Shown: piece after piece, positions 1 through 64,000 of the stretch
Layout of the letters: each line of letters opens with the position of its first letter
Position numbering within the stretch: position 1 is the stretch's first letter
DNA from: Haliotis rufescens
Taxonomy: Eukaryota
Assembly: GCF_023055435.1 (NCBI RefSeq)
Contig: NW_025963835.1
Span: 22,134,001 to 22,198,000 of the forward strand
Direction of reading: 5' to 3'
Length of the DNA stretch: 64,000 nt
Notes under the pieces: model-generated
What the model was told of the DNA's origin: nothing
The model's database searches: none
The model's input: only the letters and a program-made list of their open reading frames with translations
Made by a program: the position numbers and the translations under genes

Positions 1-229
1 ATTGTATCATATATATCGACCACCATTCATTGGCCCTCGGGATGGCATGGGGGTCTCGGTTTGATATGAGGTGTTACATGAAAAATGCCATGTAAAAACT
101 CGAGTTTCCACTGACACTGGTAATATGAATTCATTTATCAATTTGCTGCAGCTGTGCGCATATTCGACTACAAGAGTTTTTGTTTTGTCTGTGCATATAC
201 GTGCCTGGTTGCATCCACGCCACACCACA

Positions 230-424
230 AGGTGTGTTTACAGCTGACCTATTTACCATTGTATGAGACTGCACACACCATACGAGGTAGTCATGTCTTT
301 CAAGTTGTTATAATAACCAAAGTAGCAACTGCGCGTGTGCAGAAAGGCTTAGGTGGAGTGGTGTCTGTGTACGTGTATGTAGACGCCTTCTGTACATCTC
401 TCTGTGTCATTTCTCTTAATTAAG
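230..424 (+). promoter_or_regulatory. Putative promoter / non-coding first exon of copy A (donor AAG|gtaaga at 424)
   Basis: Block conserved upstream of B and the more distant C, including TGCGCGTGTGCAG and the donor. The coding exon starts just after an acceptor, so an upstream exon is needed. Confidence 0.55.
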
Positions 425-1589
425 GTAAGAAAGTTAATCAGTCTGTTGTTTATGACGTGTTGCTGTGTCAGGATCACAGAACGTATGTAATGCAGCAGCG
501 TTTATGTTGGAGTAGTGATTATATAAAGTTGATGTGAATGTCGAGTTACTTCCTGCTTGTTTTCAACATCTGAATGATATAGGTCGCGTAACATTTGTTA
601 CTCAATGACAGACGCAAGAAGCATGAAATGTCGCTGTACCCATTTTTATACAGAATATAAAATTAAGGTTACATATGTTTCACAATGTCACTTGATGAGT
701 GTTGTTAGTGCTGCCTGTCCATGTTGATGGCAACTGTCACCGGGTCGTAAAACCAGTCTGGTCACATTCTTGAGATTTACTGCGTCGTCACCGTTCGACA
801 AACAGCTTCCCTTTCCCTAATATGCCCGGTGTCGCCACCCTTTAATATTGACAGTAGCGGTTGACTTCGCCAAGGTGAACACTACCAAGCTTACTGTCGT
901 TCATTTCCCGACGAACGTCAGTATGTCACATGATTACGTTGTCAATCGCGCGGAGACATACAGAACTACTTTAGGGGAATTCCTCAATGTAAAAAAATAA
1001 CATTAAAAAATAATTAGGGAAAACTGAGAGCAACATCGATTGAATGATCACGGAATTTGCTTTATCTTCATCAGCTGATCAACGTCAACAAATACAACTT
1101 CAATCCTTAAGTTAAGTCGGGCGGATGCCATACTCCGGTGTCTTTACGTTCATTGTCAGGGAATCAGTGACCTGTAAATTTTAATTTCTAGTGGTTTAAA
1201 TCGCATACTTCTATCATCCGCCGGAGTTTGCCGAGAGGTGACGACGCAAAGGGCAATTAAGAGAGAGGTGAATGTTACGTTCACTAGACCGTGACTAGAC
1301 TGGTTTTAAGACCCGTTGACATCAACACACGGATATAACAAATCTTTCTGACATTTTGATAAACCACATGATGGGAACATTCAGTGAAGCTTCTTTTTCA
1401 AATTTAAGCATTTGTGTAAGACCTGCCCACTTGGTTAAGTACACACTACTTCACTATACGACATGCTGTATGTAAGCAGTGTACTGCCCTACCTTTCTAT
1501 GGCATGGAGTATTTCTTTTATGAAAGGAGCTTCTGTGCATGAACATTCATTGAGTACACTCAAACTCATATATGTACGAGTTCATGCCA

Positions 1590-2052
1590 CCGAACAGTAT
1601 TCCATTTATATCACGACGTGTCTGCTTAATGTGGGAGGAAACCCACGAACACGGGTATGTTGCTGGCATACCTAAAAACATAATCAGGGCGAAGCGGGAT
1701 TCGAAAAAAACGATCATGACTAAGGGACACAACTGTGTACAGTGAAAACCGGTGCCTTAGACGACTGGGCCACCCGTGTCCTCCATACATGTACTTGTGG
1801 TTCGACCTTTGCTATTGTTATTCCCGAGGTGATATGGGACACAGGCTGCTCAGCTCTCCACATTGCTGAAACCAGGATCGGCGGTTCGAATCCAATATTT
1901 GCTCCTGTTTTGATTCTAAGTTTGTCAGCACCCCTTTCATGCACGTGAGTTTCTCTATTGGGTACGTTACTTCGAGCTTTCCTCCCAAATTAAGCTGACA
2001 TGTCGGTAAATACTTGAACTACAGTGAGCAGAGTAAGCCAAACATCACTCTC
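1590..2052. mobile_element. Head-to-head pair of family-3-like SINEs in intron 1 of A (also 28926-29402 in B)
   Basis: Minus copy ~1590-1782 and plus copy ~1835-2052, each with a B box and the TTCCTCCCA-ATTAAGC segment. Confidence 0.65.
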
Positions 2053-2346
2053 ACATGGGTTAAAATAATACATCGCTTTACACATAGCAAAAGTGATATA
2101 CCCGAAAGAGAAACATGTATATGAGGAGGGGAATTCTGAATCCTAGTCTGTAACATTCGTGTGAAGTGATGAGATGCGTATGTGTAGGTGGGAGTCTACA
2201 TGTATGCTTCGGGAAATTGATCACATATATAAGCACTGTCTCACGACACTTTCAAATTCATAATATATGTTGAAATCCATCACAATGAAAGAAATTGATT
2301 CCATTTAATTTAACATGGTCGTGATGATTGTCTTTTGCCAGACATC

Positions 2347-3520
2347 ATGTCGGATCTTGTCTCAGTTGCTGCGATCAAGGATCTTCTGACAGAGTGCCCA
2401 ATATGTATAGAACACTTTGATGACGCAACACGAATTCCTCGTCGTATGCCATGTTGCGTACAGTCCATATGTCAGCCCTGTCTGGAAAGCTACAGTGGAG
2501 GTGCTGCAACCCTATCCTGCCCCATGTGTCGACGGCGACATAATCTGCCTGGTGGGGTGAAATCTCTGCCCAAAGAGACTGTCATCCTGAAGACTCTGGA
2601 CTACCTCAAGATCCAGAAAGGTCTCCATCTGCCATGTACAGATTGCCCTGACAAGGAAATAGCTGTAGCTCAGTGTGACAACTGTGGAACATTTTTATGT
2701 TCCATTTGCTTAAGTGCCCATAAACGGAATACGGTATCAAAGACCCACACTATAAATACATTTGATGAAATGAAGGGCCGACCTCTACAGAGTTTTCGTC
2801 GTCTACATCAGTGTAGTCAGCACCAACAACCTGTACAGTTCTACTGCTACACTTGTGACAAAGTCGTCTGTGTGTCCTGCACTGTAGTAGATCACAAAGA
2901 AGGGAAGGGACACAACGTCGTGTCCGTGAATGAAGCACACCAAGGAAAGGCGAAGTCCATAAATGATGTTTTAGGAAAGATAGAAGAGAAGACAAAGAGA
3001 CTGAGCGAAACGGAGTCAGCCCTTCAAAAGAAGATAGAGAACATCAAATTGTCAATGAAGGTAGCAAGAGATGATATCAATAAAATCTTTGACAACCTGA
3101 AGGATAGGCTGAATCAAAGAAGAACAATCCTTCTATCAGATGTTGAGGGGAAATCTGCTGAGAATCTGAAGGTTACAGAGGAGGCCTTGGATTCGACAAG
3201 ACTACTGCTGACTAAAGTGAAATCTTCTTCCGAATACATGCGACAGATGCGCAACAAAGCTGACAAGGTAGAAGATCTTCAAGTAATGGGATCATCTAAG
3301 GCATCTTTGAACTCCATGTTGAAGGAGTCACCACAGGAAATACCCTTTGACAGGACTGGAGTCAGCTTTGTTCAAGCAAACGTACAACATCTGCAGAATA
3401 CTATCAATGTGGCAGGAATGGTCAGATCAGTCACGTTCTCCCCAACAGAGAGGCCGAATGGTATCCCAGATACTGCAGTACACAACGTCATCACACTGGA
3501 ACCTGCAGAGTTCCCTACAG
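2347..3520 (+). CDS. TRIM copy A, coding exon 1: RING, B-box1, B-box2, coiled coil
   Basis: Acceptor ttttgccag just before ACATC-ATG(2347). RING CPIC..CC..CQPC..CPMC; B-box1 CTDC..CDNC..CSIC..H..H; B-box2 CSQH..CYTC..CVSC..H..H; then a heptad-rich helix. Phase-1 donor ACAG|gtaggt at 3520. Confidence 0.92.
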
Positions 3521-3775
3521 GTAGGTAGTAAACTATTACATATTGTTCATCTATTTATCATGTGTGCAGCTACCTCCTATGTATTGAATCCTAGAAGGGA
3601 CACTGTCGCGTTGTCAGATTGTCGCCCTTACAACAATATAGTTCATATATCGTTATTGTCTGTGTCGTTTTTCATAAACCAAATGTGTCTTCACAGCAAG
3701 AAACAACGTTGCTATTTCTATTCAATTTAATTCTGGTCTCAGAACGGCCCTGTCGTTTGCGTCTTTTACAAATGT

Positions 3776-3945
3776 GAGTGAGTGAATGCGTAAGGTTTTA
3801 CGTTGCTTTTAGCAATATTCCAGCAATATCACGGCGGGGGGACACCAAAAATGGGCTTCATACATTGTACCCATGTCGGGAATCGAACCCGGGCCTTCAG
3901 CGTGACGAGCGAACCCTTCAGCCACGAGTCTACCCGACTGCCCCC
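3776..3945 (-). mobile_element. tRNA-derived SINE, family 1
   Basis: A/B-box head (GGTTCGATTCC), (ACTC)n tail, TSD ttacaaatgt. Confidence 0.85.
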
Positions 3946-4332
3946 TTACAAATGTAGAAGTACCAAAAAACTGTGATCGTGGAATTGAACCCCAGAACCA
4001 TACACTCAGGGATTTCCTGACACGCTGTAAAATAACTGTAATTTAGTTCAAAGCGGCGTTAAACCACAGGTCACGTTAGTCACGGGGAGTCCTTGGATGG
4101 GTGACTGTGTTCGGCTGCTTGGCTCCTTAGAGTTTCTAGGGCTTCGGTCCTGCCCAACGCTGAAGCACATGCACATGTGGTGCCTCTTTGGGCAAGGAAA
4201 TTCTTCTCACTTTATCAGCTTGTCGTCATGATATTTGATAACTGGTCATCATGTAACTTGTGTGATATCTTGACAGCGTAAATTGTAAGTTATTCTTTAT
4301 GATGTTACTACTTCGAAGACATTGAATATGTA

Positions 4333-6388
4333 TACTGAAAGGCAAAAGAAACGTCACTTCTGAAAATACTGATAAAACTTAACAGACACTGGCAGTGACA
4401 TGTTCTGTGGTCAATAAACTCATTTATCGTTCTACTGCTTCTTTTTGTTGCCTTAAAGTCCATTTAACAATTGAGTGTAAAATGGAGTGCTTTGCCCAAA
4501 CGCAGCCTACAAAAGTGCAATGGGACTCAGTTGCGGAAAATTCTTGTCAAAAACATGATGCACGTGCATATCGTGGATGGTATGGGTATAAAAGAAAATC
4601 AAAACTGGCTTTCGTTATTTCGATTAATCAGCTATGCCAAGATTATCAGGAAATGAGAGGCAACAAGCGATCGGAAGACTGCAAGCAGGCCAGAGTGCAC
4701 AGATCGTTGCACATGCATTCAATGTCAACGTCAGAACGATATATCGTTTGCAACATCGCCAAAACATCACCACCGACGACCGACGACCGACCGCGTAGTG
4801 GTCGTCCTTGAGTCACTATTCCCAGAGAAGATACGCCAAAATCTGCAGAATCGATTCCGAAAGGCCACTGAAACAGCTCGGCAAACCTTTGGCAACCACC
4901 AGCGTGCCATCAGTGATCGTACAGTCCGGCGTCATCTAACTGCCAACAACATCTCGTGCCACCGTCCTGCTCGTGTACCCATCCTGAGAGATCGTCACCG
5001 ACAGGCCCGACTGCATTGGGCCAGGCAGCATCAAAATTGGCGTCAACAGCAATGGAGAAGAATCATCTTCACTAATGAAAGTCGCTACTGTGTTTCAACG
5101 GTGGATGGCAGAGTCAGGGTCTGGCGAAAGAGGGGCTAACGTTATGCTGATGCTTGTGTTATGGAACGAGACCCGCGGGGCGGCCCAAGCATCATGGTTT
5201 GGGTGGAATCGGACAGAACTTTTTTTGCCCGTCATCAAAACCACACCTTTCAGCGAGACAACGTCCGTCCCCACACTTCCAGAGTCACCAGGGACTTCCT
5301 CCAGCAGCACAACATCCAAATCATGCCTTGGCCTGCCCTCAGTCCGGATTAGAATCCCATTGAACTCTTGTGGGATGAGATCCAACGCCGACCCAACGAC
5401 GTACGCCTAAGGCCGTCAACTGCAGCAGAACTGCGGGTAGCGTTCCTGAGGATATGGGCCCATATCCCCATATTAATGGCCTTCATCAACAGGCTAGTCC
5501 ACTGCATGTACAAGAGAAGTGTGGCTATAGTCAACGCCCGTGGTGGCCACACCAGGTACTGATTTTGAACCCCCCGGCTATGATGTCTTTTGTTGCCTCC
5601 CCAAATTCACAATTCGCAAAAACCTTCCCCAGACTGTGGGTCAAACACTGACTTTCTCCGACGAGATCATCGGCCCTGTTGTTCTACCGCTTTTGCGTCG
5701 TCATGGCCCAGGCATTACCTTTCCTCGTGACAAGGCCCGGCCTCAAATTGCTCGACTTGTTCGATATTCTGTTCAACAAAACAACGTGTATGTCATCCCC
5801 TGGATCGGCGCCTTCAACGTCAACCACGTGTTCCACAGACGCTCCAGGAACATATTCCAGCAAACATGGACAGATATCCCACAGGACTTCCAAGAGACAA
5901 AGATGTGTTGCTTGCATCGCCACCAGAGGTGGACACACACGCTATTGATGTGTAAGTTGACATTTTGGCATGTTCATGGTTTTTTTTATGAAATCACGCA
6001 TTTTCTGAAGTCAGTATGGCAAATTAAACCATTTGAATTCTTACAGGAGTCTTTTATCTGTTGGAAACCGAAATTGTTTCAGATTTGGTAAAAAACATAA
6101 CTTTGCATTAAATCTTATTCAATTGAAGGGAGCACGGGTGGCCCAGTCGTCTAAGGAGCCGCGATTCGCTGTGCAGAGTTGTGGGTTCGAAACCCGGTTC
6201 GCCCCGATTATGTTTCTTGGTTTGTCAGCACCATACCCGTGCTCGTTGGTTTCACCGAAGACCTGCATCACATCGGGCTTTCCTCCCACATGAAGCTGAC
6301 ACGCCGTGATATAACTGGAACTGTTAAATGCGGCGTAAAACACAACTCACTCACTATTCAATGTCACAAGATCTTTTGTTATTCAGTA
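4333..6388 (+). mobile_element. Degenerate Tc1/mariner (DD34E-like) element with an inserted SINE
   Basis: TA|TACTGAAAGGCAAAAGA ... TCTTTTGTTATTCAGTA|TA. Broken transposase with RSGRP, IFTNES, FQRDN..PH, WPALSPD*NPIE, GGHTRY. Confidence 0.85.
6128..6354 (+). mobile_element. SINE family 3, inside the Tc1 element
   Basis: Matches 59464-59747 with internal deletions. Confidence 0.8.
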
Positions 6389-6708
6389 TAACTCCACAAG
6401 ACTGTTTCACAACGGGGGTGATTCCAACTTTCCAACTTTCCAAAAGTGAACTTCCCCTTTGTGAAGAGCAGTATTCCAACACCGACGTTTCAGCATTTTA
6501 AGGTTACACTGGTGGATGTTCTTTCTCCATATTCCATATCCAATGGCAAACATTCCTGGAGTTGCGCCCCCTTGCCCGCTTGGCGGCGCTGCGGTAGTTA
6601 CGGTCCAACATTCATCGTAGTATCCGCGGGAATATATAAACTTCAGTCGACATTGACCCACTTGCTTTTCTGTAAACAGCCGGTAGTACTTGAAGGCCTA
6701 TTTCTATC

Positions 6709-9700
6709 ATGAATTACGGAAGCTGGAAGTTGCCCAAACTGAAGACTGAGCCCAAAGCACGAGGTGCTCGAGTGTCAGGAAGAAAAATCGATCTGATAGA
6801 ACGGTAAGTTTCTGATATTGCTATTTCTCGGCTTTTCTTACTGAGCAGTTATTTTATAAGATTGTAACAGTAACTATTCCCCATTTTGTCACTTTACACA
6901 GTGCAATATTGGTATCATGGTCATTGGTAGAACATATGTTTAGTTTAGACAACTGAGATCTCTAAACAAATAACGTAAGCACCGACGCGATAATGCCGAC
7001 AACATAAGTGCTTCAGTTTTCGTTCACGTAAACAACATGCCCCCATTGCTAAGGACGCTTTGAGATGCACTGACAAGGGAAAGAGCGGTGACCACGGATC
7101 TTGTACGGAAGGTAAGTGTCAGTCACAATAATTTATTCTTCGAATTAATGACTCACTGGCAGTGTGCAAAATATTACACCCTTTTACATGCGGTTGGGAT
7201 AACTTCCGGTTTATAGATTCTATAATTATTTGGGCAATCATTCAATAATACATCGTTCTTCGATACGAAAATACATAGTAAATTTAAGCAGAGATAGTAT
7301 CTTGGAAGCGCTCTAAGGACTGCATCGCGTTTAACTCACCAACCCCCACACAATCAATGTAACATTTTCTCCTATCTCCCCCACCTCCCAATAAATGACA
7401 AGTCCCCAAAAATGTATCTTAAATAATCATAATGCCCCCGTCCCTTTCTTCGTTGCTATACACATATTTTGAATTTTGATTCATCTGTGGCCAAAACATG
7501 ATGTAACAAAGCGTGAGGTAGGTACTGAAATATTTGTAAAACATTAAAAATTGCTTGAGCTCTGCACCATCCGATGGCTGAAGAAAGGCTGAGGGTTATC
7601 AAGTTCATCGTCCTTTACAGTGAGTGCCTTTTAGATTTTCATATAGTTTTATTCATTTTAGCAAGTGTGATTGGTTCACACATTTATTATTTCCTCAGTG
7701 TGAAAGGTACACACATCTATTATTAAAGCCAGAAGTTTAAAAGGTTCACACATTTATTAGGGCTGAAACGATACATTGGTGCACTGGTGCATCAAGTTTT
7801 CATGCATGATACACAGTACTTTTTTACACTTGCTAAATTAAGTTTCTTACTACTTGTTTTATGACACCCAAGTGTCAGTCAAGTACTGCAAATATGATGT
7901 AATTAGCATTTCAAATTCACTACTAGAAATTTACTTTTGAACCTGCTCTGAAATATTTAGTCAAGAAGTTTCAACACAATTTGACATAAAAATGTGACCT
8001 TATGTACTGTGATGTGACCTCCCTGTACGTATCGTTTCACCTAGAACATTTATTTCATCCTCAAGTGTGAAAGGTTCACACATTTTTTATTTCATCCACA
8101 GGTGTGAAAGGTTCACACATTTATTATTTCATCCACAGGTGTGAAAGGTTCACACATTTATTATTTCATCCACAGGTGTGAAAGGTTCACACATTTATTA
8201 TTTCTTCACCAGTATGATGGGTCCATACTTTGATGTGCATAACAGCGTTTATATTTCTAATATTAAAATTAGATGTAATGAAGCCTTTGAATGGTAGTCT
8301 AACAGAGTAATCTTTAGACATGGGTTCGATTCCGGTCGAAGGCAAACACATCAAGAATCCTTATTCACAGCATGTATTTTTATTTTGTGACACAATGTCT
8401 TATTCTTGTGATAAAATTAATATCCGTATTATTATATGTTGTTTGTTTTCTAACAAAAAATTTATATACAATTACTGTAGTGCAAGTAAAGATATTATTA
8501 CTGTACAAAAGTCAAGTTTTAGTACTGATAACAATGCAGAGATGGCTTAAGCTTCCTTACTGACAGAAATACTGATTTGTTGACTTTGGAGTTACAGGGA
8601 TCTGTTCTTAAAATAATTGTACTTTTTGACAAAATGGAAACTAACACATTTGTGTACTCCAAAAATAATTTAATAGTCCATATATTTTACAGTGATTTTT
8701 TTTCAATTAGGTTTTTTCTTTTACAGTTGTTTATTTCAAATGTTTTTCAGACTAGAGAGCTATGACCGAAACTGCAATTTTGGGAGAGAGCCAGAACTTG
8801 AAGCTGAGTTTGAAATGACACTGCCCCTAGTTGAAACTTATAGGGATGTAAATGGTGACAGTCATCTTCCTTTTTTAGCATATGAAGCTATAAATTATTA
8901 CTTACAGCCTTTTCAGAAGAAACTTGGTTCAAGTTCAAAGAATCTGTACACTAGTAGGTTTTTGAAATTTTTTCGTTATTCAAAACCTAGTAACATGTGT
9001 TTCCTGAAGTCTGAGTGCTGTCTGATGTGACTTACAAAGTCGATATTGCAATTGATGACGATGGTTCTGTTGTGGAGGGGCAGTGTGAGTGTGCTGCAGG
9101 CCAGGGTCCATCAGGACATTGCAAACATATTTGTGCAGAGTTATATGCTATGCACAAGTTTTCAACAACTGGCGATGTTTTAACTGAAGAAACATGTACT
9201 CAAAGATTGCAAACATTTCATAAAAGTAAACCCTATAAAGGCAGTCCCATAAAGGCGACTGACCTTGATTTATGCAACAGTGAATTGAATGTTATATTTG
9301 ACCCACGACCAGTTCAGTATCGCAAAGTGCCAAATTACCCTGACTTTTTCCGCAATGTTTTGTTGAACCACCCTAGTGTCAATACATTTCCAGTTGCTCA
9401 AATGTTTCCTCCAGCAAATCCATTTGCTGTTAATCATGATCATGATTTTCTTAAGTTATCTTTAGCTGACCAATACCTGAAATCCCAGAATATATCAGAA
9501 ATATCAGATATGGACAAAACCAACCTTGAAATAATAACCCGTAAACAGTCAAAGAGCGAGGAATGGAAAACTGAACACACACAGAGAATTTCTTCTTCCA
9601 ATTTTAGGAAAATTTGTTTGGTAACAGACAAAACTGATTTTCATAAACTTGCTAGATCAATGACTAAGCCTTTCGAGGACATTCAAAGTCCACCACTTAG

Positions 9701-10172
9701 ACATGGCAGAAAATATGAAAAGGTGGCAATAAAAGCTTTTGAAAAGTCAAGTGGTTTCAAAACCTCACCATGTGGCATGTTTGTGTCAGATGTTCATCCA
9801 TTTCTCGCAGCTACACCAGATTCACTTCTCGGTGATGATACTACCATTGAAGTGAAATGTCCATTTGCATCTAAAGACCGTCTAATCTCTGAGATAACTG
9901 TTCCCTATTTGAAGGTATCTGAGGGAAAACTTACCCTTGACAAAAGCAAGCCATATTTCTTTCAATTGCAAAGGCAGCTCTACTGTACTGGTAGAAAACA
10001 GTGCATTTGTATTGTATACACGATGAAGGATTTGAAATATTTTACTGTATCTCGAGATGACCATTTCATTGAATCTATGGTTGAAAAACTTGTGGCATTT
10101 ATGACACCTTTTTTCAAAAAGGCACTACTTGACAAATTCTATTTCAGAGATTATGACAGGTATTCCTGGTAA
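6709..10172 (+). pseudogene. ISL2EU ORF2: SAP - SWIM Zn finger - YqaJ (lambda-exonuclease-like); exons 6709-6803 and 8751-10172; frameshift near 9015
   Basis: Exon 1 WKLPKLKTEPKARGARVSGRKIDLIER splices in phase 2 to LESYDRN. SWIM CECAAG..CKH. YqaJ motifs RISSSNF, HGRKYE, ATPDSL, IEVKCP, YFFQLQ. Confidence 0.85.
8065..8212. repeat. 37-bp tandem repeat (4 units) with internal hairpin GTGTGAA-AGG-TTCACAC; degenerate units at 7665-7760
   Basis: Units start at 8065, 8102, 8139 and 8176. Confidence 0.9.
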
Positions 10173-12167
10173 ATTTCAGTTACTGCTGATACTCATGTGT
10201 CAATGGTCATCAGCCCTATAAACAAGAAAGACAGAATTGTAGTCTCAATGTTTAATGCTGAACATATTATATTCTGCATATATGGACATTCACAAACAAA
10301 AAGTTATGAAAAAACTTGCAGGGCTCCATTTAAGGATGATATTTCACCAGATGCATGTTGACGTGAAAAGAGTTGCATCAGACAAAACCAGGTTGAACTC
10401 TGGTCCCATACATTGATGCATTCACTTGTGTAAATAAATACAATCTCAGATGTTTATTAAGACATTTAGTACTTACTGTTACAGTACTATGTGACAATGG
10501 CAACCATCTCTTAATCACTCCAGTAGTTATAAGTTGGATAATCTAAATATCACAATGTACACACTGGTCCCATACATGGATGCATTCACTAGTCTAAATA
10601 AATACAATCTCAGATGTCAGTTCGTACTTACTGTTACAGTACTATATGACCAGGCACCTCATTATCAACTACTTGAAAGAAAAAATGGTCTTTAAAAAAA
10701 ATAAATCTAAATATGTATGTGAATCATTAATTGCCTGTTTTTAAATTTGATGTGATGCTATAATCAACTGACATCATTGCTGACTGGCTAGGTTTGAGCA
10801 CAACCACCAGTGGCTTAGTTAATGACATAAATCCTGCTGGGGTATCGTGCAGGAAGCAGAGGCACGGTAAGTCCCCATGATCCCCGGGTTTGGTTTCTGA
10901 TGGCCTATAACCCGTGTTTTAAAACTGTATAAATGATATTGTTATGTCCAAATGTGTATGAAAAAATGTTTTTAAATATACCTTTGCATTCATGAGTAAA
11001 TTGTGTATATCAACTTGGTCTCGTCGCTATATGGCTGAAATAGTATTGATGTGACATTAACTTTTAACTCCTTTTGTGACGATTGCAACCATCTGTTAAG
11101 TACTCCAGTAGTTAATAGTTGGAAGATCTAAATATAGATGAAGCTACAGTGCAATACATAATCACAATTCAGTGTCCATACTCATAAATATCATCACTGC
11201 TTGAAGCATACTCCTTCAGCTCTATATCTGAGGAATTACAACTGTCATGTGATTATTATCTGCAGCTGAACTGTTTGAGGGAATGATAAAAAAACATTGT
11301 CATTGACTTCTTTCTTGTCATGATTGCCTTTTATAACATCTGAGAGAGCTGAAGCAACAGCACTAAGATGTGCCAAATATCTGGACCGGTCTAGCTGCTG
11401 CCAGTATCATATGAAGAATACACAGCCATGGGACACAATAAATTACAATTTGTTTCTCAGTAAACATGTATCCATTGAAAAAATAATCGATATATGATCC
11501 AGAAATATACACTTCAACTTATTCAGATTTTAAGTTCGTGAAATAAAAGTAACCAGTATTTGGGTTTAATCCAAATTGCTGCCATGGAAAACAGGAAAGG
11601 GCACCAGTTCAACTTGTGTTTGATACATGTGCAAAGTTTCATAATAACATATGAAACAGTTTCCGAATTATGCTCGGACAAGAAATGTGTCTCTCCCACT
11701 TTGTGGCAGGGGATAATGTAACAGTACGCACCAAACAATGTCAACATTCTTAAATTCATGTTACTGATGTCATAAATTTAAAACAAACTCAGTGAGTGAG
11801 ATGGGTTTAACACCACATTGAACAGGAAGTTTAGCATTACATTATCATAATCTCTAATACTAACACATTTATGTTTGTACCTTGACAAAAGAGTATGATT
11901 GATTGTGGCTGCACAAATGGTAAATTTGCTTCAAACTTGCTTTTTGACCACAGATTCCCATTCTAGTCTCAACATGATACATAATCGATAACATGTTACA
12001 TTCAACTTTATCCTCATGAATATTTAGCAACAATTATCTTTAATCATGTAGCAAACGCAAATAACAGGCCTTTTTGAAAGAAATTAGAAACAAATCTCCA
12101 TACTCTGCGTCTGACTAACGTCCGCCTGGAATGAAAGATATTTTTAATAATTTGCTAACCAATATGA

Positions 12168-14748
12168 TTAGCAAGTAGAGGGAACAATGCACTTTTTGAA
12201 AGAACAAAGCATGAAGCAAACCGTGGTTATTTCTGTGGCTAATTTGGTTTCTGAACTGTTAAGAGGTTCAGTAAGTATTTTGAATGTTTTTGCCAGACCA
12301 ATAATACGTTCAATGTGAACTCTTTTGCTTGATATTTTCCTATCACGCATAACAGTCTTGCCAGACATACGGTTTTTCTTTGAGAAGAATGTTGGCATAT
12401 TAATGGTAACATCTTTTGGTGCAAAAATATCTTGTACGTTGAAACCTTTATCGGCCATAATACTATCTCCTGGGTCACACATCACTGTCAAACCACTACG
12501 CTCTACTATTTGACGATCACTTGTGGAGCCACCATACGCAGGAGACACGATGCGCAGGAGACACATACGACACAAGACCACCTGGTGTGGATCCAACAAG
12601 TATTTTGATAGTATTTCGATTTTTATACGTTGAGTAGGTAGACTGCTGAGCTATGGGGCGTTTTGGTTTCTGGATAGGGCATTCAGTACCATCAATGATA
12701 ATTCGTGTGGATGGAAATTTGGATTTGAAATCAGAAGGACAAAAATAATGCACTAAGTCTCGTTCTGGCCAGTTATCAAGCTCACTCCACTGTCTATACA
12801 TAAAATTTACCCAGGTGATCCATACATTTAATACAGTTTTCTCTGAAATTCCAAAATGAAGACCAAGTTCAAAGTTAGTCTTATGTCGGCGCAGTTTCAT
12901 AAGTGTTAAAAGCAATTGATTTTCCACACTGTTGTCATACTGTCAACTTTGCTGTACAAATAATTTAGGTGATATGCACACGGACCCAAACTTGCAAGTA
13001 CAAAGGTGAAGTCTGTATAGTTTGACAGTCCTGTATAAAACAAAATTGCTGCAGCATTAAACATAATACTTTGTAATGAAAGCATTGGAAATTTGTCCGT
13101 CTGAGCTGATGTACTTTCATATTCAACCTCTGCACTATCTGCAGAACAAATGTTTAAGTCGGTATTCATGTCATCAAACTCAACACTGTCAATTATTTCC
13201 TCCCCAGCTACCTCACTCATATCACATTCAATATCACAATCTGTATCCATTGCTTTAAATGTCCTCTTTTGGCTCTCACGTCTTTCAATGCGGGATTTCC
13301 GTAATCCCCCATCGGCCTCAAGTGCGTTGGCTGATGCAGTCCAGGGAAAGATTGATGGTACAGCATCTGGTTTTCTCTGTTTCCTCAGAGGTGTACACCC
13401 TGGGGAAAACAGCAGTAGATTATTATTTTCCAAACAGATATTGTGCAATCTTTTTACTACCAGTTGTGAGATAGCTTTTTATGATTAGATTTAAGTTAAT
13501 TTGTAGGGAAAGAAAAAAATTCTATGGGCACGATATGTTTTGTCACATTATGAACATAATAGTGATACACATCAATACATTAGAAAAGTAAACAAACATT
13601 TAAATTAAGGAAAATTATGATATAAATTAGCTGACAATTTTCGTAGATATAGTCTCAACATTACATACATCTAATGCCTGATACAGAGAAGTGTCTTCAA
13701 GTTCAACACGTACACATGACACTTTTCTGACAAATACACATCAAAAGTGAACAAACATGAACCTGTATTCTTGAATCATCTGTGCCTCATCTCTGTGGAA
13801 AACAAGCACCTGCAGGAAAATGTAACATGACGCATTAAAGGCAAAAACGTCAAATATGTGTTGACATTCCTGGTAATCATCAATTCAACAAATTAAAGAA
13901 GAAAACTAAGAAGGGTTATGGTCAAACATCAACAACTTCATCAACGGGAATATAATGGTGGTAAACAGGGTTTTACCTTAATTAACTGGGTATGCACTAG
14001 ACCCCTAGTAATTGATTTCAAAGGCCCTTGCATGAAATATATGAGGGTCAAACCTAAACATCACCATGATCACTGACTGGCAAAAAAATGGCTGCTATAG
14101 TAAGGCCTAAATGACACATTATTTCTATCTTGGTTTTAAAAAAACAATGAAATATACTCATAGGTTCACATTCAAACACACACAAACGTGATTACATTAG
14201 AATTAGCCAATACTCAAATTTACTCGCCTACTCTGACAGGAGGGAACTAAAATTATTGTGAAAAAAATCACACACTTCGAAGTTTTAAGAATCTTTACTC
14301 AATTTAACTCAATGACAAAATCAAACTATCTGTGAAAATAAGTGTGTCCCGCGGGACGGAACATATTCTATTTTGTCTGCGTCCATTCTTCACATTTCTG
14401 CATACTGGATACACATTTCTGAGTCACGTAAAACCCTCTTCGTAATTTCAATGCAAGAAAATAAAACAAATATAATTGGCATGCACGTTAATTAAATCTG
14501 CCAACGAATAGAAACATAACAAGTTACCCAAATATCTTACCATAACTAGTTACAGCAATGAAATCAGACGGTCTGAAGTGGGAATGACACACAACACTGT
14601 GAGGTGACAGTTTCCACATCTTGCCTTGGTTTGATTCGTCGCTCCTCCGAATAGCAATCAACCATCGTTTCAGCAACATGGGTTCTCTCGGAAACGACAA
14701 ACCACCTCGATTGCAGCATCCCGGGACACAGCAGCACGTCGAAGGCAT
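12168..14748 (-). pseudogene. ISL2EU transposase: THAP - HTH_Tnp_4 - DDE_Tnp_4 (Harbinger-like); exons 14748-14541 and 13399-12168; two frameshifts
   Basis: THAP CCVPGC..FP..W..VCHSHF spliced in phase 1 to ..DAVPSIFPW. HTH NQLLLTLMKLR..ELGLHFGISE. Catalytic IIDGTE, MADKGF, RVHIERIIG. Frameshifts near 12930 and 12550 (16-nt insertion). Confidence 0.88.
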
Positions 14749-16430
14749 CGTAAATACTTCGTTGTAGTTGTTGGTCGTGCAAATATCTATGAACCGCGTA
14801 ATATACCGGAAGTACGCGCAGGACCGTAGCGTTTGGCGCCATCTTTTGGCGAAGTAGTAAAGGGGCATAACTGAGGAATGTTGGCCATACTATCACCAAT
14901 GTTCTGCTCGTGCAAACGTAACCAAATCCATAAATGTCAAGTAAATGTTTAATATGAGTTGCCCAAGTAATTCTATCACATTCATCCAGCTCCTTCATTG
15001 TGAATAACATTGTCGGGGATATCTGTCATCATTCATTCTAATTGGTTTATACCAGCATTTAATAGTCTTCATATTATAATCCATTATAATTTCCATAAAC
15101 CGAACACAAATAAGGCCGTAGTTGCATTAATGCGCTGAACAATAAACTAATTTTGTTTGTTGTTCTTTTGTGTTAAAGATTAAAAAGACACCCTGTAAAG
15201 TCATACCTTCAACGTACTTATTTAGAAGAATTGACTTCATATGTAGCCTCAGGTACAAATATGCAAATATTTCAGTGTACACGTAATTGACACTTACGTT
15301 TGTGCGGATGTGTTACATTTATGAACATAAACGAAAAGACATAAAGACTGTTCCCTGAATACATACTGCAAGTATTGATCGATAACAATAATATATAGTT
15401 ATTTAATATTTCGACAAACAGACAGCTCATAATCTCTCAATGATAGTGTTTACTTTCACAGATATAGATAGTGAAGCCTAATTCGTTGAGGTCACAAATC
15501 ATAATTAATGAGGATATCATACTACATAAAAAGGAAGTAATAACGAAATGGATGGGCGTATCACACATGTGAATTAGTCCCCAGATTCAAGCATTCATGA
15601 CTCATGGTGTGCCATTAATAATCAAGTGCCAGCATATATGATGAAAACTGAAATTTGATACATGTTTGTTTGACGTCATGACTTGTTTTATGTCTTTGGA
15701 GATGTGGCATTGAGACAAGACGACAGTGGTATATTGATAAATATTATTATATATTTCATCAACTTTCGTTCAACTGAAATAAAACAACCTGGATGTGTAA
15801 AACAGAATTTGAAACTTTTTCGGCAACATTAAATTACGACTATATCATGTAAGTAATGTCTTTGAAAAAACAAGTTCGTTTATGTTAATTTCATAACATG
15901 CGTAATTGTTATATATAATTAGACATTAATATAATTACATGCAAATTTGTTTCTAAAAAGCCTATTGTTAATATCGGACGTATGTGTTTAATTAGAATGT
16001 GTTTATTCTCTTCAATTTGTCTCTGTATTTTACATTTTTTAAGAATAAAATATGATTAATTTTGTTATTTAAGCATTGACGTGCATGCACCGACGTTTAT
16101 ACAGTTTGACCCTTGCTCTATGTAAGCCCATCCTCACACAAAGTGTCAAATTGAATTCTTATCATTCTTTTATTTCACTATTTTATACCTCGAAGGATGT
16201 GTACACATCTTCAAATAGTAGGTCATGTTAACACTGGCCACCGTAAACCAACCAGCTGCATCTTGGAGAAATAGTTTCTCAAAAGAAGTGAGATGAGCGT
16301 ATGTATGCTCAAAATGTTCCACAGTAACATCGTTTGTAGTTTGGTTACAACATACATTTATAAATGTAAAGGGTATTAACGTCGCTTTCCAGATTATTGT
16401 ACTGAAAAAGCTACGTGCGTGCATTTATGC

Positions 16431-16485
<55 letters not shown>

Positions 16486-16998
16486 GCTCCTTGTACTGCT
16501 CCTGTGGCTCCTTTGGACCAATGCCGATGTCATAGAGCTAGGACACTGAGATACCATGACGGAAAGTTCACTTCGGCAATCATGTTTGCGGCTTATTTCT
16601 AAAACGGACTGAATGATTCTTTGGTTCGTGGTGACGTTTCAAATTGTTGTCTTGACAAATCAGATGTCAGTGATCTCGACTCAATCCCGGATAATCACAG
16701 AAAAACACATCTGCAGCAGAATTCAGAAACTATGAAGTGCGTTTAATGTGCATGGTGTTGAATATGTTCTATTTGACCTCAAAGACATACATGTCCCTGT
16801 GGCATTCAGGGGATAGCGGTCTGTCAAACATTATCGTGCCCTGTCAGCTTGACATGGTACGAACACCAACTTGGCGCACGTCGATGTCTGGGATTCCATT
16901 ACGTGTGGCAGCTGAGGGACACAGTCCCGTCAAGTGAATTGCATGTTGTACTTCCTTTTCACATGATAATACTGTTAAAACAGGAACGTTCTGCATTA

Positions 16999-17203
16999 TT
17001 TGTTTGTTGTTTGAATCCTCACTCAGCAATATGCCAGCTGTATGATGGATGTCTGTAAATAATCGAGTCTGGACCAGACAGTCCAGTGATTGACACAATT
17101 AGCATCGATGTACGCAATTGGGATACGATGACATGCACCAACCAAGTCAGCGTGTCTGACCACCCGATCCCATTAGACCTATTCTGACCCGGATCTTCAC
17201 GAC
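16999..17203 (-). mobile_element. SINE family 2, just upstream of the A microexon
   Basis: Counterpart of 39346-39554; absent from C. Confidence 0.75.
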
Positions 17204-17262
17204 AGGCAGGCAGGCAGTACGTGTACATGGGACACACATACTGATTAATATCTTTGTTTCAG

Positions 17263-17304
17263 TGATGGCGATGGACCGGAGCATCTGTGACCAGGAGATA
17301 ACAT
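17263..17304 (+). CDS. TRIM copy A, 42-nt microexon (VMAMDRSICDQEIT)
   Basis: tttcag|...|gtaaga; symmetric phase 1-1, open frame, conserved in B, C and D. Confidence 0.8.
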
Positions 17305-17533
17305 GTAAGATCTGCGTCCTTGACTCAATGATGTTACAGTATATTATTCATTGGTTTTGACATTCATTCGTGTGTTGAGTTCGATAGGTTCGACGGCTTT
17401 CGAGATTTAAACGAGCGTAAAACGCAGTGTCAGTCAATGTTAAAGTATAGAAGCTATGACAGGATTTGCGTTAGCGTTGTTCCATGCAGGAGTTTCTTGG
17501 GTTTTCAATGTTATGTATAAAAAATATACAAGA

Positions 17534-17705
17534 GAGTGAGTGAGTGAGTGAGTAGAGATTGACGCCACTTTTAGATATGTTCCAGCAATATCACGGCGGG
17601 GGACACCAAAAATGGACTTCAGACATTGTACCCATGTGGGGAATCGAACCCGGGCCTTCGGCGTGAAGAGCGAACGCTTTAACCACTAGGCTACCCGACT
17701 ACCCC
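17534..17705 (-). mobile_element. tRNA-derived SINE, family 1
   Basis: Same consensus; paralogous copy at 39905-40073. Confidence 0.85.
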
Positions 17706-17891
17706 AATATATAGAAGAAGAACGCTTATGCCATTTGAAATTGATATAACGCTTCTTATAAATGTCTATGATAACTTGTAACTTTCTTTTTCTGGTTGGT
17801 AGATGGTAGTGTCTTGTGAATTAGGAAGTTAAAGTGTTATACACTTCAACAAGATGTGTTGGTATTTATTATGGACGTTTTCTTCCGACAG

Positions 17892-18523
17892 GCCCGACTC
17901 TGGAATGGGACTCAAGCACTGCTCATAACTATATTGACGTGTCTGAATGTGTAATCACAAACACCACCTCAGCCGCCCCTTCTCCTGACACAGGATGTCG
18001 GATACAAAATATCTATTCATGTCTGGCATCAAGGCCTTTAATGGTTAAAAACTGTCAAGCCCAGCGATGCATGTATCGCGTAAAGTTTCGGGTTTGTGTA
18101 AAGGAATTGATAGAAGATAAGAAACTTATACAAGAGATTGCCCTGACCCCCACCCCTGTAGATGCTGCCTTGAATCAACTCACTGGACTGAGTGTACGTG
18201 TTTCTACATGCCCCAACCACAAGTAGCAGCTGTGTCTCTGTGTGGGCTATAATAGCACCCTCCTCACTGATCGCCCTCTCATTCAGAACAGAGTTGGACA
18301 ATCTATTGACCTACAACTGTGTTTTCTAATGGATGGGGCTAATGACAAAATATTAGTTATTGATGCCGGTGATAACACAGTGTACACCACCGTCACAGAT
18401 GTTGCTTTTGACAGACCAATGTGGGTCATGATGTATGTTGGTAATCCCGCAACATCAGATGGAAGAGGAGAACTGATTACAGGCCACAACATCACAGGAA
18501 CCTTCGCCAACTACAATCATTAG
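17892..18523 (+). pseudogene. TRIM copy A, last exon: divergent PRY/SPRY (B30.2)-like domain with premature stop at 18224-18226
   Basis: Acceptor ttccgacag; same 632-nt length as the B and C last exons; CAG(Q) of B is TAG here; ORFs 17834-18226 and 18242-18523 are in the same frame. Confidence 0.85.
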
Positions 18524-18682
18524 ACTAGTTTCCACTATCCACAACAATCACACACTCCATGTAACATGCAATGTATAAAAGCACAGCTCAGTAAAATAAT
18601 ATGTATGCCTTTGACACATTATCAACTTGTGTACATATGTAAAAACACGTTTGATTTACATATTTAATACAAATATTAATGT

Positions 18683-18930
18683 AACCGTGACGATCCGGTT
18701 TAGAATCCTGCTTGCCGTAAGAGGCGACTATGCTTGTTGTAAGAGGCGACTAAAGGGATCGGGTGGTCAGGCTCGCTGACTTGGTTGGTGCATGTCATCG
18801 TATCCCAATTGCGTAGATCGATGTTCATGACAACAATCACTGGATTGTTTGGCCCAGACTCGATTATTTTCAGACCGCCGTCATATAGCTCGAATATTGC
18901 TCATTGCGACGTTAAACAACAAACAAACGA
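18683..18930 (+). mobile_element. SINE family 2
   Basis: Matches 56769-57040; counterpart at 41032-41278. Confidence 0.8.
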
Positions 18931-21900
18931 GCAAAGCAAATCCGAATGAATTTTGAAACCATAATAATGCAACACGGCTGATGTTCAGTACTTTTCCTTA
19001 GTATCTTACTGTCGCAAAACATTAAGCGGCAAAGTGGACATTATTTGAACGCAGACTAGAATAACAAAGTTAATGACTGAATATTCTCACGCTAGCATAA
19101 ATTGCGTCTTACCTTCGAAGAGTGTAATGTTTTACAATCATATCAATTCTCATTTACCGATTATCGCATGCTGACCATGGCAAATACTATTTCAAGTAAA
19201 CATGACACCGTGGTGTAGTTGCTGTGGCCCATTATGAATGTATACACACATTTAGGTTAACAGTACTATCCCGAGAGCAATATAGAATTGACAGCAACTA
19301 TAAAAGTCCTGACAAAAAAGTCTTCGTTGAAATCATTTAAGCATTGCCATTGTCAACGTGTGGCAATAATTCATGGGAGATAACTCGTGTGGTACTACTG
19401 AGTAGGGCACCACCACATCTCTATCCCCGCTCCATATCGATACATCCTCGCCTGTAATCAACTCATTTGAACAGTCCCGTGATATTTGTTATTACCATGT
19501 TTAACTGCAATTGTAAAAAGCCCGCATTTGTGCATTTTCATTTTTTAGACATGATTATGTACTTTTTCATCTGACATCATGTTCTCTACTTCGACCAATG
19601 TTTATGATGTTCACAAAGGACTACGTCATTTAATGTCAGCGAGTTCGTTATATATAAAGCTATGTCAGTCATGTCACGTCATCTGAGTAAGTAAAATACC
19701 TCCAAGGTAAGGGCTGGACTGAAAATTATATTTTGATTAGGGTTTTTATGACTCGGGGCACGGGCTGCTCAGTCGACATAGACGGGACATAGCCAGGTGG
19801 CCGTGCTTTCCTATTTCATACTTAGATTAAGGTTCTTGGTTTATGAGTAATATTTCCGTGATTAAGGTTTTCATTCATCATTTAGCCGACGTGCTCTTAT
19901 TTTAACTGAGCTATTGCTCAAAGGAACGGTAAACCTTACACACTCCAACCCAAATTACTTTGACGACACAATAATGATGGCTAACTTCACCTAGTACATC
20001 CACTCGTGAAATATGAACATGTTTTCCTCTCTGTGTGGTTATGTGGGATGGGGTGAGTTTGGTTAGGATGGGGTGAGGTTGAGGTGGGTGGGTTTGGGTT
20101 TGGGGTTGGGTATGGGGAGTTAGTCGTATTCAATGATACCTTTTCGAATGGTAGTTTTTAAGTGACTTCGCCCCTTGTATAATATCACAGGAAAGAAATC
20201 ATCTGGTAAAATGATGTGGTCATGTTATTCTCTGTGGAATTATTATTCAAAGTTCTTTCCGCATTGGTTAATCAGTATCAGCAGTCATAATTTATGTTTC
20301 TATTGTCTACAATGTATGACGTGTCTGCCTTGTTTCCTTAAGACATTGGTATGAATATTTCTTGCAGAAAATAGAACCCAAGAGCCTCATAAGTATTAAT
20401 GTTGTATACTTGCTGTGTAGTCGAACACTACTTACGTTAATGCTGCTGTACATAGCGCGCGCGCGTGTGTGTGTGGATTGTTCCTTATTGTGAAAGATAT
20501 ACACTTATTATACATTTAAGATGTCACCATGAAATGTCTTAAAGTGTTCATTTATTGTGAAGTTGTGCAAGTGTATACAGCAATTCCCAATGTTAGTATT
20601 ATCTAGATATGTATATTCGTATTATGATGTTATATTAACTGGATTATGAATGAAAAAGTGAAGTGCAACATATAGGTTATGTTGCAATGTTTTGAATGGG
20701 GCTTCAAAATTGCTTGAATTTGTGTGAGAAACATCGTCATTTAAAATATAAACTTACCCTGTTTTGAAATTTGATGTAGTCCCCCTGTAGAGGAGATGCC
20801 TCTTACTTTAATTTGTAACCGAGTGCTTTACACGAACCAAGATCTATGATGTGGTTTCACATTAACCTGTTGATTTATTGGGAATGATCCTGTTAGTGCA
20901 ACGTGATTGCCAATGGAACTGGAACAGCCGCAATTTAGGCTGCAGATGAGTGACACGACACGAGTGATTTGTGACCTGTCAGTTTCAAGATTTCACGGCA
21001 TTCGACGCCAATATTTGAAAGAAATGTGACAGTTTTGGTTCTGACACAGAGGTTCTGTATAATTAGTGAGAAAACGCTACATTCACCATGATCTATCGTT
21101 AGTTTCGCCCTATGAATTAGTGTCCTGTGTCAACTATGTATACGCTCATAGGCTTCAAACATTCCATTGATGCACTGAGTGCATCTGCTGAAATGTCAAC
21201 AGTCAAGGCTGGTGAAAAATAATCGTGTGAAGATAATTATTTCCACCCTTGACATCCAGACTAGGCCTATTTTGGAAGATTGACCGTTGTTGCTTCAAGG
21301 TAAATATTAATGTCAATGACTTTATTGCTCTCACATATACTTTTGTGGATTTTGTACTACCACTATAGTGTGTCCACCCGTTGTAATTACTTTGCAGTAA
21401 TTTGTACCGATTTGTAAACTTAGTTAATTCTATATGACAGTTGTTGATTGTATAGCATTTCTTTGCCTTTTGTTTTTGGTATGCCGTCTGTGACAGTTTA
21501 ACTCAAACTGATATTTTCAACTTTAGCCAAACTATTGTTAACAAGGAGATAAGTACATATCTAAATATGCTACCAGTGACAAAGTCGAGGAACTGACGTC
21601 TTTGCACGCGGAGAAAACAATCAAGTAAAGTTCAAGGAATTGCTTCATGCATGAAGTCGCTGAGGTCAAATATCGCATTTCCATGATAATACATCAAACG
21701 TTTTGAATGATTGCGGAAACCTAACTTCACACATCTGAAAGAGAATATTTTATATTGAATCTGTTTTTTTACAGTTTTATTGTATATACCTTTTTTATGA
21801 TTGCAAAGATTATTCCTGTGGCTATACGGCTGAAATTTTGACGAAATGATGTTGTGTAACACAATCACTAACTGAAACAGGAACGCGACTATTGAGATAA

Positions 21901-22559
21901 CCTACAACGATAACATCAAACCCTATTGTAATAACTAACCTGGCCGTCTATGTGAGCATTGTCAAAACCTGTCAGTTCTCGTGTGTTTGACACATGTGCA
22001 GGGCTGTAGGTCACCAGATCCACTTTCTTACCTCTTACGAGCCGCATAGACTGCAAGTGACCAAACATAACCGGGAACTAGATGTTTTAGAATCAATGCA
22101 GAAACTGATCATTGTTTTTGAAAGGAAAGGGCATTGTTATACAGGATATATGAAGTCTACTGGTATAAGTATATTTAAGCCTCGCTTAATTGGATATGTG
22201 TTAAATGCTTCTTCAAAACCGATGTTAAACTGTTCGTGCTTGTGAATTATGTTACCTTTCTTTTGCCTCACATCATCAATACCCCACGGGCTTGACAGCA
22301 CTGCATTCTTCTATATGAAGCAATGTCAACACACATCGTTCTTTACTATAAGGTAGCAATATAGTGTAAAGACGGAATATATAAATATTTAAAAGCACAA
22401 ATATATTGGCATACAAATATATATAACTATAAATAATAAATACACATATATATTTGTGTTAGTTTTAAGCCACACACAAACCTACAAACATATGAGGCTA
22501 TGACAATGCGAGCATGTTATTGATTTTACCATGTAACCTGCCAAACATAGCACTGACCA

Positions 22560-24673
22560 AAGATAATAGAACTTCAGGACAGAAGACGGATCCTTGTCAG
22601 ACATTGAAGGCTTTTTTAGCAATGGTTTTAAACTCACTAACGAGGCCGTAGAGTCAACTAAACAACTGCTAAACAAGGTAACGTCTTCTTTGGACAACCA
22701 CACAGCAGATGAGGAGTAGAGCTGACCAGACATCTACAAGTTACGACATCATCGGCTTCTTCTTTCAAAAGGATGTTGCAGGAGTCTCACATTGAGAAAC
22801 AATATACGAGGACAGGCGTAGGCTTTGTACCTGCCAACCTGACCCACCTTTCCTCCGCAATCCAGGGAGCAGGACTGATAAGGTCAGTCACGTACTTCCC
22901 AACACAGAGGCCGGGATATGTACCAGGGGCTGACAGATACATTGCAATCACACTGACACCTGCAGAATTTCAAAAGGGTAAATTAATTTTTATTATGTAC
23001 ATGTATGTAAAAATATCTATAAAATGTTATTGTCGACATGAGGTAGCTGTGGTTCGACAGTTTGTGATGACTACTGTCCCACGTCTGCTTATAATGACTT
23101 AAGTTTATAACTAAATGTAAACGGTTGGATATATTCATTATTATAGTGTGTTTGGGTATGTTGTAGTGAAACTAACATTTAGTTTTAAATAGATAAAGGT
23201 ATATCATAATCTTTAGTTCGACAGTTGGTCTATTTCATTTCTTAGTTACATTGTAATCTGTTTAAGTCGCTGATGTGGACAAGACGATTTCCAGTGGAGA
23301 TGAAGCCATTTCATGTGAGATGTCATGTATTTAAGCTCCAACTTATCTTACTCATGTGCCCATCAACATAAGGGGCACCGCTTGACCTGTGATGTAAGGC
23401 TCCTGTGCGGATTTCCGTAGACGGTTATGCCAAAGTCTGTAGATGATTGGTTTGAATCAAAATTGAACCTTGACTATGACTCTTTGTTTGTCTACATCAT
23501 ACGCATCCTCATCGGTTTCACAAGCACCAGATGCTTGCCGTAAGAGGCGACTAACGAGATCGGGTAGTCAGGCTCGCTGACTTGTTTTCTGTTTGTCATA
23601 ATATCCCAATTGCGCAGATCGATGCTGGTCCAAACGCGAATATTTACAGACCGCCTTCATATAACTGGCGGCGTTAAATAACAAACAGACAAAAAATCCC
23701 AAGCTACAGATAGTCGTGGAAGTTCGATGGATAGATGAAGGACATTAAAAAAAACCCATATAACTGTTCATATGATTTGCTTTGTCTTGTACTATATATT
23801 TCGTTGAAATGAAATGTCACTTTTTTTACTTGAAGGAATAATACATGGGAGGTGGAAAATACATATTTCGTCTTGTATCATTTTAATAAAAACATTCTCA
23901 GTTATGAGGCGACTGTCAACTTGAATGGGTGTTATGTTATACTGATTCAATAATGTGTATTTGTGAATGAGACTTACAATGAATGTGTTTTGTGTTATTA
24001 GTTCGTCTCTTGTTTCCTCCCTAGGTCCGCACCTTGAATGGCACTGCAGTACAGCGAGTGACGACATCACTGTATCTGATACTTTGGTAACAAATGAAAA
24101 GCCCAAGACTCCGCCCAAAGACATAGAATGTCGAAAAAGGTCGTGGAGACGTCTGTTGACATCAAGACCTTTGGTTATCAGAGGTGGAAGCCGAGAGATG
24201 TTTCTGGTGAAAGTCAGCTTCTCTTTGAAAAAAGGGTCACTGAGAAAAGAAGCATGGTGTTTGAGACAGCAATGATTGCCAACCCCGCAGATACTTGCTG
24301 GAACCAATCAACTGGACTGAGTGTACGTATCATAGGATGTCCAAAGCATAAGCACCAGCTTTGTCTCTGGGTGAGGTTTGATGGCAAACTCCTCTCTGAT
24401 ATACCTATTGTTTGCAATCAAATTGGTAAGGCAGGTGCCTTACATCTAGACACTCTACTGGGCGGTAGGAGCAGTAAGATTTATGTTGTTGACATTGGCA
24501 ACACTACAGTGATTCAGTCTGTGACTGACACTGTGTGTGAAAGAACATTCTGGGTCATGGTGTATCTAGATGCATCCCAAGATTCAAACATGACGTGTGA
24601 ACTAATATCAGGTCAAAACCTTACACTATCAGAAGGAATGACCCAGTTGTTATCTCTGAAGGGAAATGACTAG
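22560..24673 (+). pseudogene. TRIM copy D: 5'-truncated divergent pseudogene (exon-1 tail to 22977, microexon 23267-23314, last exon 24025-24673)
   Basis: RTGVGFVPANL..AGLIRSVTYFPTQRP..ITLTPAEF matches the exon-1 ends of A, B and E. RING and B-boxes are missing. Frameshifts at ~22590-22740 and in the A-run near 24230. Last exon reads PHLEW..TGLSVRIIGCPKHKHQLC..FWVMVY. Confidence 0.85.
23533..23692 (+). mobile_element. SINE family 2 (partial)
   Basis: Core and tail present. Confidence 0.7.
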
Positions 24674-25223
24674 ACGGTGAATAAACGCGTAAAACATCAT
24701 CAGAGGGGATGGTCTCCAGGACCCGACGTCCATAGTGAAAGAATAAAGAGTTCGTGATCATTCCTCCCGTACAGATCTCAGCGACCATTGTGTGCATCCC
24801 ATCCTTCCTTGCTCACCCGAAAGGCTCGAACCATATTGTATGTCTTAAATTCAACTCTACTATTTTTTATGTCCGATGTGGAAGGACACGTGAAGAAAAT
24901 GATGGCGATGTAATTCCTTGTTTTAACTTTTCTTTATGTTCCCGCGTTTGTGCAGGTGAACTCTTGAATTACTTTTGCATGTGTTTGTGACGGGTGCCAC
25001 TGGTGGACCTGGATGCTCTTACCTTACGTGTACACTTCGTATCATCACTAAGTGATGGTGATTCATAGACACCTGCTCATGATATAGTCGGAATCGTACA
25101 ACAGACTTTGCCTTTAAGCAGAGATTTCTTTTGATTCTGTAAAGGCTTTTGTCGCTAAATACGCAATGCTGATAGTTCTTAATATATCTTTACAGTACTG
25201 CTAGATTGATTCTTTAATTTTAA

Positions 25224-25392
25224 GAGTGAGTGAGTGAGTATGGTTTTAAGCCGCTTTTAGCAATATTCCAGCAATATCATAGCGGGGGACACCAGAAATG
25301 GGTTTCACACATTGTACCCATAGCGGGAATCGAACCCGGGTCTTCGGCGTGACGAGCGAACGCTTCAACCACAAGGCTACCCGACCACCTCC
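25224..25392 (-). mobile_element. tRNA-derived SINE, family 1
   Basis: Near-consensus copy. Confidence 0.85.
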
Positions 25393-25770
25393 TTTAACAT
25401 CATTATCAGTGTTTCACATGAGAATATTTATAGGCATTTGCAAATGATTTAGAGATTATCCTACGGCACACGTTTCTTTTTGTGAAATATCACGGTTTCC
25501 GTGTATCACATGGATATATAAGCTCAGTAAAAATATCTCGGAACGACGCTACATAAAACTGTGTCTGACCACTATCACAATGCATGACATCATATTTAAC
25601 TATTTGCAACTATTCTTGATATGAAGTGACGTTGCTATGTGCGGCATGTAGCATAATAGGACATTTGGTGTGAGTTCCGAGTTGGTTATTCTTCATATTA
25701 CCCGAGAGACACTGCAACCCGCATGCACTCTACTTGACTCTTTTTGCTCTGTCAGTAACCAGCAGGGATT

Positions 25771-25929
25771 GAGGTTTAACGCTGCTTTGAGCAATATTTC
25801 AGCAATATCACGGCAGGGGACACCAGAAATGGGCTTCACACATTGTACCCTAAAGCTTGCTGTGAATCGAACCCGGGCCTGCAGCGTGATGAGCGATCGC
25901 TTTAACTACGAGGCTACCCCATCGCCCCA
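25771..25929 (-). mobile_element. tRNA-derived SINE, family 1 (diverged)
   Basis: Matches the consensus with substitutions. Confidence 0.75.
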
Positions 25930-26829
25930 CTACTGGGGAGATGTAGATTCTGTATACTTACCACGATGTCACCGTGACATGTGGAATTTGGCATATATGT
26001 ATCTATGTCATTCGACTATGTGTTTCACAGTAGTCATTTTGTTCTTAAGCGTGTCCTTTGTCACAATCATCGACCGGAGCAGAAAATCCAGTATTGCCTA
26101 CATCACCTAGTGTAGTTCAGTACACAAGTTCCCTGTGTGTAAGAACACGTAATCAGAAAAGAACGTCCACACATATGTTGTTTACATATTCGTATTTTGT
26201 CGTTATGTTGATGGGCGATAATAGGGCCCAATTATCATTATTCTAAGCAAACATAACCCTGATCATGAAAAGGGTAATTTTAACGAAATGCTGAGAATAT
26301 AATACGTACGGCCAAAGTACAGAACTGAATTAAACACAAATACACACCTTCATAAACGGATTAACTATAAGTCTTGATGTCAGTAAACTTGCCATTGTCA
26401 ATTCCTCTTGATTTCTTCCATGACGCCTTGACAGTTGAGAACAGTTCTTCACTGTGGACTTTACAGGTTGGAATGCCGCATGCGACAAACGCTGTTCGTC
26501 AAACTGTGCTCTAGGTAAATGATATGGAGAAAAAGAAGTTCCATCATTGAAAGATATGGATAGATATGATAGATTCAGATTAATAGGTTTGAACGTGTTC
26601 CTCGAACTCAGTATGATATTCAACATTACCAATGACATTGGGCTAAGGTAGATATACAAAACCTAAAGTTCAATTATTGCAAATCGCAAATATATGTCCT
26701 CTTCTTGAACACCAATTTCGATTAACTACACCAATTAACTTAAAAAATGCAAACAAAGATTGATCAACCAAGACAGATATGACATATTCAGATTATACAG
26801 TTTTTGATTTAACTCACTGTGATATTTAG

Positions 26830-27430
26830 AGGTTATAATATGGCAGTTTTCATATCAAACCCCAACCCTCATATCAGCTCGAGGGCCGAAGGCCAGATGG
26901 GGGGTCGAGGAGTGATATGGCCTTTTTATCATATACCATGGCATAACATTGTAAAATGTATCTGTTTGCCAGTGAATGCAATACATTATATTACTGTCAA
27001 CAAACGAGCAGGCGACGCACTAAGGGACATAAGTCGGGCTGATTTCGATCGTTATATCAGCACGGCCGGGTTATTACACCCCTGTATGCCAATATGGAGA
27101 TGGTCATATCACAGGGGGGTATCACAATAACCAGACCCGTGTTACACCCCTGGAGGGCTGTTATGCCTTGTCAGTGCACTTAGAATGAGCTATTGATATC
27201 AACCCGATTGGAGTTGGTGCGTCGTCTGCTCGGCTAATATTCCCATGACAGCGTCTTCTCAACAAGGTGAAAATGTTATGGATCTTTATGAATGGACACA
27301 TTATTTTATGGTATATGATAAAAAGGTTATTGTATCATATATATCGACCACCATTCATTTGGCCCTTGGGATGGCATGGGGGTCTCGGTTTGATATGAGG
27401 TGTTACATGAAAAATGCCATGTAAAAACTC
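26830..27430. mobile_element. MITE-like element with nested inverted repeats, upstream of B (its right end also at 1-100)
   Basis: CCTTTTTATCATATACCAT / ATGGTATATGATAAAAAGG perfect 19-bp inverted repeat; outer TCATATCAAACC / GGTTTGATATGA; not seen in the homologous region upstream of C. Confidence 0.6.
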
Positions 27431-27559
27431 GACTTTCCACTGACACTGGTAATATGAATTCATTTATCAATTTGCTGCAGCTGCGCGCATATTCGTCTAC
27501 AAGAGTTTTTGTTTTGTCTGTGCATATACGTGCCTGGTTGTATCCACGCCACACCACAA

Positions 27560-27763
27560 GGTGTGATCGAAGTACACTGTTTACAACTGACCTATTTACC
27601 ATTGTATGAGACTGCACACACCATACGAGGTAGTCATGTCTTTCAAGTTGTTATAATAACCAAAGTAGCAACTGCGCGTGTGCAGAAAGGCTTAGGTGGA
27701 GTGGTGTCTGTGTACGTGTATGTAGACGCCTTCTGTACACCTCTCTCTGTCATTTCTCTTAAG
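27560..27763 (+). promoter_or_regulatory. Putative promoter / non-coding first exon of copy B (donor at 27763)
   Basis: Homologous to 230-424 and 50545-50741. Confidence 0.55.
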
Positions 27764-29690
27764 GTAAGAAAGTTAATCAGTCTGTTGATTATGACGTGTT
27801 GCTGTGTCAGGATCACAGAACGTATGTAATGCAGCAGCGTTTCTGTTGGAGTAGTGATTATATAAAGTTGATGTGAATGTCGAGTTACTTCCTGCTTGTT
27901 ATCAACATCTGCATGATATAGATCGCGTCAACATTTGTCACTCAATGGCAGACGCAAGAAGCCTGCAATGTCGCTGTACCCATTTCCATACAGAATACAA
28001 AATTAAGGTTACATATGTTTCACAATGTCACTTAATGAGTGTTGTTAGTGCTGCCTGTCCATGTTGATGGCAACTGTCACCGGGTCGTAAAACCAGTCTG
28101 GTCACGTTCTAGAGATTTACTGCATTGTCACCGTTCGACAAACAGCTTCCCTTTCTCTTATATGCCCGGTGTCGCCACCCTTTAATATTGACAGTAGCGG
28201 GTGACTTCGCCAAGGTGAACACTACCAAGCTGGCTGTCGTTTCAGGACGAACGTCAGCATGTCACGTGATTACGTTGTCAATCGCGCGGAGACATACAGA
28301 ACTACTTTAGGGGAATTCCTCAATGTAAACAAATAACATTAAAAAGATAATTAGGGAAAACTGAGTGCGACATCGATTGAATGATCATGGAATTTGTTTC
28401 ATCTTCATCAGCTGATCAACGTCAACAAATACAACTTCAATCTTTAAGTAAAGTCCGGCGGATGTCATACTCCGGTGTCTTTACGTTCATTGTCAGGGAA
28501 TCAGTGACCTGTAAATTTTTATTTCTAGTGGTTTAAATTGCATACTTCTATCATCCGCCGGGGTTTGCCGAGAGATGACGACGCAACGGGCAATTAAGAG
28601 AGAGGTGATGTTACGTTCACTAGACCGTGACTAGACTGGTTTTAAGACCCGTTGACATCAACACACGGATATAACAAATCTTTCTGACATTTTGATAAAC
28701 CACATGATGGGAACATTCAATGAAGCTTCTTTTTCAAATTTAAGCATTTGTGTAAGACCTGCCCACATGGTTAAGTACACACTATTTCACTATACGACAT
28801 GCTGTATGTTAGTAGTGTACTGCCCTACCTTTCTATGGCATGGAGTATTTCTTTTACGAAAGTAGCTTCTGTGCATGAACATTCATTGAGTACACTCAAA
28901 CTCATATATGTACGAGTTCATGCCGCCGAACAGTATTCCATTTATATCACGTCGTGTTTGCTTAATGTGGGAGGAAACCCACGAGCAAGGGTATGGTGCT
29001 GGCATTCCTAAAAACATAATCCGGGCGAAGCGGGATTCGCAAAAACGATCATAGGTTTCTGTCATGTATAAGGGACACAACTGTGTACAGTGAAAACCGT
29101 TGCCTTAGACGACTGGGCCACCCGTGTCCTCCATACATGTACTTGTGGTTCGACCTTTGCTATTGGTATTCCCGAGGTGATATGGGACACAGGCTGCTCA
29201 GCTCTCCACATTGCTGAAACCAGGATCGGCGGTTTGAATCCAATATGTGCTCCTGTTATAATTCTAAGTTTGTCAGCATCCCTTTCATGCACGTGAGTTT
29301 CTCTATTGGGTACGTTACTTCGAACGTTCCTCCCAAATTAAGCTGACATGTCGGTAAATACTTGCACTACTGTGAGCAGAGTAAGCCCAACATCACTCTC
29401 TCACATGGGTTAAACTAATACATCGCTTTACACATAGCACAAGTGATATACCCGAAAGAGAAACATGTATATGAGGAGTGGAATCCTGAATCCTAGTCTG
29501 TAACATTCGTGTGAAGGGATGAGATGCGTATGTGTAGGTGGGAGTCTATGCTTCGGGAAATTGATCACATGTATAACCACGGTCTCACGACACTTTCAAA
29601 TTCATAATATATGTTTAAATCCATCACAATGAAAGAAATTGATTCCATTTAATTCAACATGGTCGTAATGATTGTCTTTTGCCAGACATC

Positions 29691-30864
29691 ATGTCGGATC
29701 TTGTCTCAGTTGCTGCGATCAAGGATCTTCTGACAGAGTGCCCAATATGTACAGAACACTTTGATGACGCAAAACGAATTCCCCGTCGTATGCCATGTTG
29801 TGTACAGTCCATATGTCAGCCCTGTCTAGAAACCTGCAGTGGAGGTGCTGCAACCCTATCCTGCCCCATGTGTCGACAGCGACATAATCTGCCTGGTGGG
29901 GTGAAATCTCTGCCCAAAGAGACTGTCATCCTGAAGACTCTGGACTACCTCAAGATCCAGAAAGGTCTCCATCTGCCATGTACAGATTGCCCTGACAAGG
30001 AAACAGCTGTAGCCCAGTGTGACAACTGTGGAACATTTTTATGTTCCATTTGCTTAAGTGCCCATAAACGGAATACGGTATCAAAGACCCACACTATAAA
30101 TACCTTTGATGAAATGAAGGGCCGACCTGTGCAGAGTTTTCGTCGTCTACATCAGTGCAGTCAGCACCAACAACCTCTACAGTTCTACTGCTACACTTGT
30201 GACAAGGTCGTATGTGTGTCCTGCACTGTAGTAGATCACAAAGAAGGGAAGGGGCACAACGTCGTGTCTGTGGATGAAGCACACCAAGGAAAGGCGAAGT
30301 CCACAAATGATGTTTTAGGAAAGATAGAAGAGAAGACAAAGAGACTGAGCGAAACGGAGTCAGCCCTTCAAAAGAAGATAGAGAACATCAAATTGTCAAT
30401 GAAGGTAGCACGAGATGATATCAACAAAATCTTTGACAATCTGATCGATGGGCTGAATCAAAGAAGAACAATCCTTCTATCAGATGTTGAGGGGAAATCT
30501 GCTAAGAATCTGAAGCTAACAGAGGAGGCCTTGGATTCGACAAGACTACTGCTGAGTAAAGTGAAGTCTTCTTCCGAATACATGCGACAGATGCGCAGCA
30601 AAGCTGACAAGGTGGAAGATCTACAAGTAATGGGGTCTTCTGAGGCCTCTTTGAACTCCATGTTGAAGGAGTCACCACAGGAAATACCCTTTGACAGGAC
30701 CGGAGTAATTTTTGTTCAAGCAAACGTAAAACATCTTCAGGATACTATCAAGGTGGCAGGAATGGTCAGATCAGTTACGTTCTCCCCAACAGAGAGGCCG
30801 AATGTTGTGCCAGATACTGCAGTATACAACGCCATCACACTGGAACCTGCAGAGTTTCCTACAG
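29691..30864 (+). CDS. TRIM copy B, coding exon 1 (RBCC); intact gene 29691-30864 + 39634-39675 + 40241-40872 = 615 aa
   Basis: About 94% aa identical to the A exon; ag acceptor before ATG; donor ACAG|gtaggt; 1174+42+632 = 1848 nt, open throughout. Confidence 0.92.
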
Positions 30865-30925
30865 GTAGGTAGTAAACTATTACATACTGTTCATCTATTT
30901 AACATGTGTGCAGCTACCTCCTATG

Positions 30926-32573
30926 TATGGAATCCTAGGAGGGACTTTGTCCCTTTGTCACATTGTCGCCGTTACAAAAACAAGCAAAAGGTGTCAAAAT
31001 TAACCAAAGCGCGACAATGCAAGAATACAACAATAAGACATTTTGGCTATTTGTCACATTGTCACATCATCGAATTGTTGCGCTTTGAACAATATTTCAT
31101 ATTTTACCAAAGGTCGACAATGCAACATTTTTCAATTTGAAAATATGTCACCTTGTCGCCCATCAAAACTGAGCGAAAAGGGCGTTAAAATGCGCGACAA
31201 CACTACAATGCGACATATTGATTTTGTTGCATTGTCGAGTTGTCGTCCTGTTCAATTATTGGTGCGCATGCGTTGTAAGTAAATTAATCTACGCATGCGT
31301 ACAAATGGTTATACCTCTTTTCAAACTCCAGTGGTCATTTGCTAGCTCCAATTGTTCCAAAACCAAAATAGCAATGGCAATGTGAGTAGCTTTTCTCAAA
31401 GTTAAAAGAACTTTTTCATCGTTGCTTCAGAAAGTAGTTCATATATCGTTATTGTCTGTGTCATTTTCCATAAACCTTATGTGTCTTCACAGCAAGAAAC
31501 AACGTTTCTATTTAATTTAATTCTGATCTCTGACATCTTCTTAAATCGATGCCCCTGTCGTTCACGTCTCTTACAAATGTGAGTGAGTGAATGAATTAGT
31601 ATGGTTTTACGTCGCTTTTAGCAATATTCCAGCAATATCACGACGGGGGACACCAGAAATGGGCTTCATACATTGTACCCATGTCGGGAATCGAACCCGG
31701 GTCTTCAGCGTGACGAGCGAACGCTTCAACCACGAGTCTACCCGACCGCCCCCTTACAAATGTAGAATTACCAAAAAACTGTGATCGTGGAATTGAACCC
31801 CAGCACTATACACTCAGGGATTTCCTGACACACTGTGGAATAACTTGTAATTTAGTTCAAAGCGGCGTTAAACCACAGGTCACGTTAGTCACGGGGAGTC
31901 CTTGGATTGGTGATTGTGTTCGGCTGCTTGGCTCCTGGGAGTTTCTAGGTCTTCAGTCCTGCTCCACACTGAAGCACATGCAACACATGTGGTGCCTCTT
32001 TGGGCAAGTGACTTTGTTTTTACGATGAATTCACTGTGCAGAGTGATGTCCCCTAAGCGTGCCAGAACCTTATGATCGTGGGTACGAATTCCCAGTTCGT
32101 TCTGATTAAGTGTCTTCATTTTGGACCTAAATCACTTCAGGCTTTTCTCCCACATCAAGCTGACACGCAATGACTGTTGAGAGCGGCGTTAAACAATACT
32201 GCCTCACGATTTTCACAATAATGTTTCAGCAATGTCAATATTTGAATCATATGTACTTTTTCGGAGTCAATACATCGAACTTCAGATAACTGACGACCCT
32301 TAAGCTCACAGACTTAGCTCCTTCGCGGACGCACATATATGTATGCGCATTTGTAATTGTTGTAACTGAGTTCGATCTCTAAGAGCATTTCTTTATAACC
32401 ATAGATAGTGTTTTGTTAAAATCTCCAAAATAAGCAGTGACCAATAAAAGGAACTTTTTGATGAATTGTCACATTATCGCTTTATCACGCTTTGGTTAAT
32501 ATTGACACTTTTGGCATTAGTTGTAAGGGTGACAATGCGACAACGCGACAATGTCCCTTCCAGGATTCCATCA
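30926..32573. mobile_element. Non-autonomous TIR element with ~90-bp imperfect TIRs and TTGTCGC-type subterminal repeats; only the left end survives in A (~3582-3636)
   Basis: TATGGAATCCTAGGAGGGAC..TTAACCAAAGCG is mirrored at 32485-32573; possible TATG TSD. Confidence 0.65.
31581..31753 (-). mobile_element. tRNA-derived SINE, family 1
   Basis: Duplicated counterpart of 3776-3945; same TSD. Confidence 0.85.
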
Positions 32574-32949
32574 TATGGTATGTAATGTCTAAAGTGAAGG
32601 TTTTTATATTAATGAAAGTGTTTTTTATATCTTACATATTTTAATATTGCCACTATTTCCCCAGCGGTGAAAAGCCGATTCCCTTCACTGATATACCCAC
32701 TTGAAGCAGAAATAGAAGGGACGGGTTAAAACAGACTCATTTGTTTCATATTTAGATCTATGCATAAAGTTTAAGTGTGACACAAATATCTCAACAAGAC
32801 TGTATGACAACAGGGGTGATTCCAACTTTCCAAAAGTGAACTTCCCCTTTGTGACGAGCAGTATTCCAGCAGCTACGTTTCATCAGTTTTATGTTACAGT
32901 GCAGCATGTTCTTTCTCAGAAAATTTCTAAGAGCGTCAAATGACACTTG

Positions 32950-34950
32950 CTCAAAAGTTGTGATCTGTTTCTGATATTTCTGAAAGCTGTAACATAATAT
33001 TCTATATCCAATACTATCTTAACATGTGAATAATACCTTAATTTACAAGACTCATCAATTCTCATCTGGATACTATTTTTACAATCCAACAAACGCTGTC
33101 TAAACAATTAACATCACCAATATTCTGCTCGTGCGCATGCAAACGTAGCCAAATCCATAAATGTAGCGGAAATGTTTAACATGAGTTATGAGTTATGAAT
33201 TCTAACACATTCATCCAGCTCCTTCATTGTGAATAACACTGTCGGGGATATCTGTCATCATTCATTCTAATTGGTTTACACCAGCATTTAACACTCTTCG
33301 TATGATAATCCACATGCACATAATATCTGTTTTACATTTAATATCTTATTCAGACAATTTTGAAGTGCTTGGTACATATTTACCAACCCCTGAAACAAAT
33401 TTTACAAAAACTAGTATGATAAGTATCGACAGTTTGACCAGCTTTGCATCCGCAAATCTCCGCAACACAAAGAAGAAAGGGCTTTATTTAATATCACATG
33501 ATTTAAATAAAATGTTAACTGGCATATTTATAAAGTGAAACTGCAGCATTTTGATGGTAAGCAAAGCCTTATTGGCGTTTAATCTTGAGGGTATCAATGC
33601 ATTTAAACCAAGACAATCTGGTTGAAAACAGAACTTCAGTAAGTACTTAAATTAATATGCTTATCATTCAAGCACCATCGTTTATCATCCCTTAAAGTGC
33701 CACCTCTTCTGAACACCAAGCCTTCGGTATTAGACAAAGTCCCAACGTTTTATAAAAAAATAGATGAAATGTCAATCTTGCCTTGCAGACCTATTACGGT
33801 GTCATCGAATATACCCAAATCATCGTCATATAGTAAAAGTAATATTGGTCAACGAATTCCTCTCAAAAAAACATTCCTCTTTCTGTCATAGACTGTAGTT
33901 CGAGGTTAAACATCATGAAGGGACTCAACATTCAGACTTGTCGAACGCTGGTCAGTGATTCGAAATAATCTGAAAGAGAGGTTTTTGATGTCCTGACAGC
34001 ACACTGGATCTTGGAGTATAGATCCTTCAAAAACCCCAATCAACAACTGTTGATTTCATTTTCAGTAGTAAATACCACAAGAACTTCCTTTTGATCGAAT
34101 CCAACACTTTTCGGAAATCAACAAACAAACACTAAAATCTACCTCGACGTTTAGCTATATATAGAGAGATACTTTTGTGCTAAACACTGTAAAGTGAATA
34201 TATTGTCAATTGTACTCCATCTGCTCCGAAATCAATCCAGAGCTTCAGGAATCGTTTCATAAATTTCTGCAAAAGTCTTGAGCCGTTCATTTAATATTGT
34301 TGTTATCAACTTTCCAAATACATCCACCTTATCAACTTTCCAAAAACATCCACCAGCGTATTTCCTCTATAATTATTGACATGATTAATATTATCTTTCT
34401 CATGCACGGGAAGTATTATACCCTTTGCCCACTAGTAAGGGAATACGCCGTTATGCATAATCCTATGAACAACTATTTTTAAGTGTGATATGATTGAAGT
34501 GCTGCAACATTTCACAATTTCGGGAAAATTCCATCCGGTCCTGCCGATTTACCAAATTTCAAGTTATGTATTGCTGGTAATACTTCTCCTTCAGTTACAT
34601 CAGTATTAGGGGATTATTCATACCATCATCATTTCAGTAATTGCACTCTTTAATAGAATGGCTGGTGATAAAATCTTGTGCCGCGTGTAGATTGTCCCCT
34701 TCCACATGTATATCCCTTAAATTAAACCAATGCTGGAAATATTCTGTCCATTGCACATTGCTAATACCTGCAGCTGGGCTGCTTGTCACAGAAGGTGAAG
34801 AAATAATATTGTTGACACGTCTCCAAAAGGATCTATACAATCATCTATACAATCTTCCTCATGCTCAACTCGCTTCTCTCTTCTGTGATATCATCCACTG
34901 TCATTTTGGGCAAAGCAAAATTACTGTGTGTTCAGAAATTTAAATATCGG
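32950..34950 (-). mobile_element. Decayed CR1/L2-like LINE reverse-transcriptase fragment
   Basis: Minus strand ILLLLYDDDL near 33830 (YADD motif), FWRRVN..QWTEYF, and a C-terminal W...L..YGFGYV segment. A short homologous remnant at 14889-15080 in A hosts the ISL2EU insertion. Confidence 0.65.
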
Positions 34951-37900
34951 ATATTAAGTCGAAGGATTGAATTTCAAAAAATAGCACATTAGTGATCACG
35001 GGAATCTGTTTTTCACCAAAACATCAATGATAATTCTGAAACGTCGCCGAGGAATCTAGACTCGTTTTGAACGATTGGGAAAATACCCAAACACAAACGC
35101 CGAAGTGTACTTTCCGCCATATTGGATTCTGTTCACAAAAATCATGTTTCACGTATGCGGGTTATGAAACGCCTTTGAGATCACGTACATTTCAAACTCA
35201 GCTGCGATACATGCATCCCTGAATTCCTCCTACATTGTAGAATCAAATGACAAATGGTCTTTATCACCAATACAAATTATCGAGATGACATCGTTCGAAA
35301 TAAATTAGGTTTGGAAACGAACACTGTGCTCGGAAAACTGTACTTGTTGAAATGTAAACAAAGCAAAATTCAGATTTTACACCTTCCCATTTTGAGAGAT
35401 CAATTCGTCTAATTGATCAGGGAAATTCAACATCGATCGTAAACGTTTTACATAAACGTACTGTTGTCAGTGAACACGCCATTTTGTAGACGTCGGTCAC
35501 CGGCAGTGATGTCATACGATATATAAACATTGTTGTACATATTTGGTTATTTCTTTGAGGTGATTTTGTTTAACTCAGCATCATGCGGGTTCTTTGATCT
35601 TATCTAGTTTGCACTAAAATCATGGCTTTTGTAATCCACAAAAAGGCAGAAACGTTTTCAGGCTTAGGTGTAGGGTCACATTATTTATGAATAGTAAGCA
35701 GTACGTCGGATGACGTCACTCATGACTGTTTGGTTTTGTATGAATGCGCCACTGCGATCATGGAAACAGACAAAATGCATCGATTCGATGCTAATAACGT
35801 GCGACTTTAGGGTTTGTTAGAAACAGATTACTGCACTCATGCCTGTCAGATACCATTTTTCTTACAACTCGTTGTTTCAAAGCGTATCTAACGGGCGAAA
35901 GCTTTTTGAAAAAACTCGTTGTAAGATAAATTGTATCTGACAGGCAATTGTGTAGTATTCTCTTTATATCTGATGATACATTATTATCCTCGTTCGTCGC
36001 CCGGTTAGCCGTTGCACTATGGGCCGTATTTACTTCCAATGACATAACGCATGGAAAATGATCCGACACCATGTTCGTGTAGTACTGTGGTAAATTAGTA
36101 ACTTGAACATAAACGGTAATCAACCAGACTTGCTTCGTCTCCTTTAAAGGGGCACTGATATTCAACAATTTCCCGGGACTGATTGCTGCCTTTGTTGTTG
36201 TGTACCGTAAGTACCCTGGTGATATCCCAGAAATCTCGACTAGTTCGCGACCTGTGCTGCGCCAACAGTAAGCGCATTTGTCGCTTTTATTTAATATTTC
36301 ACCTGAGCATTGCTTATTCTATCGTTTGTACATGTTATAGCCAATGTGTAATATGACTAAAATTTTCACTTAGGCAATACATCAAACTTTTAAATATTCA
36401 GTTATTTTACAAATTGACTGAAAAATGTATTATAACGAATTCCAATAAAAAGCGTACTATTGGTTAATCTGTTGAACAAAACATCTTGTTTTTAAATAGG
36501 CATAGTGAACCTACCCATGTAAACACTTGTGACAAATCCACTGTGCAAGATAACAGCGATGAATCAATCAACGTATTTTCGGTTTAACCTTTGATGGATG
36601 TTGTTTTTTTGTAACTCAACTGATCATTCTTTCTTGCTGCGCTGTCACGTTCATTGTTCAGAACATGCATTTCCCCCAAGTTCAAACCTGGATTTGGATT
36701 GAATAATTACCCCAGACACAAGAAATGCCAAATTGGAAGTTTTGTCAGTGGTTCTACCACTAATTATATCTGTAATAAATTCATTAACCGAGCATCAAGT
36801 GAATGAAGAAAAATACACAGGTGTTGGGTATACCACGATAGATGGATGACAAGGGAGTGGCAATCGTATATAGACTATCCTTTATATGGTCTCCCTGGTG
36901 TTAGCCATGTCATCCGAAATCTAAAACTGCTTTCATTGCAGGGATTCATTTTGATTAAACCATAACCATCAGGGGTATTTCCATATAATGACATCGGATG
37001 GGCTTCCGCCGTTCTTTTTGTCTGTTTTATTAGGTTGAAGAAATTAATTAGCATGTGCGCATGCCCTTTGTAATATCGAAGACTTCATAGATCACGGGTA
37101 ACCAATCAGTGTTAAGAAATGCGTATAGATATTGCCTCAAAGTTTATTTACGCTGTTATGGAAATGTTTGTTGTCACGTTTTATTTATGATTCCATGAAC
37201 CGAAAACAAATAAGGCCACGTCCACTAACCGACTTCTGTGTCCTGATTGGCTGATAAAAGAATGGGTTGGGCTGTAGTTGCGTTATAGCGCTAAACGATA
37301 AACTGATTTTGTATGTTATCTACAGTTTCTTTTGTGTTAAGGATTAGAAAGACATCATGTGAAGTCATAATTTCAACGTATTTATTAATAAGAACTACTT
37401 CATATGTAGCCTTAGGTACAAATATGCAAATATTTTAGTGTACACGTAATTGACACTTACGTTTGTGCGGATGTGTTACATTTATGAACATAAACAAAAA
37501 GACATAAAGACTGTTCCCTGAATACATACGACAAGTATCGATCAATAACAATATATAGTTATTTAACATTTCGACTAATAGACAGCTCATAATCACTCAA
37601 TGATAAACAATGCCAGTTCATGCAAGTCTTTCCTTTCTGGATGACGAATGAGTTGTATGACGCACATTTCTATAAGATCTGAAAATTAAATTAGTCATGG
37701 TGTAAAATTAACTGCAATCATTGAACTGGCTCGAGAAACCGACAGTGCTTTGTGTTGCCGAGATTTTGTTATACGTCAACTCGTAGCATATTGCGCCACA
37801 TTTTTTCGTACACAAACAAAATACTGTCTAATTTCTGAAGGACTGAAATCTATATCAAGTTGATTTGCATGTTTATATATAACGTTATGCATTCGAGTTT

Positions 37901-38873
37901 GGTGATAATTTGCTGTGGATAACGACAATGTATTTTCGCATTGTTTTGTTCACGATTAACCCATCCATTCCAACGTCACCTCAAATAATAATTAATGAGG
38001 ATATCATACTACACACATAGGAAGTCATAGCGAAATGGATGACCATATCTAACACGTGAATTAGTCCCTGGGTTCAAGCATTCACCTGATTGTGTCAGTG
38101 TCATGTGACTCATGGTGTACCATTAATAATCAAGTGCTTACAAATATGATGAAAACTGAAAATTTGACACAATTTCGTTTGACGTCATTACTTGTTTTAT
38201 GTCTTTGGAGATGCGGCATTGAGACATGCTATATTGATCAATATAATTATATATTTCATCAACGTGCGTTCACCTGCAAAAACAACCTGGATGTGTAAAA
38301 AAGAATCTGAAACTTATTCGGCAACATTGATTTATGTTTACATCATGTAAGTAATGTCTTTGAAAAACAAAGGAGTTCGTTTATTTTTTTCCGATAACAT
38401 AGACATTAATACTACATATAAAAAAGAAATCTATAAAGTCAAATCTGTTGTTAATATCGGAGGTATGTGTGTAATTAGAATGTGGTTATTCTCTTCAATT
38501 TGTCTCAGTATTTTACATATTTTAAGAATAAAATATGATTAATTTTGTTATTTAAGAATTGACGTGCAAGCTCCAACGTTCATACAGTTTGACCCTTACT
38601 CTATGGAAGCCCATCCTCGAACTCACACAAAATGTCAAATTGAATTCTTATCATGTTTTTATTTCACTATTTTATACCTCAAAGGATGTGTACACATCTT
38701 CAAATAGCACGTCATGTTTACACTGGCAACCGTAAACCAACCAACCTCACAAAGTCATAGTTACAACGGGTCGTACTGCATTGAAATAAAGAAGAAGACG
38801 TCTAAATGTAACAAGTGAGGTGTATAGGGTATTAACGTCGCTTTACAGATTATTGTACTGATATAGCTACGTG

Positions 38874-38876
<3 letters not shown>

Positions 38877-38931
<55 letters not shown>
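38877..38931. repeat. (TG)n microsatellite
   Basis: Direct read; (TA)n(TG)n counterpart at 16432-16485. Confidence 0.95.
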
Positions 38932-38933
<2 letters not shown>

Positions 38934-39345
38934 TTTACTGGTTTGGATCAATGCCGATTTCATAGTGCTAGGACACTGAGATACCATGACGGAAAGATCC
39001 CTTCGGCACTCATGTTTGCGGCTTTTTTCTTTAACGAACTTTGGTTCGTGGTGACGTTTCAGAAATATAATTTGGTGTCTTGACAAATCAGATGTTCTAT
39101 TTAATCTCAAACTGAGGTTGAAGGACAAAGACATACATGTCCCTGTGGTATTCAGGGGATAACAGTCTGTCAGACATAATCATGCCCTGTCGGCTTGACA
39201 TGGTACGAACACCAACTTGGCGCACGTTGATGGCTGGGATTCCATTACGTGTGGCAGCTGATGGACACAGTCCCGTCCAGTGAATTGCCTGTTGTACTTC
39301 CCTTTTCACATGATGATACTGTTAAAACAGGTACGTTCTGCATTA

Positions 39346-39554
39346 TTTGTTTGTTTGTTGTTTGAATCCGCACCCAGCGGTATGTCAGCTATATGACGGC
39401 GGTCTGTAAATAATCGAGTCTGGACCAGACAGTCCAGTGATTGACACCATGATCATCGATGTACGCTATTGGGATACGATGACATGAACCAACCAAGTCA
39501 GCGTGTCTGACCACCCGATCCCATTAGACCTGTTCTGACCCGGATCTTCACGGT
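39346..39554 (-). mobile_element. SINE family 2
   Basis: TSD ttctgcatta; empty site in C near 58680. Confidence 0.78.
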
Positions 39555-39633
39555 AGACCTTCTGCATTAAAGTAGTGCGAGCAGGCAGTACGTGTATATG
39601 GGACACACATACTGATTACTATCTTTGTTTCAG

Positions 39634-39675
39634 TGATGGAGATGGACCGGAGCATCTGTGACCAGGAGATAACAT
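39634..39675 (+). CDS. TRIM copy B, 42-nt microexon (VMEMDRSICDQEIT)
   Basis: tttcag|...|gtaaga; phase 1-1; conserved across paralogues. Confidence 0.82.
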
Positions 39676-39904
39676 GTAAGATCTGCGGCCTTGACTCAAT
39701 GATGTTACAGTATATTATTCATTGGTTTTGTCATTCATTTTGTCTGTTGAGTTCGATAGGTTCGACCACTTTCGAGATCTAAACGAGCGTAAAACGCAGT
39801 GTCAGTCAATGTTAAAGTATAGGAGCTATGATAGGATTTGCGTTAGCGATGTTCCATGCAAGAGGTTCTTGGGTTTTCAATGTTATGTACAAGAAATATA
39901 CAAG

Positions 39905-40073
39905 AGAGTGAGTGAATGAGTAGGGATTTACGCCACTTTTAGCAATGTTCCAGCAATATTACGGCGGGGGACACCAAAAATGGGCTTCACACATTGTACC
40001 AATGCGGGGAATCGAACTCGGGCCTTCTGCGTGACGAGCGAACGCTTTAACCACTAGGCTACCCGACCACCCC
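39905..40073 (-). mobile_element. tRNA-derived SINE, family 1
   Basis: Counterpart of 17534-17705. Confidence 0.85.
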
Positions 40074-40240
40074 AATATATAGGAGAAGAACGCTTATGAC
40101 ATTTGAAATTGATATAACACTAAATTGTGACTTTCTTTTTCTGGTTGGTAGATACTAGTGTCTTGTGAGTTAGGAAGTTAAAGTGTTATACACTACAACA
40201 AGATGTGTTGGTATTTATTATGGACGTTTTCTTCCCACAG

Positions 40241-40872
40241 GCCCGACTCTGGAATGGGACTCAAGCACTGCTGATAACACTATTGACGTGTCTGGATGTG
40301 TAATCACAAACACCACCTTAGCCGTCCCTTCTCCTGACACAGGATGTCGGATACAAAATATCACTTCATGTCTGGCATCCAGGCCTTTAATGGTTAAAAA
40401 ATGCCAAGGCCAGCGATGCATGTTTCGCGTAAAGTTTCGGGTTTGTGTAAAGGAATTGATACAAGATAATAAACTTATACAAGAGATTGCCCTGACCCCC
40501 ACCCCTGTAGATGCTGTCTGTTATCAAGTCACCGGACTGAGTGTACGTGTTGTTACATGCCCCAACCACAAGCAGCAGCTGTGTCTCTGTGTAGTCTGTA
40601 ATAACACCCTCTTCACTGATCGCCCTCTCATTCAGAACAGAGTTGGACAATCTATTGACCTACAACTGTGTTTTCTAATGGATGGGGCTAATGACAAAAT
40701 ATTAGTTATTGATGCCGGTGATAACAAAGTGTACACCACCGTCACAGATGTTGCTTTTGACAGACCCATGTGGGTCATGATGTATGTTGGTTATCCCGCA
40801 ATATCAGATGTAAGAGGAGAACTGATTACAGGCCACAACATCACAGGAACCTTCGCAAACTACAATCATTAG
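40241..40872 (+). CDS. TRIM copy B, last exon: divergent PRY/SPRY (B30.2)-like domain
   Basis: Acceptor cttcccacag. LEWDSSTADNTIDVS resembles the PRY start LxLDPxTAxxxLxLS. FLMDGANDKILVID..VYTTV..VAFDRPMWVMM resembles the SPRY end VFLDYExGxLSFY..IYTF..FxxPLYP. Confidence 0.85.
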
Positions 40873-41031
40873 ACTAGTTTCCACTATCCACAACAATCAC
40901 ACACTCCATGTAACATGCAATGTATACAAGCACAGCTCAGTAAAATAATATGTATGCCCTTGACACATTACCAACTTGTGTACATATGTAAAAACACGTT
41001 TGGTTTACATATTTAATACAAATAGTAATGT

Positions 41032-41278
41032 AACCGTGACGATCCGGGTTAGAATCCTGCTTGCCGTAAGAGGCTACTATGCTTGTCGTAAGAGGCGACT
41101 AAAGGGATCGGGTGGTCAGGCTCGCTGACTTGGTTGGTGCATGTCATCGTATCCCAATTGCGTAGATCGATGTTCATGACAACAATCACTGGATTGTCTG
41201 GTCCAGACTCGATTATTTTCAGTCCGCTGTCATATAGCTAGAATATTGCTCATTGCGACGTTAATCAACAAACAAACA
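41032..41278 (+). mobile_element. SINE family 2
   Basis: Duplicated counterpart of 18683-18930. Confidence 0.8.
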
Positions 41279-44200
41279 ATGCAAGTCCGAATGAAATTTG
41301 AAGCCATAATAAAGCAACACGGCTGATGTTCAGTACTTTTCCTTAGTATCTTACTGTCGCAAAACATTAAGCGGCAAAGTGGACATTATTTGAACGCAGA
41401 CTAGAATAACAAAGTTAGTGACTGAATATTCTCATGCTAGCATAAATTGCGTCTTACCTTCGAAGAGTGTAATGTTTTACAATCATATCAATTCTCATTT
41501 ACCGAATATCGCTTGCTGACCAAGGCAAATACTATTTCAAGTAAATATGACACTGTGGTGTAGTTGTTGTGGCTCATTATGAATGCATGCACACATGTAG
41601 GGAGAACAGTACTATTGCGAGAGGAATATAGATTTGACAGTAACTTTGAAAGTATTCGTTGAAATCATCTGAGGATTGCAATATCACCTCAGTCAACGTG
41701 TGGTTACAGATAATTTATGGGAGATAACTCGTGTGGTACAACTTGGGCACCACCACATCTCTATCCCCGCTCCATATCGATACACCCTCACCTGTAATCA
41801 ACTCATTTGAACAGTCCCGTGATTTTTGTTATTACCATGTTTTACTGCAATTGTAAATAGCACGGATTTGTGTATTTTCATTTTTTAGACATGATGATGT
41901 ACTTTTTCATCTGATATCATGTTTTCTACCTCGACCAATGTTCATGACGTTCACAAAGGACTACGTCATTTAATGTCAGCGAGCTTGTTATATATAAAGC
42001 TATGTCAATCATATGACGTCATTTGAGTAAGTAAAAATACCTCCAAGGTAAGGGCTGGACTGAAAAATATATTATCATTAGGGTTTTTATGACTCAGGGC
42101 ACGGGCTGCCCAGTCGTCCAATGCGCCGTAGCTCGATGTGTCATGGACGGGACATAGTCAGGAGGCCGTGCTTTCCAATTTCATACTTAGATTAAGGTTC
42201 TTGGTTTATGAGTAATATTTCCTTGATTAAGGTTTTCATTCATCATTAAGCTGACGCGCTCTTATTTAACTGAGCTACTGCTCAAAGGAGCGTTAAACCT
42301 TACACACTCCAACCCAAATTACTTTGACGAAACAATAATGATGGCTAACTTCACCTAGTACATCCACTCGTGAAATATGAACGTGTTTTCCTCTCTGTGT
42401 GGTTATGTGGGATGGGGTGAGGTTGGTTAGGATGGGGTGAGGTTGAGGTGGGTGGGTTTTGGTTTGGGGTTGGGTATGGGGAGTAAGTCGTATTCAATGA
42501 TACCTTTTCGAATGGTAGTTTTTAAGTGACTTCGCCCCTTGTATAATATCAAAGGAAAGAAATCATCTGGTAAAATTTGTGGTCATGTTATTCTCTGTGG
42601 AATTATTATCCAAAGTTCTTTCCGCATTGAATAATCAGTATCAGCAGTCATAATTTATGTTTCTACTCTCTACAATATATAACGTTTCTGCCTTGTTTCC
42701 TTAAGACATTGGTACTTATATTTCTTGCAGGAAATAGAACCAAAGAGCCTCATTAGTATCAATGTTGTATACTTGCTGTGTAGTCGAACACTACTTGCGT
42801 TAATGCTGCTGTACATAGCGCGCGCGTGTGTGTGGATTGTTCCTTATTGTGAAAGATATACACTTATTATACATTTAAGATGTCACCATGAAATGTCTTA
42901 AAGTGTTCATTTATTGTGAAGTTGTGCAAGTGTATACAGCAATTCACAATGTTAGTATTATCTATATATGTATATTCGTATTATGATGTTATATTAACTG
43001 GATAATGAATGAAAAAGTGAAGTGCAACATATAGGTTATGTTGCAATGTTTTGAATGGGGCTTCAAAATTGCTTGAATTTGTGTGAGAAACATCGTCATT
43101 TAGAATATAAACTTACCCTGTTTTGAAATTTGATGTAGTCCCACTGTAGAGGAGATGCCTCTTACCTTAATTTGTAACCGAGCGCTTTACACGAACCAAG
43201 ATCTATGATGTGGTTCCACATTAACCTGTTGATTTATTGGGAATGAGCCTGTTGGTGCAACGTGATTGCCAATGGAACTGGAACAGCTGCAATTTAGGCT
43301 GCAGATGAGTGACACGACACGAGTGATTTGTGACCTGTCAGTTTCAAGATTTCACGGCATTCGACGCCAATATTTGAAAGAAATGTGACAGTTTTGGCTC
43401 TGACACAGAGGTTCTGTATAATTAGTGAGAAAACGCTACATTCACCATGATCTATCGTTAGTTTCGCTCTATGAAGTAGTGTCCTGTGTAAACATTAGTG
43501 TCTAGTAGACAAGACAACTATGTATACGCACATAGGCTTCAAACATTCCATTGATGCACTGAGTGCATCTGCTGAAATGTCAACAGTCAAGGCTGGTGAA
43601 AAATAATCGTGTGAAGATCATTGTTTCCACCCTGGACATCCAGACTAGGCCTATTTTGGAAGATTGACCGTTGTTGCTTCAAGGTAAATATTAATGTCAA
43701 TGACTTTATTGCTCTCACATATACTTTTGTGGATTTTGTACTACCACTATAGTGTGTCCACCCGTTGTAATTACTTTGCAGCAATTTGTACCGATTTGTA
43801 AACTTAGTTAATTCTATATGATAGTTGTTGTTTGTATAGCATTTCTTTGCCTTTTGTTGGGTTTCACACTAAATGATTTTACACATGGATTTATTGGTCA
43901 ACTTGTTTCAATTTGGACGTCGACACGTAGCATTACACAATCTAAATATATCACTTAACAAATGCAAAGAATGTGTAATTTAATATTTGTCCCTTCGTTG
44001 ATTTGAATATTAATAAAACTATCAAAATGTATTTGTCAACTTGCACTTTTTTATTTATTTACACTGTAGATCTAGAATAAGTCCTGATAACCGCATGCAT
44101 GCTGAAAAAGGCAACTCAAATACGGATCAGATGTGACTAGGTTGATAGTATGCCAATGGGCATGCATGTTGCTTTCAACCACCGGTAAGCCTGATCTATC

Positions 44201-45049
44201 ACACAAGTCATGGCAAGGGAAATAACGTGCTCGCGATGTCAATGTTAGGTTTTAGGTACTCATATGCAGTACATAGCCTAACATATTTGTTGGTTTGTAT
44301 GTAGCGTAAACCTAACACAAGTGTTTTCAGTATATATCACTGTGTCACATCGCCAATACATCATTGCCGTGTTTACACTTTATCGAATAGTTTAACATCG
44401 GTTTTTAAGATTCTAGATAAACATACAGCTTTAAACACATATCCACTTCAGAGAGGCTTAAATATACTTAATATGTGCAATATCTTATGTCTGTCGTGCC
44501 CGTCGTGCTATAACAAACCATTTACATGTGACGGTTATTACTCTATCAAGACATAGTCCTATTTTGAAGCTCAGGGTCACTAGTTACGAAATGATCATAC
44601 AAATTAAACTGTGTTTGACCCGAATAACATCAGATTTTGTGGGAGATTGTTATACAATTAAATGAAGGTAAACTTCTGTACCTTTGTTGCTCTGGTATTT
44701 TTTCCAATCCCCACAAGCTGATAACTCTAAAATACATCAAATGTCCTTGTCATTTTTTCCCTATATGCATGAACACAAGTGTAAGGGAATACATAATAGT
44801 CATGTTCCAGAAAACCACATGCAATGGAAATATTCACAGTGCGTTGTACATATGAACATATATATCTAAATGTCACGTACATGAATGCGATTTAGTGAAA
44901 TGTTCGCCCAGATTGCAGACGCAGGATAATCAAGCATATGCCAATAGAAGTTAGCATTTTATCAATGTCAATTCCATGGCCTCTCACGCTTCTCCACCGT
45001 CAACATTTTCTTCAAAATATGTAAGGCTTAAATTCAACTTTGTATATGT

Positions 45050-45283
45050 GTTTTGTTGTTCAACGCCGCACTCAGTGATATTCCAACTTTATGACGGCAG
45101 TCTGTAATTAATCTGGTGATTGACATTATGAGCATCGATCCACGCTATTGGGATACGAAGGCATCAACCAAGTCAGCCAGCCTTACCACCAGATCTCGAT
45201 CGCCTCATACGACAAGCATAGTCGCCTTTTACGGCAATCATAGGTTGCTGAAGACCAAGTTTTAGCCCGGATCTTCACGGGTC
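45050..45283 (-). mobile_element. SINE family 2
   Basis: Same 5' terminus GACCCGTGAAGATCCGGG. Confidence 0.78.
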
Positions 45284-45309
45284 TGTCAGATATGTGGAGG
45301 ACATGTGAC

Positions 45310-46262
45310 TCAAATGATGTCAGATATAATTCCCTATGTCAACTTGTACCATATGTTCCCCCGTTTGTTCTATATTTCAAATTACAGGAACCACCAACAA
45401 TGCCATTTTCCAAAGCGAGCACCATTTCATCCAGGCTGTTCAATTAAAGGAAAGTGTTGCAGAACGTGGACTTGGCAGCTCATAATGTGAATTCCACTAC
45501 CTGTTCCTTCTAAGACATAGCATGTACCAGCCTATAGGTCATATAATCACAGGTGACTTCTCTTTTGTTGACAATAATAACATTCGTCAGTCATTCAAAT
45601 ATGGACCAAAATCATTCCAATGAGCAGCATCATTCCAATTGGGATCACAACTGTAAATCTTAGGGATGCTGTCGAAGAATATGCCAATAAATGGGGCAAA
45701 GGAGAACAGGAACCTGTGAATGTCCTCCAGAGTGGGTTAAGTCTGTGCGTGGTGTTGTCAGTGGTAGAATGCACAAACTGAAAAGAGAGGAAATAGAAAT
45801 GGAACAAACCAATTCTGTCCCAATCAGCAGTCATCCAACTTCTGGCTGCCCTACATGAAAAGTCGTTGTTCCCACTGGCAAGGCCTCAAATAACATAACC
45901 ATCACATGTAAGCATCCTACACACATTGGTTCATCAAAGAATTTGGAATAAGTGACATATCAAATAATGCCACCTATAAGGCCAATATGTTAACTGCCAT
46001 GCATCAGCATGTCACGTCAAAAAATGAAATCCCGTATAATCTGCCAAAACCATGCATCAGTACTATCAACTTTTGACTTGACTAGAAACCTGAAACCATA
46101 TTTACTCCTAGTTTGTACTGGATTCCAAAGCTCCAACGAAATCCGTACAAAGAGAGATATATAGTTGGGTTCAGCAAATGTACCACCAAATCCATGTTTT
46201 AAAGATTAACCATAATCTTTAACACAATCAAGGAAGGACTTTCTTTATATTCACAAAAAACT
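45310..46262 (+). mobile_element. Decayed Penelope-like retroelement fragment
   Basis: Broken frames give YQPIGHIITGDFSFV..KYGPK, DAVEEYANKW..EWVKSVR and LYWIPKLQRNPYKERYIVG..KCTTK, typical of PLE reverse-transcriptase N-terminal regions. Confidence 0.7.
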
Positions 46263-47942
46263 ATTTCTCCGTCAGTAATATCAGTCGGTAATCTTCACAT
46301 ATTTATCGAAATGTCACCATGATATTTAACTTTTGGAACATATACGTATCTAGGTCAGTGGAGTAAAAGTTTGACAGGTGTCCATTTGTCCTTAACTGTG
46401 TCCCTTATCACACTCATTCAGTGAAGGGGAAATCCCGTATAATCTACATCAGATGATCCGTAATCTATTACACAGCTGCCCCGTGTGTACATTACAACTT
46501 ATCAAAAATGAATTTTCACACTAATGGTGTATACATTTTAGCATTTAAATATTTAATGATAACAGTTTTAAAATCCACTGACTTTGTCCTTTCACAAAAG
46601 TAAATCAATGTGTACCAAGTAGAGACAACATTGCAGGCCAAGGTTTGCTGTTCTCTCTTGAAGAGAATTCATTAGTAGGGAGTTTATGATGAGGATTGTC
46701 TTTACATGCACCAGAAACAATATCAACATAACCAACGAAATATTGTAATTCTATTCCAATCATATTTGGGTGAGTGGGTATTGTCTAATGCAGCTGTCAG
46801 CAATGCTCAAGCTATATAACGGTGGACTTTATGTTTGGATAGACCGTCAAGTGGCGGATCACATTAGCAACGTCCCACGCCTTCAGGGTAGGCCGACACT
46901 CGATAAGCATGTCACTATAGTTAGGTCCGACCAACCGATCACCACTAGTTGCCTGGTACAAACAATACGAGTGTTTGGGACCTATTCGCTCCCTCATACA
47001 TTGACATATACAACATCCCCAGAAGGTTATTCTCTATGAAACAATATACTTTTCCGGATCTCTTTTGCACATCGGCATCAATGTGTGTTGTATTTCTGCT
47101 CTTTGTCAGTTTAATCAATTAAAGTTTGTCTGACACGTACATCATTTATACGAAATTGTGGCAAGTTAAATATGGTCATTCTCAAAGAAAGTTGATTGCA
47201 ACGTTGTTTATACAGTATTTCGGTTTATCACGATGTGTGACTACAATGTAGGAGTAAAATCTTAGGTGACCGTTTCAATGTTTTGTTTCGTTAGCACGGC
47301 TGTCAGGCTGAAAATCCCCATTTCATAACTGAAACATTTACGGGATTCCAACAAAAGCTTAATTGTGGATGAAGTCATTTTGGTGTAACCAAATAGCAGG
47401 GGTATGGTACCGATTAACCATGGACTATAATCAAGGTGATCATTGGCTTTTTCTAACCCATGATGACATATTTGCACACTGCTGATTGACATAATCCTGC
47501 AAAATGATTGCTCCACCTTGTAACACAGGGCGTCCTGTAATTTTGGACTATTGTACGGAAAGTATAGGTATAGGTAAGACTGCTCGGAGCCGATGTTTTA
47601 TAGTTGAAATCGTCAGTTATACCCTGAAGTGCAACATTCATTTCCCCTTCAATACTGTAGTCCTTATTGTGATGCTATATCCCTAAATAAAGCAAGTCTG
47701 GATTCTTCAGAGGTTCTGAATCCCCCATCTCATTGGGGTTCCTTTTCAATTTAAGTGGTTTATTTCTATCAACATTAAATATTTTCAAAGACTATGAGTA
47801 GGTCTACACATGTACTTGGCTCGGAGGCAACTATGGTTATTTAATGCATGATGCGGAACACGTATTCAGATTAGATAGGACCATCTCGAGCACATTTGTT
47901 GATCACATAAATATTACATGTTGTATTTAGTCGTGTACAATA

Positions 47943-48285
47943 GACCGGCTCTGTGGTCTGGTGGTAAAGCGCCCGCCCGGAGAGCGAAAGGTCCGGGCTT
48001 CGATCCCCGGCCACGTCATACCAAAGACGTTAGGTTAAAAGATGGTACTTGTTGTTACCCTGTCTGGCGCTCGGCATTAAGGACTGGTCGTCTCGGAGTC
48101 AGTTTACTGAGAGGGGTGTGCGTTACATACTGCTGCATGGTATCACATTTGGCTTGGACTATGAAATCGGCATTAGTCAGGACTAGCAAAAGCAGCCACA
48201 CATGTAAACACACACACATGCATGCACGTCGCTATATATCTGCAATAATCATGGACGCAACGTCATACCCCATTTCACCTCACCT
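47943..48285 (+). mobile_element. tRNA-derived SINE, family 4, with internal (CA)n
   Basis: Head GGTCTGGTGGTAAAGCG..TTCGATCCCCGG; body shared with 59025-59393; partial minus copies near 16370-16590 and 38810-39020. Confidence 0.78.
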
Positions 48286-50544
48286 CGTACATAATACGCA
48301 CTACGAATTTTTATAACCAGAATTGTTATACACAAAAACAAAATATTACCACCTTTTACCCATCACAGCAGGTGGCCATGCAACAGAAGGGTATGACCAG
48401 AAATTATCGTTAGCTACATCCAGGGATGTATAAGCATATTAATAATGATGATATATTAATGTTTATCACTGCTTCTTTGTCTCAGCTACTGATTTGTAAA
48501 ATTAACATGAAATAGTTTTTTCTCAAAACGTTTGTTGTTATTCTGTTGGCCATGTACCTGGCCATGCCAGATCATCAGTTCAACAATCAATACACACCCA
48601 GCGTTTGAATGAAAGTACTAAAACTACCTACAAAACAAAATTCATAAACATTTTCTGAAGTAAATATATGCAAATATCCCTATAATTAAATGTAGTTTTG
48701 AATTGATCAAACCTAGCATAACACCTCTGCCATAAGCTAATTTGCATGTCGCCGTGACCGGACTTTTCTCTCGTTTTTAAACAAACACTGAAATCAGAAC
48801 AGACTGGCCTAATGCAAGTCTTTGGTGCGCTTAACGTATTGTTTTGCATAATTATATAGGTATGCTACTACAACTGCGACAGTGAGGTGCCTGACAATAT
48901 ATATTTATGCATCAAAGTGACTCGTATCGCCAGCTCTCCGCAGTGTAACTTGAAGGAAAACTACGCAAATGGAAATATTTTGTTCACGTCTTGGGATACG
49001 TTGTCAATGAAAGTTAACCATGCCATATGTTTATCTAGATGTGTAGACTCATCAAAAATGAATCCGATGAAAAACATGCAGTATCTTGAATGGACTGTGA
49101 TAGATGTGACGAATGCTGTCCTCGTGGAACTCTGGGTAGGAGAGTGGACCGGACGGTGTCAAGACAATTTATGCCTAAACCAAGAACTGGTAACGAAATA
49201 CATGCAGATCTAGGTCTTCATCTCGGGTGGCTTGCCATATCTTTTTTTACCAAAGGGCTTTTTGTTCCTCCTTTCAATGGGAGTTCTCCTGTTTCAACTT
49301 GTAGTGCTAACATTTGTCTTTGTGTTGTATTCTGTCGAGGCGGCTCAAAACAGTGCTGATGCTGAAAGAGCTTACAACCATAGTCTATTGTTTTAATCTG
49401 ATTAGTGATCTGTAGAAGTTCGGTTGAGTGTTCCTAATGGCGACCTGTCTTGCAGGAAGCTGTCTATGTACTTTGCCATGCTCCCTTTTTTCCATTTGGT
49501 GCTAGTTTGGTGAGTACATCATTCCATTCACCATTTTATTCAGTATTTCAGTCAGCATTCACAACAAATCTCACTAAACACTCCTTATGTAATACATTTG
49601 ATCGTGACATGGAATCTGTATCTCCACGCCTGACAGCCTGAAATGATAATATAGAAACATCAGTGCGTTTTTCTACAAGAGAGATCATATATTTTCCAGG
49701 TTTAAATTGCCTATAATTGCAACAATAAGGGGTCTGTCATACACAAAACTAGGGATACCTCTTCTGGTTTGACAAGTGTTTCCATTGTATTACTTATATG
49801 TAATCGGAATCGTGCAATGGATTTAGCTTTTAGCAAGGATTGCGTATGTTCATGGAATTGTTTTTTTGCATTTATTCTAGACAGGTCCTTTGTTTATTAA
49901 TGTTTTCCAGCAAAATGACCGTTTCTAGACTTCTCATTGTCATAATATGATTACCCCCCTCCACCATGATATATATGATAGATTTAGATTAAACGGTTTG
50001 AAGGCGTTCCTCTCACTCAGTATGACGTTCCAAATTAACCTGAAATTGGGCATATACAACATATACAAAACCTTAAAAAACATACAAACATTTCAATGCT
50101 TGTGTCCCGCCTTTCGCAAAAGTATTTTCATCCATATAGTCAGTACTAGGGAATTTTACCTCCTCTTCTGGAACAATTTCGACCAGTTAACAAAAAATAC
50201 AAACACATAGATCAAGCAAGATAGATATCACATATTCATAGCTATACAGTTAACTTGTTCCGCCCGATCAGTGTGAAAATCCACATTAACCTAGATTAAC
50301 AGTGAATCTTTGAACATATATACTTTTGATAGAAACAAGCAACATTATATAAATTGAATAGGAGCCACAGTGAGATGAGAGTTTTGTGGAAAATCTAGAC
50401 TTGCGTTATTTAGGCATATATCATAACAGTAAAACCTGGACGTAAGGGGAAGGAATATGCTTTAGGGACAGTGAGACAGCCTACACATTATTCCTGACAC
50501 TGGTATGAATTCATATCTCAACCGTCTGCACGAGGCGCAAGTGT

Positions 50545-50741
50545 GCCCACACGGCGTGATCGAAGTACATTGTCAAAGCTGACCTACTTTACCGTTGTAC
50601 CTTGGAGGTATTCGTGATTTCCGGGTTGTGCTGATAACGAAAGTAGCTACTGCGCGTGTGCAGATAAGGTGAAGGTCCAGTATTGTTTGTGTACATGTAT
50701 ATAGGCAACCAACTGTACTCTCTGCTGTCAGTTCTCGTAAG
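50545..50741 (+). promoter_or_regulatory. Putative promoter / non-coding first exon of copy C (donor at 50741)
   Basis: Aligns with the A/B upstream block; AAG|gtaaga retained. Confidence 0.5.
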
Positions 50742-51584
50742 GTAAGAATGTTAATCTGTCTGTTAATGGGAGAGTGTCTTGGGGTGGAGGTTAGGGGGTG
50801 ATTAACATTTGTAATGCAGCAGCTTTTCTGGTGGAATAGCTAGTTAATAGGTTGAGGGGATTCAGAGTTTTACACCGACTTCAATAGTATTCACCGTATA
50901 TACCATATTTTCTCTATCAGTCGCCGTATCAACGTATCGCGCGAACGTAATAGACGTCGAGGCGTCTAATTGAGGAAATACAGTGCCCATAAGCCTACAA
51001 CGGTCTTAAGTCTACAATATTCATGAATGGGCGGAGCTTATGTGACCACGTCACACTTGTTTCGTACGCACTGCATCTCACCTGAACACGGAAGTGCATC
51101 GGACTTCTGCCGAGTTGTGACACCATACAGCGTATATGCCGGCACTCCATTGTTTGCGGTACAATCACTATAACCTAAACAACCTGTAACTTCTTTGTTA
51201 AATAAGCAAACGATCACATCAGTGAATCCCTGTGAAATGAACAAAGCGAACTGTATATTACAAAGTGGTGTTTAAAGATTGTGTAGCTTTTAGGCAAGAA
51301 TGTCACGGTTTGAGATGTAATCTCTTAGTATGCCACATTTCTTTTTGTCATTTAGTCCTGGAAATTAAATACTGGAAACATGTGCTGAATATATTAAAAA
51401 TAAAATGAAATCTCAAAGAAATATGAAAGTATTTCTTTCTTTATTTTTTCACACCAGTACGTCATAACAACACTGTTGTTGAGGTGCTTTATGTTGATGC
51501 GTCTTGCGAAAACGAACATAAAACCTCAGTCTAAACGAAGACATAAGTAGCTTTTAATTTAGGCATCCTAAATATTAATGATTT

Positions 51585-51771
51585 TTGTTTGTTTAGTTGT
51601 TTTTGGAGCACTCAGCAACGGCGGTCTGTAAATAATAGACTCTGGGCCAGACAATCCAGTGATCACCATCAGGAACATGTATCTAAGCCATTGGGATACG
51701 ATGACAAGCATTAGCCAAGTCAGCGAGCCTGACAACCCGATCCTTCTAGTCGGCTCTTACCAAAAGCATGT
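51585..51771 (-). mobile_element. SINE family 2 (diverged, partial)
   Basis: Matches the body of the consensus. Confidence 0.65.
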
Positions 51772-51794
51772 ATTGTCGCAGGCCCACAGGCATA

Positions 51795-52010
51795 AATAAC
51801 AGTAATGTTTTATTGGGGATGTATCCCCACTGGCATTATAAGTAGTAGTAAGATTCAAACCAACTTTCATTATATATAATAGTAATGTTTATTGGGATGA
51901 AGATTGAACCCAAAGGCATTATGAACAGTAGAAATGTTTTATTGAGATGAAGATTGACCCCAAAGGCATTATAAATAATAGTAATGTTTTATTGAGATGA
52001 AGATTGACCT
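51795..52010. repeat. ~50-bp degenerate tandem repeat
   Basis: Repeated agtaatgttttattgagatgaagattgacccaaaggcattat. Confidence 0.75.
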
Positions 52011-52374
52011 AAGCTATTTGAAAGTAATTGGTCTGTATCATAAATTTTAAATATGTATGTGAATAATTAAATGCTTGTTTTTATTTGGTGTGATGCTATT
52101 ATGAACTGACATTATTGTGGGCTCTGTCCAGGAGCTGACTTTGTGTGCTGGCGATTAGGTGCCTCACCCTGGCAGGTGTATGTTCGAATCCCGCACGGTA
52201 CTCAACCCAAAAAAAGTACTAGAATCTGTACTTTACTAAGAAAGTGTTATCCCAAATATAACATTAGTTACATTTGATCACTTTCTAAATGGCATTGTGT
52301 ATTCATACTGTCCAGGTGGGTAACGTAGCGTAAAAATATTGTCCCCATGTGTGATCCTATCATAATCGAGATCA

Positions 52375-53416
52375 CTATCATGTTGGAACAGCTCCCCCTG
52401 GCGGTCCAAAGTTGGGAGGAGGTGATGACGCAGAATTTGGTCTATGTATTGGTTTGCTGTAAGATTGCCCTGGACAACCACTAACTGTGATCTATCCGTG
52501 TAGGATATGGCTCCCCACACCATGACACTCCCACACCAAATCGGTGCACCTGTCGAACGCAGTTCGGCGCAAAACGTTCATGTCGACGTCGGTATACACG
52601 CTGTCTTCCATTCCGTCGTTGAAGAAGAAAACGTGACTCAACGCTGAACCAAACGCGTCGCCAGTTCCTGAGATCCCATGCCTGTACTCTGTTGCACCAC
52701 CGGACACGTCGTTGACGGTGTAGACGTGGCAAGACAGGTCCAACTTTTGGTCGTCTCACTCGAATTCCCACTTACCTCAGACGATTTCTGATGGTTTGGT
52801 CGGAAATTCTTCCCACATCAGGCACTTGTCCTTCAGTGTCCGTTGCTGTAGCAAATCGATTCCGAATGTGATGTAACCGGATGTACCGATCCTGAGCAGG
52901 GGTGGTCACTCTTGGTCTTCCACTTCTGTGATGATCTTGAGTCGAATTAGTGCTGGTATATCGATCCCATAATCGAGATATGGTGCTTTGGTGAATGTTG
53001 AAGTGTCTTGCAACGGCAGACTGGGACTCCCTTGCTTCCAAACGTCCAATGGCGATATTTCGGTCAGCTGCAGTTAATCTTGGCATTTTACGATCTCCGT
53101 TCACGTCAGAAAATTCGTAGTGAACTGTTGAATTTTGTACGGTCTTTTATAGTCAGTGTCTCTACTATTGTTTCCAACACTTTGCACGTGCATTGTGCTG
53201 AAAACGTTTTCTGAAAGCAATTTCCATGCATCCTTTGCATTTTTGCTGATAAACGTTTACAAAAAAACACATTTTGAATTGTGCTTGCGCGCAGTGCACA
53301 ACAAACATGACACGATTAACGGGAAGCAAACATAAGAATTGTCTTTATGACGATTGCTTGGAAAAAAATCTAATTGGAATTCTCAAAACACCTATGCGTT
53401 TCTTTTTTGAAGAGTG
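52375..53416 (-). mobile_element. 3'-truncated Tc1 element (transposase ATG at 53086, frameshifted)
   Basis: TA|CACTCTTCAAAAAAGAAACGCA terminus. MPRL..VARHFNIHQSTISRL..RSGRPRVTT, WFSVESRF, MVWGAIS, FQHD, then truncated. Confidence 0.85.
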
Positions 53417-56400
53417 TATTTTATACAAATAGGGCATCATATCATATACTGTTTGGAGATAAAAGTTGTATCACTCTAACACCTGGAACTGTTTGTAATA
53501 TTGTTTACTTTATATATTCTACGTGCATGAGGACCATAGTTAAGCAGTACAGAATGAATGAAAGTGTCTCAGAATCTCTGCTCATATGGATTGCACATTC
53601 CTGAACCTCTGTCTCTCCGACACATATGAATAAATAGAGAAAGGAACTCAAGTCTAGAATGATTTGGCCAGTCCTAAATGCCTGAGCCCTGGGCCTGATT
53701 AATAAACATTGTTCTAGGTGCTATTTGGATTTTATTTTACCTATTTATTTTACAAGCATGATAACTCTTTGTTTCTTGGACAACCTGGAATCTTATCAGG
53801 GTTTCTGAAATAAATAAAATATAGTTGTATCTTGTAGTTAACCACCTTATGCCATGCGCAGAGATTGCTTTGCTCTTGCATATAACAAGTAGGGAAAGAT
53901 ATATTGTATTAGTATGGAGCTTGGTGACAAAAGGTTTTTACTGTGTTGGGTATGAAAGTAATAGCAAAGACATGTCAATGTTTCGATCAGGGCTACTGTG
54001 CATCACTGAATGTTTCGGAGATGGGCGAGTTGGGTTGACTCAGTAATTCGCGTAAATTTCGATCTGTCCGAAGTCGAGGCTTGCAAATACAGTACAGCAC
54101 AATCTTCAAAGACACATAAACTACATGTTATATACCTGATGTGCAGATTGTGAGTTAAACATCGTATCACGCAATGACAGCCGAGACAGCGATGCGCTCG
54201 TTAGACGTCAACTAGTTTAGCGGAAGATAGTGTCACGTGCATACATAAGCCACGCCCACTCACGAATATTGTAGATTTAAGACCATTGTAGGTTTAAGGG
54301 CACAACATACGTATGATATTTAATTATTTTGGCATTTGCATACAAATGATAAAGTTTATATTTATAACGGCAGTTTCCTCTTTGAAAGAGACTATAATAC
54401 AATTAAGCTATAACATTGTAAAACAATGTTTTATTCTTTTTATTCATGACAACTTGCCGTTGACATTACAACTTGCTAATTAGAATCGTGCAAGGCATTT
54501 TTGGTGTGTCCTTTAGGGTCCGACCATTTGATTTGATTTGTATCGAATAAAACATTGCTCGAAAAAACCCTAAAATGCATCATACTGTTTGAATAAAATA
54601 CACTTGTTTGCCACAAAGAAACATTGTTGCAAAGTGTTTAATAAAAAATATTCAGGGCTCATTGCTTTATTTAGAAATGGGCGGTCCCTTCCACAAGCAA
54701 AGATGACATGTATGGCTAATGTCATTCCCACCAGAAGCGTGACATCTTAAAACTGTAAGAATAAAATAGATATGGAGTACATTGACACGCATATAAGTGT
54801 GCTAGAGTTCTGACCTTTGTCATTGTGATTTCCCATTAGATGTTTTGCAGGTAACCAGGAGTATTTGTTCGAATCCCATATTCACCCCAATAAATTGCTC
54901 TTGGTTTGTCTGCACCATATTCAAGCTCGTGAGTTTCTACACTGTTACTTTAAACGTTCCTCCCACATTATGCTGACATGTCCTTATATCACTGAAATAT
55001 TGTTTAAAGCAGACTAAAGCCCAACACCACTCAGGTAATCATCCGGGGCGAAATAAACTATTAGAATATCGCTTGTTTACCCACTGCACAGGGGTTTTAC
55101 TTGAGGTAAAACATGTGAAATCCCGAATCTGTTCTTGTCTCTTATCAACAACTGTATAAAACGTGTATACTACATTGTAACAGACGTATGGGTTGATGAC
55201 GTGTCAATATGTATGTGTACGGGTGTGTATATGTGTCTACTCTTAGAAGCAGATCATATAGAGTTTCCTCTTTGTGGATATTTGGGTTGTCATTGTTTCC
55301 CAATTATGCCTTTGATCATTGAATGCTTAACAACGACAGTACATACACATTAGGACTACCTCATTACAGATTCTTTTTCAATTTCATATAACATAATCGT
55401 GATGATTTTCCTTTGCCAGACATCATGTGGGATCTTGTCTCAGTTGCTGAGATCAAGGATCATCTGACCGAGTGTCCAATATGTAAAGAACACTTTGATG
55501 AGTCGACACGAATTCCACGTCGTATGCCGTGCTGTGTACAGTCCTTATGTCAACCATGTCTAGAAACCTGCAGTAGAGGCACAACAGTCTTAGACTGCCC
55601 CATGTGTCGACATCGACATTACCTTACAGGCGGTGTTAAATCTCTTCCCAAAGAGACTGTCATCCTGAAGTTTCTGGACTACCTCAAGATCCAGAAAGGT
55701 CTCCATCTTCCATGTTCAGATTGTCCTGACAAGGAAACGGCTGTAGCCCAGTGTGACAACTGTGGAACATTTTTATGTTCCATCTGCCTAAATGCTCACA
55801 AACGAAATATGGTAACAAAAGCCCACACAATAAATACCTTCCACGAGATGAAGGGCCGACCTGTACAGAGTTTCCGTCGTGTACATCAGTGTAGTCACCA
55901 CCAACAACCTCTACAGTTCTACTGTCACACTTGTGACAAGGTTGTCTGTGTGTCCTGCACTGTAGTAGATCACGATAAAGGGAAGGGGCACAACGTCCTG
56001 TCCGTGGATGAAGCACACAAAGAAAAGATAAAATCCACTGATGAAGTTTTGGTCAAGATGGAGGAAAAGACGAAAAGACTGAGCAAAACAGAGTCAGATC
56101 TTAACATGAAGATAGAGGACTGTCAAAGCGCGTATCAAGAGATGATATCAACAGAGTCTTTGACAACTTGATCGATGCTCTGAAGCAAAGACAAAAAATC
56201 CTTCTGTCTGATGTTGAGGAGAAATCAGCTAAAAGTCTCAAGCTAACAGAGCAGGCGCTGGATGCAACAAGACTACTGCTGAGGAATGCGAGGTCATCTA
56301 TAGAATACACGCGACAGATGAGCAGCACAGCTGACAGGATAGAATACATGTTGAAGGAGGAGTCACCAAAGGAAATACCCTTCGTCATGACTGGAGTTAA

Positions 56401-56768
56401 TTTTGTCCAAGCAAATGTAAAACATCTTCAGGATACTATCAAGGTGGCAGGAATGGTCAGATCAGTCACGTTCTCCCCAACGGAGACGTCGCATGGTGTG
56501 GAAGATTCTGCAGCATACACCGCTATCATTGTGGAACCAGCCGAGTTACCTTCAGGTAGGTAGTACTAAATAATATATTTCTCATGGAAATAACAGATAC
56601 GATAGACAGACAGTATGAAGTAAGTGTACGAAGCGTATAAAAGGGAAATCACTCAACATAACTGCAATACAACATGTTAAACACGCGTGATTTTACTTTA
56701 CTGATTTCACTGTAAAATATTGACAAGGAGTTCTTTACATTTATAAATTCGAGCAATATTTGGTAAAG

Positions 56769-57040
56769 TTGGTTGGTTGGTTGGTTGGTTGTTTAACGCC
56801 GCACTCAGCAATATTCCAGCTATATGACGGTGGTCTGTAAATAATCGAGTCTGGGCCAGACAATCCAGTGATTAATTTCATGAGCATTGATCAAAGCAAT
56901 TGAGATCGACGACATGCATCAACCAAGTCAGCGAGCCTGACCACCCGATCCCGTTAGTCGCCTCTTACGACAAGCAGAGTCACCTTTTACGGCAAGCATG
57001 GGTCGTTGAAGACCTATTCTAGCCCGGATCTTCACGGGTC
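56769..57040 (-). mobile_element. SINE family 2 (GTCGTAAGAGGCGAC core, no tRNA head), full length
   Basis: 13-bp TSD atatttggtaaag; (CAAC)n tail; 3' end shared with family 1. Confidence 0.85.
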
Positions 57041-58243
57041 ATATTTGGTAAAGACCTATTTTAGAACAATAGATTTTTGGTTCTCATGTAAATTAAATAT
57101 CATACTCATCCTCAATTTCACAACTGTCACAATGTGTACATACACAATGAAACACCTGAACAACAGATCCTTTTGTTATAAGATCCAACATGGGCAAAAG
57201 CAGTAGGGAAAAAAGGTCTATCCCAAATTTTCTTTTCAAGGTGTCATCCCAACCTTTTAACATTAAACAACAATCTATCCCCAACAACCTACCCAACAGC
57301 TTACAACTCTATATTGGCACTGGACATGCATACTGTAACCTCAGCTCCCCAAAGTATGGCATTTACTACATTTTCATTTCACAAATAATATTATTGGAGA
57401 CTTGTTTCCATCAAACAATATTGTAGCTGGCTCGAAATATAAATGGCTTTTGGTCTTGAGCAATTTATAAATGGGAATAAAAACATTTGATGCTGGTGTA
57501 GCCTACAAGGCAGGATGAAAAACGCTATACCCAGGTATTTGTAGTAAGATACTACAATTTTCAGTCGTATGTACATCGAATTTATTGTATGTTTCTGATG
57601 CGTTCGAAAAAGATCCACCCGTCGTCCCAAGACGGTTTTCTTTGTTTGCTAAATTACATGATTTCCTACTTTTGTACAACGTTCCCGTCTCAAGACTTAA
57701 TTACGTGACGCTATTCCAAAGAAAATGTAGTATTGATTGTTGTCATGTCTTTCTATGTGGAAATGTTATACTATGTGCCACCCGCAGTGATAAATCGGTA
57801 TTAAGGTTTGGAGTTCTGATGCATCTGAACAAGTGAGAAATGTCAAAACAGGGATTTGCATCATTCTTGTCACTGATGCGTCAATTTTGGAAATGTTATC
57901 AACGTCAAATGTCTACCATACATGTTTTTGAAAACTTTACTGAGGCCTTGAATTTTGTAACCTTGATCAAACAACTTTTGAGCAAGAGTCCTATGACTCT
58001 TTTTGAAATCGTCAAAGAACAGCATGCTCGATTGCACCTCAAAACAATGGAAACCCCAAAGACCGGACCCGCTGGATTCAGCTTGATATCAAGAGGAAAT
58101 TGACTACTGGAAAGTTGAAGTCATCACTCTAGTTATACGGTCTGGTGAATTTGTTTGGCTATTCTGAATCTTTATTCATAAATATAAATATGAAACTGAT
58201 GAGGCGGTATCATTTGTCTCTTTTATTTCTACTTCATGTTGGT

Positions 58244-58381
58244 TGGTTGGTTGGTTTGTTGTTTTACGCCGCGCTCAGCAATATTCCAGTTATATCACGG
58301 CGGTCTGTAAATAATCGAGAATAGACCAGACAATCCAGTGATTGATATCATGAGCATCGATCCACGCAAATGGGATCGATG
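58244..58381 (-). mobile_element. SINE family 2, 5'-truncated
   Basis: TSD acttcatgttggt. Confidence 0.75.
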
Positions 58382-59024
58382 ACTTCATGTTGGTAAATCA
58401 GTGGAAGGGAATTGGCTATTTAGCCATAATGGAATTATATGAGATCAAACGTATTATCCAAATTACCTAGTTTTGACTTTGCCAAGCAGGGCAGAAATTC
58501 TGATCCATATGTAAAAAGAACAGATAAGTAAGAAGGGGAGCAAAACTGATGCCCAAGGTGATGACTTCTTTCTTGCCTAAATATCTACGGCAAATATTCA
58601 GATGCATCAGAATGACACGACCCCGTCCAGTGAAGTTTGTACTTCTGTTTCATCCCGCGATACTGTTATAACGGGTAATGTATGCAATCAAAATGGTAAG
58701 AGCAGGCAGTCCGTGTACATGGGACACACATAAAGATTAATATCTTGTTTCAGTGATCGAGATGGACCGGAAGATGTCTGACCAGGAGATAACATGTAAG
58801 ATCTGCGCCCTTGACGACATGATGTTACAAGATATTTTTCATTGGTTTTGTATCTGTCAGTTGATTTCGAGAGGTTACGACCGCTTTCGAGATCTGATCT
58901 TTGTGCTTACCTTTTGATAGTTTAGTACAGAAGTTTTATTAGTGGTCGCGTTAGCAATGTTGCATATCATGCATGTGTTGCCTGATCTTTGAATGTTATG
59001 TAATAGAAGTATGTAGGAGAAGAA

Positions 59025-59393
59025 AGCCTCCTTGATGTAGTGGATAAAAACGTCCGTCCGGTGAGCGGAATGTCGGAGGTTCGATCCCCAGTCACGTCAT
59101 ACCAAAAGACATTAAAATATGGTACTTGTTGTTACCCTACCTGGCGCCCGGCACTAAGGGAACAAAATTAGGACTGGTCGTCTCGGAGTCAGCATACTAA
59201 GTGGGGTATCCATGTTAAAATTGTGGCATGGTATCTCAGTTGGCTAGCACTTCGGCAGTCGTCCTCACTAGTACAAGTAGCCACACACATACAAACACAC
59301 ACTTACATACACACCCTCGCGCGCCCGGGCATGCATGTAATACGTGTAATAATCCTGAAGTTGTATATATTAAACCCAACTTAACCACCTCAC
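59025..59393 (+). mobile_element. tRNA-derived SINE, family 4
   Basis: Aligns with 47943-48285; flanked by gagaagaa. Confidence 0.75.
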
Positions 59394-59463
59394 CAGAGAG
59401 AAGAAGAACGCCTTGGCTTTAACACTTCTAACTTAATACATAATAGATCAATGATAGCTCATA

Positions 59464-59747
59464 GTGAGTGAGTGAGTGAGTTGGGTTTAACGCCGCTTTT
59501 AACATTATTCCAGTTATATCACGGCGTGTCAGCTTAATGTGGGAGGAAAGCCCGAAGTGATACAGGTCTCAGACGTTTACCACTTCGGTGAAACCCACGA
59601 GCACGGGTATGGTGCTGACATACCTAGAAACATAATCGGGGCGAATCGGGATTCGAACCCACAATCATAAGTTTCTGTCGTGCCCAAGGGACGCAACTCT
59701 GCACAGCGAATCGCGGCGCCTTAGACGACTGGGACACCCGTGCCCCC
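59464..59747 (-). mobile_element. tRNA-derived SINE, family 3 (long A-to-B-box spacer), full length
   Basis: A box GTGTCCCAGTCGTCTAAGG, B box GGTTCGAATCC, (ACTC)n tail, imperfect 13-bp TSD atga(t/c)agct(c/t)ata. Confidence 0.85.
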
Positions 59748-60619
59748 ATGACAGCTTATAACTTTCATTTGGTAGATTGACTAAATTGTCGGTAAAAAAC
59801 GTATTAAGTGATATATATGTTAGCTACAAGAAGACATGTTGGTACTCATTACGAATGTTTTTTTTATCACAGGCCCGACTCTGGAATGGGACACAAACAC
59901 TGCAAAATGCATCATTGACGTATCTGAATGTGTAATCACAAACACACGACCGGCTGTTATTTCTCCGAACACAGGATGTCGGATACGAAATGCCTGATCA
60001 TGTCTAGCGTCCAGACCTTTGGTGGTCCGAAACAGTCCTGGGCAGCGTTGCATGTATGGAATAAAGTTGCGGTTATCTATAAAGACATTGGTAGGAAGTA
60101 ATAAACTTATACAAGAGATAGCCCTGACCTCCTCTCCTGAAGATGCTGTCCGGCCGCAACACATTGGACTGAGTGTATATGTTGCAACATGCTCCACCCA
60201 CAACCAACAGCTGTGTCTTCGGGTAAAGTACAATAAAAAGCTCCTCAATCACATTCCACTCACTGAGAACAGAGTTGGACAGTCTTATGACCTTCAGCTA
60301 TACTTTCTACTGGATGGAGCTAGTGACAAAATATTAGTTGTTAATGCCATTGACAATTCAGTGTACACCACTGTTACAGATGTAGAATTTGACAGACCGC
60401 TGTGGGTTATGATGTATGTTTGTGATCCTACAAAAGCGGTTGTAAGAGGAGAACTGATATCCGGCCACAAAATCCAAGGAACCTTTGCCAACTTTAATCT
60501 GTAGAATCTGTAGAACATATTAACATTTTAACAATAGATTTTTGTAAATAAAGTGTTTGAATCTGAATTTCCCACACAGTACTGTCAGTGATCATGAGCA
60601 CGCGATTTGTTTGGAAATG

Positions 60620-60789
60620 AGTGAGTGAGTGACAGAGTATGGTTTTAGGCCGCTTTTAGCAATATTCCATCAATATCACGGCGGGGGACACAAGAAATGG
60701 GCTTCACACATCGTACCCATGTCGGGAATAGAACCCGGATCATCGGCGGGACGAGCGAACGCTTTAACCACTAGGCTACCCGACCGCCC
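60620..60789 (-). mobile_element. tRNA-derived SINE, family 1
   Basis: 12-bp TSD tgtttggaaatg. Confidence 0.88.
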
Positions 60790-60961
60790 TGTTTGGAAAT
60801 GCTGGTAGTGGTGCTGAACGATGTAGGATGTAGACATATGGAGGGCATTTGTCTTTTGTTGGCTCGCACGAACCCATGACTAGCATTTGCATGCATTTTT
60901 GTGGCGTGCTATCGGAAGGGCAAGCAACGCTGACATTCATTATTATGCTTCAGGCTGTTGT

Positions 60962-61485
60962 AAAGGTATTTGTCATTGATAATGATAGACACAACAGCCT
61001 AATGTTCTATATGAGGTCACATGTGCACGGGTTATCAACATGATATGTGTGGACTTTGTACATCCAAACCATACCAGTCACATTGATCTGTGCCGCCCAC
61101 ATATATCTGCATCTCCCTTGACTCCTTAGAGAGACCATGCTCGATTGTACATCAAACGTTTTGAAATGTTTACGCCATCAGCAAAGTCACAGATACTGAC
61201 CACGCAATCCAATTTTTCGCAACGATCAGCAATAGAATCCTATATGTTCGAAGCTAGTTCCCTACATGATTCATACATGGGCGCTGATATCGAGACCTTA
61301 CACTTGTGAAAGGTATTTGTCATTGATAATGATAGACACAACAGCCTAATGTTCTATATGAGGTCACATGTGCACGGGTTATCAACATGATATGTGTGGA
61401 CTTTGTACATCCAAACCATACCCTGGGTCCGTGTTCCAGTCACATTGATCTGTGCCGCCCACATATATCTGCATCTCCCTTGACT
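60962..61485. repeat. Near-identical ~165-bp direct repeat (60962-61124 and 61309-61485)
   Basis: Identical apart from a ~15-bp indel. Confidence 0.88.
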
Positions 61486-61684
61486 CATGAAAGCCAATTC
61501 GATCGTGTCTATGTCTGTATGTCAGGGTGATGCGACCACAGATCCCTTTTACAGGAAGGTAGGTCCCAAACAAGTTGTAGCGTCAGTGTGTGTTACCACT
61601 TGAGACTTAAGGTTTAAAATTAGGAAGGTTTGACGCGCCTTTCAACATGTCCTTTATAATTTGTTTCATTTAACAAATTGAATT

Positions 61685-61692
<8 letters not shown>

Positions 61693-61763
<71 letters not shown>
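61693..61763. repeat. (CA)n(TA)n microsatellite
   Basis: Direct read. Confidence 0.95.
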
Positions 61764-61764
<1 letters not shown>

Positions 61765-61982
61765 TTGTTTTTTGCCTAACGCCGCACTCGAGACTGGACC
61801 AGACAATCAAGTGATTGACATCATGCGCATCGATCCACACAAATGGGATACGATGACATGTATCAACCAAGTCAGCGAGCCTGACGATCCGATCCCGTTA
61901 GTCGCCTCTTACAACAAGCATGGTCGCCTTTTACGGCAAGCACGTGGTACTGAAGACCATTCTACCCCGGATCTACACGGGT
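61764..61982 (-). mobile_element. SINE family 2
   Basis: Consensus body and 5' end. Confidence 0.78.
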
Positions 61983-62243
61983 TATATATATCAAGGCAAT
62001 TTTCATTTAAGGTATTGAAAACATTAATAATCATGCTTTCATTAAACTGTACCACCTTAACACGAAAGAAGTTAGCATGAAATCCATCTCTATCATGAAC
62101 CATCACAATTATTTTCTCTGTACTAATTGATATAATTGGATTGCGTGTTTTCATATAGATAGGGGGCATAATGTAAGAGGACTGTCATACAAATTAATAT
62201 TGCAACATTCATTATCGAGTTGTGTGTGCTTTTCGCAGGAACA

Positions 62244-63420
62244 ATGTCTGACTCTCTCTCATCGTCACATGTCCAAAGTTATCTCACAGAGTGTCCAGTA
62301 TGTTCTGAACAATTTGATGATGCCGCGCGCCTTCCCCGCCGTATGTCGTGTTGTGTACAGTGTATCTGTCAGCCATGTTTACAGCAGATCTACAATGAAG
62401 AAGACAAGACGTTGCTCTGCCCTGTCAGTCACCACAAGCACGAACTTCATAATGGAGTTACCTCTCTTCCGACTGAGCCTATCACATCGAAGATACTAGA
62501 CTACCAGAAAATCCAAAGAAATGAGCGGGTGGTATGTACAGATTGCCCAAGCAGCAACGAGGCAATAGCACGTTGTGAAGAATGCTGTGTATTTTTATGC
62601 AAGGAATGCAGGATAACCCATGATCAACACAGATTGTCACGACATCACAGAACTCATACATTTGAGGAGATTAAAGGTCAGCCGATCCAGGCCTTGAGAC
62701 GACTGCACGAATGCGGCCATCACCCACAGCGTCAGGAATACTTCTGCAATACCTGCGAGAAGATCATATGTGTTTCCTGCACTGTAGAGGAGCATCGAGA
62801 AGGAGCGGGACACATGTTTGTACCTGTGGATAAAGCACACCAAGAAAAATCAATACATGTTGATAACATGTTAAATCAACTTGACGAAAAGGCTGTAGAA
62901 CTGAGTCAAACAGAACAAGAATTGTTACACAAAGTCGACAACATGCACGTGTCAGCACTTGCAGCGAGACAGGACATCAACAAATGCTTTGAGAAGATGT
63001 TAGAGGAGTTGCAACAAAGGAAAGCAACTCTTTTGTCAGACGTTGAGGAGAGAACCGGCGCTGATGTAAAGCTGACCGAAGAGATCCTCCAGTCAACCAG
63101 AGAGCTGCTGGCGAAGGTGAGATCCTCAACAGAGTACATTAGACAGATGAGAAGCATGGCAGATAACATCGAGGATCTTCATCTGATGCTTTCCTCTACA
63201 CCCTCACTGAATGGCATACTAGCTGAGGAGCCAAAGAAAGTGGAATTTGTAAGCAGGGGAACATCCTTTGTCCCAGCCAATCTGAATAATCTCGCGTCCA
63301 CTATCAAGGTGACAGGCATGGTCAGGTCTGTCACATACACGCCAACCCAGAGGCCAAAATATGTACCACAGAAGACGATATATAACACCATCACACTGGA
63401 GCCAGCTGAGGTACCTGCAG
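62244..63420 (+). CDS. TRIM copy E (more divergent paralogue), coding exon 1; downstream exons lie outside the window
   Basis: Acceptor tttcgcag, ATG 62244, RING/B-box1/B-box2/coiled coil, ends ITLEPAEVPA G|gtcggt (phase 1, homologous donor). Confidence 0.88.
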
Positions 63421-63820
63421 GTCGGTTTCTGAAATAGTTCAAATATTTCAATACCTTTGTGACCCTATCTTAAACTGGTTGTTCGATTCTGTTGTTTTAA
63501 GCTTGTTTATTTAATTTGCTGTTATTGCTTTTATGTATATTCCAGCAAAATCATAGCAATATGTACATAACCGACTGAAAATGGTTGGCCTTTTAGCGAT
63601 ATCTCATGCAGTTTTAATGTCCTCTCCCAGCAATCATTGATTACTTGGGACGAATTCTTGTCCCTCAATTCACACTAGAGAACGTCATATATGACCATGG
63701 AATTAACTGAACATATGCCATATGTATCCCAATGTCGCAAGTAGTAAGCAGTTCACACACTACGATCACCCGGACCCAAGAAAGTCACTAAACCGTACCT
63801 CATTGATCCAATCTAGTCAC

Positions 63821-63945
63821 CGAAGTGGTAAACGTCTGAGACCTGCATCACTTCGGGCTTTCCTCCCACATTAAGCTGTCACGCCGTGATATAACTGGAA
63901 TATTGTTAAAAGTGGCGTTAAACCCAACTCACTCACTCCCTCACT
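63821..63945 (+). mobile_element. SINE family 3, 5'-truncated
   Basis: 15-bp TSD tccaatctagtcacc. Confidence 0.8.
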
Positions 63946-64000
63946 CCAATCTAGTCACCTCTTACGAAAGGAAATTGAGAGCTGGGGGGCCAGTTCTATG

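What the first reader, a model, noticed from the sequence alone, without database searches (positions are those of the whole stretch)
2347..63420. Tandem birth-and-death array of invertebrate TRIM genes with a cryptic, highly divergent PRY/SPRY (B30.2)-like C-terminal domain
Seen: five same-strand paralogues. A-D share an RBCC exon (only its tail in D), a microexon and a ~632-nt last exon; only E's RBCC exon is in the window. One copy is intact (B) and three are disabled in different ways (A, C, D). The last exon has PRY-like (LEWDSSTA..IDVS) and SPRY-like (FLMDG..KILVID..VYTT..FDRPMW) ends but an unrecognisable middle. Established: RBCC-B30.2 arrays (TRIM5, TRIM21, fish finTRIMs) are fast-evolving antiviral sensors, described mainly in vertebrates, whereas expanded mollusc TRIMs usually end in NHL/beta-propeller domains. 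Inference: this is a lineage-specific, TRIM5-like pathogen-recognition family that standard annotation would miss.
Basis: partly seen in the sequence, partly recalled or inferred. Interest (0 to 1): 0.85.

Follow-up and report, generated by a model that had tools for sequence, protein, structure and literature searches.

The report
Abalone TRIM array with hidden B30.2 domain
This stretch of the red abalone genome is the end of a ~470-kb tandem array of TRIM-type ubiquitin-ligase genes whose last exon folds like the PRY/SPRY (B30.2) target-binding domain of vertebrate antiviral TRIMs although sequence searches do not recognise it; the family is confined to abalones and its last exon evolves fast, but an immune role remains untested.

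Summary
The window (Haliotis rufescens, scaffold C57:22,134,001-22,198,000) carries five same-strand paralogues. A, B and C have the stated three exons with GT-AG borders. B is intact (615 codons). A has one TAG. C has four deletions plus a TGA. D is an RBCC tail plus a frameshifted last exon. E starts in the window and ends just beyond it.

Exon 1 is an RBCC module: a Cys-rich RING variant, two B-boxes and a coiled coil. The last exon has no Pfam or PDB sequence match. AlphaFold models of it and of a 25%-identical paralogue both match solved PRY/SPRY domains first (Z 15.4-15.7, rmsd about 2.8 A, about 155 residues). Weak sequence signals agree.

The window is the end of an array of about 34 loci, and the genome holds at least 105 related last exons. 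Relatives were found only in Haliotis. Replacement changes are enriched in the last exon (dN/dS about 1, against 0.2-0.4 in RBCC), yet its frames stay open. Positive selection is not proven.

RefSeq already models these genes as "TRIM33/45/71-like", 615 aa, so annotation misses only the domain. Pathogen recognition is inference. The scan noted a similar array elsewhere in this genome (s1-808085).

The parts
2347..3520 (+). Copy A, exon 1 (RBCC: RING variant, two B-boxes, coiled coil), open
   Evidence: blastn 95.4% to B; translation open; 99.2% aa identity to RefSeq model P0027, 'TRIM33-like', 615 aa
17263..17304 (+). Copy A, 42-nt microexon
   Evidence: 41/42 identical to B's; AG/GT borders; its peptide is present in RefSeq model P0027
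17892..18523 (+). Copy A, last exon (B30.2-like), disabled by one TAG at 18224-18226
   Evidence: three 98.7-99.3% identical paralogous copies elsewhere in the array are open
22642..22971 (+). Copy D, remnant of the 3' third of an RBCC exon
   Evidence: blastn 67% to B positions 835-1168; tblastn with annotated relatives
24027..24673 (+). Copy D, last exon of another subfamily (~40% aa identity to B), frameshifted by a 2-nt insertion at 24233-24234
   Evidence: five more D-type copies in the array are split at the same point
29691..30864 (+). Copy B, exon 1 (RBCC), intact
   Evidence: Pfam zf-B_box E 4.7e-12 in two stretches, TRIM_CC and RING below cut-off; aligns to the KAP1/TRIM28 RBCC over residues 10-303, E 8e-16
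39634..39675 (+). Copy B, 42-nt microexon (14 codons, phase 1)
   Evidence: AG/GT borders; the same peptide occurs in RefSeq models from H. cracherodii and H. rufescens
40241..40872 (+). Copy B, last exon: 209-aa sequence-cryptic PRY/SPRY (B30.2)-like domain plus stop
   Evidence: no Pfam/PDB sequence hit; AF2 pLDDT 78, pTM 0.79; VIA-align Z 15.4-15.5 to MID1, TRIM25 and TRIM16L B30.2
55425..56555 (+). Copy C, exon 1 (RBCC), disabled by deletions of 7, 4, 23 and 9 nt from 56121 onward
   Evidence: the intact paralogue is RefSeq model P0031, 613 aa
58754..58795 (+). Copy C, microexon
   Evidence: 88% to B's; AG/GT borders
59873..60504 (+). Copy C, last exon with TGA at 59995-59997
62244..63420 (+). 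Copy E, exon 1 (RBCC), open; its 51-nt microexon and last exon lie 148 and ~965 nt beyond the window's end
   Evidence: the last Cys of the RING is replaced (CPVS)
39347..39527 (+). Left arm of an inverted pair of a dispersed 181-nt repeat that brackets B's microexon and last exon (right arm 41099-41279)
   Evidence: 85% complementary; 10 copies of the element in the window; the same pair occurs in A (16996-17176 / 18750-18928)

Best explanation
The window is the distal end of a ~470-kb tandem array in Haliotis rufescens. Its genes encode TRIM-type proteins with three parts: an N-terminal RBCC module (an eight-cysteine RING variant, two B-boxes and a coiled coil, all in one exon), a 14-17-residue linker microexon, and a C-terminal exon that folds as a PRY/SPRY (B30.2) beta sandwich. 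The B30.2 sequence has drifted below the reach of Pfam.

Shown: the architecture; the B30.2-like predicted fold; restriction to Haliotis at detectable similarity; growth by repeated segmental duplication of multi-gene units, with some copies decaying; purifying selection on the RBCC exon; and near-neutral average replacement rates in the last exon although its frames stay open.

Inferred: the coiled coil dimerises the protein, the RING/B-box end recruits ubiquitin-conjugating enzymes, and the fast-changing B30.2 exon is the specificity module that binds target proteins. The array would then offer a repertoire of binding specificities, most plausibly for intracellular recognition of pathogen-derived or other rapidly changing proteins, by analogy with TRIM5, TRIM21 and fish finTRIMs. 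I put the architecture and fold at about 0.85 and the immune-sensor role at about 0.4.
For: Exon structure, GT-AG borders and phases. Identical three-exon RefSeq models of 615 and 613 aa on the same scaffold and in three other Haliotis species.

RBCC: Pfam B-box E 4.7e-12; KAP1, TRIM2/3, TRIM32, PML and TRIM5 chains at E 8e-16 to 4e-4.

B30.2:
- AF2 pLDDT 78.2, pTM 0.79.
- Foldseek top hits are PRYSPRY domains, E about 3e-7.
- VIA-align Z 15.5-14.3, rmsd about 3 A over 157-171 residues; the first 42 entries are all B30.2.
- An unbiased scan of 48,161 chains puts 12 B30.2 domains first.
- A second model, of a 25%-identical paralogue, gives TRIM25 Z 15.7, rmsd 2.7 A.
- The family profile aligns its PRY motif to TRIM16/TRIM16L at E 0.05.
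- Distant paralogues give sub-threshold Pfam SPRY hits, E 0.002 and 0.014, and are linked to the core family by hhalign at 99.5% probability, E 1.6e-22.
- Atlas neighbours are SPRY/PRY clusters.

Family size and array: at least 105 last-exon and 111 RBCC matches in the genome.

Selection:
- RBCC dN/dS 0.23-0.43 against last exon 0.82-1.43. Fisher P 0.0016 (A-B) and 0.0045 (B-G4).
- Between subfamilies the last exon shows dN/dS 0.35-0.44.
- About 224 substitutions in the A/B clade predict 7-8 stops. One internal stop is seen.
- No indels in the exons between A and B, against 14 gap openings in 2.6 kb of flanking non-coding DNA.
Against: - No sequence method reaches significance for PRY/SPRY. 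Pfam gives nothing for the window's copies, and the best PDB profile hit is E 0.05.
- L-type lectin domains (Emp46p/Emp47p, ERGIC-53) score only 1.3-2 Z units below the B30.2 hits (Emp46p Z 14.2 against 15.5; Emp47p 13.6 against 15.4), so the fold alone gives a modest margin.
- The PRY part of the model has low confidence (pLDDT 41-67 for residues 1-40).
- Both models rest on alignments of paralogues from one genome.
- The canonical His ligand of the RING is replaced by Gln, and Pfam RING models stay below cut-off, so E3 activity is not assured.
- dN/dS above 1 is not significant in four independent pairs. The 'hot' regions give 1.32, P 0.19, and they were chosen after the fact.
- No expression, splicing or induction data could be obtained.
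Confidence: 0.65

Rival explanations
1. These are the same RBCC-B30.2-like proteins, but they are not immune sensors. They are redundant, recently duplicated E3 ligases or adaptors with housekeeping, developmental or reproductive roles. Their last exon evolves fast only because constraint is relaxed after duplication.
For: - Whole-exon dN/dS is about 1, not clearly above 1. Four independent pairs give 0.85, and the excess in the hot regions is not significant.
- Very young duplicates, 98.7-99.6% identical including non-coding DNA, have had little time for selection to act.
- About a third of the loci are already broken.
- No expression or induction data exist here.
- From general knowledge, not tested here: abalones are known for other fast-evolving, non-immune gene families such as the sperm lysin/VERL pair.
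Against: - Stops and indels are depleted compared with the neutral expectation.
- dN/dS varies along the exon, from 0.33 at codons 151-180 to 1.6-1.7 at codons 76-120. A uniformly relaxed exon would not show that pattern.
- Older subfamilies keep dN/dS at 0.35-0.44.
- A constant scaffold with a variable B30.2 domain, in large tandem arrays, is the pattern seen in finTRIMs and TRIM5.
Confidence: 0.27
2. The C-terminal exon is not homologous to B30.2. It is another concanavalin-like sandwich, for example an L-type lectin-like carbohydrate-binding module, fused to an RBCC module.
For: Emp46p/Emp47p, ERGIC-53 and legume lectins reach Z 13-14.2, close to the B30.2 hits at 15.5. No significant sequence match to PRY or SPRY was found. 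The family also carries an invariant C-x2-H-x4-C motif that canonical B30.2 domains lack.
Against: - In two independent models, the top 10-12 structures in an unbiased scan are all PRY/SPRY or SPRY domains, and they are covered almost end to end: 157 of 164 residues for MID1 and 163 of 170 for TRIM7.
- The only near-significant sequence matches are PRY of TRIM16 and Pfam SPRY.
- Atlas neighbours are all SPRY-family clusters.
- The position after an RBCC module, and the conserved LxWD..TA and LW/LYP motifs, fit B30.2.
- There is no signal peptide or lumenal context for an L-type lectin.
Confidence: 0.06
3. The array is largely non-functional: a recently amplified block of decaying or unexpressed gene copies, possibly inflated by assembly duplication.
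For: - Three of the four copies that lie wholly in the window are broken.
- D-type copies carry the same frameshift in all six units, so dead genes are being co-amplified.
- B has a 99.6% identical twin 247 kb away.
- No transcript evidence could be obtained.
Against: - About 20 RBCC exons and about 21 last exons in the array are open.
- RBCC dN/dS is 0.23-0.43.
- Stops and indels are depleted.
- RefSeq predicts full-length models in four Haliotis species.
- The twins of the neighbouring genes C and E are only 92% identical. That argues against a simple duplicated-haplotype artefact.
Confidence: 0.05

Closest known systems
Vertebrate class IV (C-IV) TRIM-B30.2 multigene families: TRIM5/6/22/34 cluster, TRIM21, fish finTRIM and btr
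   Same: RBCC followed by a C-terminal PRY/SPRY fold; the B30.2 domain sits in one exon; tandem arrays with intact and dead copies; a conserved RBCC with a fast-changing B30.2 domain.
   Different: - No detectable sequence membership in Pfam PRY or SPRY.
- RBCC plus linker occupy one exon and a microexon, rather than several exons.
- The RING has Gln in place of the His ligand plus an extra Cys.
- An invariant C-x2-H-x4-C motif lies inside the sandwich.
- The RBCC is closest in sequence to TIF1-beta/KAP1 and TRIM2/3, not to class IV TRIMs, so orthology is unlikely.
- Antiviral function and positive selection are not shown.
Invertebrate 'class IV-like' RBCC-B30.2 genes (Branchiostoma, Nematostella, Trichoplax, Drosophila and C. 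elegans, mentioned in Boudinot et al. 2011, PMC3137616)
   Same: The RBCC + B30.2 architecture occurs outside vertebrates, which shows the combination is old or recurrent.
   Different: Those are few genes with recognisable B30.2 domains. Here there is a genus-restricted expansion of dozens of copies with a cryptic domain. Sardiello 2008 and Marin 2012 (PMC3503706) list the SPRY-only TRIM group as restricted to vertebrates.
Mollusc TRIM-NHL expansions (other arrays in this same genome noted by the scan, e.g. s1-818167, s1-815121)
   Same: Tandemly amplified RBCC genes with a variable C-terminal ligand-binding domain, in the same species.
   Different: The C-terminal domain is a beta sandwich (B30.2-like), not an NHL propeller. 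This family is confined to Haliotis.
TRIM16 / TRIM16L PRY-SPRY (PDB 7qs3, 6sjh)
   Same: Best sequence-level match of the family profile (PRY segment including a V-T-N-T motif, E 0.05) and among the best structural matches (Z 15.2).
   Different: The match is sub-threshold and covers only about 60 residues. TRIM16 has no RING.

Membership tests
TRIM / RBCC | N-terminal RING finger (C3HC4 cross-brace) | tested here: inconclusive
   Pfam RING models stay below cut-off (zf-RING_5 E 0.039). TRIM2, TRIM32, TRIM56 and TRIM21 RING chains are hit at E 2e-6 to 5e-3. Eight Cys are conserved, but the His ligand aligns with Gln, and E-type copies lose the last Cys.
TRIM / RBCC | One or two B-box zinc fingers after the RING | tested here: met
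   PF00643 E 4.7e-12 in two stretches (about residues 97-136 and 153-194), plus PF22586.
TRIM / RBCC | Coiled coil directly after the B-boxes | tested here: met
   PF25600 TRIM_CC scores 20.8 bits, below its 30-bit cut-off. However, a continuous alignment to the KAP1 RBCC crystal chain covers residues 10-303, E 8e-16.
PRY/SPRY (B30.2), Pfam PF13765 + PF00622 | Sequence match above the Pfam gathering score | tested here: not met
   No hit for the window's last exons. The best score among distant paralogues is 18.6 bits against a 26.3-bit cut-off. RefSeq relatives carry no precomputed SPRY or PRY hit.
PRY/SPRY (B30.2), Pfam PF13765 + PF00622 | Two-sheet bent beta sandwich of about 13 strands, superposable on solved B30.2 domains over nearly the full length | tested here: met
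   The predicted model has 13 strands. Z is 15.4-15.7 at rmsd 2.7-3.2 A, with 153-164 residues aligned out of 164-195. B30.2 domains rank first in an unbiased scan for two models. This is prediction only, and the PRY part has low confidence.
PRY/SPRY (B30.2), Pfam PF13765 + PF00622 | Hallmark motifs: PRY L-x-(L/F/W)-D-x-x-T-A; SPRY Y-W-E-V; C-terminal L-(Y/W)-P | tested here: inconclusive
   LEWDSSTA and RPMW are present. YWE is present only in the distant paralogue subfamily and is replaced by M-F-R-V in the window's copies.
Vertebrate class IV TRIM (orthology with TRIM5, TRIM21 or finTRIM) | RBCC and B30.2 grouping with class IV members in sequence comparisons | tested here: not met
   The closest solved RBCCs are TIF1-beta/KAP1 and TRIM2/3. 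Only Haliotis relatives are found at the sequence level. No phylogeny with vertebrate TRIMs was built.
Birth-and-death multigene family | Tandem paralogues of different ages, with intact and independently disabled copies | tested here: met
   The array has about 34 last-exon and 27 RBCC loci on C57, 21.73-22.20 Mb. Paralogue identity ranges from 40% to 99.6%. Lesions differ among A, C and D. A dead D-type copy is co-amplified six times.
Diversifying-selection receptor family (TRIM5-like) | dN/dS significantly above 1 at surface sites of the B30.2 domain | tested here: inconclusive
   Windows at codons 1-45 and 76-120 give 1.35-1.7. Four independent pairs give 1.32, P 0.19.
Diversifying-selection receptor family (TRIM5-like) | Expression and induction by infection, and binding of a pathogen component | not testable with these tools

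The most novel reading that the evidence does not exclude
Abalones have independently built a TRIM5/finTRIM-like repertoire: dozens of RBCC proteins whose B30.2-type domain has diverged beyond sequence recognition, has acquired a conserved Cys/His (possibly zinc-binding) motif, and diversifies on a few surface loops to recognise viral or bacterial proteins inside the cell. This would be a protostome counterpart of vertebrate restriction-factor arrays.
Probability: 0.3. Interest if true: 0.7.

Novelty: new variant of a known kind. Interest (0 to 1): 0.5.

Why it matters
Large, fast-evolving TRIM-B30.2 arrays are a hallmark of vertebrate intrinsic antiviral immunity. The classical TRIM classifications list the SPRY-only group as restricted to vertebrates. 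A genus-restricted family of this architecture in abalones, invisible to domain databases, has three consequences. Domain-based surveys undercount B30.2 receptors in molluscs. The 'constant RBCC scaffold, variable B30.2' design would be recurrent in evolution. And abalone aquaculture and conservation (herpesvirus ganglioneuritis, withering syndrome) would gain a concrete candidate locus for resistance studies. The practical gain now is a corrected annotation for dozens of RefSeq genes whose names ('TRIM33-like', 'TRIM71-like', 'TRIM45-like', 'PML-like') come only from the RBCC half.

Tried and rejected
- Single-sequence Pfam and PDB searches of the last exon found nothing. A profile of the distant 'YWE' subfamily against PDB also found nothing at E <= 1.
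The array map therefore rests on hit coordinates, not on a dot plot.
I did not attempt it by other means and used pairwise and windowed counts instead.
- I tested whether the dispersed 181-nt repeat marks the duplication-unit edges (a lead from s1-818167). None of its 10 copies lies at 21474, 27329 or 43858, so SINE-mediated recombination is not supported for the A/B units.
- An Rfam scan of the window found no family at gathering score.
- Literature searches for mollusc or abalone TRIM-B30.2 expansions found no description of this family.
- hhalign of A1 against A2 was discarded because A1 contains A2's sequences. It was redone with the non-overlapping alignment A3.
- The joined three-exon protein was not sent to any search or fold tool. 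I joined exons only in a local script, to check frame continuity.

Full report
WHERE WE ARE. The window is G000:C57:22,134,001-22,198,000 of a 1.33-Gb, 615-contig genome. RefSeq proteins of Haliotis rufescens sit on a contig of exactly C57's length, 35,933,028 bp (XP_048252236; P0026-P0031), and on one of C512's length. The genome is therefore red abalone.

CHECK OF THE OBSERVATION.
- I ran blastn of B's three exons against the window. It recovers copies A (2347-3520, 17263-17304, 17892-18523), B (29691-30864, 39634-39675, 40241-40872) and C (55425-56555, 58754-58795, 59873-60499). It also recovers an RBCC tail for D (22642-22971) and exon 1 of E (to 63420).
- All A, B and C exons have AG/GT borders and compatible phases. 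B reads through as 615 codons.
- A has a single CAG>TAG change at 18224-18226.
- C has four deletions (7, 4, 23 and 9 nt) from 56121 onward and a TGA at 59995-59997.
- D lacks most of the RBCC exon. Its last exon (24027-24673) is full length but carries a 2-nt insertion at 24233-24234 relative to an intact paralogue. D belongs to a different subfamily, about 40% identical to B, and no microexon was found for it.
- E is complete just beyond the window, with a 51-nt microexon and a last exon.
- RefSeq models of 615 aa (P0027, 99% identical to A in both large exons) and 613 aa (P0031, the intact C-type) use exactly these three exons, microexon peptide included. So do models from H. cracherodii and H. 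rubra.

WHAT THE EXONS ENCODE.
- Exon 1 is an RBCC module. Pfam B-box scores E 4.7e-12 in two stretches. TRIM_CC and RING are below cut-off. There is a continuous alignment to the crystal chain of the TIF1-beta/KAP1 RBCC (E 8e-16), with further hits to TRIM2/3, TRIM32, PML, TRIM5, TRIM56 and TRIM21.
- The RING-like finger keeps eight cysteines, but the canonical His ligand aligns with Gln beside an extra Cys. E-type copies lose the last Cys. Ligase activity is plausible but not assured.
- The last exon (209 aa) has no Pfam hit and no PDB sequence hit.
- An alignment of 26 paralogous last exons from this genome (A1) gave an AlphaFold2 model with pLDDT 78.2, pTM 0.79 and 13 strands.
- Foldseek's best PDB matches are PRY/SPRY domains, E about 3e-7.
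- VIA-align gives Z 15.5-14.3 at about 3 A over 157-171 residues, and the first 42 entries are all B30.2 domains.
- In a Foldseek-independent scan of 48,161 chains, the first 12 are B30.2 domains (MID1 Z 15.4, TRIM25 15.3, TRIM16L 15.2), followed by L-type lectins from Z 13.6.
- A second model, of a 25%-identical paralogue from another scaffold, gives the same ranking: TRIM25 Z 15.7, rmsd 2.7 A.

SEQUENCE HINTS POINT THE SAME WAY.
- The family profile aligns its PRY segment to TRIM16/TRIM16L at E 0.05.
- Two distant paralogues that still carry the Y-W-E motif give sub-threshold Pfam SPRY hits, E 0.002 and 0.014. That subfamily is tied to the core family by hhalign at 99.5% probability, E 1.6e-22, using non-overlapping alignments.
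- Protein-language-model neighbours are SPRY/PRY clusters.
- I conclude that the domain is a B30.2-type sandwich, probably a true but very divergent homologue.
- The margin over lectin-like sandwiches is modest, and the PRY part of the model has low confidence.
- An invariant C-x2-H-x4-C motif, kept even in the 25%-identical paralogues, has no counterpart in canonical B30.2 and is unexplained.

FAMILY AND ARRAY.
- A six-frame search of the genome finds at least 105 matches to the last exon and 111 to the RBCC exon. Both are lower bounds.
- On C57, between 21.727 and 22.200 Mb, I count about 34 last-exon loci and 27 RBCC loci, all on the + strand. About 21 and 20 of them, respectively, are open.
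- The window's order (A, D, B, C, E) recurs upstream as units: A-type followed about 6.3 kb later by a D-type pseudogene, and C-type followed about 5-6 kb later by E-type.
- All six D-type copies are split at the same point, so a dead gene has been co-amplified with its neighbours.
- Duplicates span a wide age range. B has a twin 247 kb upstream that is 99.6% identical over 3.6 kb. A has three relatives at 98.7-99.3%. The twins of C and E are about 92% identical.
- Within the window, the A and B units are homologous over 1-4196 ~ 27329-32008 and 15114-21474 ~ 37270-43858. Intron 1 differs through transposon content.
- Further clusters lie on C615, C523, C124 and elsewhere on C57, and more distant ones on C605, C580, C593 and C168.
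I did not examine it.

TAXONOMIC RANGE AND ANNOTATION.
- An exhaustive phmmer search of 1.84 billion representatives with B's last exon finds 13 clusters. All are Haliotis (rufescens, cracherodii, rubra, asinina) except one weak Gigantopelta hit, E 5.6e-4.
- Word-seeded searches with a full-length relative's C-terminal region, and with the RBCC exon, return only Haliotis.
- The genes are annotated. RefSeq calls them 'TRIM33-like', 'TRIM71-like', 'TRIM45-like', 'TIF1-beta-like', 'PML-like' or 'uncharacterized'. Only B-box and coiled-coil Pfam domains are on record.

EVOLUTIONARY RATES.
- For A, B and a compact intact paralogue (G4, L049), dN/dS is 0.23-0.43 in the RBCC exon and 0.82-1.43 in the last exon. 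The contrast is significant for A-B (Fisher P 0.0016) and B-G4 (P 0.0045), but not for A-G4 (P 0.14). This confirms the sibling note s1-816423.
- Among 11 unique A/B-type last exons, the median pairwise dN/dS is 1.01.
- The ratio varies along the exon: 1.35-1.44 over codons 1-45, 1.6-1.7 over codons 76-120, and 0.33 over codons 151-180. Sites with up to five residues among 11 copies lie at 92, 93, 96, 118 and 184.
- Four phylogenetically independent pairs give 0.85 overall, 1.32 (P 0.19) in the post-hoc hot regions and 0.60 (deficit P 0.016) elsewhere.
- Positive selection is therefore suggested, not shown.
- The exon is not simply decaying. Between subfamilies dN/dS is 0.35-0.44. About 224 substitutions in the A/B clade predict 7-8 nonsense changes, but only one internal stop is seen (Poisson P about 0.003-0.006 for one stop or fewer). 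A and B show no indels in 1.8 kb of exon, against 14 gap openings in 2.6 kb of flanking and intronic DNA.

HOW IT MOST LIKELY WORKS.
- Shown: the architecture, the predicted fold, the mode of amplification and the division of constraint.
- Inferred from what is established for TRIM proteins: the coiled coil forms an antiparallel dimer, the RING/B-box end engages E2 enzymes, and the B30.2 domain binds the target. The array would supply many binding specificities.
- The nature of the targets is unknown. Pathogen components are the most attractive guess because of the parallels with TRIM5 and finTRIM arrays. In oysters, TRIM genes are associated with herpesvirus resistance (PMC9437489).
- Relaxed constraint in redundant non-immune ligases is a serious rival.

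COMPARISON WITH WHAT IS KNOWN.
- The classical classifications place the SPRY-only TRIM group in vertebrates (Sardiello 2008 as cited by Marin 2012, PMC3503706).
- Boudinot et al. 2011 (PMC3137616) already note class IV-like RBCC-B30.2 genes in several invertebrates.
- I found no paper describing this abalone family.
- It behaves like a class IV TRIM array but fails sequence membership in Pfam PRY/SPRY. Its RBCC is closest to TIF1/TRIM2-3-type proteins, so orthology with vertebrate class IV is unlikely.
- I file it as a new variant of a known kind.

LIMITS.
- The whole array could not be downloaded.
- No model coordinates were available, so variable sites could not be mapped onto the surface.
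- Both structure models rest on paralogue alignments from a single genome.

Noticed in passing
window 4798-5139 (+), 9015-10172 (+), 12168-12599 (-): Intron 1 of copy A holds transposon remnants: a Tc1/mariner-type HTH_Tnp_Tc3_2 ORF (E 1.5e-10), a 385-aa open ORF with a SWIM finger and a YqaJ-like recombinase domain (E 5e-14), and a PIF/Harbinger DDE_Tnp_4 fragment (E 3e-24). They explain why intron 1 is 13.7 kb in A, 8.8 kb in B and 3.9 kb in the paralogue L049.
   Followed up: partly
window 39347-39527 and 41099-41279 (also 16996-17176 / 18750-18928): A 181-nt dispersed repeat (10 copies in the window) forms an 85% complementary inverted pair that brackets the microexon and last exon in both A and B. 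No copy lies at the A/B duplication-unit edges, so it does not explain the duplications.
   Followed up: partly
B last-exon peptide residues 106-114 (window ~40558-40584) and all paralogues: The motif C-x2-H-x4-C is invariant across the whole superfamily, including 25%-identical paralogues. It is absent from canonical B30.2 domains. It may be a zinc site or a structural staple.
   Followed up: no
G000:C57:21916450-21927656 versus window 29691-40872: Copy B has a twin 247 kb upstream that is 100% identical in protein and 99.6% in 3.6 kb of DNA. The adjacent C and E twins are only about 92% identical. This points to a very recent duplication or gene conversion of B alone, or to an assembly effect.
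   Followed up: partly
H. cracherodii RefSeq XP_071093520 (P0001, 1018 aa): This model chains RBCC, microexon, RBCC, microexon and last exon. It is either a read-through or mis-joined prediction across two tandem paralogues, or a real two-RBCC transcript.
   Followed up: no
G000:C605 (10.0-13.3 Mb), C580, C593, C168: Large further clusters of RBCC genes have a last exon 24-30% identical to B's, which still carries the Y-W-E SPRY hallmark. This is probably the older, wider mollusc family from which the Haliotis-specific group arose. An Atlas cluster of 80 mollusc 'hypothetical proteins' matches it at 0.96.
   Followed up: partly

Follow-up and report, generated by a model that had tools for sequence, protein, structure and literature searches.

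What drives the last exon of a tandemly repeated TRIM gene in the red abalone, Haliotis rufescens, to exchange its amino acids so freely, and is it selection or merely a lack of constraint? The question arises from two young copies, here called genes A and B, found in a window of 64,000 nucleotides (C57:22134001-22198000; host genome 1.33 Gb), i.e., the whole stretch of DNA analysed in this work, which is contained in a tandem TRIM array. The exons of both genes, those of the neighbouring paralogues C and D, and the codons discussed below are listed in Table 1.

Table 1. Features of the window, with positions counted from its first letter; codons are numbered along the last exon of gene B.
Feature	Position	Strand	Remarks
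Gene A exon 1 (RBCC)	2347..3520	+	
Gene A linker exon, 42 nt	17263..17304	+	
Gene A last exon	17892..18523	+	Private nonsense codon at 18224-18226
Gene B exon 1	29691..30864	+	RING variant, two B-boxes, coiled coil; Pfam B-box and TRIM_CC, weak RING
Gene B linker exon, 42 nt, phase 1-1	39634..39675	+	AG/GT ends; joined to last exon in RNA-like contigs
Gene B last exon	40241..40872	+	Divergent PRY-SPRY/B30.2; 209 codons and stop; AG acceptor, open frame
Hot codons 11-13	40273..40281	+	Behind PRY 'DxxTA' motif; 4 and 3 amino acids; codon 11 posterior 0.83-0.87
Variable codons 39-41	40357..40365	+	End of v1-equivalent loop; aligned to BTN3A W-H-Y; codons 40-42 selected in C523
Hot codons 92-96	40516..40530	+	Loop 86-98; 92, 93 and 96 with 5 amino acids each, posterior 0.98-1.0
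Hot codons 102, 104	40546..40554	+	Alternate positions, strand 99-105; 4 amino acids each; 102 selected in both arrays
Hot codons 118, 123	40594..40611	+	Strands 112-119 and 122-131
Hot codons 184, 187, 190	40792..40812	+	v4-equivalent loop; 4-codon in-frame deletion in one paralogue
Gene C, older paralogue	55425..60504	+	Broken: frame break in exon 1; TGA in last exon at 59995
Gene D exon 1 (RBCC), more distant paralogue	62244..63437	+	Gene extends past window end

The translation of the three exons of gene B exactly matches the RefSeq proteins XP_048252266.1/XP_048252275.1 (615 aa, Haliotis rufescens), which bear the name 'TRIM33-like', and the RefSeq model of gene A (516 aa) terminates at the nonsense codon. 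The joint between the 42-nt exon and the last exon is carried by contigs of all three RNA-like runs (3/3), and a fourth, DNA-like run reads into the intron; these run types are a program's guess, none being recorded as RNA, and the contigs possibly come from paralogues or related species. In an initial contig search, SINE repeats dominated the matches and no splice joint was seen. With regard to gene C, the last exons of its sister copies L016-L018 are open.

The N-terminal half of the gene B protein is of the RBCC type. Its RING (window 29691-29900), for which the Pfam zf-RING_2 match (E 9e-5) stays below the cut-off, aligns to the RINGs of TRIM28 and TRIM2, but has Gln where these have the zinc-binding His, and one more Cys next to ligand 3; the Gln and a Cys-Cys pair ahead of it are conserved in both arrays examined. 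Two B-box stretches (zf-B_box E 5.5e-12) and, in the expected place, a coiled coil (TRIM_CC E 4e-4, under the curated cut-off) were recognised, and the nearest solved structures of this region are those of TRIM28, 2, 3 and 32.

As the first-pass annotation had supposed, the last exon codes for a B30.2-type domain, whose identity as a divergent PRY-SPRY/B30.2 domain is established by profile comparison and structure prediction. Pfam PRY/SPRY matched none of the paralogue domains (0/21 at E<=1), and neither phmmer nor an abalone-only profile found a match for the last exon in the PDB. A profile search retrieved 74 representatives at E<=0.001, and all of those looked up (10/10) were molluscs; among 46 relatives scanned, 8 gave weak PRY or SPRY matches, many carried RING/B-box and some filamin or CARD domains. 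When the deeper profile (A2) was compared with the PDB, the best 60 of 91 matches were all B30.2 chains, with MID1 at E 2.2e-8, and the best E value of profile A3 was 3e-11. The ESM neighbours of the last exon are SPRY domains (0.89-0.90), and the PRY motif as well as the G-x-x-LD / LYPVF motifs of B30.2 domains can be read in it. In the structure predicted with the deeper profile (pLDDT 90), the top 16 fold rows were B30.2/PRYSPRY, the PRYSPRY domains of TRIM25, TRIM16L and MID1 reaching Z 16.7-16.9 vs 13.1 for the best lectin. An L-type lectin had tied in a first model (pLDDT 75; 15.3 vs 14.5) and was ruled out by the pLDDT 90 model. Among the relatives, P0070 and P0082 combine a CARD with the same B30.2-like domain, in a layout resembling that of immune-signalling proteins, and P0082 is a red abalone protein bearing CARD and B-box.

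The last-exon protein has at least 105 matches in the genome, fragments counted. Thirteen last-exon copies sharing 83-100% identity lie within a 440-kb tandem array, and more arrays are present on C523, C615 and others, forming a multigene cluster with birth and death, as in finTRIM/TRIM5-like families. A single internal stop, that of gene A, occurs among all 13 copies. Two pairs of copies (L001 and L002, L009 and L010) belong to near-identical multi-gene blocks with 250-280 kb between them; gene B and its twin are identical over the last exon and have 5 differences in about 3,600 bases. Such blocks represent either a very recent segmental duplication or an uncollapsed haplotype. Two RefSeq proteins of about 1,020 aa, P0002 from red and P0003 from black abalone, harbour two RBCC modules and one B30.2-like domain, the additional RBCC module coming from an upstream orphan RBCC exon, through a real transcript or an annotation merge. 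Furthermore, a relic of a distant paralogue (window 22713-24673), comprising the end of an RBCC exon and a frameshifted last exon, recurs behind each A-type unit.

The first-pass annotation had drawn attention to the replacement changes between A and B, counting 24 replacements and one nonsense change against about six silent ones in the last exon, with four double-hit codons, and about 25 of either kind in the RBCC exon. An ungapped recount of the last exon (A, 17894-18523; B, 40243-40872) returned identical figures, namely, 24 replacement codons, 1 nonsense codon (codon 111, TAG in gene A) and 6 silent ones, with double hits at codons 13, 41, 93 and 104; among the 392 codons of the RBCC exon, 25 carry replacements and 24 silent changes. 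Expressed as nonsynonymous to synonymous changes, the ratio is 28:6 for the last exon and 26.5:27.5 for exon 1 (Fisher p=0.0016), and the contrast between the exons is above chance. To call the excess confined to the B30.2-like exon was slightly too strong, the RBCC exon being loosely constrained itself (omega 0.50).

The same annotation had read diversifying selection from this pair of genes, and here the recount falls short of it. The last exons differ by a pN of 0.059 and a pS of 0.040 (omega 1.5), which does not depart from neutrality (binomial p=0.25), and the flanking non-coding divergence between B and the intact sister of A (84/1515 = 0.055) equals the last-exon pN; weak constraint, not positive selection, is therefore all that the A/B pair can show, and the case for selection comes from the comparison across paralogues and from a second array. 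In addition, dS amounts to 0.107 in the RBCC exon vs 0.041 in the last exon, and the trees of the two exons disagree, so that they do not have one common history. The view that decay of gene A is insufficient as a cause proved right, since its last exon differs from that of its intact sister L003 by the stop base only. Gene C, formerly taken as the outgroup, is broken and a poor choice, and six closer lineages were substituted for it; they polarise the 24 replacements as 11 B-derived, 10 A-derived and 3 unclear, which upholds the changes on the B lineage.

Selection across the paralogues of this array was assessed by codon likelihood with a program written for the analysis (GY94-type, F3x4; naive empirical Bayes posteriors). 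For 10 last exons, i.e., with the identical twins L001 and L010 and the stop-bearing L006 left out, omega under M0 is 1.01, and M2a assigns 10.6% of codons an omega of 5.3 (2dL 38.9; M8a vs M8, 2dL 38.3), with posteriors >0.9 at codons 92, 93, 96, 102, 118, 123, 184, 187 and 190. In the 8 intact lineages that remain after L004 and L007 are also left out, about 11% of last-exon codons have an omega near 5.5 (2dL 42.5), and adding a double-hit term changes this little (2dL 39.5). Double-nucleotide mutation was rejected as the cause, its fitted rate going to zero under M2a. The RBCC control of 13 copies, from which the twin L031 and the frameshifted L053 were left out, gave an M0 omega of 0.50 and no significant result (M1a/M2a p=0.07, M8a/M8 p=0.20).

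The explanation that best withstands these data besides selection is relaxed constraint, in which redundant copies drift neutrally, and mutation-rate variation together with gene conversion gives patchy clusters resembling the work of selection; we regard it as unlikely as the whole cause. The exon-wide omega of the last exon in this clade is 1.0-1.06, and relaxed constraint does contribute to the replacement excess, since about half of the codons look neutral. Codon positions 1, 2 and 3 vary about equally (0.26, 0.26 and 0.24), much like the flanks (0.22-0.23), several copies are dead, and rate heterogeneity in the flanks is strong (alpha 0.39). When codon rate variation is included for the 8 lineages, 2dL is 8.6 (p=0.014) with the alpha of 0.39 taken from the flanks, a conservative test since this alpha applies to single nucleotides; with alpha left free, 2dL is 14.1 (p=0.0009).

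Recombination also bears on this explanation. The PHI test is positive at short range (p=0.03) but not at 100 nt (p=0.32). L014 (C57:20.26 Mb) is a distant, inverted paralogue located 1.5 Mb away. Over codons 121-140 (60-nt window), it shares 97% identity with B vs 78-88% for its sisters, a tract that probably results from gene conversion between clusters. In simulations of heavy recombination without selection, at a divergence somewhat below that observed, 30 of 44 replicates exceeded a 2dL of 5.99 (median 10, maximum 40.4 vs 42.5 observed). Since replicates free of selection mostly pass the nominal 5% level, the nominal p-values of the likelihood-ratio tests are inflated and untrustworthy.

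What argues against drift as a sufficient explanation is the tree-free evidence. Five amino acids are found at each of 5 codons out of 206, whereas the means of eight null models with flank-level rate variation (600 replicates each) are 0.1-1.0 (p<=0.005 in every one), and this five-state statistic cannot be inflated by recombination. The count of codons with at least four amino acids (11 of 206) is weaker (p 0.002-0.068 over the nulls). Five or more states occur at 5/206 codons vs 1/512 flanking triplets (p=0.009), and tree-free allele counts give an N:S of 119:33 in the last exon vs 101:83 in the RBCC exon (p=7e-6); the silent deficit in this array is not significant (33 vs a neutral expectation of about 41, p 0.10-0.14). 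Moreover, reading frames are kept, the 8 lineages having 0 internal frameshifts and 0 stops vs about 8.8-9 and 5.5 expected, these expectations being rough and the flank indel counts including alignment noise. The last-exon indels in these lineages are a deletion of 12 nt that preserves the frame and another that trims the final codons of L012. Positive selection concentrated in the B30.2 domain is thus supported in this array, in a form weakened by recombination and rate variation.

The second array, C523, is about 40% identical to B, shows the pattern again and likewise speaks against drift alone. Its 10 last exons (L065, with a stop, and the twin L068 left out) have an M0 omega of 1.51, and M2a assigns 13% of codons an omega of 9.6 (2dL 68). 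They contain 18 silent alleles vs 38-60 expected, i.e., half of the expectation or less, a deficit reached in 0/600 replicates in all 8 nulls; L067, L070 and L072 were also left out of the 7-lineage tests. The five-amino-acid count, consisting of 1 codon, is not significant in C523, and that of at least four amino acids has p up to 0.13. Its RBCC exons, without L054 (unparsed) and the frameshifted L086 and L087, have an M0 of 0.58 and a weak signal (p=0.027); L073-L077, too, were left out as unparsed. Per-site variability correlates between the two arrays (rho 0.31, p=1e-5) and also with that of three H. rubra copies (rho 0.27), and replacements in each array fall preferentially within the zones defined from its counterpart (p=2e-4 and 4e-4). 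The A/B replacements showed no enrichment in the C523-defined zones (9/24, p=0.21), and N:S is not raised within zones (p=0.15); the shared variable positions could partly stem from a shared lack of constraint. Between red and black abalone, differences number 11/205 in the last domain and 33/391 in the RBCC part, a comparison given no weight because orthology of the RBCC halves is improbable and the overlap of sites involves circular reasoning. A paralogue lineage lacking 4 residues of the last loop (L011:1501-2115, P0003) is common to both species, and is accordingly older than their split or was exchanged between them.

Where do the hot codons fall? The first-pass annotation had likened the pattern to that of B30.2 variable loops; the loops hold, and alternate strand positions have to be added to them. 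According to the secondary structure of the model, codon 26 lies with codons 39-41 in the v1-equivalent loop, 102/104 and 116/118 occupy alternate positions on two adjacent strands, 121-123 lie at the next hairpin and 184-190 in the last loop, and hardly any variation is seen within the clade in strands 15-22, 42-45 and 162-182. By comparison with the TRIM21 sequence, codons 13, 92-96, 102, 104 and 184 presumably correspond to W299, about L370/L371, W381, W383 and F450, respectively. The secondary-structure register and partial alignments fit a placement of the hot sites on the ligand face, the TRIM21 register of the middle region being presumptive, and the hot sites are predicted from the model to occupy loops and alternate strand positions of that inferred face. 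HMMER alignments put codons 39-41 on the BTN3A W-H-Y and codon 181, for which C523 shows 5 amino acids, on the Arg behind LYPVF. One report lists W350, H351 and R469 among the phosphoantigen-pocket residues of BTN3A (PMC4337483), and another W299, L370/L371, W381, W383 and F450 as Fc-pocket residues of TRIM21 (PMC4670481). Judged by alignment, codons 39-41/181 would match the pocket residues W350/H351/R469, with a numbering that we infer.

We consider it likely that genes such as B encode a B30.2-ended TRIM, in a recently amplified abalone array, and that a minority of its B30.2 codons, predicted to lie on the ligand face, has been diversified by selection, most likely for the recognition of variable molecules from intracellular pathogens. 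This reading builds on the observed gene structure, splicing, domain identity, array organisation and multi-state codon excess, and on replication in the second array. The finTRIM/TRIM5 analogy and the CARD-bearing relatives suggest a pathogen ligand for the B30.2 domain, and by analogy the array is likely the mollusc counterpart of TRIM5/finTRIM. Unequal crossing-over would have multiplied the unit by tandem duplication. The RBCC half, under moderate purifying selection, would provide coiled-coil dimerisation and a ubiquitin-ligase or scaffold output, and the B30.2 surface of each copy would confer a different specificity, with selection acting on one face. Exon-level shuffling and short conversion tracts would then recombine the variants, and copies losing their use would decay by birth and death, as A and C may exemplify. 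A wider proposal, which we hold possible but somewhat short of probable, is that molluscs independently built a TRIM5/finTRIM-style repertoire by coupling an RBCC of group-1 type, whose RING lacks the His, to a B30.2 domain missed by annotation; abalone would have around a hundred copies, and several of the arrays would vary one and the same ligand pocket and exchange their specificity exons among effector halves.

Abalone gamete proteins are known for their fast evolution, and selection might be real with a target other than a pathogen, such as a gamete protein, a fast-evolving host substrate or a transposon protein. The closest solved relatives of the RBCC half, TRIM28/2/3/32, are in keeping with such a target, as is the fact that our searches found no link to infection data. 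B30.2 domains are also described as binding host proteins and metabolites, e.g., Fc by TRIM21 and phosphoantigen by BTN3A1 (PMC4670481; PMC4337483). However, in fish and mammals the RBCC-B30.2 families that have expanded under positive selection have links to immunity (PMC2657112; PMC3137616), CARD fusions exist among the relatives, and birth and death in several arrays suits many shifting targets, which makes a non-pathogen target quite improbable. An origin of the excess in the decay of pseudogene A, in assembly errors or in uncollapsed haplotypes, suggested by the stop in A and by the near-identical twin of B, which could be an assembly duplicate, is largely refuted and very improbable, since A departs from intact L003 at the stop alone, 11/24 changes are B-derived, the tests used distinct lineages, and the variants are found again in other Haliotis proteins and in contigs from independent runs.

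Selection on a B30.2 ligand face, as preferred here, has close parallels. The teleost finTRIM (ftr), btr and hltr genes have the same RING-B1-B2-CC-B30.2 layout and tandem expansion, and likewise exhibit B30.2-focused positive selection, inter-copy recombination and a weaker RBCC signal (PMC2657112; PMC3137616). Unlike finTRIM, the abalone family occurs in a mollusc, with a B30.2 domain beyond the reach of Pfam PRY/SPRY, a RING without the canonical His and the whole RBCC on one exon; the solved structures closest to its N-terminal part are those of TRIM28/2/3/32, not of TRIM16/25, and its selected sites lie over v2/v4-like loops and strand faces, not mainly v1. The primate TRIM5alpha and TRIM22 (class IV, group 2) resemble it in their diversifying C-terminal B30.2 specificity module and in clustered lineage-specific copies with pseudogenes (PMC2533329). 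The same source states that group 2 TRIMs have B-box2 only and are absent in the invertebrates examined (PMC2533329), whereas the abalone family has two B-boxes. TRIM5alpha is a middling fold match to the abalone domain (Z 12.9), and the abalone family is not known to have a capsid target. MID1 is the best match by profile (E 2e-8), and the PRYSPRY domains of MID1, TRIM25 and TRIM16L are the best by fold, 157-164 residues superposing with an rmsd of 2.6-2.8 A, but identity is 10-17%, insertions are present in the beta5-beta6 and beta7-beta9 regions, and the COS/FN3 domains of MID1 are undetected in the abalone protein. Finally, unannotated TRIM-B30.2-like proteins of other molluscs (Solemya, Tegillarca, Mytilus, Argopecten, Gigantopelta) carry a homologous C-terminal domain behind RING/B-box, several of them differing from gene B by a filamin repeat or CARD.

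In PMC2533329, clustered fast-evolving TRIM-B30.2 genes are presented as a vertebrate trait. Invertebrate B30.2-bearing trim-like genes are noted in PMC3137616, and two in Aplysia in PMC9334734. A balancing-selection list for black abalone includes TRIM2-, TRIM3- and TRIM56-like entries (PMC13229213), with no tie to the array family established. Among the matches listed in a literature search that left most subscription journals uncovered, none concerned a TRIM-B30.2 family of abalone or other molluscs that had expanded and come under positive selection. The family has been hidden because RefSeq names its members TRIM33/45/71-like and Pfam detects no C-terminal domain. Although such an evolutionary pattern is familiar, its occurrence in this host group, in a domain that had escaped annotation and in more than one array is new. 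A large mollusc TRIM-B30.2 family would thereby bear the signature of an arms race, its loci and codons being candidates in the study of how abalone resist herpesvirus or withering syndrome, and the profile offers a means to find the family throughout molluscs.

Other elements of the window are of transposon origin. Intron 1 of gene A (window 9015-15025) contains, on the forward strand, a 385-codon open SWIM + YqaJ frame, which faces DDE_Tnp_4/HTH_Tnp_4 and THAP pieces on the reverse strand of the same interval; SWIM/YqaJ opposite DDE_Tnp_4 is an arrangement that we take to be an ISL2EU/PIF-Harbinger-like transposon layout. As the exon spacing is the same in all A-type copies (15.5-15.8 kb), this transposon is probably older than the A-type duplication. 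Relics of Tc1/mariner-like transposases are present at window 4657-5410, with an HTH_Tnp_Tc3_2 match, and at 52772-53146.
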